Shown: in pieces, positions 1 through 64,000 of the stretch
Numbering within the stretch: the first letter of the stretch is position 1
Layout: each line of letters opens with the position of its first letter
Assembly (NCBI RefSeq): GCF_000143415.4
Contig: NW_003314392.1
Location: forward strand, 96,390 to 160,389
Direction of reading: 5' to 3'
DNA length: 64,000 nucleotides
From: Selaginella moellendorffii
Taxonomy: Eukaryota; Plantae; Lycopodiophyta
Notes under the pieces: generated by a model
The model's input: only the letters and a program-made list of their open reading frames with translations
Database searches by the model: none
What the model was told of the DNA's origin: nothing
Position numbers and translations under genes: made by a program

Positions 1-953
1 GTCTGGATATGGGTTTTGCGCGAGTGGGCAAGATCCATGGCTCGGTTTGCGGTGGGACTTGAACCGTTGGAAAGCTTGCGTGAGTCCACCCTGTTTCCAC
101 AGAAACGGATCTGGATTTCGTCGCTCCACCGGCCCGCACCATTGCGATGGGTTTGACGCTGGGTTTTCGAGCGAGTGGGCAACATCCATGGCTCGGTTTG
201 CGGTGGGACTTGAACCGTTGGAAAGCTTGCGTGAGTCCACCCGTTTCCACAGAAACGGATCCCGATTTCGTTGCTCCACCGTCCCACACCATTGCAATGG
301 GTTTTGTGCTGTTCCCGTTGCCATATCTCGTGGACCGTGGGCCCCCTTTCGCCCTTGGGCACATGGGAGCAACTGGGGCGGTGCGCGCAACTGGCCCATG
401 TGGCCAAGTACATTTTTCCATGTCCTGGGCGCCTGCTTTTGTGGTTTTTCCCACGGAAGAAGATGCGTCCCACGTGGCGATCCGTGTGCCCGCCCGCACT
501 CCGGCACCAACGGGGCCGGCCGGCGTGACGCCCCGGTCGCGGCCGTGCCAACGGATCGCGGGCCCCATGCGTGGGCTGCCGCCGGGAGTGCATCTCACTC
601 TCGAGGAAAACACCGCACTGGCGCTCGGGCCTGCACTGGAACGCGACCCCAGGAGCGCCGTGGCGAAGCCCGCGTCGAGGGCATCGATCCGAATTGGCTG
701 GGCCCCCCATGCCATGCTGGCACCGTGCGTGCCTTGTCGAAAACGGCACACCCTTGCGACCGCTGGGCGAAAGGGGCAAACCCCGAGAGGTCCTTGCACC
801 TCCTGTCACTGGGGAGGGTGCCCCCCCACGAACACGAACCCAACGGCGCCAGTCCCACGCGAAACGCACGCACGGTTCGCGAGAAAACGGCCCCCAACGC
901 CCGCATTCTCCATTATTCCGAGAGAATATTCCCTCCACTACTTAAATTGTGCC

Positions 954-958
954 AAAAA
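954..958 (-). terminator. Pol III oligo-T terminator (T5), repeated in every unit
   Basis: TTTTT immediately follows the 3' strand of the terminal stem. There is no T4 run inside the predicted RNA. Confidence 0.65.
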
Positions 959-1053
959 GAGGTGGCTCCGGGTGGGTCTCGACCCAGGGACCTATTTGAG
1001 TGGACTTGTTTTTAGATTGGGGGTCTCTGCCACTAGGCCTCTACCACCTCTCC
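954..1053 (-). ncRNA. Candidate Pol III small RNA gene (~92-95 nt, vault-RNA-like architecture), copy 1
   Basis: Minus strand reads (GGA)GAGGTGGTAGAGGCCTAGTGGCAGAGACCCCCAATCTAAAAACAAGTCCACTCAAATAGGTCCCTGGGTCGAGACCCACCCGGAGCCACCTC-TTTTT. It shows box A-like AGGCCTAGTGG (1030-1040), box B-like GGGTCGAGACC (975-985), terminal stem GAGGTGG/CCACCTC and a T5 terminator (954-958). An AT-rich box lies ~20-33 nt upstream. Confidence 0.75.
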
Positions 1054-1072
1054 GTTACATATTTCGTGTCGG

Positions 1073-1083
1073 TTAAATTTATT
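1073..1083 (-). promoter_or_regulatory. TATA-like box upstream of the candidate Pol III gene (repeated in every unit)
   Basis: AATAAATTTAA on the minus strand at about -23 to -33 from the stem start, a rare AT island in a GC-rich unit. Plant Pol III genes commonly carry a TATA-like element here. Confidence 0.5.
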
Positions 1084-1261
1084 GGGTTTGTGGGGGAGGG
1101 GGTTTAACTAGCAAAGGGCGATTATGGGGAGCGCTTAGTGCGATTAAGTGGGGCTTAAGTTGGGGCAATCGCGGCCGTCGGTGCGGTGGGGTGGTTGACC
1201 GGCGGCGATGAGTTTGACCGGCGGTCCCCGTGACACGTGGCTAGGGCTAGGGTCTGGATAT

Positions 1262-1556
1262 GGGTTTTGCGCGAGTGGGCAAGATCCATGGCTCGGTTTG
1301 CGGTGGGACTTGAACCGTTGGAAAGCTTGCGTGAGTCCACCCGTTTCCACAGAAACGGATCTGGATTTCGTCGCTCCACCGGCCCGCACCATTGCGATGG
1401 GTTTGACGCTGGGTTTTCGAGCGAGTGGGCAACATCCATGGCTCGGTTTGCGGTGGGACTTGAACCGTTGGAAAGCTTGCGTGAGTCCACCCGTTTCCAC
1501 AGAAACGGATCCCGATTTCGTTGCTCCACCGTCCCACACCATTGCAATGGGTTTTG
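1262..1556. repeat. Two ~150-bp subrepeats inside each array unit
   Basis: cgagtgggcaa(g/c)atccatggctcggtttgcggtgggacttgaaccgttggaaagc...accattgc(g/a)atgggttt occurs twice, 150 bp apart. Confidence 0.95.
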
Positions 1557-2202
1557 TGCTGTTCCCGTTGCCATATCTCGTGGACCGTGGGCCCCCTTTC
1601 GCCCTTGGGCACATGGGAGCAACTGGGGCGGTGCGCGCAACTGGCCCATGTGGCCAAGTACATTTTTCCATGTCCTGGGCGCCTGCTTTTGTGGTTTTTC
1701 CCACGGAAGAAGATGCGTCCCACGTGGCGATCCGTGTGCCCGCCCGCACTCCGGCACCAACGGGGCCGGCCGGCGTGACGCCCCGGTCGCGGCCGTGCCA
1801 ACGGATCGCGGGCCCCATGCGTGGGCTGCCGCCGGGAGTGCATCTCACTCTCGAGGAAAACACCGCACTGGCGCTCGGGCCTGGACTGGAACGCGACCCC
1901 AGGAGCGCCGTGGCGAAGCCCGCGTCGAGGGCATCGATCCGAATTGGCTGGGCCCCCCATGCCATGCTGGCACCGTGCGTGCCTTGTCGAAAACGGCACA
2001 CCCTTGCGACCGCTGGGCGAAAGGGGCAAACCCCGAGAGGTCCTTGCACCTCCTGTCACTGGGGAGGGTGCCCCCCACGAACACGAACCCAACGGCGCCA
2101 GTCCCACGCGAAACGCACGCACGGTTCGCGAGAAAACGGCCCCCAACGCCCGCATTCTCCATTATTCCGAGAGAATATTCCCTCCACTACTTAAATTGTG
2201 CC

Positions 2203-2302
2203 AAAAAGAGGTGGCTCCGGGTGGGTCTCGACCCAGGGACCTATTTGAGTGGACTTGTTTTTAGATTGGGGGTCTCTGCCACTAGGCCTCTACCACCTCT
2301 CC
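2203..2302 (-). ncRNA. Candidate Pol III small RNA gene, copy 2
   Basis: Same sequence as copy 1. Confidence 0.75.
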
Positions 2303-3450
2303 GTTACATATTTCGTGTCGGTTAAATTTATTGGGTTTGTGGGGGAGGGGGTTTAACTAGCAAAGGGCGATTATGGGGAGCGCTTAGTGCGATTAAGTGG
2401 GGCTTAAGTTGGGGCAATCGCGGCCGTCGGTGCGGTGGGGTGGTTGACCGGCGGCGATGAGTTTGACCGGCGGTCCCCGTGACACGTGGCTAGGGCTAGG
2501 GTCTGGATATGGGTTTTGCGCGAGTGGGCAAGATCCATGGCTCGGTTTGCGGTGGGACTTGAACCGTTGGAAAGCTTGCGTGAGTCCACCCGTTTCCACA
2601 GAAACGGATCTGGATTTCGTCGCTCCACCGGCCCGCACCATTGCGATGGGTTTGACGCTGGGTTTTCGAGCGAGTGGGCAACATCCATGGCTCGGTTTGC
2701 GGTGGGACTTGAACCGTTGGAAAGCTTGCGTGAGTCCACCCGTTTCCACAGAAACGGATCCCGATTTCGTTGCTCCACCGTCCCACACCATTGCAATGGG
2801 TTTTGTGCTGTTCCCGTTGCCATATCTCGTGGACCGTGGGCCCCCTTTCGCCCTTGGGCACATGGGAGCAACTGGGGCGGTGCGCGCAACTGGCCCATGT
2901 GGCCAAGTACATTTTTCCATGTCCTGTGCGCCTGCTTTTGTGGTTTTTCCCACGGAAGAAGATGCGTCCCACGTGGCGATCCGTGTGCCCGCCCGCACTC
3001 CGGCACCAACGGGGCCGGCCGGCGTGACGCCCCGGTCGCGGCCGTGCCAACGGATCGCGGGCCCCATGCGTGGGCTGCCGCCGGGAGTGCATCTCACTCT
3101 CGAGGAAACACCGCACTGGCGCTCGGGCCTGCACTGGAACGCGACCCCAGGAGCGCCGTGGCGAAGCCCGCGTCGAGGGCATCGATCCGAATTGGCTGGG
3201 CCCCCCATGCCATGCTGGCACCGTGCGTGCCTTGTCGAAAACGGCACACCCTTGCGACCGCTGGGCGAAAGGGGCAAACCCCGAGAGGTCCTTGCACCTC
3301 CTGTCACTGGGGAGGGTGCCCCCCACGAACACGAACCCAACGGCGCCAGTCCCACGCGAAACGCACGCACGGTTCGCGAGAAAACGGCCCCCAACGCCCG
3401 CATTCTCCATTATTCCGAGAGAATATTCCCTCCACTACTTAAATTGTGCC

Positions 3451-3550
3451 AAAAAGAGGTGGCTCCGGGTGGGTCTCGACCCAGGGACCTATTTGAGTGG
3501 ACTTGTTTTTAGATTGGGGGTCTCTGCCACTAGGCCTCTACCACCTCTCC
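3451..3550 (-). ncRNA. Candidate Pol III small RNA gene, copy 3
   Basis: Same sequence as copy 1. Confidence 0.75.
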
Positions 3551-4699
3551 GTTACATATTTCGTGTCGGTTAAATTTATTGGGTTTGTGGGGGAGGGGGT
3601 TTAACTAGCAAAGGGCGATTATGGGGAGCGCTTAGTGCGATTAAGTGGGGCTTAAGTTGGGGCAATCGCGGCCGTCGGTGCGGTGGGGTGGTTGACCGGC
3701 GGCGATGAGTTTGACCGGCGGTCCCCGTGACACGTGGCTAGGGCTAGGGTCTGGATATGGGTTTTGCGCGAGTGGGCAAGATCCATGGCTCGGTTTGCGG
3801 TGGGACTTGAACCGTTGGAAAGCTTGCGTGAGTCCACCCGTTTCCACAGAAACGGATCTGGATTTCGTCGCTCCACCGGCCCGCACCATTGCGATGGGTT
3901 TGACGCTGGGTTTTCGAGCGAGTGGGCAACATCCATGGCTCGGTTTGCGGTGGGACTTGAACCGTTGGAAAGCTTGCGTGAGTCCACCCGTTTCCACAGA
4001 AACGGATCCCGATTTCGTTGCTCCACCGTCCCACACCATTGCAATGGGTTTTGTGCTGTTCCCGTTGCCATATCTCGTGGACCGTGGGCCCCCTTTCGCC
4101 CTTGGGCACATGGGAGCAACTGGGGCGGTGCGCGCAACTGGCCCATGTGGCCAAGTACATTTTTCCATGTCCTGGGCGCCTGCTTTTGTGGTTTTTCCCA
4201 CGGAAGAAGATGCGTCCCACGTGGCGATCCGTGTGCCCGCCCGCACTCCGGCACCAACGGGGCCGGCCGGCGTGACGCCCCGGTCGCGGCCGTGCCAACG
4301 GATCGCGGGCCCCATGCGTGGGCTGCCGCCGGGAGTGCATCTCACTCTCGAGGAAAACACCGCACTGGCGCTCGGGCCTGCACTGGAACGCGACCCCAGG
4401 AGCGCCGTGGCGAAGCCCGCGTCGAGGGCATCGATCCGAATTGGCTGGGCCCCCCATGCCATGCTGGCACCGTGCGTGCCTTGTCGAAAACGGCACACCC
4501 TTGCGACCGCTGGGCGAAAGGGGCAAACCCCGAGAGGTCCTTGCACCTCCTGTCACTGGGGAGGGTGCCCCCCACGAACACGAACCCAACGGCGCCAGTC
4601 CCACGCGAAACGCACGCACGGTTCGCGAGAAAACGGCCCCCAACGCCCGCATTCTCCATTATTCCGAGAGAATATTCCCTCCACTACTTAAATTGTGCC

Positions 4700-4799
4700 A
4701 AAAAGAGGTGGCTCCGGGTGGGTCTCGACCCAGGGACCTATTTGAGTGGACTTGTTTTTAGATTGGGGGTCTCTGCCACTAGGCCTCTACCACCTCTCC
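4700..4799 (-). ncRNA. Candidate Pol III small RNA gene, copy 4
   Basis: Same sequence as copy 1. Confidence 0.75.
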
Positions 4800-5948
4800 G
4801 TTACATATTTCGTGTCGGTTAAATTTATTGGGTTTGTGGGGGAGGGGGTTTAACTAGCAAAGGGCGATTATGGGGAGCGCTTAGTGCGATTAAGTGGGGC
4901 TTAAGTTGGGGCAATCGCGGCCGTCGGTGCGGTGGGGTGGTTGACCGGCGGCGATGAGTTTGACCGGCGGTCCCCGTGACACGTGGCTAGGGCTAGGGTC
5001 TGGATATGGGTTTTGCGCGAGTGGGCAAGATCCATGGCTCGGTTTGCGGTGGGACTTGAACCGTTGGAAAGCTTGCGTGAGTCCACCCGTTTCCACAGAA
5101 ACGGATCTGGATTTCGTCGCTCCACCGGCCCGCACCATTGCGATGGGTTTGACGCTGGGTTTTCGAGCGAGTGGGCAACATCCATGGCTCGGTTTGCGGT
5201 GGGACTTGAACCGTTGGAAAGCTTGCGTGAGTCCACCCGTTTCCACAGAAACGGATCCCGATTTCGTTGCTCCACCGTCCCACACCATTGCAATGGGTTT
5301 TGTGCTGTTCCCGTTGCCATATCTCGTGGACCGTGGGCCCCCTTTCGCCCTTGGGCACATGGGAGCAACTGGGGCGGTGCGCGCAACTGGCCCATGTGGC
5401 CAAGTACATTTTTCCATGTCCTGGGCGCCTGCTTTTGTGGTTTTTCCCACGGAAGAAGATGCGTCCCACGTGGCGATCCGTGTGCCCGCCCGCACTCCGG
5501 CACCAACGGGGCCGGCCGGCGTGACGCCCCGGTCGCGGCCGTGCCAACGGATCGCGGGCCCCATGCGTGGGCTGCCGCCGGGAGTGCATCTCACTCTCGA
5601 GGAAAACACCGCACTGGCGCTCGGGCCTGCACTGGAACGCGACCCCAGGAGCGCCGTGGCGAAGCCCGCGTCGAGGGCATCGATCCGAATTGGCTGGGCC
5701 CCCCATGCCATGCTGGCACCGTGCGTGCCTTGTCGAAAACGGCACACCCTTGCGACCGCTGGGCGAAAGGGGCAAACCCCGAGAGGTCCTTGCACCTCCT
5801 GTCACTGGGGAGGGTGCCCCCCACGAACACGAACCCAACGGCGCCAGTCCCACGCGAAACGCACGCACGGTTCGCGAGAAAACGGCCCCCAACGCCCGCA
5901 TTCTCCATTATTCCGAGAGAATATTCCCTCCACTACTTAAATTGTGCC

Positions 5949-6027
5949 AAAAAGAAGGTGGCTCCGGGTGGGTCTCGACCCAGGGACCTATTTGAGTGGA
6001 CTTGTTTTTAGATTGGGGGTCTCTGCC
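5949..6027 (-). ncRNA. Candidate Pol III small RNA gene, copy 5 (cut by assembly gap)
   Basis: Matches copy 1 up to the N run, with one extra A next to the terminator. Confidence 0.6.
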
Positions 6028-6127
6028 NNNNNNNNNNNNNNNNNNNNNNNNNNNNNNNNNNNNNNNNNNNNNNNNNNNNNNNNNNNNNNNNNNNNNNNNN
6101 NNNNNNNNNNNNNNNNNNNNNNNNNNN
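6028..6127. other. Assembly gap (100 N)
   Basis: Exactly 100 N, with array sequence on both sides. Confidence 0.99.
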
Positions 6128-7270
6128 TATTTCGTGTCGGTTAAATTTATTGGGTTTGTGGGGGAGGGGGTTTAACTAGCAAAGGGCGATTATGGGGAGC
6201 GCTTAGTGCGATTAAGTGGGGCTTAAGTTGGGGCAATCGCGGCCGTCGGTGCGGTGGGGTGGTTGACCGGCGGCGATGAGTTTGACCGGCGGTCCCCGTG
6301 ACACGTGGCTAGGGCTAGGGTCTGGATATGGGTTTTGCGCGAGTGGGCAAGATCCATGGCTCGGTTTGCGGTGGGACTTGAACCGTTGGAAAGCTTGCGT
6401 GAGTCCACCCGTTTCCACAGAAACGGATCTGGATTTCGTCGCTCCACCGGCCCGCACCATTGCGATGGGTTTGACGCTGGGTTTTCGAGCGAGTGGGCAA
6501 CATCCATGGCTCGGTTTGCGGTGGGACTTGAACCGTTGGAAAGCTTGCGTGAGTCCACCCGTTTCCACAGAAACGGATCCCGATTTCGTTGCTCCACCGT
6601 CCCACACCATTGCAATGGGTTTTGTGCTGTTCCCGTTGCCATATCTCGTGGACCGTGGGCCCCCTTTCGCCCTTGGGCACATGGGAGCAACTGGGGCGGT
6701 GCGCGCAACTGGCCCATGTGGCCAAGTACATTTTTCCATGTCCTGGGCGCCTGCTTTTGTGGTTTTTCCCACGGAAGAAGATGCGTCCCACGTGGCGATC
6801 CGTGTGCCCGCCCGCACTCCGGCACCAACGGGGCCGGCCGGCGTGACGCCCCGGTCGCGGCCGTGCCAACGGATCGCGGGCCCCATGCGTGGGCTGCCGC
6901 CGGGAGTGCATCTCACTCTCGAGGAAAACACCGCACTGGCGCTCGGGCCTGCACTGGAACGCGACCCCAGGAGCGCCGTGGCGAAGCCCGCGTCGAGGGC
7001 ATCGATCCGAATTGGCTGGGCCCCCCATGCCATGCTGGCACCGTGCGTGCCTTGTCGAAAACGGCACACCCTTGCGACCGCTGGGCGAAAGGGGCAAACC
7101 CCGAGAGGTCCTTGCACCTCCTGTCACTGGGGAGGGTGCCCCCCACGAACACGAACCCAACGGCGCCAGTCCCACGCGAAACGCACGCACGGTTCGCGAG
7201 AAAACGGCCCCCAACGCCCGCATTCTCCATTATTCCGAGAGAATATTCCCTCCACTACTTAAATTGTGCC

Positions 7271-7370
7271 AAAAAGAGGTGGCTCCGGGTGGGTCTCGAC
7301 CCAGGGACCTATTTGAGTGGACTTGTTTTTAGATTGGGGGTCTCTGCCACTAGGCCTCTACCACCTCTCC
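7271..7370 (-). ncRNA. Candidate Pol III small RNA gene, copy 6
   Basis: Same sequence as copy 1. Confidence 0.75.
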
Positions 7371-8519
7371 GTTACATATTTCGTGTCGGTTAAATTTATT
7401 GGGTTTGTGGGGGAGGGGGTTTAACTAGCAAAGGGCGATTATGGGGAGCGCTTAGTGCGATTAAGTGGGGCTTAAGTTGGGGCAATCGCGGCCGTCGGTG
7501 CGGTGGGGTGGTTGACCGGCGGCGATGAGTTTGACCGGCGGTCCCCGTGACACGTGGCTAGGGCTAGGGTCTGGATATGGGTTTTGCGCGAGTGGGCAAG
7601 ATCCATGGCTCGGTTTGCGGTGGGACTTGAACCGTTGGAAAGCTTGCGTGAGTCCACCCGTTTCCACAGAAACGGATCTGGATTTCGTCGCTCCACCGGC
7701 CCGCACCATTGCGATGGGTTTGACGCTGGGTTTTCGAGCGAGTGGGCAACATCCATGGCTCGGTTTGCGGTGGGACTTGAACCGTTGGAAAGCTTGCGTG
7801 AGTCCACCCGTTTCCACAGAAACGGATCCCGATTTCGTTGCTCCACCGTCCCACACCATTGCAATGGGTTTTGTGCTGTTCCCGTTGCCATATCTCGTGG
7901 ACCGTGGGCCCCCTTTCGCCCTTGGGCACATGGGAGCAACTGGGGCGGTGCGCGCAACTGGCCCATGTGGCCAAGTACATTTTTCCATGTCCTGGGCGCC
8001 TGCTTTTGTGGTTTTTCCCACGGAAGAAGATGCGTCCCACGTGGCGATCCGTGTGCCCGCCCGCACTCCGGCACCAACGGGGCCGGCCGGCGTGACGCCC
8101 CGGTCGCGGCCGTGCCAACGGATCGCGGGCCCCATGCGTGGGCTGCCGCCGGGAGTGCATCTCACTCTCGAGGAAAACACCGCACTGGCGCTCGGGCCTG
8201 CACTGGAACGCGACCCCAGGAGCGCCGTGGCGAAGCCCGCGTCGAGGGCATCGATCCGAATTGGCTGGGCCCCCCATGCCATGCTGGCACCGTGCGTGCC
8301 TTGTCGAAAACGGCACACCCTTGCGACCGCTGGGCGAAAGGGGCAAACCCCGAGAGGTCCTTGCACCTCCTGTCACTGGGGAGGGTGCCCCCCACGAACA
8401 CGAACCCAACGGCGCCAGTCCCACGCGAAACGCACGCACGGTTCGCGAGAAAACGGCCCCCAACGCCCGCATTCTCCATTATTCCGAGAGAATATTCCCT
8501 CCACTACTTAAATTGTGCC

Positions 8520-8619
8520 AAAAAGAGGTGGCTCCGGGTGGGTCTCGACCCAGGGACCTATTTGAGTGGACTTGTTTTTAGATTGGGGGTCTCTGCCACT
8601 AGGCCTCTACCACCTCTCC
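8520..8619 (-). ncRNA. Candidate Pol III small RNA gene, copy 7
   Basis: Same sequence as copy 1. Confidence 0.75.
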
Positions 8620-9768
8620 GTTACATATTTCGTGTCGGTTAAATTTATTGGGTTTGTGGGGGAGGGGGTTTAACTAGCAAAGGGCGATTATGGGGAGCGC
8701 TTAGTGCGATTAAGTGGGGCTTAAGTTGGGGCAATCGCGGCCGTCGGTGCGGTGGGGTGGTTGACCGGCGGCGATGAGTTTGACCGGCGGTCCCCGTGAC
8801 ACGTGGCTAGGGCTAGGGTCTGGATATGGGTTTTGCGCGAGTGGGCAAGATCCATGGCTCGGTTTGCGGTGGGACTTGAACCGTTGGAAAGCTTGCGTGA
8901 GTCCACCCGTTTCCACAGAAACGGATCTGGATTTCGTCGCTCCACCGGCCCGCACCATTGCGATGGGTTTGACGCTGGGTTTTCGAGCGAGTGGGCAACA
9001 TCCATGGCTCGGTTTGCGGTGGGACTTGAACCGTTGGAAAGCTTGCGTGAGTCCACCCGTTTCCACAGAAACGGATCCCGATTTCGTTGCTCCACCGTCC
9101 CACACCATTGCAATGGGTTTTGTGCTGTTCCCGTTGCCATATCTCGTGGACCGTGGGCCCCCTTTCGCCCTTGGGCACATGGGAGCAACTGGGGCGGTGC
9201 GCGCAACTGGCCCATGTGGCCAAGTACATTTTTCCATGTCCTGGGCGCCTGCTTTTGTGGTTTTTCCCACGGAAGAAGATGCGTCCCACGTGGCGATCCG
9301 TGTGCCCGCCCGCACTCCGGCACCAACGGGGCCGGCCGGCGTGACGCCCCGGTCGCGGCCGTGCCAACGGATCGCGGGCCCCATGCGTGGGCTGCCGCCG
9401 GGAGTGCATCTCACTCTCGAGGAAAACACCGCACTGGCGCTCGGGCCTGCACTGGAACGCGACCCCAGGAGCGCCGTGGCGAAGCCCGCGTCGAGGGCAT
9501 CGATCCGAATTGGCTGGGCCCCCCATGCCATGCTGGCACCGTGCGTGCCTTGTCGAAAACGGCACACCCTTGCGACCGCTGGGCGAAAGGGGCAAACCCC
9601 GAGAGGTCCTTGCACCTCCTGTCACTGGGGAGGGTGCCCCCCACGAACACGAACCCAACGGCGCCAGTCCCACGCGAAACGCACGCACGGTTCGCGAGAA
9701 AACGGCCCCCAACGCCCGCATTCTCCATTATTCCGAGAGAATATTCCCTCCACTACTTAAATTGTGCC

Positions 9769-9868
9769 AAAAAGAGGTGGCTCCGGGTGGGTCTCGACCC
9801 AGGGACCTATTTGAGTGGACTTGTTTTTAGATTGGGGGTCTCTGCCACTAGGCCTCTACCACCTCTCC
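9769..9868 (-). ncRNA. Candidate Pol III small RNA gene, copy 8
   Basis: Same sequence as copy 1. Confidence 0.75.
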
Positions 9869-11017
9869 GTTACATATTTCGTGTCGGTTAAATTTATTGG
9901 GTTTGTGGGGGAGGGGGTTTAACTAGCAAAGGGCGATTATGGGGAGCGCTTAGTGCGATTAAGTGGGGCTTAAGTTGGGGCAATCGCGGCCGTCGGTGCG
10001 GTGGGGTGGTTGACCGGCGGCGATGAGTTTGACCGGCGGTCCCCGTGACACGTGGCTAGGGCTAGGGTCTGGATATGGGTTTTGCGCGAGTGGGCAAGAT
10101 CCATGGCTCGGTTTGCGGTGGGACTTGAACCGTTGGAAAGCTTGCGTGAGTCCACCCGTTTCCACAGAAACGGATCTGGATTTCGTCGCTCCACCGGCCC
10201 GCACCATTGCGATGGGTTTGACGCTGGGTTTTCGAGCGAGTGGGCAACATCCATGGCTCGGTTTGCGGTGGGACTTGAACCGTTGGAAAGCTTGCGTGAG
10301 TCCACCCGTTTCCACAGAAACGGATCCCGATTTCGTTGCTCCACCGTCCCACACCATTGCAATGGGTTTTGTGCTGTTCCCGTTGCCATATCTCGTGGAC
10401 CGTGGGCCCCCTTTCGCCCTTGGGCACATGGGAGCAACTGGGGCGGTGCGCGCAACTGGCCCATGTGGCCAAGTACATTTTTCCATGTCCTGGGCGCCTG
10501 CTTTTGTGGTTTTTCCCACGGAAGAAGATGCGTCCCACGTGGCGATCCGTGTGCCCGCCCGCACTCCGGCACCAACGGGGCCGGCCGGCGTGACGCCCCG
10601 GTCGCGGCCGTGCCAACGGATCGCGGGCCCCATGCGTGGGCTGCCGCCGGGAGTGCATCTCACTCTCGAGGAAAACACCGCACTGGCGCTCGGGCCTGCA
10701 CTGGAACGCGACCCCAGGAGCGCCGTGGCGAAGCCCGCGTCGAGGGCATCGATCCGAATTGGCTGGGCCCCCCATGCCATGCTGGCACCGTGCGTGCCTT
10801 GTCGAAAACGGCACACCCTTGCGACCGCTGGGCGAAAGGGGCAAACCCCGAGAGGTCCTTGCACCTCCTGTCACTGGGGAGGGTGCCCCCCACGAACACG
10901 AACCCAACGGCGCCAGTCCCACGCGAAACGCACGCACGGTTCGCGAGAAAACGGCCCCCAACGCCCGCATTCTCCATTATTCCGAGAGAATATTCCCTCC
11001 ACTACTTAAATTGTGCC

Positions 11018-11117
11018 AAAAAGAGGTGGCTCCGGGTGGGTCTCGACCCAGGGACCTATTTGAGTGGACTTGTTTTTAGATTGGGGGTCTCTGCCACTAG
11101 GCCTCTACCACCTCTCC
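11018..11117 (-). ncRNA. Candidate Pol III small RNA gene, copy 9
   Basis: Same sequence as copy 1. Confidence 0.75.
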
Positions 11118-12266
11118 GTTACATATTTCGTGTCGGTTAAATTTATTGGGTTTGTGGGGGAGGGGGTTTAACTAGCAAAGGGCGATTATGGGGAGCGCTT
11201 AGTGCGATTAAGTGGGGCTTAAGTTGGGGCAATCGCGGCCGTCGGTGCGGTGGGGTGGTTGACCGGCGGCGATGAGTTTGACCGGCGGTCCCCGTGACAC
11301 GTGGCTAGGGCTAGGGTCTGGATATGGGTTTTGCGCGAGTGGGCAAGATCCATGGCTCGGTTTGCGGTGGGACTTGAACCGTTGGAAAGCTTGCGTGAGT
11401 CCACCCGTTTCCACAGAAACGGATCTGGATTTCGTCGCTCCACCGGCCCGCACCATTGCGATGGGTTTGACGCTGGGTTTTCGAGCGAGTGGGCAACATC
11501 CATGGCTCGGTTTGCGGTGGGACTTGAACCGTTGGAAAGCTTGCGTGAGTCCACCCGTTTCCACAGAAACGGATCCCGATTTCGTTGCTCCACCGTCCCA
11601 CACCATTGCAATGGGTTTTGTGCTGTTCCCGTTGCCATATCTCGTGGACCGTGGGCCCCCTTTCGCCCTTGGGCACATGGGAGCAACTGGGGCGGTGCGC
11701 GCAACTGGCCCATGTGGCCAAGTACATTTTTCCATGTCCTGGGCGCCTGCTTTTGTGGTTTTTCCCACGGAAGAAGATGCGTCCCACGTGGCGATCCGTG
11801 TGCCCGCCCGCACTCCGGCACCAACGGGGCCGGCCGGCGTGACGCCCCGGTCGCGGCCGTGCCAACGGATCGCGGGCCCCATGCGTGGGCTGCCGCCGGG
11901 AGTGCATCTCACTCTCGAGGAAAACACCGCACTGGCGCTCGGGCCTGCACTGGAACGCGACCCCAGGAGCGCCGTGGCGAAGCCCGCGTCGAGGGCATCG
12001 ATCCGAATTGGCTGGGCCCCCCATGCCATGCTGGCACCGTGCGTGCCTTGTCGAAAACGGCACACCCTTGCGACCGCTGGGCGAAAGGGGCAAACCCCGA
12101 GAGGTCCTTGCACCTCCTGTCACTGGGGAGGGTGCCCCCCACGAACACGAACCCAACGGCGCCAGTCCCACGCGAAACGCACGCACGGTTCGCGAGAAAA
12201 CGGCCCCCAACGCCCGCATTCTCCATTATTCCGAGAGAATATTCCCTCCACTACTTAAATTGTGCC

Positions 12267-12366
12267 AAAAAGAGGTGGCTCCGGGTGGGTCTCGACCCAG
12301 GGACCTATTTGAGTGGACTTGTTTTTAGATTGGGGGTCTCTGCCACTAGGCCTCTACCACCTCTCC
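12267..12366 (-). ncRNA. Candidate Pol III small RNA gene, copy 10
   Basis: Same sequence as copy 1. Confidence 0.75.
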
Positions 12367-13515
12367 GTTACATATTTCGTGTCGGTTAAATTTATTGGGT
12401 TTGTGGGGGAGGGGGTTTAACTAGCAAAGGGCGATTATGGGGAGCGCTTAGTGCGATTAAGTGGGGCTTAAGTTGGGGCAATCGCGGCCGTCGGTGCGGT
12501 GGGGTGGTTGACCGGCGGCGATGAGTTTGACCGGCGGTCCCCGTGACACGTGGCTAGGGCTAGGGTCTGGATATGGGTTTTGCGCGAGTGGGCAAGATCC
12601 ATGGCTCGGTTTGCGGTGGGACTTGAACCGTTGGAAAGCTTGCGTGAGTCCACCCGTTTCCACAGAAACGGATCTGGATTTCGTCGCTCCACCGGCCCGC
12701 ACCATTGCGATGGGTTTGACGCTGGGTTTTCGAGCGAGTGGGCAACATCCATGGCTCGGTTTGCGGTGGGACTTGAACCGTTGGAAAGCTTGCGTGAGTC
12801 CACCCGTTTCCACAGAAACGGATCCCGATTTCGTTGCTCCACCGTCCCACACCATTGCAATGGGTTTTGTGCTGTTCCCGTTGCCATATCTCGTGGACCG
12901 TGGGCCCCCTTTCGCCCTTGGGCACATGGGAGCAACTGGGGCGGTGCGCGCAACTGGCCCATGTGGCCAAGTACATTTTTCCATGTCCTGGGCGCCTGCT
13001 TTTGTGGTTTTTCCCACGGAAGAAGATGCGTCCCACGTGGCGATCCGTGTGCCCGCCCGCACTCCGGCACCAACGGGGCCGGCCGGCGTGACGCCCCGGT
13101 CGCGGCCGTGCCAACGGATCGCGGGCCCCATGCGTGGGCTGCCGCCGGGAGTGCATCTCACTCTCGAGGAAAACACCGCACTGGCGCTCGGGCCTGCACT
13201 GGAACGCGACCCCAGGAGCGCCGTGGCGAAGCCCGCGTCGAGGGCATCGATCCGAATTGGCTGGGCCCCCCATGCCATGCTGGCACCGTGCGTGCCTTGT
13301 CGAAAACGGCACACCCTTGCGACCGCTGGGCGAAAGGGGCAAACCCCGAGAGGTCCTTGCACCTCCTGTCACTGGGGAGGGTGCCCCCCACGAACACGAA
13401 CCCAACGGCGCCAGTCCCACGCGAAACGCACGCACGGTTCGCGAGAAAACGGCCCCCAACGCCCGCATTCTCCATTATTCCGAGAGAATATTCCCTCCAC
13501 TACTTAAATTGTGCC

Positions 13516-13615
13516 AAAAAGAGGTGGCTCCGGGTGGGTCTCGACCCAGGGACCTATTTGAGTGGACTTGTTTTTAGATTGGGGGTCTCTGCCACTAGGC
13601 CTCTACCACCTCTCC
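13516..13615 (-). ncRNA. Candidate Pol III small RNA gene, copy 11
   Basis: Same sequence as copy 1. Confidence 0.75.
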
Positions 13616-14764
13616 GTTACATATTTCGTGTCGGTTAAATTTATTGGGTTTGTGGGGGAGGGGGTTTAACTAGCAAAGGGCGATTATGGGGAGCGCTTAG
13701 TGCGATTAAGTGGGGCTTAAGTTGGGGCAATCGCGGCCGTCGGTGCGGTGGGGTGGTTGACCGGCGGCGATGAGTTTGACCGGCGGTCCCCGTGACACGT
13801 GGCTAGGGCTAGGGTCTGGATATGGGTTTTGCGCGAGTGGGCAAGATCCATGGCTCGGTTTGCGGTGGGACTTGAACCGTTGGAAAGCTTGCGTGAGTCC
13901 ACCCGTTTCCACAGAAACGGATCTGGATTTCGTCGCTCCACCGGCCCGCACCATTGCGATGGGTTTGACGCTGGGTTTTCGAGCGAGTGGGCAACATCCA
14001 TGGCTCGGTTTGCGGTGGGACTTGAACCGTTGGAAAGCTTGCGTGAGTCCACCCGTTTCCACAGAAACGGATCCCGATTTCGTTGCTCCACCGTCCCACA
14101 CCATTGCAATGGGTTTTGTGCTGTTCCCGTTGCCATATCTCGTGGACCGTGGGCCCCCTTTCGCCCTTGGGCACATGGGAGCAACTGGGGCGGTGCGCGC
14201 AACTGGCCCATGTGGCCAAGTACATTTTTCCATGTCCTGGGCGCCTGCTTTTGTGGTTTTTCCCACGGAAGAAGATGCGTCCCACGTGGCGATCCGTGTG
14301 CCCGCCCGCACTCCGGCACCAACGGGGCCGGCCGGCGTGACGCCCCGGTCGCGGCCGTGCCAACGGATCGCGGGCCCCATGCGTGGGCTGCCGCCGGGAG
14401 TGCATCTCACTCTCGAGGAAAACACCGCACTGGCGCTCGGGCCTGCACTGGAACGCGACCCCAGGAGCGCCGTGGCGAAGCCCGCGTCGAGGGCATCGAT
14501 CCGAATTGGCTGGGCCCCCCATGCCATGCTGGCACCGTGCGTGCCTTGTCGAAAACGGCACACCCTTGCGACCGCTGGGCGAAAGGGGCAAACCCCGAGA
14601 GGTCCTTGCACCTCCTGTCACTGGGGAGGGTGCCCCCCACGAACACGAACCCAACGGCGCCAGTCCCACGCGAAACGCACGCACGGTTCGCGAGAAAACG
14701 GCCCCCAACGCCCGCATTCTCCATTATTCCGAGAGAATATTCCCTCCACTACTTAAATTGTGCC

Positions 14765-14864
14765 AAAAAGAGGTGGCTCCGGGTGGGTCTCGACCCAGGG
14801 ACCTATTTGAGTGGACTTGTTTTTAGATTGGGGGTCTCTGCCACTAGGCCTCTACCACCTCTCC
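14765..14864 (-). ncRNA. Candidate Pol III small RNA gene, copy 12
   Basis: Same sequence as copy 1. Confidence 0.75.
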
Positions 14865-16013
14865 GTTACATATTTCGTGTCGGTTAAATTTATTGGGTTT
14901 GTGGGGGAGGGGGTTTAACTAGCAAAGGGCGATTATGGGGAGCGCTTAGTGCGATTAAGTGGGGCTTAAGTTGGGGCAATCGCGGCCGTCGGTGCGGTGG
15001 GGTGGTTGACCGGCGGCGATGAGTTTGACCGGCGGTCCCCGTGACACGTGGCTAGGGCTAGGGTCTGGATATGGGTTTTGCGCGAGTGGGCAAGATCCAT
15101 GGCTCGGTTTGCGGTGGGACTTGAACCGTTGGAAAGCTTGCGTGAGTCCACCCGTTTCCACAGAAACGGATCTGGATTTCGTCGCTCCACCGGCCCGCAC
15201 CATTGCGATGGGTTTGACGCTGGGTTTTCGAGCGAGTGGGCAACATCCATGGCTCGGTTTGCGGTGGGACTTGAACCGTTGGAAAGCTTGCGTGAGTCCA
15301 CCCGTTTCCACAGAAACGGATCCCGATTTCGTTGCTCCACCGTCCCACACCATTGCAATGGGTTTTGTGCTGTTCCCGTTGCCATATCTCGTGGACCGTG
15401 GGCCCCCTTTCGCCCTTGGGCACATGGGAGCAACTGGGGCGGTGCGCGCAACTGGCCCATGTGGCCAAGTACATTTTTCCATGTCCTGGGCGCCTGCTTT
15501 TGTGGTTTTTCCCACGGAAGAAGATGCGTCCCACGTGGCGATCCGTGTGCCCGCCCGCACTCCGGCACCAACGGGGCCGGCCGGCGTGACGCCCCGGTCG
15601 CGGCCGTGCCAACGGATCGCGGGCCCCATGCGTGGGCTGCCGCCGGGAGTGCATCTCACTCTCGAGGAAAACACCGCACTGGCGCTCGGGCCTGCACTGG
15701 AACGCGACCCCAGGAGCGCCGTGGCGAAGCCCGCGTCGAGGGCATCGATCCGAATTGGCTGGGCCCCCCATGCCATGCTGGCACCGTGCGTGCCTTGTCG
15801 AAAACGGCACACCCTTGCGACCGCTGGGCGAAAGGGGCAAACCCCGAGAGGTCCTTGCACCTCCTGTCACTGGGGAGGGTGCCCCCCACGAACACGAACC
15901 CAACGGCGCCAGTCCCACGCGAAACGCACGCACGGTTCGCGAGAAAACGGCCCCCAACGCCCGCATTCTCCATTATTCCGAGAGAATATTCCCTCCACTA
16001 CTTAAATTGTGCC

Positions 16014-16113
16014 AAAAAGAGGTGGCTCCGGGTGGGTCTCGACCCAGGGACCTATTTGAGTGGACTTGTTTTTAGATTGGGGGTCTCTGCCACTAGGCCT
16101 CTACCACCTCTCC
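16014..16113 (-). ncRNA. Candidate Pol III small RNA gene, copy 13
   Basis: Same sequence as copy 1. Confidence 0.75.
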
Positions 16114-17262
16114 GTTACATATTTCGTGTCGGTTAAATTTATTGGGTTTGTGGGGGAGGGGGTTTAACTAGCAAAGGGCGATTATGGGGAGCGCTTAGTG
16201 CGATTAAGTGGGGCTTAAGTTGGGGCAATCGCGGCCGTCGGTGCGGTGGGGTGGTTGACCGGCGGCGATGAGTTTGACCGGCGGTCCCCGTGACACGTGG
16301 CTAGGGCTAGGGTCTGGATATGGGTTTTGCGCGAGTGGGCAAGATCCATGGCTCGGTTTGCGGTGGGACTTGAACCGTTGGAAAGCTTGCGTGAGTCCAC
16401 CCGTTTCCACAGAAACGGATCTGGATTTCGTCGCTCCACCGGCCCGCACCATTGCGATGGGTTTGACGCTGGGTTTTCGAGCGAGTGGGCAACATCCATG
16501 GCTCGGTTTGCGGTGGGACTTGAACCGTTGGAAAGCTTGCGTGAGTCCACCCGTTTCCACAGAAACGGATCCCGATTTCGTTGCTCCACCGTCCCACACC
16601 ATTGCAATGGGTTTTGTGCTGTTCCCGTTGCCATATCTCGTGGACCGTGGGCCCCCTTTCGCCCTTGGGCACATGGGAGCAACTGGGGCGGTGCGCGCAA
16701 CTGGCCCATGTGGCCAAGTACATTTTTCCATGTCCTGGGCGCCTGCTTTTGTGGTTTTTCCCACGGAAGAAGATGCGTCCCACGTGGCGATCCGTGTGCC
16801 CGCCCGCACTCCGGCACCAACGGGGCCGGCCGGCGTGACGCCCCGGTCGCGGCCGTGCCAACGGATCGCGGGCCCCATGCGTGGGCTGCCGCCGGGAGTG
16901 CATCTCACTCTCGAGGAAAACACCGCACTGGCGCTCGGGCCTGCACTGGAACGCGACCCCAGGAGCGCCGTGGCGAAGCCCGCGTCGAGGGCATCGATCC
17001 GAATTGGCTGGGCCCCCCATGCCATGCTGGCACCGTGCGTGCCTTGTCGAAAACGGCACACCCTTGCGACCGCTGGGCGAAAGGGGCAAACCCCGAGAGG
17101 TCCTTGCACCTCCTGTCACTGGGGAGGGTGCCCCCCACGAACACGAACCCAACGGCGCCAGTCCCACGCGAAACGCACGCACGGTTCGCGAGAAAACGGC
17201 CCCCAACGCCCGCATTCTCCATTATTCCGAGAGAATATTCCCTCCACTACTTAAATTGTGCC

Positions 17263-17362
17263 AAAAAGAGGTGGCTCCGGGTGGGTCTCGACCCAGGGAC
17301 CTATTTGAGTGGACTTGTTTTTAGATTGGGGGTCTCTGCCACTAGGCCTCTACCACCTCTCC
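17263..17362 (-). ncRNA. Candidate Pol III small RNA gene, copy 14
   Basis: Same sequence as copy 1. Confidence 0.75.
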
Positions 17363-18511
17363 GTTACATATTTCGTGTCGGTTAAATTTATTGGGTTTGT
17401 GGGGGAGGGGGTTTAACTAGCAAAGGGCGATTATGGGGAGCGCTTAGTGCGATTAAGTGGGGCTTAAGTTGGGGCAATCGCGGCCGTCGGTGCGGTGGGG
17501 TGGTTGACCGGCGGCGATGAGTTTGACCGGCGGTCCCCGTGACACGTGGCTAGGGCTAGGGTCTGGATATGGGTTTTGCGCGAGTGGGCAAGATCCATGG
17601 CTCGGTTTGCGGTGGGACTTGAACCGTTGGAAAGCTTGCGTGAGTCCACCCGTTTCCACAGAAACGGATCTGGATTTCGTCGCTCCACCGGCCCGCACCA
17701 TTGCGATGGGTTTGACGCTGGGTTTTCGAGCGAGTGGGCAACATCCATGGCTCGGTTTGCGGTGGGACTTGAACCGTTGGAAAGCTTGCGTGAGTCCACC
17801 CGTTTCCACAGAAACGGATCCCGATTTCGTTGCTCCACCGTCCCACACCATTGCAATGGGTTTTGTGCTGTTCCCGTTGCCATATCTCGTGGACCGTGGG
17901 CCCCCTTTCGCCCTTGGGCACATGGGAGCAACTGGGGCGGTGCGCGCAACTGGCCCATGTGGCCAAGTACATTTTTCCATGTCCTGGGCGCCTGCTTTTG
18001 TGGTTTTTCCCACGGAAGAAGATGCGTCCCACGTGGCGATCCGTGTGCCCGCCCGCACTCCGGCACCAACGGGGCCGGCCGGCGTGACGCCCCGGTCGCG
18101 GCCGTGCCAACGGATCGCGGGCCCCATGCGTGGGCTGCCGCCGGGAGTGCATCTCACTCTCGAGGAAAACACCGCACTGGCGCTCGGGCCTGCACTGGAA
18201 CGCGACCCCAGGAGCGCCGTGGCGAAGCCCGCGTCGAGGGCATCGATCCGAATTGGCTGGGCCCCCCATGCCATGCTGGCACCGTGCGTGCCTTGTCGAA
18301 AACGGCACACCCTTGCGACCGCTGGGCGAAAGGGGCAAACCCCGAGAGGTCCTTGCACCTCCTGTCACTGGGGAGGGTGCCCCCCACGAACACGAACCCA
18401 ACGGCGCCAGTCCCACGCGAAACGCACGCACGGTTCGCGAGAAAACGGCCCCCAACGCCCGCATTCTCCATTATTCCGAGAGAATATTCCCTCCACTACT
18501 TAAATTGTGCC

Positions 18512-18611
18512 AAAAAGAGGTGGCTCCGGGTGGGTCTCGACCCAGGGACCTATTTGAGTGGACTTGTTTTTAGATTGGGGGTCTCTGCCACTAGGCCTCT
18601 ACCACCTCTCC
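18512..18611 (-). ncRNA. Candidate Pol III small RNA gene, copy 15
   Basis: Same sequence as copy 1. Confidence 0.75.
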
Positions 18612-19760
18612 GTTACATATTTCGTGTCGGTTAAATTTATTGGGTTTGTGGGGGAGGGGGTTTAACTAGCAAAGGGCGATTATGGGGAGCGCTTAGTGCG
18701 ATTAAGTGGGGCTTAAGTTGGGGCAATCGCGGCCGTCGGTGCGGTGGGGTGGTTGACCGGCGGCGATGAGTTTGACCGGCGGTCCCCGTGACACGTGGCT
18801 AGGGCTAGGGTCTGGATATGGGTTTTGCGCGAGTGGGCAAGATCCATGGCTCGGTTTGCGGTGGGACTTGAACCGTTGGAAAGCTTGCGTGAGTCCACCC
18901 GTTTCCACAGAAACGGATCTGGATTTCGTCGCTCCACCGGCCCGCACCATTGCGATGGGTTTGACGCTGGGTTTTCGAGCGAGTGGGCAACATCCATGGC
19001 TCGGTTTGCGGTGGGACTTGAACCGTTGGAAAGCTTGCGTGAGTCCACCCGTTTCCACAGAAACGGATCCCGATTTCGTTGCTCCACCGTCCCACACCAT
19101 TGCAATGGGTTTTGTGCTGTTCCCGTTGCCATATCTCGTGGACCGTGGGCCCCCTTTCGCCCTTGGGCACATGGGAGCAACTGGGGCGGTGCGCGCAACT
19201 GGCCCATGTGGCCAAGTACATTTTTCCATGTCCTGGGCGCCTGCTTTTGTGGTTTTTCCCACGGAAGAAGATGCGTCCCACGTGGCGATCCGTGTGCCCG
19301 CCCGCACTCCGGCACCAACGGGGCCGGCCGGCGTGACGCCCCGGTCGCGGCCGTGCCAACGGATCGCGGGCCCCATGCGTGGGCTGCCGCCGGGAGTGCA
19401 TCTCACTCTCGAGGAAAACACCGCACTGGCGCTCGGGCCTGCACTGGAACGCGACCCCAGGAGCGCCGTGGCGAAGCCCGCGTCGAGGGCATCGATCCGA
19501 ATTGGCTGGGCCCCCCATGCCATGCTGGCACCGTGCGTGCCTTGTCGAAAACGGCACACCCTTGCGACCGCTGGGCGAAAGGGGCAAACCCCGAGAGGTC
19601 CTTGCACCTCCTGTCACTGGGGAGGGTGCCCCCCACGAACACGAACCCAACGGCGCCAGTCCCACGCGAAACGCACGCACGGTTCGCGAGAAAACGGCCC
19701 CCAACGCCCGCATTCTCCATTATTCCGAGAGAATATTCCCTCCACTACTTAAATTGTGCC

Positions 19761-19860
19761 AAAAAGAGGTGGCTCCGGGTGGGTCTCGACCCAGGGACCT
19801 ATTTGAGTGGACTTGTTTTTAGATTGGGGGTCTCTGCCACTAGGCCTCTACCACCTCTCC
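19761..19860 (-). ncRNA. Candidate Pol III small RNA gene, copy 16
   Basis: Same sequence as copy 1. Confidence 0.75.
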
Positions 19861-21009
19861 GTTACATATTTCGTGTCGGTTAAATTTATTGGGTTTGTGG
19901 GGGAGGGGGTTTAACTAGCAAAGGGCGATTATGGGGAGCGCTTAGTGCGATTAAGTGGGGCTTAAGTTGGGGCAATCGCGGCCGTCGGTGCGGTGGGGTG
20001 GTTGACCGGCGGCGATGAGTTTGACCGGCGGTCCCCGTGACACGTGGCTAGGGCTAGGGTCTGGATATGGGTTTTGCGCGAGTGGGCAAGATCCATGGCT
20101 CGGTTTGCGGTGGGACTTGAACCGTTGGAAAGCTTGCGTGAGTCCACCCGTTTCCACAGAAACGGATCTGGATTTCGTCGCTCCACCGGCCCGCACCATT
20201 GCGATGGGTTTGACGCTGGGTTTTCGAGCGAGTGGGCAACATCCATGGCTCGGTTTGCGGTGGGACTTGAACCGTTGGAAAGCTTGCGTGAGTCCACCCG
20301 TTTCCACAGAAACGGATCCCGATTTCGTTGCTCCACCGTCCCACACCATTGCAATGGGTTTTGTGCTGTTCCCGTTGCCATATCTCGTGGACCGTGGGCC
20401 CCCTTTCGCCCTTGGGCACATGGGAGCAACTGGGGCGGTGCGCGCAACTGGCCCATGTGGCCAAGTACATTTTTCCATGTCCTGGGCGCCTGCTTTTGTG
20501 GTTTTTCCCACGGAAGAAGATGCGTCCCACGTGGCGATCCGTGTGCCCGCCCGCACTCCGGCACCAACGGGGCCGGCCGGCGTGACGCCCCGGTCGCGGC
20601 CGTGCCAACGGATCGCGGGCCCCATGCGTGGGCTGCCGCCGGGAGTGCATCTCACTCTCGAGGAAAACACCGCACTGGCGCTCGGGCCTGCACTGGAACG
20701 CGACCCCAGGAGCGCCGTGGCGAAGCCCGCGTCGAGGGCATCGATCCGAATTGGCTGGGCCCCCCATGCCATGCTGGCACCGTGCGTGCCTTGTCGAAAA
20801 CGGCACACCCTTGCGACCGCTGGGCGAAAGGGGCAAACCCCGAGAGGTCCTTGCACCTCCTGTCACTGGGGAGGGTGCCCCCCACGAACACGAACCCAAC
20901 GGCGCCAGTCCCACGCGAAACGCACGCACGGTTCGCGAGAAAACGGCCCCCAACGCCCGCATTCTCCATTATTCCGAGAGAATATTCCCTCCACTACTTA
21001 AATTGTGCC

Positions 21010-21109
21010 AAAAAGAGGTGGCTCCGGGTGGGTCTCGACCCAGGGACCTATTTGAGTGGACTTGTTTTTAGATTGGGGGTCTCTGCCACTAGGCCTCTAC
21101 CACCTCTCC
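21010..21109 (-). ncRNA. Candidate Pol III small RNA gene, copy 17
   Basis: Same sequence as copy 1. Confidence 0.75.
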
Positions 21110-22108
21110 GTTACATATTTCGTGTCGGTTAAATTTATTGGGTTTGTGGGGGAGGGGGTTTAACTAGCAAAGGGCGATTATGGGGAGCGCTTAGTGCGAT
21201 TAAGTGGGGCTTAAGTTGGGGCAATCGCGGCCGTCGGTGCGGTGGGGTGGTTGACCGGCGGCGATGAGTTTGACCGGCGGTCCCCGTGACACGTGGCTAG
21301 GGCTAGGGTCTGGATATGGGTTTTGCGCGAGTGGGCAAGATCCATGGCTCGGTTTGCGGTGGGACTTGAACCGTTGGAAAGCTTGCGTGAGTCCACCCGT
21401 TTCCACAGAAACGGATCCCGATTTCGTTGCTCCACCGTCCCACACCATTGCAATGGGTTTTGTGCTGTTCCCGTTGCCATATCTCGTGGACCGTGGGCCC
21501 CCTTTCGCCCTTGGGCACATGGGAGCAACTGGGGCGGTGCGCGCAACTGGCCCATGTGGCCAAGTACATTTTTCCATGTCCTGGGCGCCTGCTTTTGTGG
21601 TTTTTCCCACGGAAGAAGATGCGTCCCACGTGGCGATCCGTGTGCCCGCCCGCACTCCGGCACCAACGGGGCCGGCCGGCGTGACGCCCCGGTCGCGGCC
21701 GTGCCAACGGATCGCGGGCCCCATGCGTGGGCTGCCGCCGGGAGTGCATCTCACTCTCGAGGAAAACACCGCACTGGCGCTCGGGCCTGCACTGGAACGC
21801 GACCCCAGGAGCGCCGTGGCGAAGCCCGCGTCGAGGGCATCGATCCGAATTGGCTGGGCCCCCCATGCCATGCTGGCACCGTGCGTGCCTTGTCGAAAAC
21901 GGCACACCCTTGCGACCGCTGGGCGAAAGGGGCAAACCCCGAGAGGTCCTTGCACCTCCTGTCACTGGGGAGGGTGCCCCCCACGAACACGAACCCAACG
22001 GCGCCAGTCCCACGCGAAACGCACGCACGGTTCGCGAGAAAACGGCCCCCAACGCCCGCATTCTCCATTATTCCGAGAGAATATTCCCTCCACTACTTAA
22101 ATTGTGCC

Positions 22109-22208
22109 AAAAAGAGGTGGCTCCGGGTGGGTCTCGACCCAGGGACCTATTTGAGTGGACTTGTTTTTAGATTGGGGGTCTCTGCCACTAGGCCTCTACC
22201 ACCTCTCC
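22109..22208 (-). ncRNA. Candidate Pol III small RNA gene, copy 18
   Basis: Same sequence as copy 1. Confidence 0.75.
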
Positions 22209-23427
22209 GTTACATATTTCGTGTCGGTTAAATTTATTGGGTTTGTGGGGGAGGGGGTTTAACTAGCAAAGGGCGATTATGGGGAGCGCTTAGTGCGATT
22301 AAGTGGGGCTTAAGTTGGGGCAATCGCGGCCGTCGGTGCGGTGGGGTGGTTGACCGGCGGCGATGAGTTTGACCGGCGGTCCCCGTGACACGTGGCTAGG
22401 GCTAGGGTCTGGATATGGGTTTTGCGCGAGTGGGCAAGATCCATGGCTCGGTTTGCGGTGGGACTTGAACCGTTGGAAAGCTTGCGTGAGTCCACCCGTT
22501 TCCACAGAAACGGATCTGGATTTCGTCGCTCCACCGGCCCGCACCATTGCGATGGGTTTGACGCTGGGTTTTCGAGCGAGTGGGCAACATCCATGGCTCG
22601 GTTTGCGGTGGGACTTGAACCGTTGGAAAGCTTGCGTGAGTCCACCCGTTTCCACAGAAACGGATCCCGATTTCGTTGCTCCACCGTCCCACACCATTGC
22701 AATGGGTTTTGTGCTGTTCCCGTTGCCATATCTCGTGGACCGTGGGCCCCCTTTCGCCCTTGGGCACATGGGAGCAACTGGGGCGGTGCGCGCAACTGGC
22801 CCATGTGGCCAAGTACATTTTTCCATGTCCTGGGCGCCTGCTTTTGTGGTTTTTCCCACGGAAGAAGATGCGTCCCACGTGGCGATCCGTGTGCCCGCCC
22901 GCACTCCGGCACCAACGGGGCCGGCCGGCGTGACGCCCCGGTCGCGGCCGTGCCAACGGATCGCGGGCCCCATGCGTGGGCTGCCGCCGGGAGTGCATCT
23001 CACTCTCGAGGAAAACACCGCACTGGCGCTCGGGCCTGCACTGGAACGCGACCCCAGGAGCGCCGTGGCGAAGCCCGCGTCGAGGGCATCGATCCGAATT
23101 GGCTGGGCCCCCCATGCCATGCTGGCACCATGCGTGCCTTGTCGAAAACGGCACACCCTTGCGACCGCTGGGCGAAAGGGGCAAACCCCGAGAGGTCCTT
23201 GCAAATGAAAAAAAAAAAAATGATTGGCGTGTTAGGGCGTGGAGGAGCACAGCGTCCAGCACCATGGCTGCCATAATCGGAGGCGCGGCCAGAGGAGGGA
23301 GAGCGCAAAGGGGAGAGCACCCAATCTCCCCGCACTTGCTACCGACGGCGGGGGCATCCGCCGCGAGATTCAGGGAAGAATCACTGCAGAATCTCTCTGT
23401 TTTTTCTTTTACACTGCTGTGCCCAGG

Positions 23428-26400
23428 ATGGAACGTCGTCCAGCACCCAGTAACAGTGGAGGACGAGCCAAGCCTCAGCCGTTCACACTTGGAAGGGGCA
23501 CTCGAGGCCGCGGCCTCAGTATCCGACTGCCCCAGGGAGGGATGCTGAAGGGAAGAGCCGCCAACAGCAAAACCCCAATCGCTGGCAAGAGGACATCGCT
23601 GGGCTCTCCAGGGGACAGTGAGAAGCTAGGTTCAAGTGGCACGGCAGGAAGCAGTGAGCACACAATCAGTGATCAAACAGGCTCGAGGCAGAAATCACAC
23701 CACACGGACAGTGACTACCTTGCAGAGTGCGCAGCCATGGATCTTCATGAAGAAGTAGTGCAGGGTACCAGGGAGATGATGATCAGGGCTCAGCACACTC
23801 ATCAGCTTCTCAAAGAACTGGCAAACACACCAAAGGACACGCTGGAAAAGCTAGTCTCACTGAAACAGGACGGTGGTGCACACAGAAGCAGCGTGGCAAC
23901 GAAGGAGGAGCCACCAGCACCAGATACAGTCCTTGAGCCTGGTTCAGGACGTCTTGGGAACCAACAGGAAGAAGATGAAGCAATGGACGAGGTGATCCTA
24001 CCTGGAAACACAGGGGTGGCGATGCACAAGTCACTAGAAGAGGAGCTGCGCAGGAGCAGTGACGGCGCAGGAGAGCAGAAGCCTTCAAGAGCACAAGGAT
24101 CGGGGCCAGGGACGTCTCAACCAGCCTCACCACCCACGCAGCATGGTTCCCCAGTACAACAAAGCTGTGCGCTGAACAGAGAAGTACAGGAAGTAAGTGG
24201 ATTCCTAGGCTCGGGGGATCTAGCCAGTGGAGATGGACCACGGGAAGAGGTGGCCACAAGCAGAGCTCTAGACTTGAACTTCCTCACCCCCATCACTGAG
24301 TGCATGGGACGTAGAGTGGCTCTCAACGTGGGGAAGACGGCCTATGGAAAAACCAAAGGTAGGACATGCCCTAATCCAAGTAAGAACAGGAGCGGCGTCA
24401 CCACTAGGGCAGCGGCAGCAGCAATGAGGGCAGCCACAGTTGTGGAGATACCAATAGGTTGTCATGCACAAGAGTCAAGAGCGGATCCAGAAGGAGAGAA
24501 GGGCTTGGAGACGCCAAATGACCAAACGAGGGGGCACAAGGAAACGCCAGAGGCACACAGGACAGAGGCAAAGGAGCCAGTCCAGGGGGAAGAGGTGAGC
24601 CGCTGCCTCACCAAGGCCTCAAGTGAAAGCCAGGGCCAGTCCAAGAGAGGGCCACTCAGCCAGAAGTTTTCTCACAGGTGCCTCTCGGATCTGACCAACA
24701 AAGTGAGAACATCTCTACCGGGCTCTCCGGTGAAGTCGGTAGGATCTCGACTTAAGAGCAGGACATCTCCCAGTCATCAGCCTGACCATGAGCCCCAGCT
24801 ATCGGTGCTGCAACAATGTATGCCACACCAGACAGAAGAAGGACTGCTGCAATGGGATCCTCGAACCTTTGCAAAGGCTTTGCGGGAGGCCACTCAGAAC
24901 GAAGTTCAGCTCCACCAAGACATACTCACTGCTGAAGTATGGCACCAGGAGACTCACCCCAAGGGAGAAGACCGAAATCTTGGCCCCGCTCTCAGGGAAG
25001 CCCTCGATCTCGCGACTCAGGCACTAGTCACACCAAAAGAACAAGAGTACACAAACAGCCAGGAGGCCCAACAAGCTAAAGTGCAAGAGGAAGTTACAAG
25101 CACGTGGAAGGAACAAGGGGAACAGGAAGTGGAACATCAAAGAGACCAAGACAAGGAGATCCCGGAAGCCAGCAAAAAGGTGGAGACGCAAAAGGAGGAA
25201 TCGATTCTGGGGAACAGAGCGAAGCCTCTGGCGCTACTGCTGGAAGAACAGGAGGAGGAGATGAAGCGAATGGGACAGGAGAGGGAAAGAGAGGCCAAAA
25301 AGAACAAGACGGAGAAAAAGAAAGAACGCAAGGTGGCGCGTAGGAAGTTAAAGTCCCAAAGTAGTTCAAAGGAGGCCCTCGCATGGGCAAAAGAGGTGGA
25401 GGAGTTCCTCCACGAGGAGGAAACGTGTTCTGAGGAGGACCAGGAGCAGCAGAAGGGTAGCACAGCAAAAGAAAAAGCACAGGGAGCCTTGGCAGGACGT
25501 GGGTGGGAAAAGGTGGAGGACAAGTGTCGGACCACACCACACCAAGGCCCGGAGGACCCAGGGGAGCAAGGGGACTTGAGAGTTGAGCAAGAACAAGAAG
25601 GCTGCCCTGCACAAGGAAAGGTGGTAAAGGAAATCCCGCACACAGAAGCCTCTAAGACGAAGCCTCACGCCGGAGAGTCAGGGAAACGAGCTGGAACAGC
25701 GCTAGGTGCCAAGGGGATGGCAAAGGCAGTCAAGCTGGGCGAGGCTCTCAGCCAGGTGGTGGCGGCTAGGGAAGAAGAACTACGACATAGAGCAGTGATT
25801 GCAGTATTCAGGGGGAAGTTTCCCACTGGCCGCATGGCCATGGACTGGCTGAATGCTACGTTGGAGCAGGGGATCACAATCAAGAACTTGCTCCCACATG
25901 GTCGTGGATGCTACACAGTGGTGTTTGAGACAGAGGAGGCGCGGGCTCGAGCCGAGGAGCTGCATGGACTTATCGATGATAGCTGGGCGGTGTCCTTCCA
26001 CCCGTGGATTACAAGGTTCACGGCAGATGACCAGCCACGGCTGAAGGGGGGAAGTGTCCCACTCAATGTGGCACTGTGGGACATCCCAATGGAGATGAGG
26101 ATTAAAGAGGTGATACGAGAGCTCGTCGAGGGAAGCATCGGGCAGATCGCCTTGGGACTAGACACCGTGGATGCGGAGGGCATTCTGGGCCCTGTGAGAC
26201 TTAAGGTCTTTGTCTCATCCCCAGCAGAACTCCCTATGGAGATAGCAGTCCTGGGACAGTACGTTCGTATACAGGTGGAAAACGCAGCACCACGCTGTGG
26301 TTGGTGCCTACAGTCGGGCCACAGTGAGAATGCGTGCACGACCAAACGACCCAAGCTTGCTCCAGGACGTCCCTTTGAACTCCCAGAGGCCGTGGAGAAG

Positions 26401-26844
26401 CAGCTGAAGCAGCGTCCTCCAGAGCAGGCTCCACACATCAGGTTCCCAAGCGCACCACCTTTCTCGGGACCTGATTCACGGCCCAGAATGTTCGAGAGCC
26501 CGATTGCTGAAAAGGACGGAGAAGGCTTTCAGCAGGTTCTTCCTCGGACTGTGAACATGGCAGTCAGATGGATCCCACCCAGGAGAGAATTAACAACTAC
26601 AGAGGCGGGAGACTGGCTGATGTACCGAGGGCACACGGCCTTCCCAGAGGTCATCACGCTTGGCGATTACCAGACCCGAATGGAACGTGCCATCACTGAG
26701 TGGACGGGATTTTCAGAATACGCAGTGCGGGGCTTCTCTTGGACTAAGTACAGGGGGAGGCTCACTGCAGTATGGACCATCTCCTCGGAATGGAGGGCGA
26801 GGCCTAGCAGCACGGTTTTCTCTTGGAAGTACGTTGCTCCATGA
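23428..26844 (+). CDS. LINE ORF1 (~1138 aa from first shared ATG): long low-complexity/coiled-coil N-terminus, DUF4283/RRM-like region, CCHC zinc knuckle
   Basis: Open frame 23239-26844. The MERRPAP start is shared by both copies. Contains CGWCLQSGHSENAC (CX2CX4HX4C) and a HPW...F...VPLNVALWDIP segment typical of plant L1 ORF1. Confidence 0.88.
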   Translation: MERRPAPSNSGGRAKPQPFTLGRGTRGRGLSIRLPQGGMLKGRAANSKTPIAGKRTSLGSPGDSEKLGSSGTAGSSEHTISDQTGSRQKSHHTDSDYLAECAAMDLHEEVVQGTREMMIRAQHTHQLLKELANTPKDTLEKLVSLKQDGGAHRSSVATKEEPPAPDTVLEPGSGRLGNQQEEDEAMDEVILPGNTGVAMHKSLEEELRRSSDGAGEQKPSRAQGSGPGTSQPASPPTQHGSPVQQSCALNREVQEVSGFLGSGDLASGDGPREEVATSRALDLNFLTPITECMGRRVALNVGKTAYGKTKGRTCPNPSKNRSGVTTRAAAAAMRAATVVEIPIGCHAQESRADPEGEKGLETPNDQTRGHKETPEAHRTEAKEPVQGEEVSRCLTKASSESQGQSKRGPLSQKFSHRCLSDLTNKVRTSLPGSPVKSVGSRLKSRTSPSHQPDHEPQLSVLQQCMPHQTEEGLLQWDPRTFAKALREATQNEVQLHQDILTAEVWHQETHPKGEDRNLGPALREALDLATQALVTPKEQEYTNSQEAQQAKVQEEVTSTWKEQGEQEVEHQRDQDKEIPEASKKVETQKEESILGNRAKPLALLLEEQEEEMKRMGQEREREAKKNKTEKKKERKVARRKLKSQSSSKEALAWAKEVEEFLHEEETCSEEDQEQQKGSTAKEKAQGALAGRGWEKVEDKCRTTPHQGPEDPGEQGDLRVEQEQEGCPAQGKVVKEIPHTEASKTKPHAGESGKRAGTALGAKGMAKAVKLGEALSQVVAAREEELRHRAVIAVFRGKFPTGRMAMDWLNATLEQGITIKNLLPHGRGCYTVVFETEEARARAEELHGLIDDSWAVSFHPWITRFTADDQPRLKGGSVPLNVALWDIPMEMRIKEVIRELVEGSIGQIALGLDTVDAEGILGPVRLKVFVSSPAELPMEIAVLGQYVRIQVENAAPRCGWCLQSGHSENACTTKRPKLAPGRPFELPEAVEKQLKQRPPEQAPHIRFPSAPPFSGPDSRPRMFESPIAEKDGEGFQQVLPRTVNMAVRWIPPRRELTTTEAGDWLMYRGHTAFPEVITLGDYQTRMERAITEWTGFSEYAVRGFSWTKYRGRLTAVWTISSEWRARPSSTVFSWKYVAP

Positions 26845-29800
26845 CCACGCTCACAGTGCTCACGTGGAACTGTCGGGGACTCAGCTCTGAGGACAGTAGA
26901 CTCAACAAGAGAGTACAGCTCAAGTCCCACATCCGGGAGATTGGCTTAGAGGGGAGGATCGACATACTGTGCATCCAAGAGCACAAGATGGTGAAGGCTC
27001 CAGACTTCAATTTGGGCATGCACAGGAGAATTTGGTGGAATCCGGCCACGCAAGTGAGAACACGGTGTGGAGGAGGAACAGCGATCATCGTCTCTACCAA
27101 GTGGTCAGCGCAGGTACGTGACCACAGGGTGCTGGTCCCAGGGAAAGCACAGCTGTTGGTCATACACCTACACTTTGGACGTGTTGGGATTGTCAACGTG
27201 TATGCACCCACTCGAAGAAGGGAGCGCGCACGAATGTGGACAGATATCCAGCAGAGCACTCAAGAGGTGGCGGACGAGTGGCTTGTGGTAGGAGACTTCA
27301 ACATGGTGGAGGGTTTGAGTGACCGGCGAGGTTCACTGGAAACCATACAGGGGAGAGAGAGAAAGAATTGGACAGCGCTAGTCGAAGCCTTGGGAGTCTT
27401 GGACCTCCAGCACGCAGAGGGGTTCGCTGCACACTCTCACCCATTCACGAGACGCCAATCGACAGGGTGCCAAGCTCGACTGGACAGGATTTACGCTTCC
27501 ACCAGGCTGTGACAAGACGGAGGGGGACTCAAAACGTGGCCCGCGTTTGCCACCTTTTCAGACCACGACCCACTCCGAGGCATTCTCAAGCTACAGGCAG
27601 TGAAAGGAGCAGCGGTGCAGAGGAAGATCAGCAAAGCCACAATGGTTGACCCGGTAGCAGTGAAGCTCGTCCAGGAAACACTAGACAGCAGCAAAGGGGA
27701 ACTCGTCTTGGCACTAGGCACTTGCTCCACTAAGCTCCGGGAAAGGCAAGCGGCTCTCAAAGGGGAAGTCCTGAAAGAGGTGAGACTGGCGAGACAAAAG
27801 GTGGCGGCGGCCCAGAGAATGGTCCTACATGCAAACGACAAGGCCAGATGGACAGCAACACTGGATGAGAGGGAAGCAGAGCTGCGGGACAAAGAATATG
27901 CAGCATGGAGTGCTGGACTCCGATCCATGGAGGATAGCTGGGTGATGAATGAACGGCTTCTCAACAAAGCATTCTACAAAGGGATCCGTCCAGTCACCGA
28001 CTCCCCCCCGATCCTAGGACTGAAGAAGGACGATGGAGAAGTGGTCGAGGACCAACAGGGAATGCAGGGGCTGGCCCAGGAGTTTTACCAGAAGCTGTAC
28101 ACGGCCCAGCCCTGGTCCCCGGATAGGAGAGACGCCGCAGGCAGAGTGCTGTCTACTCTCCCACGCAGAGTTCCCGGCGAGTACCTGGAGATGTTGGTGG
28201 CCGACTTTTCATTGGAAGACCTCCATCGGGCCCTGGAGCAGCTGAACGATGACAAGATGCCAGGTATGGACGGCCTCCTTCCAGCATTCTATGAGGAGTA
28301 TTGGGATGACGTTGGCCTGATGCTCCTAGAGACATGGCGAGATGCACAGAAAACAGGGATGCTGCCAGGAGAGATACTAGAGGGACAAATCGCATTGATT
28401 CCGAAACGGGGTGACCTCCAGGAACTCAGGAACTGGCGCCCCATAACCATGCTCAACACGTCGTACAAGATATACGCAAAGGCGATGGCACTCAAGCTGC
28501 AACCAGTCATGCCCCTCATCATCAGAGAACAGCAAACTGGATTTGTGCCGGGACGACAGATCGCAGAAAACATATGGACGTACCTCCTGGCACAGAGGTG
28601 GGCAAACGTCTCAAATCAACAGATTGTAGCATGGCTACTAGACTTTGAGAAGGCCTATGATCGAGTTGATTGGGACTTCTTGGAGGATTGCATGCGGAGG
28701 ATAGGGATCCCGGCAAGGACTGTCTCGCGTATTTCACTTCTCTACAGGGGAGCTACAAGCCGGGTCACACTGAATGGAGAGATAGGCCCGACCTTCCACT
28801 TGGGACGCTCAGTGAGACAGGGATGTCCACTTGCCCCCTACCTGTTCCTGATAGTAGCAGAAACACTGGGCTCTTTCCTCGCGCATGGAGAGGATGTAAA
28901 AGGCCTGGTGCTGCCCTCTGAACGGCTACAACTCCCAGGAACTCAAGTTGTGACACAAGAGCTGGAAGACGGGGCATTTGCAGATGACACCGCACTCTTC
29001 CTACTTGCCACCCCGAGGAATCTGGACGCAGCAAGGTCCAAGCTGGAGATCTTCAACAGGGCAGCGGGGGCAGCCATAAACTGGAACAAGTCAGTAGGCG
29101 TGAACTGGGGAGAGCCAGGCATTGAGACCTGGGGACAGGAGATAGGCTTTCAGTGGCTTCGCCCTGGCGAAGACACTCGGTACCTCGGCATCCAGGTTGG
29201 GACCCGGTACAATGCGGCTACACAGGATGACACGCTTCTCAGGAGGATCCGGACTGCAGTTCAGAAATGGACACCGAGGAAACTCGGACTCCCAGCCCGG
29301 ATTGTAGTGGTCAAGAGTGTGATCCTCCCTAGCATCTGGTACCACCTCTCGATTTGGCCGGTGCTGGAAACTACACTGCAGAAGGTGAGACAGATGGTGC
29401 GGACCTACGTATGGCGTGGAGCATTGGCTACAGGGCGAACCATGGCCAAGGTGGCGTGGCAATCTACAGCGAGGCCGCGCATTCTAGGGGGCCTAGGGAT
29501 CATTGACCCCAGCGACATGGCGAAGGCGATGAGGTACAAGATTTTTCTCATGGGCTTGCAACAGGGGAGACAGCCGTGGCGACTCATGTTTCGGCAGAGC
29601 CTCCTAGCGATACGCCCCAAACACAATGCAGCCAAACCGTGGGAGGAGGACCCACGGTGGCTCTTCGCAGAAGGACCGACGCAGGTAGTGAAGGGGGGCA
29701 ACTTCGTCCAGAGCCTTCATCGACTGTGGAGAGCCTTTCCGCTGGAGCAAACACCACCGACCAGGGCCGAGGAGTGGCTCAACCAGCCTTTGTTTTTCAA

Positions 29801-31366
29801 CGCACTGTTCAAAGAGGGAGGTGTGACACTAGGACGAGAGTCACACCACACGATCTGGAGGAAAATGCACGCAAATGGATTCCGGACAATGAAGCAGCTA
29901 ACGGGAGTGATTGACAGGGATTGGTGGCGAACAGCGAGAAGGACTCAAGTGTTTGGACCTTGGAAGCGACGTAACATCCTGCTGGACATTCTGCGACTCC
30001 TCCGAGTGGTGAACAACACGAAAGCAGGGACAAAGTGGCCGAGAAGATGCCTTCAAGCAGGGGACTTTGTGGCGATCCAGCGGCAAACAGAGTGGGAGGA
30101 ACACGATGCTGTGCGATGTCCGCTAGGGACGTGGACTCGAGCATTCACTGCACCTACACCAGCATGGGAAGAAGGGGACATTGAGGTGTGGTTCGTTGCC
30201 GCACCAGAGCTCAACATAGGACTGCCGTTTCGCATCACGAGAGGAGACACGCTTCTCCCGATGGGTGAGAGACAAGAGATGCCGGACGTCACGGTTTAGG
30301 ACGTCACGGTCATGAGGTACGTGGGAGGATTCGTGTGCTTAGGCACTCACCCAAGAGGCTGGACGTGGTGGACTCGGAAGACCTGCTGGAGGGCGATGGA
30401 TCACTGATATGGTGGCGACAGCAGCTACTAGAAGATCTGGACTGGGACCCTGCTGCATGGCGACGAGGGACAGGAAGCTTTTTCTCCTATGCAGTCAAGG
30501 AAGCGCGGAATGGACTACTGACATCACGAGAGGAGGCGAGAGAGGAGATTCCGAAGCTGTGGCAGAAATGGATAGCACAGGGGGTTGGCGCGGAGCAAGT
30601 GGTGGACAACACGATTCACTTCTGGAAGTTGCCCGTGCAGGAAAAAGTGAAAGTCACCTCGTGGTTGGTAGCAAACAACGGACTTCCGGTTGGACAGCGA
30701 TTCCAGGACGACGCGAGTCGCAGGTGCAGGGAGTGTGACAAAATCGAGACAGTCAAGCATGCACTGTGGGAGTGTGACACTGCAAAGGAAGTGTGGCACC
30801 AGATTATTAAGGCAGGGAAGGAGTTGGGCGTGACACAGGATTTTGAGGCCCGCAGTGGGGATGTGCTTCACTGGTTTGAGGAAGCAAGGGGCCCTGCCCA
30901 GGGCCCAGCCCTACGACACATTAGGTGCAGAGGACGACATGGCTGGGGGAGTCAGGTCCGGTGGGACACGACCGGGGCGGAGGTAGGAGTCCCCGTGTGG
31001 GAGGCGCTTGGACATGCTCGATGGGCGATATGGCGAGCGACGGGAGTCCAGGCCCTTTGGGAAGCACGCAACCGGGCACACTTCGAAGGGACACAGGTCA
31101 GAGTATCACAGGTACTAGCAGAGTGGTGGAGACTTACACTGGCGGCAATACGGCTTCACCATGCTATCCTCCGGGACAGGGGGAAGCTCGAGAGGCTCGA
31201 GGAGTGGCAAAAAGCATGGCTGCCATGTTTTGGTAGAGGAGATCACAAGGAGGTTCGTTGGAGATGGCGCCCCCCGGAGTCGATCTTGCGGTCAGCACGA
31301 AGGGGGGATATGGATCTGGACGTGATACGACGGAGACGACCGCAGCCGCTTCTACTGCAGGCCTAG
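26841..31366 (+). pseudogene. LINE ORF2 (AP endonuclease + reverse transcriptase + C-terminal zinc finger), disrupted
   Basis: Motifs TWNCRGL, CIQE, NVYAP, GDFN, RLDRI, SDH; WRPITMLN, DFEKAYDRV, VRQGCPLAP, FADD; CRECDKIETVKHALWEC. Lesions: CGA->TGA stop at 27510-27512 and a net +14-nt insertion with stop near 30297. Confidence 0.95.
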
Positions 31367-31476
31367 TCTCACTTTAGATGAGGGAGATCACCACTAGGTA
31401 GCATGAGCTTTGGGCAGCATGCCCAGTTTTTGTATTAGTCCCTACGGGACATTGGGGAATGTACATACACGTTTCA

Positions 31477-31510
31477 TCGACCCAGGGACCTACCTAGACC
31501 CAGGGACCTA
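31477..31510 (+). repeat. Target-site copies between LINE-A1 and the non-autonomous element
   Basis: tcgacccagggaccta + ccta + gacccagggaccta. Confidence 0.9.
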
Positions 31511-33188
31511 GAGGAGAGAGCTCGAAGGCGCTAGAGAGAGAGTGTGAGAAAGAGGGAGGGAGTGAGCGTCCAGGGCGGCACAAGCATCGCAGACCGCGGC
31601 AGCAACACACGGAGCTCGGCTCCCTCCTCTTTCTCCCCTTCTCTCTCGCTCTCTGTCGTTTTTATCGATATCTCCCAAACGGCTGGGAGAAACCTCGATT
31701 CCTTCGACGGGGGGCTTCTAGGAGTGTAGATTCTCATCCTCCTAGAAGGCCGCGGCGAGATCTGCCACGGATCTGGAGATCTCGCTGGCCCTAGGTCGCT
31801 GCTGTTTTTAGGGTTCTTCGGCGGCGGCTAGGGTTTTTCGGGGCTCAGAGATTTGGAGGAGTGGAGAGGGCAGTTGGGAACACCACGGCTGCAGCAGCAA
31901 CACGCAGATCTGGACGCTCTCCTCTCCTCCTCTTCTTTTTTCGCTTCTCATGGTTTCAAGTTTTTTGGGAGCTCATAACTCCTGAACGGCTTGGAATTTT
32001 TCCACAAAAATTCACAGGGGGATAGCTGGGAGGGAGCCTCACACCCTCCCAGAAGCGCAGGCAAAAATTCTTCACGGTCTCAGAGCTCTCACCTGCCCTA
32101 ATTCGTGGCTAGGGTTAGGGTTCTTGGCTGGCTTTTGCCCTAACTACGGTTAGGGCAGGACTTAGGGTGGTGGCGGGATCTTTGATCCGGCCACTCTAAG
32201 TGTCAGGGATCTTCGTTGCATGTGGTTGGCACGGCAGCAACATGGTGGAAACGCGACGGTTGTTGGTCTCGCAGCTTCGAGCGGGATTTCTCGCCTTAGG
32301 TCGGGCCATGCAAGGTGGCGACTGAGGTACAGAGAGCGTGAAACTGCATGTGTCGGAGGTTCTTGGCGACTTGAGTCGTGGAAACACGGGGAACTTTGTT
32401 GACTGGTGGAGGACAGTTCGGGACGTCATCCCGACATAGCGAAGTGTCCGCGGTGGATGGACGTGGAAGACACTATGGGCGCATTTTTGGATCTAGTGAC
32501 AGGGAAGTGCTGTCACAAAGGGGGCCAGTGGCGGATGGCCGAGTTGGTTTGCTCGCGGAGGGGATCCCACATGGTTCTTGCTTCAGGGCTAGTCCTTTGA
32601 GGAGGTTCGCGGAGGCTTGCAAGTCTTGTGATTGTCGCGATGCCGGCAACGGGGGCTCGTATATCATTGAAGGGGGCCAGCGCACTTGTCTAGTGTGGGA
32701 GGCAAGGTAGCACGCTCTAGTCTAGAGCTGGAGGAGGCTCACACCTTGCTTGTTCTACGCCTTGGAGTTTGTTCGCAATGGGCACCGACTTAGTGCTGGA
32801 AGTACACTGGGGAGGTAGGCGCTCCAAGACACAGCATCACGTCTTGGGGCGTAACAGGTGGCTTCAGCTTCTGCAGTGGAATCACCTTGGAGGCAAGTGA
32901 CCCATGAGCGATGCCGGGTCATCGTGCTCGAGTTGGACTGCTTGGCTGCGACGACGTCGAGCTAGATCGACATGGTGTTCGTCCGGCTTGACATCATTGT
33001 GACCGAGTGGAGGAGTGGCGAGGCGAAGCAGGTGGCTTCAAGCTCCGCAGTGGAGTCACTTGGGAGGTGGACGGCCCAAGAGCAGCACCGGGCGTTCGCG
33101 CTCATAGTTTCACTAGTTTCTTCGAGAGTGCGCTCTCAATGTTGTTTTGATCCCTAAGGGACTTGGAGAAATGTACATACACGTTGCA
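31511..33188 (+). mobile_element. Non-autonomous, non-coding LINE-dependent element (1678 bp)
   Basis: Flanked by target-site copies (31497-31510 and 33189-33204). No credible ORF. Its last 38 nt are identical to the 3' end of the family-B LINE at 62035-62072. Confidence 0.85.
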
Positions 33189-34453
33189 TCGACCCAGGGA
33201 CCTATTTGAGTGGACTTGTTTTTAGATTGGGGGTCTCTGCCACTAGGCCTCTACCACCTCTCCGTTACATATTTCGTGTCGGTTAAATTTATTGGGTTTG
33301 TGGGGGAGGGGGTTTAACTAGCAAAGGGCGATTATGGGGAGCGCTTAGTGCGATTAAGTGGGGCTTAAGTTGGGGCAATCGCGGCCGTTGGTGCGGTGGG
33401 GTGGTTGACCGGCGGCGATGAGTTTGACCGGCGGTCCCCGTGACACGTGGCTAGGGCTAGGGTCTGGATATGGGTTTTGCGCGAGTGGGCAAGATCCATG
33501 GCTCGGTTTGCGGTGGGACTTGAACCGTTGGAAAGCTTGCGTGAATCCACCCGTTTCCACAGAAACGGATCTGGATTTCGTCGCTCCACCGGCCCGCACC
33601 ATTGCGATGGGTTTGACGCTGGGTTTTCGAGCGAGTGGGCAACATCCATGGCTCGGTTTGCGGTGGGACTTGAACCGTTGGAAAGCTTGCGTGAGTCCAC
33701 CCGTTTCCACAGAAACGGATCCCGATTTCGTTGCTCCACCGTCCCACACCATTGCAATGGGTTTTGTGCTGTTCCCGTTGCCATATCTCGTGGACCGTGG
33801 GCCCCCTTTCGCCCTTGGGCACATGGGAGCAACTGGGGCGGTGCGCGCAACTGGCCCATGTGGCCAAGTACATTTTTCCATGTCCTGGGCGCCTGCTTTT
33901 GTGGTTTTTCCCACGGAAGAAGATGCGTCCCACGTGGCGATCCGTGTGCCCGCCCGCACTCCGGCACCAACGGGGCCGGCCGGCATGACGCCCCGGTCGC
34001 GGCCGTGCCAACGGATCGCGGGCCCCATGCGTGGGCTGCCGCCGGGAGTGCATCTCACTCTCAAGGAAAACACCGCACTGGCGCTCGGGCCTGCACTGGA
34101 ACGCGACCCCAGGAGCGCCGTGGCGAAGCCCGCGTCGAGGGCATCGATCCGAATTGGCTGGGCCCCCCATGCCATGCTGGCACCGTGCGTGCCTTGTCGA
34201 AAACGGCACACCCTTGCGACCGCTGGGCGAAAGGGGCAAACCCCGAGAGGTCCTTGCACCTCCTGTCACTGGGGAGGGTGCCCCCCACGAACACGAACCC
34301 AACGGCGCCAGTCCCACGCGAAACGCACGCACGGTTCGCGAGAAAACGGCCCCCAACGCCCGCATTCTCCATTATTCCGAGAGAATATTCCCTCCACTAC
34401 TTAAATTGTGCCAAAAAGAGGTGGCTCCGGGTGGGTCTCGACCCAGGGACCTA
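33189..34453. repeat. Isolated array unit trapped between two insertions (both RNA gene halves disrupted: 33189-33263, 34413-34453)
   Basis: Matches the 1249-bp unit with a few transitions, and begins and ends at the 16-bp target. Confidence 0.97.
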
Positions 34454-34629
34454 CCGCTACCGACGGCGGATGCCCCCGCTACCGACGGATGCCCCCCGCT
34501 ACCGGCAGATGCCCCCCGCTACCGACGGCGGATGCCCCCGCTACCGACGGCGGGGGCATCCGCCGCGAGATTCAGGGAAGAATCACTCCAGAATTTCTCT
34601 GTTTTTTCTTTTACACTGCTGTGTCCAGG

Positions 34630-37600
34630 ATGGAACGTCGTCCAGCACCCAGCAACAATGGAGGACGAGCCAAGCCTCAGCCGTTCACACTTGGAAGGGG
34701 CACTCGAGGCCGCGGCCTTAGTATCCGACTGCCCCAGGGAGGGATGCTGAAGGGAAGAGCTGCCAACAGCAAAACCCCAATCACTGGCAAGAGGACATCG
34801 CTGGGCTCTCCAGGGGACAGTGAGAAGCTAGGTTCAAGTGGCACGGCAGGAAGCAGTGAGCACACAATCAGTGAGCAAACAGGCTCGAGGCAGAAATCAC
34901 ACCACACGGACAGTGACTACCTTGCAGAGTGCGCAGCCATGGATCTTCATGAAGAAGTCGTGCAGGGTACCAGGGAGATGATGTTCAGGGCTCAGCACAC
35001 TCATCAGCTTCTCAAAGAACTGGCAAACACACCAAAGGACACACTGGAAAAGCTAGTCTCACTGGAACAGGACGGTGGTGCACACAGAAGTAGCTTGGCA
35101 ACGAAGGAGGAGCCACCAGCACCAGATACAGTCCTTGAGCCCGGTTCAGGACGTCTTGGGAACCAACAGGAAGAAGATGAAGCAATGGACGAGGTGATCC
35201 TACCTGGAAACACAGGGGTGGCGATGCACAAGTCACTAGAAGAGGAGCTGCGTAGGAGCAGTGACGGTGCAGGAGAGCAGAAGCCTTCAAGGGCACAAGG
35301 ATCTGGGCCAGGGACGTCTCAACCAGCCTCACCACCCACGCAGCATGGTTCCACAGTACAACAAAGCTGTGCGCTGAACAGAGAAGTACAGGAAGTAAGT
35401 GGATTCCTAGGCTCGGGAGATCTAGCCAGTGGAGATGGACCACGGGAAGAGGTGGCCACAAGCAGAGCTCTAGACTTGAACTTCCTCACCCCCATCACTG
35501 AGTGCATGGGACGTAGAGTGGCTCTCAACGTGGGGAAGACGGCCTATGGAAAAACCAAAGGTAGGACATGCCCTAATCCAAGTAAGAACAGGAGTGGCGT
35601 CACCACTAGGGCAGCGGCAGCAGCAATGAGGGCAGCCACGGTTGTGGAGATACCAATAGGTTGTCATGCACAAGAGTCAAGAGCGGATCCAGAAGGAGAG
35701 AAGGGCTTGGAGACGCCAAATGACCAAACGAGGGGGCACAAGGAAACGCCAGAGGTACACAGGACAGAGGCAAAGGAGCCGGTGAAGGCCTCAAGTGAAA
35801 GCCAAGGCCAGTCCAAGAGAGGGCCACTCAGCCAGAAGTTTTCTCACAGGTGCCTCTCGGATCTGACCAACAAAGTGAGAACATCTCTACCGGGCTCTCC
35901 GGTGAAGTCGGTAGGATCTCGACTTAAGAGCAGGACATCTCCCAGTCATCAGCCTGACCGTGAGCCCCAGCTACCGGTTCTGCAACAATGTATGCCACAC
36001 CAGACAGAAGAAGGACTGCTGCAATGGGATCCTCGAACCTTTGCAAAGGCTTTGCGGGAGGCCACTCAGAACGAAGTTCAGCTCCACCAAGACATACTCA
36101 CTGCTGAAGTATGGCACCAGGAGACTCACCCCAAGGGAGAAGACCGAAATCTTGGCCCCGCTCTCAGGGAAGCCCTCGATCTCGCGACTCAGGCACTAGT
36201 CACACCAAAAGAACAAGAGTACACAAACAGCCAGGAGGCCCAACAAGCTAAAGTGCAAGAGGAAGTTACAAGCACGTGGAAGGAACAAGAGGAGCAGGAA
36301 GTGGAACAACAAAGAGACCAAGACAAGGAGATCCCGGAAGCCAGCAAAAAGGTGGAGACGCAAAAGGAGGAATCGATTCTGGGGAACAGAGCGAAGCCTC
36401 TGGCGCTACTGCTGGAAGAACAGGAGGAGGAGATGAAGCGAATGGGACAGGAGAGGGAAAGAGAGGCCAAAAAGAACAAGACGGAGAAAAAGAAAGAACG
36501 CAAGGTGGCGCGTAGGAAGTTAAAGTCCCAAAGTAGTTCAAAGGAGGCCCTCGCATGGGCAAAAGAGGTGGAGGAGTTCCTCCACGAGGAGGAAACGTGT
36601 TCTGAGGAGGACCAGGAGCAGCAGAAGGGTAGCACAGCAAAAGAAAAAGCACAGGGAGCCTTGGCAGGACGTGGGTGGGAAAAGGTGGAGGACAAGTGTC
36701 GGACCACACCACAGCAAGGCCCGGAGGACCCAGGGGAGCAAGGGGACTTGAGAGTTGAGCAAGAACAAGAAGGCTGCCCCGCACAAGGAAAGGTGGTAAA
36801 GGAAATCCCGCACACAGAAGCCTCTAAGACGAAGCCTCACGCCGGAGAGTCAGGGAAACGAGCTGGAACAGCGCTAGGTGCCAAGGGGATGGCAAAGGCA
36901 GTCAAGCTGGGCGAGGCTCTCAGCCAGGTGGTGGCAGCTAGGGAAGAAGAACTACGACATAGAGCAGTGATTGCAGTATTCAGGGGGAAGTTTCCCACTG
37001 GCCGCATGGCCATGGACTGGCTGAATGCTACGTTGGAGCAGGGGATTACAATCAAGAACTTGCTCCCACATGGTCGTGGATGCTACACAGTGGTGTTTGA
37101 GACAGAGGAGGCGCGGGCTCGAGCAGAGGAGCTGCATGGACTCATCGATGATAGCTGGGCGGTGTCCTTCCACCCGTGGATTCCAAGGTTCACGGCAGAC
37201 GACCAGGCACGGCTGAAGGGGGGAAGTGTCCCACTTAACGTGGCACTGTGGGACATCCCAATGGAGATGAGGATTAAAGAGGTGATACGAGAGCTCGTCG
37301 AGGGAAGCATCGGGCAGATCGCCTCGGGACTAGACACCGTGGATGCGGAGGGCATTCTGGGCCCTGTGAGACTTAAGGTCTTTGTCTCATCCCCAGCAGA
37401 ACTCCCTACGGAGATAGCAGTCCTGGGACAGTACGTTCGTATACAGGTGGAAAACGCAGCACCACGCTGTGGTTGGTGCCTACAGTCGGGGCACAGCGAG
37501 AATGCGTGCACGACCAAACGACCCAAGCTTGCTCCAGGACGTCCCTTTGAACTCCCAGAGGCCGTGGAGAAGCAGCTGAAGCAGCGTCCTCTAGAGCAGG

Positions 37601-38016
37601 CTCCACACATCCGGTTCCCAAGCGCACCACCTTTCTCGGGACCTGATTCACGGCCCAGAATGTTCGAGAGCCCGATTGCTGAAAAGGACGGAGAAGGCTT
37701 TCAGCAGGTTCTTCCTCGGACTGTGAACATGGCAGTCAGATGGATCCCACCCAGGAGAGAATTAACAACCACAGAGGTGGGAGACTGGCTGATGTACCGA
37801 GGGCACACGGCCTTCCCAGAGGTCATCACGCTTGGCGATTACCAGACCCGAATGGAACGTGCCATCACTGAGTGGACGGGATTTTCAGAATACGCAGTGA
37901 GGGGCTTCTCTTGGACTAAGTACAGGGGGAGGCTCACTGCAGTATGGACCATCTCCTCGGAATGGAGGGCGAGGCCTAGCAGCACGGTTTTCTCTTGGAA
38001 GTATGTTGCTCCATGA
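34630..38016 (+). CDS. LINE ORF1 (~1128 aa), copy 2
   Basis: Near-identical to ORF1 copy 1, with an in-frame 10-aa deletion (QGEEVSRCLT); zinc knuckle intact. Confidence 0.88.
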   Translation: MERRPAPSNNGGRAKPQPFTLGRGTRGRGLSIRLPQGGMLKGRAANSKTPITGKRTSLGSPGDSEKLGSSGTAGSSEHTISEQTGSRQKSHHTDSDYLAECAAMDLHEEVVQGTREMMFRAQHTHQLLKELANTPKDTLEKLVSLEQDGGAHRSSLATKEEPPAPDTVLEPGSGRLGNQQEEDEAMDEVILPGNTGVAMHKSLEEELRRSSDGAGEQKPSRAQGSGPGTSQPASPPTQHGSTVQQSCALNREVQEVSGFLGSGDLASGDGPREEVATSRALDLNFLTPITECMGRRVALNVGKTAYGKTKGRTCPNPSKNRSGVTTRAAAAAMRAATVVEIPIGCHAQESRADPEGEKGLETPNDQTRGHKETPEVHRTEAKEPVKASSESQGQSKRGPLSQKFSHRCLSDLTNKVRTSLPGSPVKSVGSRLKSRTSPSHQPDREPQLPVLQQCMPHQTEEGLLQWDPRTFAKALREATQNEVQLHQDILTAEVWHQETHPKGEDRNLGPALREALDLATQALVTPKEQEYTNSQEAQQAKVQEEVTSTWKEQEEQEVEQQRDQDKEIPEASKKVETQKEESILGNRAKPLALLLEEQEEEMKRMGQEREREAKKNKTEKKKERKVARRKLKSQSSSKEALAWAKEVEEFLHEEETCSEEDQEQQKGSTAKEKAQGALAGRGWEKVEDKCRTTPQQGPEDPGEQGDLRVEQEQEGCPAQGKVVKEIPHTEASKTKPHAGESGKRAGTALGAKGMAKAVKLGEALSQVVAAREEELRHRAVIAVFRGKFPTGRMAMDWLNATLEQGITIKNLLPHGRGCYTVVFETEEARARAEELHGLIDDSWAVSFHPWIPRFTADDQARLKGGSVPLNVALWDIPMEMRIKEVIRELVEGSIGQIASGLDTVDAEGILGPVRLKVFVSSPAELPTEIAVLGQYVRIQVENAAPRCGWCLQSGHSENACTTKRPKLAPGRPFELPEAVEKQLKQRPLEQAPHIRFPSAPPFSGPDSRPRMFESPIAEKDGEGFQQVLPRTVNMAVRWIPPRRELTTTEVGDWLMYRGHTAFPEVITLGDYQTRMERAITEWTGFSEYAVRGFSWTKYRGRLTAVWTISSEWRARPSSTVFSWKYVAP

Positions 38017-41000
38017 CCACGCTCACAGTGCTCACGTGGAACTGTCGGGGACTCAGCTCTGAGGACAGTAGACTCAACAAGAGAGTACAGCTCAAGTCCC
38101 ACATCCGGGAGATTGGCTTAGAGGGGAGGATCGACATACTGTGCATACAAGAGCACAAGATGGTGAAGGCTCCAGACTTCAATTTGGGCATGCACGGGAG
38201 AATTTGGTGGAATCCGGCCACGCAAGTGAGAACACGGTGTGGAGGAGGAACAGCGATCATCGTCTCTACCAAGTGGTCAGCGCAGGTACGTGACCACAGG
38301 GTGCTGGTCCCAGGGAAAGCACAGCTGTTGGTCATACACCTACACTTTGGACGTGTTGGGGTTGTCAACGTGTATGCACCCACTCGAAGAAGGGAGCGCG
38401 CACAAATGTGGACAGATATCCAGCAGAGCACTCAAGAGGTGGCGGACGAGTGGCTTGTGGTAGGAGACTTCAACATGGTGGAGGGTTTGAGTGACCGGCG
38501 AGGTTCACTGGAAACCATACAGGGGAGAGAGAGAAAGAATTGGACAGCGCTAGTCGAAGCCTTGGGAGTCTTGGACCTCCAGCACGCAGAGGGGTTCGCT
38601 GCACACTCTCACCCATTCACAAGATGCCAATCGACAGGGTGCCAAGCTCGACTGGACAGGATTTACGCTTCCACCAGGCTGCGACAAGACGGAGGGGGAC
38701 TCAAAACGTGGCCCGCGTTTGCCACCTTTTCAGACCACGACCCACTCCGAGGCATTCTCAAGCTACAGGCGGTGAAAGGAACAGCGGTGCAGAGGAAGAT
38801 CACCAAAGCCACAATGGTCGACCCGGTAGCAGTGAAGCTCGTCCAGGAAACACTAGACAGCAGCAAAGGGGAACTTGTCTTGGCACTAGGGACTTGCTCC
38901 ACTAAGCTTCGGGAAAGGCAAGCGGCTCTCAAAGGGGAAGTCCTGAAAGAGGTGAGACTGGCGAGAAAAAAGGTGGCGGCGGCCCAGAGAATGGTCCTAC
39001 ATGCAAACGACAAGGCCAGATGGACAGCAACACTGGATGAGAGGGAAGCAGAGCTGCGGGACAAAGAATATGCAGCATGGAGTGCCGGACTCCGATCCAT
39101 GGAGGATAGCTGGGTGATGAATGAACGGCTTCTCAACAAAGCATTCTACAAAGGGATCCGTCCAGTCACCGACTCCCCCCCGATCCTAGGACTGAAGAAG
39201 GACGATGGAGAAGTGGTCGAGGACCAACAGGGAATGCAGGGGCTGGCCCAGGAGTTTTACCAGAAGCTGTACACGGCCCAGCCCTGGTCCCCGGATAGGA
39301 GAGAAGCTGCAGGCAGAGTGCTGTCTACTCTTCCATGCAGAGTTCCCGGCGAGTACCTGGAGATGTTGGTGGCCGACTTTTCATTGGAAGACCTCCATCG
39401 GGCCCTGGAGCAGCTGAACGATGACAAGATGCCAGGTATGGACGGCCTCCTTCCGGCATTCTATGAGGAGTATTGGGACGACGTTGGCCTGATGCTCCTA
39501 GAGACATGGCAAGACGCACAGAATACAGGGATGCTGCCAGGAGAGATACTAGAGGGACAAATCGCATTGATTCCGAAACGGGGTGACCTCCAGGAACTCA
39601 GGAACTGGCGCCCCATAACCATGCTCAACACGTCGTACAAGATATACGCAAAGGCGATGGCACTCAAGCTGCAACCAGTCATGCCCCTCATCATCAGAGA
39701 ACAGCAAACTGGATTTGTGCCGGGACGACAGATCGCAGAAAACATATGGACGTACCTCCTGGCACAGAGGTGGGCAAACGTCTCAAATCAACAGATAGTA
39801 GCATGGCTACTAGACTTTGAGAAGGCCTATGATCGAGTTGATTGGGACTTCTTGGAGGATTGCATGCGGAGGATAGGGATCCCGGCAAGGACTGTCTCGC
39901 GTATTTCACTTCTCTACAGGGGAGCTGCAAGCCGGGTCACACTGAATGGAGAGATAGGCCCGACCTTCCACTTGGGACGCTCAGTGAGACAGGGATGTCC
40001 ACTCGCCCCCTACCTGTTCCTGATAGTAGCAGAAACACTGGGCTCTTTCCTCGCGCATGGGGAGGATGTAAAAGGCTTGGTGCTGCCCTCTGAACGGCTA
40101 CAACTCCCAGGAACTCAAGTTGTGACACAAGAGCTGCAAGACGGGGCATTTGCAGATGACACCGCACTCTTCCTACTTGCCACCCCGAGGAATCTGGACG
40201 CAGCAAGGTCTAAGCTGGAGATCTTCAACAGGGCAGCGGGGGCAGCCATAAACTGGAACAAGTCAGTAGGCGTGAACTGGGGAAAGCCAGGCATTGAGAC
40301 CTGGGGACAGGAGATAGGCTTTCAGTGGCTTCGCCTTGGCGAAGACACTGGGTACCTCGGCATCCAGGTTGGGACCCGGTACAATGCGGCTACACAGGAT
40401 GACACACTTCTCAGGAGGATCCGGACCGCAGTTCAGAAGTGGACACCGAGGAAACTCGGACTCCCAGCCCGGATTGTAGTGGTCAAGAGTGTGATCCTCC
40501 CTAGCATCTGGTACCACCTCTCGATTTGGCCGGTGCTGGAAACTACACTACAGAAGGTGAGACAGATGGTGCGGACCTACGTATGGCGTGGAGCATTGGC
40601 TACAGGGCGAACCATGGCCAAGGTGGCGTGGCAATCTACAGCGAGGCCGCGCATTCTAGGGGGGCTGGGGATCATCGACCCCAGCGACATGGCGAAGGCG
40701 ATGAGGTACAAGATTTTTCTCATGGGCTTGCAACAGGGGAGACAGCCATGGCGACTCATGTTCCGGCAGAGCCTCCTAGCGATACGCCCCAAACACAATG
40801 CAGCCAAACCGTGGGAGGAGGACCCACGGTGGCTCTTCGCAGAAGGACCGATGCAGGTAGTGAGGGGGGGCAACTTCGTCCAGAGCCTTCATCGACTGTG
40901 GAGAGCCTTTCCGCTGGAGCAAACACCACCGACCAGGGCCGAGGAGTGGCTCAACCAGCCTTTGTTTTTCAACGCACTGTTCAAAGAGGGAGGTGTGACA

Positions 41001-42510
41001 CTAGGACGAGAGACACACCACACGATCTGGAGGAAAATGCACGCAAATGGATTCCGGACAATGAAGCAGTTGACGGGAGTGATTGATAGGGACTGGTGGC
41101 GAACAGCGAGAAGGACTCAAGTGTTTGGACCTTGGAAGCGACGTAACATCCTGCTGGACATTCTGCGACTCCTCCGAGTGGTGAACAACACGAAAGCCGA
41201 GAAGATGCCTTCAAGCAGGGGACTTTGTGGCGATCCAGCGGCAAACAGAGTGGGAGGAACACGATGCTGTGCGACGTCCGCTAGGGACGTGGACTCGAGC
41301 ATTCACCGCACCTACACCAGCATGGGAAGAAGGGGATGTTGAGGTGTGGTTCGTTGCTGCACCAGAGCTCAACATAGGACTGCCGTTTCGCATCACGAGA
41401 GGAGACACGCTTCTCCCGATGGGTGAGAGACAAGAGATGCCGGACGTCACGGACGATGAGGTACGTGGGAGGATTCGTGTGCTTAGGCACTCACCCAAGA
41501 GGCTGGACGTGGTGGACTCGGAAGACCTGCTGGAGGGCGATGGATCACTGATATGGTGGCGACAGCAGCTACTAGAAGATCTGGACTGGGACCCTGCTGC
41601 ATGGCGACGAGGGACAGGAAGCTTTTTCTCCTATGCAGTCAAGGAAGCGCGGAATGGACTACTGACATCACGAGAGGAGGCGAGAGAGGAGATTCCGAAG
41701 CTGTGGCAGAAATGGATAGCACAGGGGGTCGGCGCGGAGCAAGTGGTGGACAACACGATTCACTTCTGGAAGTTGCCCGTGCAGGAAAAAGTGAAAGTCA
41801 CCTCGTGGTTGGTAGTGAACAATGGACTTCCGGTTGGACAGCGATTCCAGGACGACGCGAGTCGCAGGTGCAGGGAGTGTGACAAAATCGAGACAGTCAA
41901 GCATGCACTGTGGGAGTGTGACACTGCAAAGGAAGTGTGGCGCAAGATTATTAAGGCAGGGAAGGAGTTGGGCGTGACACAGGATTTCGAGGCCCGCAGT
42001 GGGGATGTGCTTCACTGGTTTGAGGAAGCGAGGGGCCCTGCCCAGGGCCCAGCCCTACGACACATTAGGTGCAGAGGACGACACGGCTGGGGGATTCAGG
42101 TCCGGTGGGACACGACCGGGGCGGAGGTAGGAGTCCCCGTGTGGGAGGCGCTTGGACATGCTCGATGGGCAATATGGCGAGCGACGGGAGTTCAGGCCCT
42201 TTGGGAAGCACGCAACCGGGCACACTTCGAAGGGACACAGGTCAGAGTATCACAGGTACTGGCAGAGTGGTGGAGACTTACACTGGCGGCAATACGGCTT
42301 CACCATGCTATCCTCCGGGACAGGGGGAAGCTCGAGAGGCTCGAGGAGTGGCAAAAAGCATGGCTGCCATGTTTTGGTAGAGGAGATCACAAGGAGGTTC
42401 GTTGGAGATGGCGCCCCCCGGAGTCGATCTTGCGGTCAGCACGAAGGGGGGACGTGGATCTGGACGAGATACGACGGAGACGACCGCAGCCGCTTCTACT
42501 GCAGGCCTAG
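38013..42510 (+). pseudogene. LINE ORF2, copy 2: EN and RT intact, 14-nt deletion frameshift near 41197 before the C-terminal zinc finger
   Basis: ORFs 37995-41342 and 41227-42510; agggacaaagtggc is present in copy 1 and missing here. Confidence 0.93.
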
Positions 42511-42620
42511 TCTCACTTTAGATGAGGGAGATCACCACTAGGTAGCATGAGCCTTGGGCAGCATGCCCAATTTTTGTATTAGTCCCTACGGGACATTGGG
42601 GAATGTACATACACGTTTCA

Positions 42621-43466
42621 TCGACCCAGGGACCTATTTGAGTGGACTTGTTTTTAGATTGGGGGTCTCTGCCACTAGGCCTCTACCACCTCTCCGTTAC
42701 ATATTTCGTGTCGGTTAAATTTATTGGGTTTGTGGGGGAGGGGGTTTAACTAGCAAAGGGCGATTATGGGGAGCGCTTAGTGCGATTAAGTGGGGCTTAA
42801 GTTGGGGCAATCGCGGCCGTCGGTGCGGTGGGGTGGTTGACCGGCGGCGATGAGTTTGACCGGCGGTCCCCGTGACACGTGGCTAGGGCTAGGGTCTGGA
42901 TATGGGTTTTGCGCGAGTGGGCAAGATCCATGGCTCGGTTTGCGGTGGGACTTGAACCGTTGGAAAGCTTGCGTGAGTCCACCCGTTTCCACAGAAACGG
43001 ATCTGGATTTCGTCGCTCCACCGGCCCGCACCATTGCGATGGGTTTGACGCTGGGTTTTCGAGCGAGTGGGCAACATCCATGGCTCGGTTTGCGGTGGGA
43101 CTTGAACCGTTGGAAAGCTTGCGTGAGTCCACCCGTTTCCACAGAAACGGATCCCGATTTCGTTGCTCCACCGTCCCACACCATTGCAATGGGTTTTGTG
43201 CTGTTCCCGTTGCCATATCTCGTGGACCGTGGGCCCCCTTTCGCCCTTGGGCACATGGGAGCAACTGGGGCGGTGCGCGCAACTGGCCCATGTGGCCAAG
43301 TACATTTTTCCATGTCCTGGGCGCCTGCTTTTGTGGTTTTTCCCACGGAAGAAGATGCATCCCACGTGGCGATCCGTGTGCCCGCCCGCACTCCGGCACC
43401 AACGGGGCCGGCCGGCGTGACGCCCCGGTCGCGGCCGTGCCAACGGATCGCGGGCCCCATGCGTGG
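42621..43466. repeat. Last, truncated array unit (includes the 5' part of the RNA gene, 42621-42695)
   Basis: Matches the unit up to ...ccccatgcgtgg, then switches to AT-rich transposon sequence. Confidence 0.96.
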
Positions 43467-43935
43467 CCCTCACACACTATATCAGGCCTAATGAACCATA
43501 TCACATGTGCGCACATGCTATATATATGGAGAAGTATTATGCAAGGATAGAAATTCAATGCATGATTGTGGAGAGCAATGGCATGAAGCCACATGCTAAA
43601 TAACATTTTAGAGAAAGAATTAAAATAAAAACATGCAAACAGTACTGAGTGGACCAAGACTTAGAAGTGCACAATTGAATGAGGTATTTCTAATAAATAC
43701 TTCACTCACCTCATATAGGAATGGCTACCACTCTCAAATGGCGTATCGCCTCATGCCATCACCTCGCAATTTGTGATAACAATCCGATGAATTCATATTC
43801 GGCTTGTTCACCTTGAACTTTAAGTAAGATTTGCTAGAACAACTAAGAATTTATACTTGTTATTTGTATCATCTCACCTAGGAATGGCGTAAGGCCACAT
43901 GCCATCACGCCTCCTCTGATTCAGATTCGGATTGT

Positions 43936-46073
43936 TCACCTTGAAATAAAATACATTAGAAACTTAGTAAAGGAATATTCATGAATCTCACCTTGAACCC
44001 GGGTTATGAATGCTCTTGCTGCATCTCTTGCATGGTCTGGCAAGGTGATGGTGGCACTCTGCTTCCGCATCCAACCATGCACAACATTATCCACCGATAT
44101 GCTCATGCTGGGATCCCTTGGATTCAGCACCCATCTCTTTTCTAGGCAATCGTTCGTATATCCGGAACTTGGCTTGAACCACTCCACAGTTACATTGAAG
44201 GAGTTAGTTTCCGCGTCCTCCTCTGCATCAGTGATGCAGCGCCCCACCCATATCATTTGTTTTTTATTACTGGGTCTGACAAGCACGACCATTCCTTTGC
44301 AGACCTGTACTGAATTGAATGCTGAATCCGGCTTCTTGTTCCTCGGCCCACAATAGTGATCCTCAACATCGTTATCTGTCACTGCATTTCCAGAGGACAT
44401 TGTTCCGCTACTATCTGGTGCTCTGGGTTCTGGCCAAAAGGACTCTTCCAATTCTTCATATACAACCGGCCCATTTTGGATAGCAGATATAATCTTCTCC
44501 CAGTATTCGAGCAAAGGCTTGCACCTCTGAAAATAGGATTCTCCACCAAACACCAACCCCCTCTTCCAGAAGGCAATATGCTGTCTAATCCCGGCCACTA
44601 TACTTTCCTGGTCTTTGAGTCCATCCGGTTGCATCGGCCGTGGGGAACCCTGAGGAATCATAGGTTCCCCAGTTATGGGATCTCTCTTGAAGAGTTCAAT
44701 GCCGTCCACTGGCAGCCACACTGTGTCCCATTCTCTCATCTTGTACCTCATCACTGGAGCACTGTCATGCATGCTGAAATGAAACTGAAGAGGCTTGGAG
44801 TGGCCAATCAGCGTTTCGGATCCGTCCCTGATGTAGCCTCTTACAAACCCCTTAAAGTCTGGAACCTCTGTCACAAGTGCAGCTTCAACAGTGCCTTTGA
44901 TGCAATTTTGGAATTCATCGTAGAATTGTGGGAGGGTGAGGACATTGGATCGCCGGAGGGACTCTGCCAGGTGACTGAACATGGCATCGACATCTTCATG
45001 AGTGTGCCCAACCATGAGAAAGCCAAGTGTAACTGTTTCAAATATGCCTTTGGCAACAAGCATCGCCAAGTACGCGAAGACGTACATGTTTTTGTTCTCA
45101 CTGCCAGCATTGTCTGTTTGGAGCAGAAGATGGGGTGGAAGGCCACATCGGCTGCAAGAACTTCCTTGAGATTCTGCTTCGTTTGGATGAGGCTGTGCAT
45201 TCACCGGGCGACCAGCCTCATTGGAATGGCATGAGGCCTCACGTGATAACCCTACAATCTGACGGCCAACATATTCACTGGGATGGCATGGGGCCCCATG
45301 CGATACTGCAAGCCTTTGCTCCTCCTCCAGTTGAACCTTGTATGGGGTTCGATCGACAAGGGCCTTATGCAAGGGTTGGCCGTTCAGCTCAGTCTGCGCA
45401 CTTTGCAGAGACCTTAAGTGTTTTTCTAGGGATGCAATCATCATGTTTGCACCCCCGCCACCCCAAGAGGTACAAAGAAGTTCCCATAGTTCTGGGCACC
45501 ATGCCCATGAGCGATTATGCCAAACAGAGACACAGGCAGCTGCATGGATGAAGAGATTGCCTTGGGGGTAGGATTGAGTCGAGGTAAGCACGTCTTTTTC
45601 TGGTCCATTTTGTCGTGGATGATGCAGAGGTAAGAGTTAGGTCTCTCCATGGAGAGAATCCTGTTATGATAATATGCAGTCCTGCAGCTTCTCTGCTCGA
45701 TGTTGTGGTCAAGCCGCTTTCTAACCAACGTCTCTCGCTCTTGAGCGCTGCAAGAATTCTTCGACAAAGCCATTTTGATAGCAGTGCACTCGTCACACTT
45801 TGAAAAGCTGGAGTACTTTCCTATACTCACATCCCTGAACCTGTTGCTCCACAATCTACTAAATCTAGATTGGCTCAGCTTCCTGTAGCCATTACTCTGG
45901 AGTTCCCGATTCACATCTTCCAATATGGCCCCCTTGGTATACATGGAAGGGAGAACTCGTTGGGTGTCTCGTGTTCCATCTTCCAAGAGGCGGGTTTTAT
46001 GTGGTTGCTGCTCGCTACATGTCTCGACAAACCTCTTGAAGATTGCCTCTCCATATACAACATGACCCCTGGT
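43936..46073 (-). pseudogene. DDE/DDD-type transposase (Sola-like / DUF7869-like), catalytic part present, frameshifted and N-terminally deleted
   Basis: Motifs FSKCDEC, CIIHDKMDQ, LQTDNAGSENKN and FLMVGHTHEDVDAMFS. Relative to the second copy it has a 1-bp deletion near 45465 and a ~1.3-kb deletion at ~46073. The family name is from recalled motifs, not a search. Confidence 0.7.
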
Positions 46074-47347
46074 GCCGAATATTAAGAGGAAGCGGTAGCC
46101 ACACCAAAGACAGTGTTGCTCGCAACACCGCAACTACTCGTAGCGCCGCTCGCAACACCGCAACTGCTCGTAGCGCCGCTCGCACAAACTGCCACTCGCA
46201 TAAACTGCCGCTCGCAATGCCGCAACCGCTCGTAGACGCATAAACCACAGCTCACAACGCCGCTTACACAAGCAGCGCTCACTGCGCTCAGCGGAACCAA
46301 GAACACGGCACACAAAAATGATAGACCTAGGAATGAGTTCGAGAATTCAAAAATAACACACGCTTGAACGTCACATCAAATCCTCTGACAAACCAGATCT
46401 TATGATTCCTCTGACAAATTTCAAACTGAGTAGCTTCTAGATTTTGCTGTCGGAGGTTGAACTTTGTCACATCATGTCCTTGCCTCGATCCAGCTGTGCC
46501 ATGTCAGTGATTCGAACTTTGCCATGCCATGTCAGCGATCCGCGCCAAGATTATTCGCCGTGTAAAGGAATAATTATGCTGTGTGTGTACGTCCATTTAT
46601 GGCAATATAAGGCCACACGCCATTCAAAGAATAATGCTCGACATAAGGCCACACGCCATTCAAAGAATAATGCTAGTCGAGCATTTTTTGGTGCATTTTT
46701 GGGTTCAAAATTGCATGAGCCCACACGCTATAAAGTTTACCTGTACCAAAAATAGAAACAGCTTTATTTACTTGGGAATTTAAGTGGTTAAGGCATTTTT
46801 AAACTTACAAACACATGCCCTACTTACATTCCTTTGGTTGCTTAAAATTCAAAAATATTATAAACCTTTCTTTTTGCATTTTCAATGTTTTCAATTATGG
46901 TTTTTGATTTTCGCAGGACCAGCCTAGTAATCTATTTGCATCCCGTCATGTTTATAGCTAGCTTTCGTTTGTCCCCTTCGCTAGCCTGAGATACATTTTC
47001 TCGGCATCTGCCTCTTACAGCATTTGCCCAGAAAGGGCATCTTTCTTCACGCAGCATTTGCCACATGTTTAGGGTTTAGGGTTTAGCAATTTAGTAGCTT
47101 GATAAACATGCAAATACAGAACTTGATGCAAAATCCTTTGATATGTCACAATGCCCCTAGGACCATAAACACATTTCAATAGAGAGGGTCCTTTCATTTC
47201 ATAACTCCTTACGTAGATCTTGGTGAAACCAGAGTTAGTGAAGTTAGTTTCTTGTGATCCCGCATCTGATTGTGATGTCCCTTTGCAGTGTCGATGGAAA
47301 GGTCAATGCACACCAAACTGTAAAATCTTGAAGCAAAATAACGGTCA
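46074..47347. repeat. Transposon upstream region, duplicated at ~60674-61972
   Basis: Near-identical direct copy, including 30-bp and 36-bp tandem repeats and TTTAGGG runs. Confidence 0.92.
47068..47086 (+). repeat. Short interstitial TTTAGGG run (also 61678-61710)
   Basis: tttagggtttagggtttag; Arabidopsis-type telomeric motif. Confidence 0.8.
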
Positions 47348-48361
47348 GATCTATGGCAAATGCCCCTGAAACATTGTAAGGCTCGTGTGGTCTCATGTGG
47401 TGTCCGATCGAGATGCTTCTTTGCAGGGTCATCAAAAAAGACATTTTATACCATTCTGTAAAATCTAGTTGCGATCTAACGGTTGGATCTCCAGAAAACT
47501 CAAAACAATCTCACGCATGTCAGAATATTCTAGGAATATACTCCTATGTGCCCCTTCTTTGCAGGGTCATCAAGAAGGACATTGTATACCATTCTTTATT
47601 TAGTTGAACATCTGGCATTTTTGGAAATATAAGATGCTTTGGAATATCCAATCATGCATGGTATAAATATAGCGAGGGTATTAAATGATATCCCAATCAT
47701 GATCTTTCTTTTGGATTTCGCGTGCATGCAGTCCGAGGAATGATGACGTTGCGGATTTCTTTTGGATTTCACGTGCATGCATGCGCGCGGCGATCCAGAA
47801 ATTAATGGTGGTGCCCAAGTCCGAGGAATGATGACGTTGCGGGATTACCAACTGTCGTGACATTTCGCGCATGTGAGGTTAAGTTTTGCATTTTGCTTCG
47901 TACTCGCGCTCGCATCGCACTCCCACTCGCGATCACGCTCACATTCGCACTCATCTACCTTCTCTACAGGTTTCTCGTGTGCATCGGCGTCCACTCGCGC
48001 TTGCATCACACTCGCGCTCGCATCGCGCTCGTGTGCATTGGCGTCCACTTCAAGACACACCCAGTTTGTAACTTCGCCGCCAACTCCGCCGCCCACTCCG
48101 CCACCCACACGCAGCCCACTTGGCGTCCCGGGAGATTTCAGCGCCACTCTCCAACTGTAAGTGGCAGAGTAGCCTTGCTGCTACGATCCGCTGCACACAC
48201 AGTGCACATTCGCCAACGAGTCCGGCCTCGATTGTCACGCCTCCATTCGGCTTCAAATGGTAAGTCTTTTAGGCCAAGTAGAAAATGGCATGAGGCCACA
48301 TGCCATTCAGTAGCAACATTGGCATGCACCGATTGGGCTCTCGAGTGCAGTCCGGTTACAG

Positions 48362-50185
48362 ATGGCGTGTATGAACTTGGGGGCCCCCTTCACGTACTCG
48401 CCGATGTCTTCATTTGACAACTCCAGCTCTTCCATCATCTCTTACGTAGTGTCAATGCTCACCCTCTCCACGGCCACTTGCTCGAAGATCCAATCCTTCA
48501 CAAACGAGGAGATCACTCATGCAGACGAAGTCAGCTCCATCATTGACTTAATGGTGGGACTTGTGGAGGTGGAATCTTCAATCCACTATATGATCTACGA
48601 CTCCGAATCCTATCACAAGTTCTGAAAGGCCTTGAACGAGGTGAAGGCTCAGTTGAAAGGCAAGGAGATGCGGGAGATCCATGGGATAATGGCTAAGAAG
48701 AAGATACCGACGAATGTCCGCATCTTCACACTCGCCCTTGTTATTGGTCCTGCAGCAGAGTGGGACTGGAGTGACTTCCCAGCTTCGTTTGACAAGGCCG
48801 ATCGAATTGATCTGAGGGAGGTCAATTTACCCATGCCTGAGGAACTAAAGACGGCTATGGAGCTTTCAAATCCAGAGAAAGCTCCAGGTGCAACATGGGA
48901 AATGCTCAGCTGGGTCTTCAACGCAATAGCGGGTGGGTCACCTGCTTCCCACTCCAAGGGCAAATGCGTTGTCGAGTACAACTGCGGCAGACTATTCTTT
49001 CGAGCCGCACTACTCAAGGGTGTCCCGTGTGTTGCGGTGACAAACTCCATTGAAGAGGTGACTTCAATGGAGCATATAATTACAGTTACCAAAGAAAAAC
49101 AGTATCTTCTCTATGAACCTGGTGAGTACGCACTTTAAGTTTAAATGTTATCTCACAAGCTCTGTATGCAGGAGCGTGGCCACCCCCAGATGCTGAAACG
49201 GCATTAACAGCTACTGTTGAAGATACCCATGTTGGGTCGAGCTCACAACCTGCATAAGGTAAGGTCACGTGAGGCCTCACGCCATTTTGATTATAGATCG
49301 TTGTGAATATTCAGACACGAGGATTGAAAAGCGCACTGGTGGCGCGTCGAAGGACAAAAACACACAAGCAATAGGAAAAAAGGAGGTACAAATTATATTT
49401 GCAATGGCGTGTGGTCTCATGCCATTCCTTGCAGGAGACACTTCTTCAAAGGCAAAACAGGCAAGCACCAGCCAAGCTCAAACTGACAGTGGTCATAAAA
49501 AGCGAAAGCACGTTGGACAGTCGTCGGGATCAGAGGCATTTGATTCGAAAAGGAAGAAGGGCAACGAAAAGATGATAGGTAATGCCTCGCGGTTATGGCG
49601 TGTGTGCTCATGCCATTCATTGCAGATCAAGGGCTGAGTGAAAGCAGCCAGTCACCACCTCCTGACTCAGATTCCTATGGCGGACTCCCCTTCCCCAATC
49701 TCAATGGAGAGGTACAATGGATGAGGGATGCTTTTCAAGTCAGGGCCACGTTTTTCTCATCTCGTCGTCTTCGAAGGGTGCAAGAACGTGCAAAAACCAT
49801 GTTAAGACAGTCAGGTGAGGATACGGTCCTAGGTCACGCACTAAAACAGGCTATGGATGTCTTGTATTTTGAGATGGAGACTCGGCCAGATGATTTTCCC
49901 AAGATGGTCCTGGAAGAACAAGCCATCCAGCCTAAGCAGCTTATGGAAGAAATGCAGGAGGGGGATGAGGAGCCAAAGAAAGATAATGAGCAGGAAGAGC
50001 AGAAGGACGAAGAGGAGGACAAAGAAGAGGAGGACGAAGAAGAGGAGGACGAAGAGGACTTGGATGGTCCTCACAATGGTGACGATCACAATAACGACGA
50101 CAACGATGATGACGACGATGGCCAGCCTGAGGTGGCCAAAGAGCAGCAGAGGAAGGTCATACAAGACAAACCATCAGGTAAATAA
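48362..50185 (+). pseudogene. Multi-exon accessory gene of unknown function, divergent from the transposase, with acidic low-complexity C-terminal part
   Basis: ORFs 48362-48625 and 48632-49138 are in one frame, split by a single TGA. GT-AG introns at 49122-49171, 49386-49434 and 49579-49625. E/D-rich exon runs to ~50180. Confidence 0.55.
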
Positions 50186-50237
50186 TAGTACATCCATTCC
50201 TAACCTTTTACCATTTCTAACATTGTCCATGTAGGTC

Positions 50238-51382
50238 TGTCGCGCATGTGACTTCGGGTATCGAAAGTTACCTGTCGACTAGTCCTTACGGACACTCTTA
50301 CCTTACTGCCACGATGGCAGGAGGTCGGTATTGCTGGACCCGTTATCAGTTTCCCACTTGAGCTAGTTGAGAAACTAGTCAATGACCGTGTACTTAGATC
50401 GGATAAACATAAGGTAGGAACCCTATGTGTTTCTTGCTGAGCATACTCGGCCTGGTTTGAGAAACTCCTGTCATTGGCTTGCACTTGCTAGTATCAAGAA
50501 CCCCCGCGATATTGAGATTGGTCCCTCAATATCGCTAAATGATAGCTTACCGTGTCTGCCAAACACCCTCGCTTTCATGCCCTTTGTGTTAGTCTCATTT
50601 TGGTCCCAAATGCTATTTATGGAAAGTGTCCAGATTTGCTCATTTGGCATATCTACGGAATGTAGAGATCGGCCTGAACACAATGGTGTTCGTCCCGTGT
50701 CCAAATTCGCAATCTAAGGACATTCCATATTTAGTAAGTTTCGAGCTTGTCCCAGAGACTAACTCCTGATACTAAGGGAGGCTTGGGGTGAAAGCCCAAA
50801 GCGTGTGTTCCTCAAGGGGGGGGGGCTATGGGGGGTTCCAAATGTATAGTAGGGATAGTGGGTAGGTCGGGCATGGCCGACCAACCTGAGGCATAGTCTA
50901 GCTCCCGCTTGCGTGCCTGTCCTTGTTCTGCGTCCGGCTTGGGTCTAAGCCCAAGTTCCATTCCATGCTAGTTGGTGGAGTACCCATGTCCTCGCGTTAG
51001 GCCACCGGTATGCCGAAATAGCGCCAGACTCCGTTTGGCTCCGTTTTGCGTGCTAGTCCTAGCATTGGGATGCTGGTTACTCTAGGACTGTTCCAAGTCG
51101 CTCCGAGCTCCTGTCCCTTCGCTCCTTGGGCTTTATGCTCGGGAGTTGCTCCGTGGTTCGGTTCCGTCACTCCTTGGCTCCATGCTTGGGAGTTTGGCAC
51201 CGTTCCTTTGTTCAGTGGCCCAAGGCCCTGAACCTCGGGTTCCTATGGACACGTGGCATGGACACGTGGCATGTGACACGTGGCATCTGTCACGTGGCAC
51301 AAAGAGGGTTTAGGTTCCGCTTCGTGGTGTTATCCTATGGTAAATCACCATAGGATAAAGGGTCAAAACCACGTGCGCTACA
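50238..51382 (+). repeat. 5' LTR
   Basis: tgtcgcgcat...gtgcgctaca; matches 56255-57399. Confidence 0.96.
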
Positions 51383-51384
51383 TT

Positions 51385-51395
51385 TGGTATCAGAG
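51385..51395 (+). other. Primer-binding site, tRNA-iMet type
   Basis: TGGTATCAGAG, two nt after the LTR end. Confidence 0.92.
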
Positions 51396-54300
51396 GGCAT
51401 ACGTCTCAGCGAGTACTATTCAATGAGATTGGGCAACTAGTCTCGTTGCATACGCAGAGATGAAAACGATGATCCGAGTGGGTACACGTTTGGGTGCAAA
51501 GACTTCGCGTTCGTTCCTTGGGTATGGATTCGGTTACCTTGTTGTACCATATTCTGTGAGCTTGAGCTTGGGCTCACAAAAGGGATTGAGTTGTTCCATG
51601 TACCGTGGGTAAAAGCAAACCTTCCCTGGGTTTGCTATGAGTGGCAAATAGGCTGGTCCGTAGCTGTTTAAGCACGGCACTAGTGGATCCTTCCTAGGCA
51701 TGATTACAAGTGGATCAATCAAGATTATAGGGATTAGTCTATTGGTTCAAGTAATCATTGCCGTGCTCTCTCATAAACTTTTCTTGGATTGGACTGAAGG
51801 CAGTGCGAAAGCAAGCTTGAGGTTTGGTCAAAGATGAGACCGAAAAGAGAGTCATCGGGGACGAAGGATCAAACACGTAAATCATCTTCTTCTCTTGGAG
51901 AGATGATTTGCAACGAGGTGTTCACTCATTGCTCGTATTCACATTATGCAATCAAGAGTCCTTACTTTGATGCATATTGGTTATGGTGGTCTTACAAATG
52001 GTGAGTTGTGGGATGGATAGTGGTGAAGCGCTATACCATTTTGTCTAGGCTCGCTATTGGAAGACTTGGGTTACAATGCTCAATTCTTTTCCGGGGAACC
52101 TAGCTATTGCTCCTTGAGTAGCTTGGTGTTGGGTTAAGTTTTGAGTTTGATCGGATAGCAAGTGGCATGAGCTTGTCTGTGTTGTGAACAAAAGTTAGTG
52201 GTGTTAGGTGTTGTAAATTTCTATCGGTAGAGTGTGGCATTTGTGTTGCATTCTGTCAAATTGAGTTGACACTTGATACTCACATAAACCTTTGAAGTAA
52301 TGATATGGGTGTTGCTCATGGTGTTGCTCAATTGATGATCAAGTCATTGTGATTTCCATATCATATCCATGTGATAATGAGCAATGTGTTTACGAAGTTG
52401 CTTGGTTAAACGATGATCAACCTCAAAGTGGTTGATGGTGATGCTAGTCTACTTACATGTAGTAACATTGAAGTAGCTTTGACTGGATTCTCGGTGGTGG
52501 TCCATTATGCTAAAGCTTAAGTTGGTACCTTGTTTCCTTGAGTTTGCCCATTAGGTGTTGGGAAAGGGTTATAGCATTTACTTGCTATGGCTTGTTGGTT
52601 GATCCGTTAACACTTGGAGTAGATTGTTGGATGGAGACAATGTGTAGTTGATGCATTGACATCGCTAGCATTTGTGTTAGTGCAAGTGGCATTGTTATTT
52701 CAAGTGATGAGGATTTTCCTTAGAGCTTGATTTTCTATGTCATTTTTCTTGTTAGTGTTTGGGCTTCACATTGGATCTTGAAGGTGGTTGAAGAAGAGTG
52801 TTAGTGCAATATGAATATCCGAAGATATGGTCTCCATGATCAAGCTTTAGATGTTCATTTTGCATTCTGCGGACGTCGGTGTTGGATGTTGAAAGAATGG
52901 GCAAAAAGATGTTCGAGGCTTAAGCATATTATGGGTCATGAGAATTTGTGTTGAGGTGAACCTATGTGAAGTTGTTAGTAGGAGGAAGTTGGTTGAGTCT
53001 TGAAAGTTTGTATTCCTGGACTGAGAGTCATTCTTTCTCTAGGATGGAAATTTTCCACAAATTTTCTTAGACTTTTCCAATAGTTGATCTGTTATCACTT
53101 TGTCCGAAAACCATTCCGTTTTCGAAAGCCAATACAAACTAGTGAAGGGGTTGGAGTTGACTTCGGTTAGCTTAGACCTTAGTAAATAGTTTGTATGTTG
53201 CGGCCCGAAAGGGATGCTAACTTTTGGGGCTAAGGCAATTGAGTTGGATAGAGTCTGGAGTTGGTGTAGAAAAGTGGCTGTTGCACTTTTCTGAGAAAGG
53301 TGACCCTTGTGCCTTTCTTCTGTAGCGTTCTGCTTGGTGGCAGCTTGCACCTTGCATTTCGTTAGACTCTATAAGAGTAATGAGCTCTCACTGATCTTGA
53401 CTTGGTCTTGGTGGCCCTGCACCTTGGTTGAGGATAGTGATGTTCAACTTAGTTGTTTGAGTTTGAGATGTTGGTACCCATACTGTAGCTTTATCTATGA
53501 GGAGGTTGTGTACCAATATGAGTCCATCTCATGGTCTTCGCTTTAGTTTCGGCTAAGTGTTGGTCATGCATAGCTAGCCTCTTCAAGGCATGCTCAGAGC
53601 TAGTGGCTAAATGCATTGGTGAGCTTATCGCGGTTGAGTTGGATTCGAGTGGTCATTTAGTTTGTGCTTGTCCATGAACCTTTATCTCATATTTGGGGTA
53701 TTACGTTCATGTTGGACAAGTGTGTAACTCAATGGCATGAGTTAGTGTTTGGGTTTTGTGAAAGGCAAGACAAGTGATTGTTGGTTGCTTTGCAACTAGT
53801 GATTGCTTGTAGACTTTGTCAAGGGCTTTGGACACTTGTTTCGCTTGATGAAGATTTAGCAGTGATGGGTTTACTTTACCGGATGGTATTGCGGAGGATC
53901 GTGTCATTTGACTTACATGGGTTTTCCATGTTGGCATGTCGACTCTACCTCTATTGGTATCATTTGGTTGCGTTTAGTTCATAGTGTTGGATTTCATTGA
54001 GTCTTGGATGTGGTGATGCACTCCTTGAGGAAGTGTTATCTGTACCTGAGTAATGTTGAAGAACTAGTCTCGGATACTGACTAAAGTATCTTCGACTTTG
54101 GTTAGCTTGGTTGCAAGAGAGTTTTGAGTGGTGATTCACTCTTGTTTTCTTTTAGCTTTGTTCTAGTGTTGGTGGCATTGAAGTGATGCCTTGTCGTTGA
54201 CATTGTTCATATTGAGATTTAAGTGGGATGAGATGTCTCTCTGCAAGATTGATGTCGAGTTTCATTAGTTTCGATAGAGATCATGTTAATGATTTGGTTG

Positions 54301-56242
54301 TAGCTTTGTGTTATTAACATGTGTACAATTGCTAGTTAGCAACTGTATTGACGTTCAAACAAGCGGAGTGGCAAGTTTGAGTTAGTTGTGTTCTAGACGA
54401 GGTTATTTAGTAAGGGTTGAGCTTTGGCTTTTCCTTGAAAAGTGATTTAGTCATGGACTATGCTAACTCTATAAGTAGAAGAGTTAGTGATCGATATTGG
54501 AATATTTGAATCCTTATAGGATTTTAGTTGAAATATATCAATCATTGATGATTCTTCTTGTGCTTGTTATGAAGTGAGTTACGTCTTGCTATAGATGGAT
54601 TCATGGAGGATCGTTTAGTGATCACTTGTTGAGCATAACTTTGCTATGCTTAGCTTTTGGATTGATGCAGAAATGCTCTTCATTAGCTTTGCATTATAAA
54701 GTTTGGGTTATAGATATGTTGAGGAGGATATTGTGGGTTGCACTATGATTTCTTCTTTAGCATTGAAGTTAGTCTATGCGAGACTCGTGATCATTATTAG
54801 GCAAGACTTAGCTATAAACTTCTTCGAGCTTTTGGTTCTTTGAGTTTTCATGTTCATTGTTCCATTTGTTAGAAGTTGTTGGGGAGGGCATTTTGGCTCT
54901 TTAGCTTCAATGTTCAAGTTGGTTTTTGCATCTAGCAATCATTAGTGATGATTGACTATCATCTGGGATAGTTGTTTGTCCTTATCAAAAGATTTTGCTT
55001 GATTATTGTTGGTATAGAATGATTTGTCGTTCTTTGGGATGGTAGATTATTTCTTTGACGATGGTTTGGCATATCTTTTTGATGGGATAATTGATGATCT
55101 TTTATGGTGGTTAGTTGTTCTTTTTGATAGCTTTTGGCTTTTCGCAATACTGCATGTTCTTTGTGGTTTGCTCTGGATTGGTCTCTTGGGTTTGAGACAT
55201 CAGTAGGATGTTGCTGACACTTGCTTAGGCAACTTGAGTTCCTTGGTGTTGTTGGCTGGGATCTATTCGGATTAGCTAGTGTGATAGTTGGCATTAACGA
55301 GTGTTTGTTGGTCTTGCCACATTCATTCTGTTCTGTTGACTATTGCTCGAGTTAGTTTTGATAGATTGGGATGTTATTTCCTTCGGGTGATACATTCGCG
55401 AGCATTGTGCTTGTCAGTCAATAATATTTTGTGTTCTTTGAGTTATCTCTAGTAAGTTGTTGGTTTACTATCTGCTATCTTCAATAGTTAAGTTTCATCA
55501 TTGAGTTTACTTGATGCTATACTTGCTATTGAATTTTGTTGGATAGTGATTCCTATGCCTACCAATTATGATGATCTTGGTGGTTTTTGTACTATACTAC
55601 TAGTTTATCGGATGATCACTTACTTGGAATACTTTTGTGTTCTAATCTAAGATATACTCACTGATAATTAAGTCTCTAAGATATCATTGTCTATAACTTT
55701 GATATTGTTCATCTATTGATCTTTGAGTTTGGGCCAGTATAGGCAGACTGGCTTCGGCACTTCGTGTGCATGTTGAAATCTCTAGTCATGGGGTAGCTAC
55801 TGTCGACTGGTCACATAACCCGCCTCTCTGTCGATGTTCCTTATTCCGTTAAAAGGGCGTGACCGTGTAAACAACTTTAACTGCCTGTTTACAATAGTCT
55901 ATCTAAACCTTACCGACGGGTTTGGTTTCTTTGCTTAGGAGGGTTGGGGCCTCTGGCTTCTCTCTCTATGTTCCTGCGGGCAGGGGCATATCGCACTTTT
56001 GTAAGCTGGGTGACTCCCAGAGCAGCAAGGGTGGCTGACCCCGTTGGTCATTTCCTTGTCGGCGACGGCCGGAAGGTGTCTAAGCTGGTAGCGCATTTGC
56101 GTTAGACAAAGAGGTTGCCCCCTAACTCATTTAAGTTGGTGCATTTCTCACATAGTGTGAGTACCGTGAACTTTTTCTGGAGTTGTTTCCTTGGCGGTAT
56201 TCTAGACTCGAGTATGCATCGACGAGGACGTCGATCTTCCCT

Positions 56243-56254
56243 AGGGGGGGAGAG
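56243..56254 (+). other. Polypurine tract
   Basis: AGGGGGGGAGAG directly before the 3' LTR. Confidence 0.9.
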
Positions 56255-57399
56255 TGTCGCGCATGTGACTTCGGGTATCGAAAGTTACCTGTCGACTAGT
56301 CCTTACGGACACTCTTACCTTACTGCCACGATGGCAGGAGGTCGGTATTGCTGGACCCGTTATCAGTTTCCCACTTGAGCTAGTTGAGAAACTAGTCAAT
56401 GACCGTGTACTTAGATCGGATAAACATAAGGTAGGAACCCTATGTGTTTCTTGCTGAGCATACTCGGCCTGGTTTGAGAAACTCCTGTCATTGGCTTGCA
56501 CTTGCTAGTATCAAGAACCCCCGCGATATTGAGATTGGTCCCTCAATATCGCTAAATGATAGCTTACCGTGTCTGCCAAACACCCTCGCTTTCATGCCCT
56601 TTGTGTTAGTCTCATTTTGGTCCCAAATGCTATTTATGGAAAGTGTCCAGATTTGCTCATTTGGCATATCTACGGAATGTAGAGATCGGCCTGAACACAA
56701 TGGTGTTCGTCCCGTGTCCAAATTCGCAATCTAAGGACATTCCATATTTAGTAAGTTTCGAGCTTGTCCCAGAGACTAACTCCTGATACTAAGGGAGGCT
56801 TGGGGTGAAAGCCCAAAGCGTGTGTTCCTCAAGGGGGGGGGGCTATGGGGGGTTCCAAATGTATAGTAGGGATAGTGGGTAGGTCGGGCATGGCCGACCA
56901 ACCTGAGGCATAGTCTAGCTCCCGCTTGCGTGCCTGTCCTTGTTCTGCGTCCGGCTTGGGTCTAAGCCCAAGTTCCATTCCATGCTAGTTGGTGGAGTAC
57001 CCATGTCCTCGCGTTAGGCCACCGGTATGCCGAAATAGCGCCAGACTCCGTTTGGCTCCGTTTTGCGTGCTAGTCCTAGCATTGGGATGCTGGTTACTCT
57101 AGGACTGTTCCAAGTCGCTCTGAGCTCCTGTCCCTTCGCTCCTTGGGCTTTATGCTCGGGAGTTGCTCCGTGGTTCGGTTCCGTCACTCCTTGGCTCCAT
57201 GCTTGGGAGTTTGGCACCGTTCCTTTGTTCAGTGGCCCAAGGCCCTGAACCTCGGGTTCCTATGGACACGTGGCATGGACACGTGGCATGTGACACGTGG
57301 CATCTGTCACGTGGCACAAAGAGGGTTTAGGTTCCGCTTCGTGGTGTTATCCTATGGTAAATCACCATAGGATAAAGGGTCAAAACCACGTGCGCTACA
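56255..57399 (+). repeat. 3' LTR
   Basis: 1145 bp; I saw one substitution versus the 5' LTR (c/t at 57121). Confidence 0.96.
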
Positions 57400-58272
57400 A
57401 GGTCGCAAAGCAAATTGTAAGTAGAGATTATTCAGTTGAATTAAGATACAAACTCTAGCCTTTAGTGTCGAGGAAGGATAGTGCCAAGCAAGGGTCGAAA
57501 CGTATGTCCAATCCTTCAGAATCAGCAGTGCGCCCAAGTGATATCGGTCCTAGTTCCTCAATAGCAGTTGATGGTAAATACAGTATAGTCGATTCAATGT
57601 GCTAATGAGTTTATGCTCTATTTCGTTAAAGTGGGATTTATTCAGTAAAATGGGACTAGGTACAAATTTTCAAGTATTTGAAAATGACGTGAAATTATAT
57701 GTTTTTTGTCCAGGGGCTAGACATATCTGGGGCATGGTGACTAGCGCGGTGACTTTATGTCCAGACTGAGTCCATCTGGTTGTATAATAAATCTCATTGT
57801 CAAGGTGAACAAGCCGAATCTGAAGCTAAAGAAGAGCGATGGCATGCGCGCACACACTATTTGTTTGTTCATTGAGCGTGTGGTGAGCTTTCCAAGATGA
57901 ACGTCATTCCTATTAGCCAGACATATAACTTAATGGTGAGAACATTTAGATATTATTCAATGTTATCTTTTTCTAACGAATCTAATTGTGAAGGTGTAGC
58001 AAGAGGCATTGCTAGTCTGGAGAAGTCATTTAACTCATTTGACCCTTAGTGTATTTTCATGAAACTAAATAACATTCATATTATTAAGGAATTTCTCTAG
58101 TACCTTTTTTTTACGACATAGAGGCTTGCATTTCTTTCAAAGGTGATTTAGTAAAAGGCCTGAGGGCACATGCCATTCTATTTCTCAGACCGGTATTAAG
58201 ATATACTAGTGCAAAGGGAAAAAGGTATTTGGTGATCAAGTAAATGACATGAGGGCACACGCCATTATAAGC

Positions 58273-60348
58273 CTAAGCGCTAGTGGACACCTCCTTTTTG
58301 GTACTCTCAGCGGTACTATCATCCTTCTCCGGGTCAGTTGTTTTGCTTTGGATTGTTGTCTCTGACGTTACTCGGGCGTTCTCGATAGTTGTTAATCTTG
58401 CCGTTTGTTCAGAAAAATGATCACCTGGAGTATAGTACGGGGAGTTTGGAAGACTTATATATTCTACATCTTCACCTGCTTCGTTTGGATGAGGCTGTGC
58501 ATTCACCGGGCGACCAGCCTCGTCGGAATGGCATGAGGCCTCACGTGATAACCCTACAATCTGACGGCCAACATATTCACTGGGATGGCATGGGGCCCCA
58601 CGCGATACTACAAGCCTTTGCTCCTCCTCCAGCTGAACCCTGTATGGGGTTCGATCGACAAGGGCCTTATGCAAGGGTTGGCCGTTCAGCTCAATCTGCG
58701 CACTTTGCAGAGACCTTAAGTGTTTTGCTAGGGACGCAATCATCATGTTTGCACCCCCGCCACCCCATAGAGGTACAAAGAAGTTCCCATAGTTCTGGGC
58801 ACCATGCCCATGAGCGATTATGCCAAACAGAGACACAGGCAGCTGCATGGATGAAGAGATTGCCTTGGGGGCAGGATTGAGTCGAGGTAAGCACGTCTTA
58901 TTCTGGTCCATTTTGTCGTGGATGATGCAGAGGTAAGAGTCAGGTCTCTCCATGGAGAGAATCCTGTTATGATAATATGCAGTCCTGCAGCTTCTCTGCT
59001 CGATGTTGTGGTCGAGCCGCCTTCTAACCAACGTCTCTCGCTCTTGAGCGCTGCAAGAATTCTTCGACAAAGCCATTTTGATAGCAGTGCACTCGTCACA
59101 CTTTGAAAAGCTGGAGTACTTTCCTATACTCACATCCCTGAACCTGTTGCTCCACAATCTACTAAATCTAGATTGGCTCAGCTTCCTGTAGCCATTACTC
59201 TGGAGTTCCCGATTCACATCTTCCAATATGGCCCCCTTGGTATACATGGAAGGGAGAACTCGTTGGGTGTCTCGTGTTCCATCTTCCAAGAGGCGGGTTT
59301 TATGTGGTTGCTGCTCGCTACATGTCTCGACAAACCTCTTGAAGATTGCCTCTCCATATACAACATGACCCCTGGTTTTGTGCGTACCGTCGTTCCCATG
59401 GACTGCCTGTTGAACCTTTTGTTCCTCGAACTCAGTTTTGATTCTGTAGAATGTGGTTCGAGGGACTCCATAAATGATTCTCCATGCCTTCATGCAGACC
59501 AAACCCCTCTGGAAGACCATGCCCCCCACCTGATGTTCTGAAGCATCAACAGATGACCGTAATGCCTCATACACAAAATTGCGAGCTGCCTTCCAGGACA
59601 ATGTCTTGTATCTTGCTCTCTCCTCTTCAATAGCATCCCAATCAGCATGTTGACAGCACCTCCTCTTGCAACAAGCAACTGTCGAGACCATTCGAACCTC
59701 CATCGCCATTTTCTGCCTTTTCGGTTCGTTGCTCAGATCCCTTTGGCTGCGCTTTAGGAAGGTGTACTTTCTTTTCCCATGAAGAGATGTTCTGTCATCA
59801 GTTGTAGTGGTGTTTGATTGTGAATCCTTCACATTCTCAAACACTAAGTGCCTCAATTTCCACCGCACAATGCTTCCAATAGTCAGACTGTTTTCTTCTG
59901 TGTCAACAACCTCTAAAATCGCAACTCCAATATCATCCCAGCCCAATTCTTGATTAGCAACCGCATCTCTTGGATCGACAACTGTGGCTAAGCCCTCAGC
60001 TACCACCTCCCCCTCGGGGTTGTTTAGAAACACCTTTGCCTGAATCCATGTAGCACGGTTCTTAAGATCCACGGAGGGAACATGCGTCGCACTTGCGCTG
60101 TCCCCAACATCTGCTTTCTTCTGAAGATTTTTCAAGGCAACAACAACATTTACCCCGACGACCATCTCTCCTCGTTCAATAGCGACCACATTCCCATCGA
60201 AGACAGTCTCTACTGATACAGCAGCATTGCCTTCCCCAAGCCTTTGACAGTGTATAACAAAGTTCCGATCCATAGACACAAGGGTCCCTTTTGCAACTCT
60301 CTTCCCACCATTCAAAATGTAAACCTTTTCCCCAACCCTGAAGGCCAT
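58273..60348 (-). CDS. Transposase-related ORF (691 aa), second copy: intact N-terminal half, lacks the DN..NKN/GHTHEDVD catalytic part
   Basis: Near-identical to copy 1 from TRGHVVYGE to HPNEA, then unrelated low-complexity sequence. Contains CCKRRCC and KCDEC cysteine motifs. Confidence 0.7.
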   Translation of the reverse strand: MAFRVGEKVYILNGGKRVAKGTLVSMDRNFVIHCQRLGEGNAAVSVETVFDGNVVAIERGEMVVGVNVVVALKNLQKKADVGDSASATHVPSVDLKNRATWIQAKVFLNNPEGEVVAEGLATVVDPRDAVANQELGWDDIGVAILEVVDTEENSLTIGSIVRWKLRHLVFENVKDSQSNTTTTDDRTSLHGKRKYTFLKRSQRDLSNEPKRQKMAMEVRMVSTVACCKRRCCQHADWDAIEEERARYKTLSWKAARNFVYEALRSSVDASEHQVGGMVFQRGLVCMKAWRIIYGVPRTTFYRIKTEFEEQKVQQAVHGNDGTHKTRGHVVYGEAIFKRFVETCSEQQPHKTRLLEDGTRDTQRVLPSMYTKGAILEDVNRELQSNGYRKLSQSRFSRLWSNRFRDVSIGKYSSFSKCDECTAIKMALSKNSCSAQERETLVRRRLDHNIEQRSCRTAYYHNRILSMERPDSYLCIIHDKMDQNKTCLPRLNPAPKAISSSMQLPVSLFGIIAHGHGAQNYGNFFVPLWGGGGANMMIASLAKHLRSLQSAQIELNGQPLHKALVDRTPYRVQLEEEQRLVVSRGAPCHPSEYVGRQIVGLSREASCHSDEAGRPVNAQPHPNEAGEDVEYISLPNSPYYTPGDHFSEQTARLTTIENARVTSETTIQSKTTDPEKDDSTAESTKKEVSTSA

Positions 60349-61973
60349 TCTGAAAGTGCAGAAAAGAAGTTAAGACCATACAAAAAATGATTGGAGAATG
60401 GCCTAAATCATAACATACCAAACAACCTCAATAGCATGAGGCCACATGCCATTATTCAAACATGCTATTGACACCCACGTGAAATTTCGCATTCACAAAA
60501 TTGGCATGAGCCCTCATGCCATCTTGATATACACACAACTGCAGGCAAGTAAAAACATACATGACAATACGCTAGCCATGAAATTGCAAGGGCCCAAGAT
60601 GGCATGTGGCCTCATGCCATTTCTAAATGTGGTCCTAAGCCATTCCATGGTGAACATACCAGGAAGCACAAGTGCCGAATATCAAGAGGAAGCGGTAGCC
60701 ACACCAAAGACAGTGCCGCTCGCAACACCGCAACTACTCGTAGCGCCGCTCGCAACACCGCAACTGCTCGTAGCGCCGCTCGCACAAACTGCCACTCGCA
60801 TAAACTGCCGCTCGCAATGGCGCTCGCAATGCCGCAACCGCTCGTAGACGCATAAACCACAGCCCACAACGCCGCTTACACAAGCAGCGCTCACTGCGCT
60901 CAGCGAAACCAAGAACACGGCGCACAAAAATGATAGACCTAGGAATGAGTTCGAGAATTCAAAAATAACACACGCTTGAACGTCACATCAAATCCTCTGA
61001 CAAACTAGATCTTATGATTCCTCTGACAAATTTCAAACTGAGTAGCTTCTAGATTTTGCTGTCGGAGGTTGAACTTTGTCACATCATGTCCTTGCCTCGA
61101 TCCAGCTGTGCCATGTCAGTGATTCGAACTTTGCCATGCCATGTCAGCGATCCGCGCCAAGATTATTCGCCGTGTAAAGGAATAATTATGCTGTGTGTAC
61201 GTCCATTTATGGCAATATAAGGCCACACGCCATTCAAAGAATAATGCTCGACATAAGGCCACACGCCATTCAAAGAATAATGCTAGTCGAGCATTTTTTG
61301 GTGCATTTTTGGGTTCAAAATTGCATGAGCCCACACGCTATAAAGTTTACCTGTACCAAAAATAGAAACAGCTTTATTTACTTGGGAATTTAAGTGGTTG
61401 AGGCATTTTTAAACTTACAAACACATGCCCTACTTACATTCCTTTGGTTGCTTAAAATTCAAAAATATTATAAACCTTTCTTTTTGCATTTTCAATGTTT
61501 TCAATTATGGTTTTTGATTTTCGTAGGACCAGCCTAGTAATCTATTTGCATCCCGTCATGTTTATAGCTAGCTTTCGTTTGTCCCCTTCGCTAGCCTGAG
61601 ATACATCTGCTCGGCATCTGCCTCTTACAGCATTTGCCCAGAAAGGGCATCTTTCTTCACGCAGCATTTGCCACATATTTAGGGTATAGGGTTTAGGGTT
61701 TAGGGTTTAGCAATTCAGTAGCTTGATAAACATGCAAATACAGAACTTGATGCAAAATCCTTTGATATGTCACAATGCCCCTAGGACCATAAACACATTT
61801 CAATAGAGAGGGTCCTTTCATTTCATAACTCCTTACGTAGATCTTGGTGAAACCAGAGTTAGTGAAGTTAGTTTCTTGTGATCCCGCATCTGATTGTGAT
61901 GTCCCTTTGCAGTTTCGATGGAAAGGTCAATGCACACCAAACTATAAAATCTTGGAGCAAAATAACGGTCAGT

Positions 61974-62034
61974 GGCCTAGTGGCAGAGACCCCCAATCTA
62001 AAAACAAGTCCACTCAAATAGGTCCCTGGGTCGA
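61974..62034 (+). pseudogene. Inverted remnant of the array RNA gene (box A to mid box B)
   Basis: ggcctagtggcagagacccccaatctaaaaacaagtccactcaaataggtccctgggtcga is the exact reverse complement of the unit segment. Confidence 0.93.
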
Positions 62035-64000
62035 TGCAACGTGTATGTACATTTCTCCAAGTCCCTTAGGGACTGATACAAAAAACAAGAATCCCTTAGC
62101 GTTGTTCACTCAACTACGCTGTCCTGCAATTCTCCACCTAATAGTGATCGCTGCCCTCCAATCGTGGCTGCTGTGGTCGTCGCCTCCGCAGTGCATCCAG
62201 TGCCAGATCGCCACGTCGAGCCTCCTTTGTTACCGTGTCCGAAGGTCTCCATTTCCACTTGACCTCCCCCTTGTGTTCAGTTCCGTAGCACGGAGTCCAT
62301 AGTCGTCGCCAAGCTGTGAGTGCCTCCTTGTCTTTCCCATGCTCCTGGAGCATCGTATCCCTCAAGCGGATAGCAGCCAGTGTGAGCCTCCACCAATTCG
62401 CCATGATCGCTGAAATCCGAGCGCACTGTCCTTCGAAGTGGTTGCGGTTCCGAGCCTCCCAGAGTGCCTGTACCCCGGAAGCCCGCCATACCTCCCATCT
62501 CGCCCGTCCAAGGGCCTCCCACACTGTAGTCCCAACTTCGGCGCCTACCGCGTCCCACCTAACTCGGGTGCCCCATCCTGAGCGTCCCCAACACCCGATC
62601 TTCCGCCAAGCTGCTCCTGTGCATGGTCCCCTTGCCTCTGGAAACCATTGGGTGACATCCCCTTCTCGAATTTCGAAATCCTGTTTGTCCCCTAGTTCCC
62701 TCGTCGCTTTTGCTACCTACCGCCACGTCTCCTTGGCCACGTCACAATCCCAGAGGAGGTGTGTGACCGTCTCCAGTTCCCCGCATTCCGGACACCCGTG
62801 AGCATTCTCCACTTGAAATTGCTGGCCTACTGGCAGCCCATTCATCGCCACGAGCCAAGAGGTTACCTTTGATTTTTCCTGGATCAGTAGTTTCCAGAAC
62901 GCCACGGTATTGTCAATCACCTGGTCCGCCTCCACTCCTAGTGCGATCCACTTTTGCCACAGTCATGGGATTTCTTCTCTCTCAAATTCCCTGTTCACCA
63001 TCAAACCGTTCCGCGCATCCTTGACCTCGTAAGTGAAGAAGCTGTTCGCCCCGCGTCTCCATGCTGCTGGGTCCCAGTCCAGATCTTCTATTAACTCTTT
63101 CCTCCACCATACTAGCCGTCCCTCTCCTTCTAGCCAGCATGGTGACTCTACCACTTCTGTCCGAGTTGCTGTCTGTCTTAGAACCCGGATTTGTCCTTTC
63201 ACTTCATCATCCGTGACCTGCGGCATCTGTTGGGGATTCCCCGCCTCGAGGAGTGTGTCGCCTCTCACTACACGAAAAGGCCTACCGAGGTTTTAGTCTG
63301 GGTCTGTCACAAACCACACCTCAATCTCCCCCTCATTCCACGCTGGGGTTGGCATCGTGAATGCCCGAGTCCATTTCCCAAGTGGTACCTGCTCGCCATC
63401 CGACGTCTCCTCCCTTTGAATTGCCACAAAGTCCCCAGTGTGTAGCCTTCTTGCTGGCCATTTATCCACTGTCCATGCTTTTGTCACTGCCCGCAGTAGC
63501 TTCAGTAGATCCCACTGCACGTCCCGCCATTTCCCTGGCCCAAAAACTTGGAAGCGCCGGGACGATTTCTGTGGATCCGGATCTACCACTCCAACTAGTT
63601 GTTTGACTGTCCTGAAGCCTCCTTGGTGTACCCGCCTCCATATGGTGTAGTGATTCTCTCGGCCTAGTGTCCTGTCTCCTGCCTTGAACAACTCGTTGAA
63701 AAACAGCGGCTGATTCAGCCAGTCCTCTACCCTATTCTGGATGACCTGCGTCACTGGAAATGACTTCCAGAGCCGATGGAGACCCTGGACCAACTGGCCT
63801 CCCCCTACCACCTGTGTTTGGCCCTCCGCGAACATCCAGCGGGGGTCCTCATCCCACACTCTTGCGAATCCATGCTTCGGCCTGATGGCTAGCATGCTCT
63901 GCCTGAACAAGAGCTTCCAAGCTTGGGCCCCCGGTTGAAGGCCCATTAGTATGACTTTGTACCTCAGCGCCTTGCTCATGTCGCTTGGGTCAATTATCCC
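62035..64000 (-). mobile_element. 3' part of a diverged sister LINE (family B); ORF2 C-terminus with stops/frameshifts
   Basis: Fragments WLNQPLFFN, LIEDLDWDPAAWRRG, CPECGELETVTHLLWDC and VQALWEARNR are homologous to family A. The 3' end ...acacgttgca joins the same target. Confidence 0.93.

Follow-up and report, generated by a model that had tools for sequence, protein, structure and literature searches.

A tandemly arrayed Pol III-type cassette in Selaginella moellendorffii is a site-specific target of diverged LINE retrotransposons

Introduction

The genome of the lycophyte Selaginella moellendorffii contains a tandem repeat with a unit of 1249 bp, within which lies a short minus-strand cassette with the appearance of a small RNA gene. 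The question raised by this locus is what the cassette represents. A first-pass annotation, made from the sequence, favoured either a plant vault-like RNA or a tRNA-derived class. Here we address the nature of the cassette through the analysis of a single 64-kb stretch of the genome, referred to as the window.

Results

Organisation of the array

A BLAST search of the window with the unit located the array in three stretches (Table 1), the largest of which reaches past the left edge of the window and includes an assembly gap. The first-pass annotation had placed the array at 954-22208, where it is indeed found, although it also extends beyond this range. Twelve full units are mutually 100% identical, a degree of identity that assembly polishing may have partly inflated, and the remaining units carry one or two changes; the unit at 21010-22108 lacks one 150-bp subrepeat. 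Contigs from an independent run (X1) reproduced the unit, including the unit-to-unit joint, without differences. Most units contain no insertion, and the 1.15-kb spacer displayed neither a coding nor an RNA-family signal. The tandem array evolves concertedly, and comparison of the units bore out its earlier description as high-copy and homogeneous, with one cassette per monomer. The accompanying statement that every unit has a cassette applies to 17 intact copies; one further copy is cut by the gap, and in two others a retrotransposon insertion has split or truncated the cassette.

The gap removes box A and the 5' strand of the stem from one cassette copy. Its left flank stops at unit position 78 and its right flank restarts at position 107, and thus the missing sequence amounts to 28 nt, to which any number of whole units may have to be added. 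The phase across the gap is compatible with an uninterrupted array. The cut copy has one additional A (AAAAAGAAGG) beside the contig end.

Table 1. Positions of the array, cassette and retroelement features in the window
Feature	Position	Strand	Remarks
Main array block	1-23203	.	Located by anchor spacing, unit comparison and a BLAST search with the unit
Representative cassette, unit 1	954-1052	-	RNA sense runs 1052 to 954
Intact cassettes 1-9 (plus-strand starts)	954, 2203, 3451, 4700, 7271, 8520, 9769, 11018, 12267	-
Intact cassettes 10-17 (plus-strand starts)	13516, 14765, 16014, 17263, 18512, 19761, 21010, 22109	-
AT box AATAAATTTAA	1073-1083	-	~21-31 nt 5' to the G (1052) that opens the terminal stem region
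Box A-like AGGCCTAGTGG	1030-1040	-	RNA nt 13-23
Box B-like GGGTCGAGACC	975-985	-	RNA nt 68-78
T5 run, Pol III terminator-like	954-958	-	Directly 3' of the 3' strand of the terminal stem
16-bp insertion site TCGACCCAGGGACCTA	979-994	+	RNA nt 59-74; overlaps the first 7 nt of box B
Gap-truncated cassette copy	5950-6127	-	N at 6028-6127; unit positions 79-106 missing
LINE-A copy 1	23204-31476	+	APE, RT and zf-RVT; frames broken
Non-coding 1.7-kb element	31511-33188	+	Followed by the 16-mer (33189-33204), then the rest of the cassette
Single array unit between two insertion clusters	33189-34453	.	Spans one insertion site to the next; 99.7% identity to the unit
LINE-A copy 2	34454-42620	+	8167 bp; 16-mer at both flanks
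Last array fragment	42621-43466	.	About unit positions 26-871, from the cassette AAAAA; array ends at 43466
Isolated cassette fragment	61974-62034	+ (sense)	RNA nt ~14-74; outside the array, joined to LINE-B at the 16-mer
LINE-B, 3' part	62035-64000	-	Runs past the window edge

Architecture and folding of the cassette

The 17 intact cassettes, which are about 95-99 nt in length and near-identical wherever they were compared, contain box A-like and box B-like elements, are preceded by an AT box and end in a T5 run. The distance from box A to box B is 55 nt and that from box B to the T5 run 16 nt, with no T4 run inside the cassette. The consensus of box B is GGTTCGANNCC, from which the box B-like sequence of the cassette differs at one position. 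The box A-like and box B-like sequences each returned 19 matches, all on the minus strand and at 1249-bp spacing, where 0.03 and 0.07 matches, respectively, were expected by chance. A degenerate regular expression (box A, 25-65 nt, box B, 5-40 nt, TTTT) matched precisely the 17 intact cassettes and nothing in 300 Markov shuffles of the 31.8 kb of non-redundant window sequence. The motif counts and the shuffle test support both the type-2 Pol III architecture with a terminal panhandle and the tRNA-derived class put forward by the first-pass annotation. At the level of sequence, a tRNA-derived origin of the cassette is supported, a chance pattern is disfavoured, and every signal of a small Pol III gene is present.

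Computed folding of the cassette RNA yielded a robust terminal stem of 7-10 bp with a pairing probability of ~1.0, in which 959-965 pairs with 1044-1050 (GAGGUGG/CCACCUC). While this part of the structure proposed earlier is firm, the two inner helices that accompanied it are possible but account for ~4% of the ensemble. The fold that contains them has an energy of -31.8 kcal/mol, compared with -32.1 kcal/mol for the minimum free energy structure, which has other inner pairs, and is one among several folds of equal energy. As a whole the cassette folds weakly better than shuffled sequences (z = -1.9). Extra nucleotides separate a T-arm-like hairpin from the terminal stem.

Relationship to known RNA families

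Searches of Rfam at the gathering threshold, a check that the first-pass annotation had proposed for Vault, tRNA and Y RNA, returned no match to these or to any other family, and no family was matched at E<=10 by one unit or by the cassette alone. ARAGORN identified no tRNA, cloverleaf or anticodon arm in the cassette which, as the Rfam tRNA model was also unmatched, was rejected as a tRNA gene. With respect to vault RNA (RF00006; ~90-100 nt), the cassette is similar in its length of ~95 nt, its type-2 promoter elements (internal box A and box B), its oligo-T terminator and the panhandle formed by its 5' and 3' ends; in addition, its box B ends in TCGAGACCC, which is the end that the first-pass annotation gave for animal vault RNAs. 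The likeness, however, is limited to promoter boxes of the tRNA type, which are common to any tRNA-derived unit, and the Vault covariance model was unmatched at any threshold tried. The compensatory change cited in favour of a vault RNA was based on the vault sequence given by the first-pass annotation and on the disfavoured inner helices, and is not supported. Furthermore, the cassette occurs in at least 17 arrayed copies with a 1.15-kb spacer, and vaults are reported to have probably been lost in plants, where the few MVP-like sequences are suspected contaminants (PMC3762200). The vault RNA label was thus rejected, and an orthologue packaged in plant vault particles is so improbable that it carries almost no weight. 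Judged on these searches, the cassette is a putative Pol III unit that has lost the cloverleaf and belongs neither with the tRNA genes nor with the vault RNA genes.

Expression

Sampled 31-mers of the cassette were absent from 11 RNA assemblies. Three raw RNA-seq runs contained no cassette reads, in a comparison that had no positive control and with standard libraries losing RNAs of ~95 nt. None of five sampled cassette 31-mers was shared by any listed run from another organism, which is likewise weak evidence. Clustered tDNAs of Arabidopsis are silent though their Pol III cis-elements are kept (PMC7544208), and by analogy the cassette is most likely silent or weakly expressed.

Retrotransposon insertions at box B

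The window contains four retroelement copies, namely two of LINE-A, one of LINE-B and the non-coding element, and each of them abuts the 16-bp insertion site at its 3' end. When the junctions were read base by base and aligned, the 16-mer was invariant in six of six sequences. The cassette is a nucleotide-precise target that a non-autonomous element shares with two diverged lineages of LINEs, a specificity based on four junctions in one 64-kb window. Such site-specific targeting, which did not feature in the first-pass annotation, is the clearest property of the cassette.

LINE-A copy 1 has its 5' junction in the spacer, with ~195 bp of the unit missing, and abuts the 16-mer (31477-31492) at its 3' end. 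A second, degenerate 16-mer (31495-31510) precedes the non-coding element. LINE-A copy 2 contains open reading frames of 1202 aa, 1115 aa (APE+RT) and 427 aa (zf-RVT). The 16-mer is duplicated around this copy (34438-34453 and 42621-42636), and thus a single cassette is split between box B and box A. LINE-B shares 62-66% amino-acid identity with the LINE-A ORF2 (~35-38% protein difference). Over its last 54 nt, a stretch that includes the 16-mer, LINE-B matches the end of the non-coding element exactly, while the remainder of the element is not shared. The isolated cassette fragment to which LINE-B is joined is bordered on the opposite side by a DUF7869-type transposon copy. LINE-A, LINE-B and the non-coding element are all antisense to the cassette, and co-transcription with the cassette unit is therefore impossible. 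The nearest database protein is a S. moellendorffii LINE protein (90-92% identity), and L004, the only further family member examined, is 3'-truncated and gives no information on the target. Among the papers listed by one full-text search, none dealt with sequence-specific LINEs in Selaginella.

Discussion

We give an even chance to the explanation that the cassette is a Pol III-type unit of tRNA origin which lies in a homogenised array, is probably silent or expressed at a low level, and acts as a safe haven for LINEs. Should the 16-mer represent a target-site duplication, the sense strand of the cassette would be nicked first, inside box B. Integration would regenerate the site, and because of this elements could stack, as may have occurred when LINE-A copy 1 inserted next to the non-coding element. 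Homing may be aided by read-through transcripts that include cassette sequence from further downstream; the LINE-B copy has 45 extra cassette nucleotides. The common specificity of two old LINE lineages suggests a far greater age for the site than units of near-100% identity would imply, and the uniformity of the array may be maintained by unequal exchange or gene conversion, as with rDNA for R1/R2. The unit looks competent for transcription and would yield a panhandle RNA of ~92-95 nt ending in U4-5, although silence or weak expression, as in the clustered tRNA genes of Arabidopsis, is most likely; the demonstrable role of the cassette would be that of a safe-haven target for retrotransposons.

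Two features sit uneasily with this explanation. The boxes, the terminator and the perfect stem of 7-10 bp are kept while the interior has diverged beyond tRNA recognition, a pattern that resembles selection on an expressed RNA, and long-term targeting by two LINE lineages is typical of functional multicopy genes. Both would be expected of a genuine lineage-specific family of Pol III non-coding RNA genes, which we regard as possible though clearly less probable. Such genes would encode a tRNA-derived panhandle RNA acting as a stable RNP component, in the manner of vault, Y or BC1-type RNAs. Their arrayed arrangement would resemble that of 5S or snRNA genes, and dedicated LINEs would parasitise them in the way that R1/R2 parasitise rDNA. 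The complete promoter and terminator geometry, uninterrupted by a T4 run, is consistent with such a family, as are the presence of one gene per concertedly evolving unit, the predominance of insertion-free units and the long persistence of the target indicated by a site common to LINE lineages at 62-66% identity. The failure to detect the transcript, or its sampled 31-mers in the listed runs from other organisms, counts weakly against it. A fold barely above that of shuffles and an ambiguous inner structure also count against it. Furthermore, clustered plant tRNA genes can be silent despite intact promoters (PMC7544208), and non-genic repeats are also LINE targets (PMC4640811).

Two further readings were also weighed. 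An inert satellite, with the tRNA-like segment a relic preserved by chance and the uniformity and copy number partly products of assembly, is unlikely. The runs of 100% identical units and the gap within the array do suggest assembler trouble, and a spacer with neither coding nor RNA-family signal is in keeping with a satellite, but the independent run reproduces the unit and its tandem joint, the combination of motifs is far beyond chance and the LINE data point to long-term stability of the site. Still less likely is a tandem retroelement derived from a small-RNA gene. This could be a tRNA-derived SINE that was amplified along with its flank, or a TRIM of the Helenus/Cassandra type, each unit consisting of an LTR, with the tRNA-like Pol III unit, and an internal domain. 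The TRIMs Cassandra (5S) and Helenus (tRNA) are likewise repeats that harbour the Pol III promoter and terminator of a small-RNA gene, long tandem arrays are formed by Cassandra, and the cassette with its immediate flanks starts with TGT and ends with ACA; moreover, the Helenus family is present in S. moellendorffii (PMC10886601). The 1249-bp unit, however, contains no detectable tRNA-iMet primer-binding site anywhere and no purine tract upstream of the TG, whereas Helenus-1_SMo measures 205 bp (LTR plus internal domain) and its LTR differs by inspection, save for generic tRNA motifs. SINEs of tRNA origin and tRNA-derived small RNAs such as BC1 resemble the cassette in that their head, with its A and B boxes, descends from a tRNA and has lost the tRNA fold, but the cassette has neither a sense-oriented LINE-derived tail nor an A-rich or simple-repeat tail. 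The 16-mer common to the LINE tails is oriented opposite to what a shared SINE/LINE tail requires, and no dispersed copies with target-site duplications occur in the window, the sole copy outside the array being the fragment at LINE-B.

The preferred explanation, a largely silent Pol III-type unit used as a LINE target, has parallels in two known systems. Like the cassette array, the tDNA clusters of Arabidopsis consist of tandem type-2 Pol III units with well-kept cis-elements, and their silence fits the absence of cassette reads (PMC7544208); the cassette differs in that it encodes no tRNA and has extra nucleotides beside the T-arm-like hairpin. Site-specific non-LTR elements target multicopy RNA genes, tRNA genes, transposons and simple repeats (PMC4640811). 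As with R1/R2 in rDNA, the array described here is homogenised and multicopy, LINEs occupy a single precise position in a minority of its units, that position is used by several diverged lineages, and a non-autonomous passenger exploits the LINE tail. In contrast to R1/R2 systems, the array occurs in a lycophyte, its target sequence belongs to no recognised RNA gene, and the elements are oriented antisense to the putative transcription unit.

The tandem array and its tRNA-like cassette

The left end of the window falls inside a tandem array of a 1249-bp unit, whose anchor motifs repeat every 1249 bp from 954 to 22109. Comparison of the unit with the window by BLAST delimits three array blocks, 1-23203, 33189-34453 and 42621-43466. 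Twelve full units are mutually 100% identical, with no more than one or two changes in each of the others. At 21010-22108 the unit is 1099 bp in length and contains one copy of a 150-bp subrepeat that is present twice in the others, providing evidence of unequal exchange within the unit. The ORFs of the unit spacer matched no Pfam family.

Each unit contains a cassette of ∼95 nt on the minus strand, the features of which, together with those of the elements described below, are listed in the table. In a type-2 Pol III unit box A is located near +13, box B lies 30-60 nt downstream and a terminator of at least T4 follows soon after, with no internal T4; the sequence of the cassette displays this arrangement. 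A degenerate regular expression joining box A, box B and T4 matched 17/17 intact cassettes and nothing else in the window; the same expression returned no match in 300 shuffles of the 31.8 kb of non-redundant sequence. These data indicate that chance does not account for the pattern, whose origin is a tRNA-type Pol III gene. The terminal stem of the cassette is certain in the folding ensemble; the boxes, T5 run and terminal stem described in the first-pass annotation were all borne out. The two inner helices proposed in the same annotation are energetically plausible, in a structure only 0.3 kcal/mol above the minimum free energy, but they make up only ∼4% of the ensemble. In the minimum free energy structure (−32.1 kcal/mol) box A is paired to the central region, and the fold of the whole cassette has a z score of only −1.9 against shuffles. 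Inspection of the cassette revealed a T-arm-like hairpin with a 6-nt loop, from which one T is missing, and 8 extra nt between this hairpin and the terminal stem; no anticodon arm was evident.

Features of the cassette and of the elements joined to it
Feature	Position	Strand	Details
AT box	1083-1073	-	AATAAATTTAA; unit 1
Start of RNA region	from 1052	-	GAGAGGUGG; unit 1
Box A-like	RNA nt 13-23	-	AGGCCTAGTGG
Box B-like	RNA nt 68-78	-	GGGTCGAGACC
3' stem strand	immediately 5' of T5 run	-	CCACCUC
T5	958-954; RNA nt 95-99	-
Assembly gap	6028-6127		N letters
LINE-A copy 1	3' end at 16-mer 31477-31492		directly upstream of non-coding element
Non-coding element	31511-33188		1.7 kb; ends at 16-mer 33189-33204, then rest of cassette
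LINE-A copy 2	34454-42620		between TCGACCCAGGGACCTA copies 34438-34453 and 42621-42636
LINE-B	62035-64000	-	ends at 16-mer, then 45 more cassette nt; outside array

Retroelement junctions at a single 16-mer

LINE-A is an 8-kb element that encodes APE, RT and zf-RVT domains, and two copies of it, which are 97.7% identical, break the array. LINE-B displays 62-66% amino-acid identity with LINE-A. The 3' junctions of both LINE-A copies, LINE-B and a non-coding passenger element are located, within the 64-kb window, at an identical 16-mer that is unchanged at every junction, and one of the four copies is flanked by the 16-mer on both sides. That all four fall on one nucleotide of a unit of 1249 bp is no coincidence, and independent copies joined to the same target nucleotide are what is expected of a sequence-specific non-LTR retrotransposon. 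All of the elements are antisense to the cassette. The insertion site, at RNA nt 59-74, extends into box B, and in one cassette box B and box A are separated by LINE-A copy 2. The 5' junction of LINE-A copy 1 lies in the spacer, where ∼195 bp of the unit are missing. The elements also resemble each other next to the site. LINE-A and LINE-B have ∼50 nt of conserved tail in common, and LINE-B is identical to the non-coding element over the last 54 nt ahead of the remaining cassette sequence, made up of ∼38 nt of tail and the 16-mer.

The position of LINE-A copy 1 beside the non-coding element is expected if every insertion restores the site, which then receives a further element. The stacked insertions at 31477-33204 suggest re-use of the duplicated site. 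The order across this region is the end of LINE-A copy 1, the 16-mer, 'cc' followed by a degenerate copy (tagacccagggaccta), the passenger, the 16-mer and the remainder of the cassette.

LINE-A and LINE-B differ in more than one third of their ORF2 residues yet share the insertion site, implying that the site is far older than would be judged from units that are nearly identical. On this reasoning the array would be homogenised, not young.

The 5' regions of the two LINE-A copies are dissimilar. Copy 2 begins with ∼4.7 copies of a 22-bp repeat, CCGCTACCGACGGCGGATGCCCC (34454-34553), while copy 1 lacks this repeat and instead contains 132 nt of unrelated sequence with an A-rich start (23204-23337). 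The first ORF of LINE-A (23239-26844; 34408-38016) encodes ∼1200 aa and has no Pfam match. A length of ∼1200 aa is unusually great for the ORF1 of a LINE.

Neighbouring transposons

Two partial copies of a transposon encoding a DUF7869 protein, 96-100% identical over ∼2 kb, are present at 43936-45591 (-) and 58273-60348 (-), with the associated repeats at 45174-47348 and 58476-61972. The isolated cassette fragment and LINE-B start at the very point where the second copy stops. For the repeat that ends at 61972, an LTR identity was considered, in which its insertion would have cut a full cassette. This was rejected, as the repeat begins inside the ORFs of the DUF7869-type transposon and is thus a second copy of the transposon. 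Either LINE-B, carrying 45 nt of read-through cassette sequence, inserted into the DUF7869 transposon, or LINE-B landed in a solitary cassette that was cut by the transposon. A young LTR element occupies 50238-57399. Its LTRs (50238-51382 and 56255-57399) are 1145 bp in length and 99.9% identical, and a tRNA-iMet-type primer-binding site (PBS), TGGTATCAGAGG, is located at 51385-51396, two bases past the 5' LTR.

Relatives of the LINEs and of the repeat

The database protein nearest to LINE-A is P0001 from S. moellendorffii, at 90-92% identity, which independently supports the assignment of the window to this species. Searches with the C-terminal ORF and the RT region of the LINEs identified P0001 as the sole close relative, all others displaying ≤44% identity. 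The corresponding locus (L004, 9821-12771) is LOC112341605 on scaffold GL377652.1, which is 91.6% identical to LINE-A. This LINE copy is truncated at both its 5' and 3' ends, is annotated as a protein gene and runs into unrelated AT-rich DNA. No cassette was found at the locus. A 362-aa spurious ORF that spans the satellite, used in a protein search as a proxy for DNA homology, had no match. A metagenome scan for box A-gap-box B returned three matches, which were dismissed as chance occurrences in GC-rich bacterial contigs. Among the papers listed by a full-text literature search that included the genus, none described sequence-specific LINEs in Selaginella, and the titles and abstracts listed by another search contained no description of this 1249-bp repeat.

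Transcription data

In the run index, where the runs listed bore one organism label alone, seven runs contain the cassette, and all seven also contain nearly the whole unit. Eleven RNA assemblies under the same label contained 0.00 of the sampled cassette words. One run marked 'RNA?' contains the whole unit at flat depth, tandem joint included, and thus looks like DNA. Three raw RNA-seq runs (∼9.2 million records each, searched without a positive control) yielded no reads on the full unit. RNA-seq libraries of this type lose RNAs of ∼95 nt. These data show that the unit gives rise to no abundant transcript of the polyadenylated or read-through kind, and have little bearing on a Pol III product.

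Identity of the cassette

The first-pass annotation had viewed the cassette as a vault-RNA-like gene. Vault RNAs likewise contain internal A and B boxes, an oligo-T terminator and a panhandle formed by the 5' and 3' ends; these features, however, are common to any tRNA-derived Pol III unit and thus do not discriminate in favour of vault RNA. The Vault covariance model, RF00006, was not matched by the window at the gathering score, nor at E≤10 by a single unit or by the 119-nt cassette in isolation, and neither the unit nor the cassette matched the Rfam tRNA, tRNA-Sec or Y RNA models or any other family. Vaults are reported to have probably been lost in the plant lineage (PMC3762200). It is extremely improbable that the cassette encodes a vault RNA, and the attractive claim of a 'plant vault RNA' is here corrected as unsupported. 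With respect to tRNA genes, ARAGORN identified none; the calls made when introns were allowed and thresholds lowered were spurious and lay on the strand opposite to the cassette. Derivation of the array from a TRIM or a SINE appears very unlikely. A TRIM of the Helenus/Cassandra type was rejected, as the unit contains no TGGTATCAGAGC-like tRNA-iMet PBS with ≤2 mismatches, the tRNA-iMet PBS being the only type tested, and no purine tract was found upstream of the cassette on the sense strand. Helenus-1_SMo is, similarly, a tRNA-derived element of S. moellendorffii; inspection showed that its published LTR shares only generic tRNA motifs with the cassette. Dispersed copies with target-site duplications would be expected of a SINE; no dispersed copy was found in the 64 kb or at locus L004, and the sole cassette fragment outside the array within the window is joined to LINE-B. 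Furthermore, the 16-mer common to the LINE tails is antisense, in contrast to the sense tail expected of a tRNA-derived SINE.

It is improbable, if somewhat less so, that the array is an inert satellite relic whose uniformity stems partly from assembly. At the assembly gap the sequence breaks off at unit position 78 on the left and is taken up again at 107 on the right, so that the absent part measures 28 nt, with or without additional whole units. The gap cassette thereby lacks box A as well as the 5' strand of its stem, and at the contig end the cassette copy to the left carries a single additional A. The phase of the gap is compatible with an uninterrupted array, and contigs from an independent public run match the unit without differences, the unit-to-unit joint included. 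The LINE data speak for persistence of the site and not for function. Clusters of plant tRNA genes can retain their Pol III elements and yet be silent (PMC7544208). The reading that we favour, to which we assign about an even chance, is that the cassette is a Pol III-type unit of tRNA origin that lies in a homogenised array, is probably either silent or expressed at a low level, and has as its demonstrable role that of a safe haven for retrotransposons. A real, lineage-specific family of Pol III RNA genes is a possibility that we hold only tentatively. The cassette would then encode a novel tRNA-derived panhandle RNA of ∼95 nt, specific to lycophytes and transcribed by Pol III from a concertedly evolving multigene array with its own long-established guild of site-specific LINEs and a passenger. 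If such an RNA exists, its class would be new among the Pol III transcripts of plants, in a 5S/snRNA-like arrangement.

Comparison with known site-specific systems

The site-specific LINE system is newly recognised in this window. It reveals nucleotide-precise target specificity in a lycophyte, exhibited at a site within a tRNA-like repeat by LINEs of two diverged lineages as well as by a non-autonomous element, and offers a natural system in which to explore how an APE-type LINE reads its target and how an array survives repeated insertion. Site-specific systems are well known for the rDNA, snRNA, tRNA and spliced-leader genes of animals and protists. The targets of published site-specific non-LTR elements comprise multicopy RNA genes, tRNA genes, transposons and simple repeats (PMC4640811), a range that can be read both for and against a functional gene here. 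A homogenised array with LINEs that share one site follows the same logic as rDNA and its R elements and, were the cassette indeed to encode a Pol III RNA, the system would represent a plant counterpart of rDNA and R1/R2 on a new small RNA gene.

Follow-up and report, generated by a model that had tools for sequence, protein, structure and literature searches.

Two related plant L1-type LINE families that are probably sequence-specific for a tRNA-like gene in a Selaginella moellendorffii satellite

Four element tails in the window, which is the whole 64,000 nt stretch of S. moellendorffii DNA analysed here, join the same nucleotide of a repeated 16-mer. The LINE families concerned, A and B, are probably (about three chances in four) sister L1-clade, streptophyte-lineage non-LTR families that are sequence-specific for a tRNA-like gene carried in a 1249-bp satellite. 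The evidence on specificity comes from this one 64-kb window and from contigs of public sequencing runs.

The satellite forms a tandem array of 1249-bp units at positions 1–23203, with 18 target motifs and an assembly gap at 6028–6127. A window-wide motif search gives 24 matches to TCGACCCAGGGACCTA, with 0.05 expected. The matches are spaced 1249 bp apart across 1–23203, and more copies are found at 31477, 33189, 34438, 42621 and, on the minus strand, at 62019–62034. Nineteen target sites in the window are left undisrupted. An example of an empty target from the motif search is at 2228–2243 (plus strand), and it comprises the 16 bp that are duplicated upon insertion. The array is highly homogenised and shows only 5 variable columns among 14 exact-length units. 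The unit at 21035–22133 is without one 150-bp sub-repeat, and the final unit of the array is interrupted at unit position 1069 by LINE A1.

The insertion site falls within the box B-like motif of a 100-nt tRNA-like gene of pol III type (example at 2203–2302, minus strand; 95 nt + T5). The gene displays a box A-like TAGAGGCCTAGTGG, the box B-like GGGTCGAGACC and a terminal stem of 8–11 bp, and the inverted arms GGGTC/GACCC flank the insertion site. Searches of the window and related loci show no Rfam family at gathering thresholds (nor at E up to 10 for one unit) and no ARAGORN tRNA. The fold is not better than that of shuffles (z = −1.2). Assignment as a tRNA or a vault RNA finds no support, there being no covariance-model match and no cloverleaf (Rfam, ARAGORN); the likeness to vault RNA, which we take to be a resemblance of box B only, gives no Rfam Vault match. 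Poly(A) RNA-seq shows zero reads over the 1249-bp unit. In a single run labelled "RNA?", reads span the entire unit in tandem form, which looks like DNA. The sequence-only reading had argued that the target is old and conserved, hence functional. These searches and reads do not bear out the functional part. The present finding draws attention to this target: an unannotated sequence of pol III type inside a satellite, either a gene or a relic.

The window contains exactly four matches to a degenerate pattern built on the terminal 31 nt of the tail, at 31446–31476, 33158–33188, 42590–42620 and 62035–62065 (minus strand). All of them (4/4) directly abut TCGACCCAGGGACCTA in a fixed orientation and at the same nucleotide, and every element lies antisense to the gene with box A, box B and T5. 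The shared antisense 3′ junction noticed from the sequence is thus confirmed. As a rough estimate, the chance of three further insertions at ~23 homologous strand-positions among 128,000 is about 6e-12.

LINE A1 (8273 bp; 23204–31476, plus strand) has its 3′ tail joined to the target and a family-typical 5′ region, which is the common form as confirmed in reads, with a loose end at 34540. There is no target site duplication (TSD); on its 5′ side A1 meets the unit at position 1069, and 179 bp of the unit together with the 5′ target copy are missing. ORF2 of A1 is disrupted within the APE region, and an extra 14-nt segment that carries a stop interrupts it as well. Downstream of A1, positions 31477–31510 (plus strand) consist of the target 16-mer (31477–31492), the dinucleotide CC and an imperfect second 16-mer, TAGACCCAGGGACCTA (31495–31510), after which element X begins. 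X (1.7 kb; 31511–33188, plus strand) is non-coding and has its 3′ end joined to the target at 33189. A complete unit (33189–34453) separates X from LINE A2, and the last 16 bp of this unit (34438–34453) are the 5′ TSD copy of A2.

LINE A2 (8167 bp; 34454–42620, plus strand) starts with a 22-nt repeat in 4.7 copies and ends in a 3′ tail that abuts the 3′ TSD copy (42621–42636). The 16-mers at 34438–34453 and 42621–42636 are identical, and they represent a true TSD because normal unit sequence is found outside both. The perfect 16-bp duplication claimed earlier for A2 therefore holds. Unit positions 1–846 follow at 42621–43466, where the array ends and abuts another repeat family. ORF1 of A2 (34630–38016 from the first ATG on, plus strand) is open. 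Its N-terminal part is long and of low complexity, and after it come a region resembling DUF4283 and a CCHC knuckle. ORF2 (37995–41342, plus strand) is open across APE and RT and contains the motifs N, E, Y, GDFN, D and SDH, and FADD. One 14-nt deletion near 41195 shifts the frame before the zf-RVT domain, which is found in a different frame in a C-terminal open reading frame (41227–42510, plus strand).

An uninterrupted ORF2 is present in neither A1 nor A2. The two copies are 97.7% identical. They are independent insertions since they differ at 165 positions and since their 5′ ends, junctions, 14-nt indels and 3′ neighbours all differ. X is independent of both because its body is unrelated, and B because it belongs to a different family. 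A1, A2 and X are three independent events within the array.

Of LINE B, only the 3′ part is present (62035–64000, minus strand), with zf-RVT. B had been placed at 43467–62072; it actually starts at 62035 on the minus strand and extends upward past the window edge at 64000. In-frame stops are found at 63293–95, 62963–65 and 62717–19. No active master is seen, as ORF2 is interrupted in A1 and A2 and B carries three stops. The B sequence shows 72–80% nucleotide identity to A2 positions 6215–8167, and A and B share 63% amino acid identity. The pN between A and B is 0.25 and the pS is 0.79, which is saturated, giving a pN/pS of about 0.3.

The flank of B is an inverted 68-bp unit fragment (61967–62034, minus strand) consisting of the target and 52 nt, fused to a copy of a different repeat that is itself truncated. 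The RNA gene in this fragment is without its first ~15 nt. The B flank may represent an off-target insertion with a transduced flank, or a rearrangement.

Sequence comparison defines a 45-nt 3′ tail, with a hairpin GTCCCTAYGGGAC followed by a segment ending in AATGTACATACACGTTKCA and with no poly(A). It is found at 42576–42620 (plus strand) and also at 31432–31476, 33144–33188 and 62035–62079 (minus strand). On the sense strand, all elements end in ACACGTTKCA. The last 45 nt of A and B are identical at 41 positions, and no alignment is possible for the 3′ UTR upstream of them. Folding of the hairpin is not better than that of shuffles, and function of the tail is therefore argued from conservation. 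A metagenome scan for the tail gave 8 chance matches, 0 of them with the hairpin. The last 38 nt of X are the B tail; X and B otherwise share nothing. X thus resembles the partner in a stringent-type LINE/SINE pair, being a non-autonomous element that carries the 3′ tail of a LINE.

On these sequence comparisons A and B are old sister families. The target specificity of A/B is likewise judged to be long retained and under selection, because pN is 0.25 against a saturated pS and the tail is nearly identical. That two diverged families use one site is upheld, with the addition of a non-coding element bearing a B-type tail. The old A/B split with the same target retained also agrees with the age and conservation proposed for the target.

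The proteins encoded by A and B are of the L1 type. ORF2 matches the Pfam profiles Exo_endo_phos (1.2e-17) and RVT_1 (2e-25), and zf-RVT (PF13966) is detected in both A copies at 4e-9 and in B at 2e-9. With phmmer, A2 ORF2 matches human L1 ORF2p at E = 3e-47, residues 7–865 being aligned to residues 4–849, and R2 proteins are far weaker (1e-14 or worse). The A2 motifs WNcrG, QEh, vYAP, GDFN, DRIy, SDH and FADD align with those of human L1. From these features the enzyme looks competent in design. A phmmer search of the PDB with the APE region alone gave no match.

In the RT tree, which has no rooted outgroup, A2 falls in a group (SH-aLRT 94) with a protein from an ENA metagenome and one from the fern Adiantum. 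The A2/Adiantum group is sister to a Chara clade (91), within a clade (97) that includes the liverwort Riccia. Among the best 150 of 1.84 billion representatives, 30 were checked and 24 of these have a source name; 22/24 are streptophytes, or 21 without P0027, which is from the S. moellendorffii genome itself. The two other names, a turtle multi-RT model and a pseudoscorpion, are both situated in the other half of the tree, placed there directly or via nearest relatives. A word-indexed protein search with ORF2 gave matches at ~25% identity only, because its words are taken from the first 500 residues. The C-terminal open reading frame gave P0027 as its sole match in the protein search, and a search with P0027 showed no more S. 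moellendorffii copies but found metagenomic, fern and Chara relatives at 36–43%.

ORF1 of plant L1 elements consists of DUF4283 and a CCHC knuckle (Ivancevic 2016, PMC5203782). ORF1 of the A family has one CX2CX4HX4C knuckle, and its closest atlas clusters are streptophyte DUF4283/zf-CCHC (score 0.89, a lead only). The comparisons taken together favour a plant L1-lineage element. Of the plant-type LINE lineage proposed from the sequence, the RT position among streptophytes and the APE, RT and zf-RVT domains hold up, whereas the DUF4283/CCHC assignment of ORF1 draws weak support, the DUF4283 profile matching below threshold (E = 0.17, 12 bits vs a cutoff of 27). The Tx1-type label given from the sequence is so far not supported, and the named neighbours are all plants or charophytes.

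Public reads extend the picture beyond the assembly. The array contig breaks exactly at both 16-mer edges (33189 and 34437+16) in two independent runs, as expected if the sequenced genome has branches there. In run X8, TCGACCC follows an A tail and gives way to 255 unrelated nt. A B-type tail in this run continues with TCGA and then with sequence present in another repeat at L001, the locus of another genomic A copy. Some copies are thus not in an intact target, as these tails continue into other flanks. The off-array flanks in read contigs keep 4–7 nt of the target. The tail:unit depth in X8 is about 6:70, equal to the window ratio of 2:23, as expected if most tails accompany units. At L001 other repeats stand in place of the 3′ end of the A copy, and its junction is lost; the copy lies among other TEs with the array absent nearby. 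The RNA gene is also absent near the loci of relatives (Chara L004, ENA L002/L003, Logan L005, JGI L006–L013), which are single loci, or one locus in several samples, and are uninformative on target specificity. Another run, X1, resembles bisulfite-converted data, in which transitions dominate, and is of no use.

In the mechanism that appears probable, the APE nicks GGGTCGA^GACCC in the sense strand of the gene, and target-primed reverse transcription (TPRT) starts from a stringently recognised tail. We infer the nick and priming steps from the fixed orientation, the junction and the 16-bp duplication, combined with established TPRT biology. The first nick would be in the minus strand, at the left edge of the 16-mer (2228–2243 in the example), where the ORF2 APE would cut within the box B or T-loop-like motif. 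The 3′ OH released by the nick would prime reverse transcription straight on the 45-nt tail, which the RT would recognise stringently. X would then be mobilised in trans, since it has a 38-nt B-type tail that the RT would recognise. A second nick on the other strand, 16 bp away, would give the TSD. Joining at the 5′ side would be imprecise, as in the A1 deletion, the 22-nt repeats of A2 and the extra CC and near-copy of the target at X. Donor copies presumably reside in the target, and their transcripts would read a few to tens of nt into it; this read-through could assist annealing at the nick. It would also explain why, at junctions off the array, the tail is still followed by 4, 7 or 68 nt of target.

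Such read-through could also be the main source of specificity, residing in the RNA, with UCGACCC... annealing to a nicked or breathing palindromic T-arm-like site and an APE that is loosely specific. The 4, 7 and 68 nt of target kept off-array look as if copied from read-through templates, the inverted arms flank the site, and in some site-specific insect LINEs downstream target sequence in the template RNA has a comparable role. This is nevertheless rather unlikely. The exact 16-bp stagger and four junctions precise to the single nucleotide are typical of a sequence-specific nick, the junctions within the array require no extra template, and the retained target nucleotides could stem from later rearrangement of true target insertions.

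A hotspot made by the host is improbable. Here pol III/TFIIIC on box B, or the palindrome, would expose or break the DNA, and any such LINE or endonuclease-independent insertion would land there. The gene does have promoter elements of the pol III type and the site lies within its box B-like motif, and Dictyostelium TRE5-A targets tRNA genes via protein tethering (PMC3706591). However, tethered elements insert at a distance near their targets and not at a specific internal position (PMC3706591), and here both orientation and nucleotide are invariant. Solely elements with this one tail are found at the site, the other TEs in the array being situated at unit positions 846 and 67, and transcription of the gene is without support in poly(A) RNA-seq.

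Quite improbable is an effect of ascertainment, in which the family is dispersed or weakly biased and the array is a sink where copies persist together. The other flanks in reads and the L001 copy point in this direction. But persistence cannot yield one nucleotide, one orientation and a target-made TSD four times, the alternative flanks still start with target nucleotides, and the X8 depth ratio agrees with that of the window. It is hardly credible that a single ancestral insertion was multiplied as the array underwent unequal crossing-over or segmental duplication, the latter having been named as a case that would overturn the finding: the homogenised array and the similarity of A1 and A2 would suit it, but the A1/A2 junction structures (a deletion vs a perfect TSD) contradict it, the divergence of these copies is ~10x that among the surrounding units, and X and B are wholly different sequences.

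Sequence-specific insertion by A and B, as preferred here, has parallels in several known systems. The R1 clade (R1, TRAS, SART) has a sequence-specific APE, as predicted in A/B. R1-clade LINEs need their 3′ UTR, and they initiate precisely with the help of read-through or flanking sequence. A/B differ in an ORF2 collinear with L1 ORF2p, in FADD, in the plant host and in having no poly(A)/telomeric target. Target-specific LINEs of the Tx1 clade (Kojima and Fujiwara 2004, as cited in PMC3706591 and PMC4640811) include Keno (U2 snRNA), Mutsu (5S rDNA), Dewa (tRNA-Leu array spacer) and Tx1L. These are likewise APE-type and L1-related, are directed to one nucleotide of a tandem small-RNA gene unit with several families per target, and have precise 3′ and ragged 5′ junctions. 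In contrast, the named RT relatives of A/B are all streptophytes (fern, Chara, liverwort) and not animals, the zf-RVT C-terminus is as in plant L1, as may be the DUF4283-like/CCHC ORF1, and a tRNA-like gene without annotation, carried by the 1249-bp satellite, serves as target.

The stringent plant and green-algal L1 elements (LINE1-1_ZM with its SINE partners, L1-1_CR; Ohshima 2012, PMC3472496) are also of the plant L1 clade and have a conserved 3′ stem-loop tail that is common to a non-autonomous partner, here X. They are not reported as target-specific and mostly end in poly(A) repeats, whereas A/B have no A-tail and a fixed nucleotide. R2 and Utopia (RLE-type; PMC4640811) have kept to a single site of a multicopy RNA gene over long periods and show variable 5′ junctions, but have a restriction-like endonuclease and a single ORF, whereas A/B have an N-terminal APE and two ORFs. 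Dada DNA transposons (PMC3706591) use conserved sites, including pol III promoter boxes, in multicopy tRNA and snRNA genes; they are DDE transposons with 6–7 bp TSDs and not retroelements.

Sequence-specific LINEs have so far been described mainly in animals, Keno is reported not to have been found outside animals, and PMC12477314, a review on plant TE localisation from 2025, makes no mention of a sequence-specific plant LINE. It is tentatively suggested that land plants have their own anciently site-specific LINE lineage, derived from the streptophyte L1 radiation independently of animal Tx1/R1, with a poly(A)-less tail that is stringently recognised and an APE that reads a box B/T-arm-like sequence, and that in Selaginella this lineage may have spread to several multicopy RNA genes, the present satellite gene among them. 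A plant L1-lineage family fixed on one nucleotide past synonymous saturation would represent convergent APE target recognition, and would provide a compact APE/RT with a defined 16–22 bp target. The LINE and its non-autonomous partner would allow study of stringent 3′-end recognition in plants. Relatives of X, 90–95% alike, are transcribed (public run X26).

The 1249-bp satellite unit forms a tandem array at positions 1–23203 that is very homogeneous, with 5 variable columns among 14 exact-length units. Each unit has, on its minus strand, one 100-nt gene-like segment (e.g. 2203–2302). In this segment TAGAGGCCTAGTGG resembles the pol III box A consensus and GGGTCGAGACC that of box B, and there is also a terminal stem with a T5 run. 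A search of Rfam showed no family for this segment at E-values up to 10, ARAGORN finds no tRNA in it, and its predicted fold is not better than that of shuffled sequences. An assembly gap of 100 N (6028–6127) stands in place of 28 bp of one unit, so that the actual array may be longer, and hold more insertions, than assembled. The unit at 21035–22133 has 1099 bp instead of 1249 and is missing one copy of an internal 150-bp duplication.

The 16-mer TCGACCCAGGGACCTA, situated within the gene-like segment, is found 24 times in the window where 0.05 occurrences are expected, and 19 target sites are still undisrupted. The element end, represented by a degenerate pattern of the last 31 nt, has exactly four matches in the window. 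All four adjoin the 16-mer, at 31476/31477, 33188/33189, 42620/42621 and, on the minus strand, 62035/62034, as the sequence-only reading had proposed, and all four elements lie antisense to the RNA gene.

A2 (34454–42620) displays identical 16-mers on both sides with normal unit sequence outside each. The 16-bp target-site duplication is genuine, and its earlier description as perfect holds. A1 (23204–31476), the second copy of LINE family A, has the same 3′ junction as A2 but a 5′ junction at unit position 1069; therefore 179 bp of the unit and the 5′ target copy are absent. B begins at 62035 on the minus strand and is collinear with A2 positions 6215–8167 at 72–80% nucleotide identity, which agrees with the assignment to two families. 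The element continues off the window, and the end coordinate of 62072 first given covers only its tail. X (31511–33188) shows no open reading frame above 110 aa and shares with B the last 38 nt only. Between A1 and X there is a 16-mer, then CC, then a near-copy of the 16-mer with one mismatch. In the simplest order X would have inserted first and A1 would later have entered the 5′ target-site duplication copy of X; the near-copy would then be part of the X 5′ end or a ragged 5′ junction.

X (31536–33000) is covered by paired poly(A) RNA-seq reads that are 90–95% alike, with many loose ends and the first mate mapping to the minus strand in every pair, and a copy 98% alike is found in contigs of a DNA-like run. 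Thus X is a member of a multi-copy family with transcribed relatives.

Evidence beyond the window comes from contigs of public sequencing runs. In X8, and in X17, a run marked "RNA?", the contig of the array is circularly permuted, with its breaks exactly at 33189 and 34437+16. Both points are edges of the 16-mer, as expected if branches occur there. In X8 the A and B/X tails have a depth of about 6 and the unit about 71, equal to the window ratio of 2:23. In X8 there is also an A tail that runs into TCGACCC and then into unrelated sequence of 255 nt, and a B-type tail that runs into TCGA and then into a sequence that recurs within another repeat in L001, a second genomic locus with an A copy. 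B itself is followed by 68 bp of the unit and then by a repeat copy that is truncated relative to paralogues at 47348 and in L001. Thus three junctions outside the intact array keep 4, 7 and 68 nt of the target after the tail. These flanks are read as variable read-through (3′ transduction) from donors resident at the target, followed by off-target insertion; later rearrangement of true target insertions is just as probable. Under either explanation a B-family element at the target is still documented by the B junction, which is weaker evidence than the three in-array events.

Segmental duplication of a single insertion is excluded. Between A1 and A2 there are 165 differences (2%), approximately 10 times the divergence of the surrounding units, and their 5′ junctions and 3′ neighbours differ. 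The A1 5′ region is family-typical, and 9+1 read contigs also show it as a loose end; the A2 5′ end carries 4.7 copies of a 22-nt repeat. Each has a different 14-nt indel, with the frame broken at different places, and the bodies of X and B are altogether different sequences.

Insertion is at a fixed nucleotide, in a fixed orientation and with a 16-bp duplication. Under target-primed reverse transcription, the APE would nick the sense strand of the gene at GGGTCGA^GACCC, within the box B-like motif and between the inverted arms GGGTC and GACCC. The freed 3′ OH would prime cDNA synthesis on the terminal ...CA of the tail, and a second nick would fall 16 bp away.

ORF2 of A2 contains Exo_endo_phos and RVT_1 domains, followed in another frame by zf-RVT, with complete APE motifs (N, E, Y, GDFN, D, SDH) and the RT motif FADD. 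Among solved structures the best match by far is human L1 ORF2p (E-value = 3e-47, collinear over residues 7–865), with R2 proteins far behind. ORF1, counted from the first ATG (34630), is about 1130 aa long and for the most part low-complexity. Its end region shows one CCHC knuckle and a sub-threshold DUF4283 match (E-value = 0.17); streptophyte DUF4283/zf-CCHC proteins, the nearest clusters of the ESM atlas (0.89), are no more than a lead. When 1.84 billion representatives were searched exhaustively, a single close relative emerged, XP_024517766.1 from Selaginella moellendorffii (92% identity), all others being at or below about 40% identity. In RT trees (FastTree and quick IQ-TREE), built from sequences with no labelled Tx1 reference among them, A2 clusters with two proteins, one from an ENA metagenome and one from the fern Adiantum (SH-aLRT 94). 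The sister of this group is a Chara braunii clade (91), and both are nested in a 97* clade that also contains Riccia (liverwort) elements. The other half of the tree holds a pseudoscorpion row and the rows closest to a turtle protein that was not itself included. The domain and structure matches, together with the trees, place the family in the L1 clade, in a streptophyte lineage. A large uncharacterised set of metagenome LINE proteins (P0198–P0262; ENA/JGI contigs, loci e.g. L006–L013), some in clusters of up to 99 member sequences, shows 36–43% identity to the Selaginella family and is nearer to it than are all annotated L1s of seed plants.

The target-specific TE families reported so far are mostly early-branched (RLE-encoding) elements or members of the APE-encoding Tx1 and R1 clades, and Keno was not found outside animals (Kojima and Jurka, 2015; PMC4640811). 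Mutsu (5S), Keno (U2) and Dewa (tRNA-Leu spacer) are described in PMC3706591. No sequence-specific plant LINE is mentioned in a review from 2025 on the localisation of plant TEs (PMC12477314). A literature search for Tx1 or target-specific LINEs with Selaginella gave nothing relevant; Repbase lay outside this search and an entry there is possible. The original interpretation is right at its core: the family is a LINE of L1 type and plant lineage that is site-specific for a new target. A Tx1 affiliation and fidelity across the whole genome are only candidate properties.

Compared over 371 C-terminal codons, B and A2 share 63% amino acid identity, with pN 0.25 and pS 0.79, the latter beyond saturation. 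The A/B split is thus old and took place under purifying selection, i.e. in active elements. The conserved tail is identical at 41 of 45 nt between A and B and has no poly(A), and the 3′ UTR immediately upstream is unalignable. It contains a small hairpin, GTCCCTAYGGGAC, whose energy is not exceptional. "Stringent" 3′-end recognition is known for some plant and algal L1s (PMC3472496), and the conservation of the tail, the only part of the element that X carries, fits with this.

None of A1, A2 and B is intact. In A2 a single frameshift precedes zf-RVT, in A1 there are several breaks, and B has three in-frame stops (62717–62719, 62963–62965 and 63293–63295) with no frameshift over about 1.1 kb. 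The first two stops face AAG (Lys) codons of A2 and the third lies outside the B/A2 alignment. The tail hairpin GTCCCTACGGGAC (31438–31450) has GTCCCT and GGGAC/GGGTC in common with the T-arm-like sequence of the target (2228–2243), which lies on the other strand. The resemblance may be fortuitous, or it may contribute to recognition of the tail and the target. Given read-through, the tail and the 16-mer could pair at −20 kcal/mol, which is not significant.

The proposed function of the target is unsupported. In poly(A) RNA-seq (X26, 1.4 Gb read) zero reads fall on the unit, and the coverage of X17 extends over spacer and tandem joint, as that of DNA would. Conservation of gene and spacer is not comparable, because the array has only 5 variable columns. 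From the old A/B split it follows that the target sequence has been multicopy for a long time; an RNA function does not follow.

The repeat next to B belongs to a family with two copies in the window, at 43467–47348 and 58476–61972, and pieces in L001 at 97% identity. The first carries a 550-aa open reading frame with DUF7869 (43936–45591, minus strand) and adjoins the array at unit position 846. A 691-aa open reading frame (58273–60348, minus strand) is found with the second, which is truncated at the 68-bp unit fragment and contains an interstitial TTTAGGG run of 4.7 copies (61678–61710). A probable young LTR retrotransposon (50238–57399) displays 1145-bp direct repeats at 50238–51382 and 56255–57399 that are 99.9% identical, and a relative with 90% identity is found in L001 at 2935–8553.
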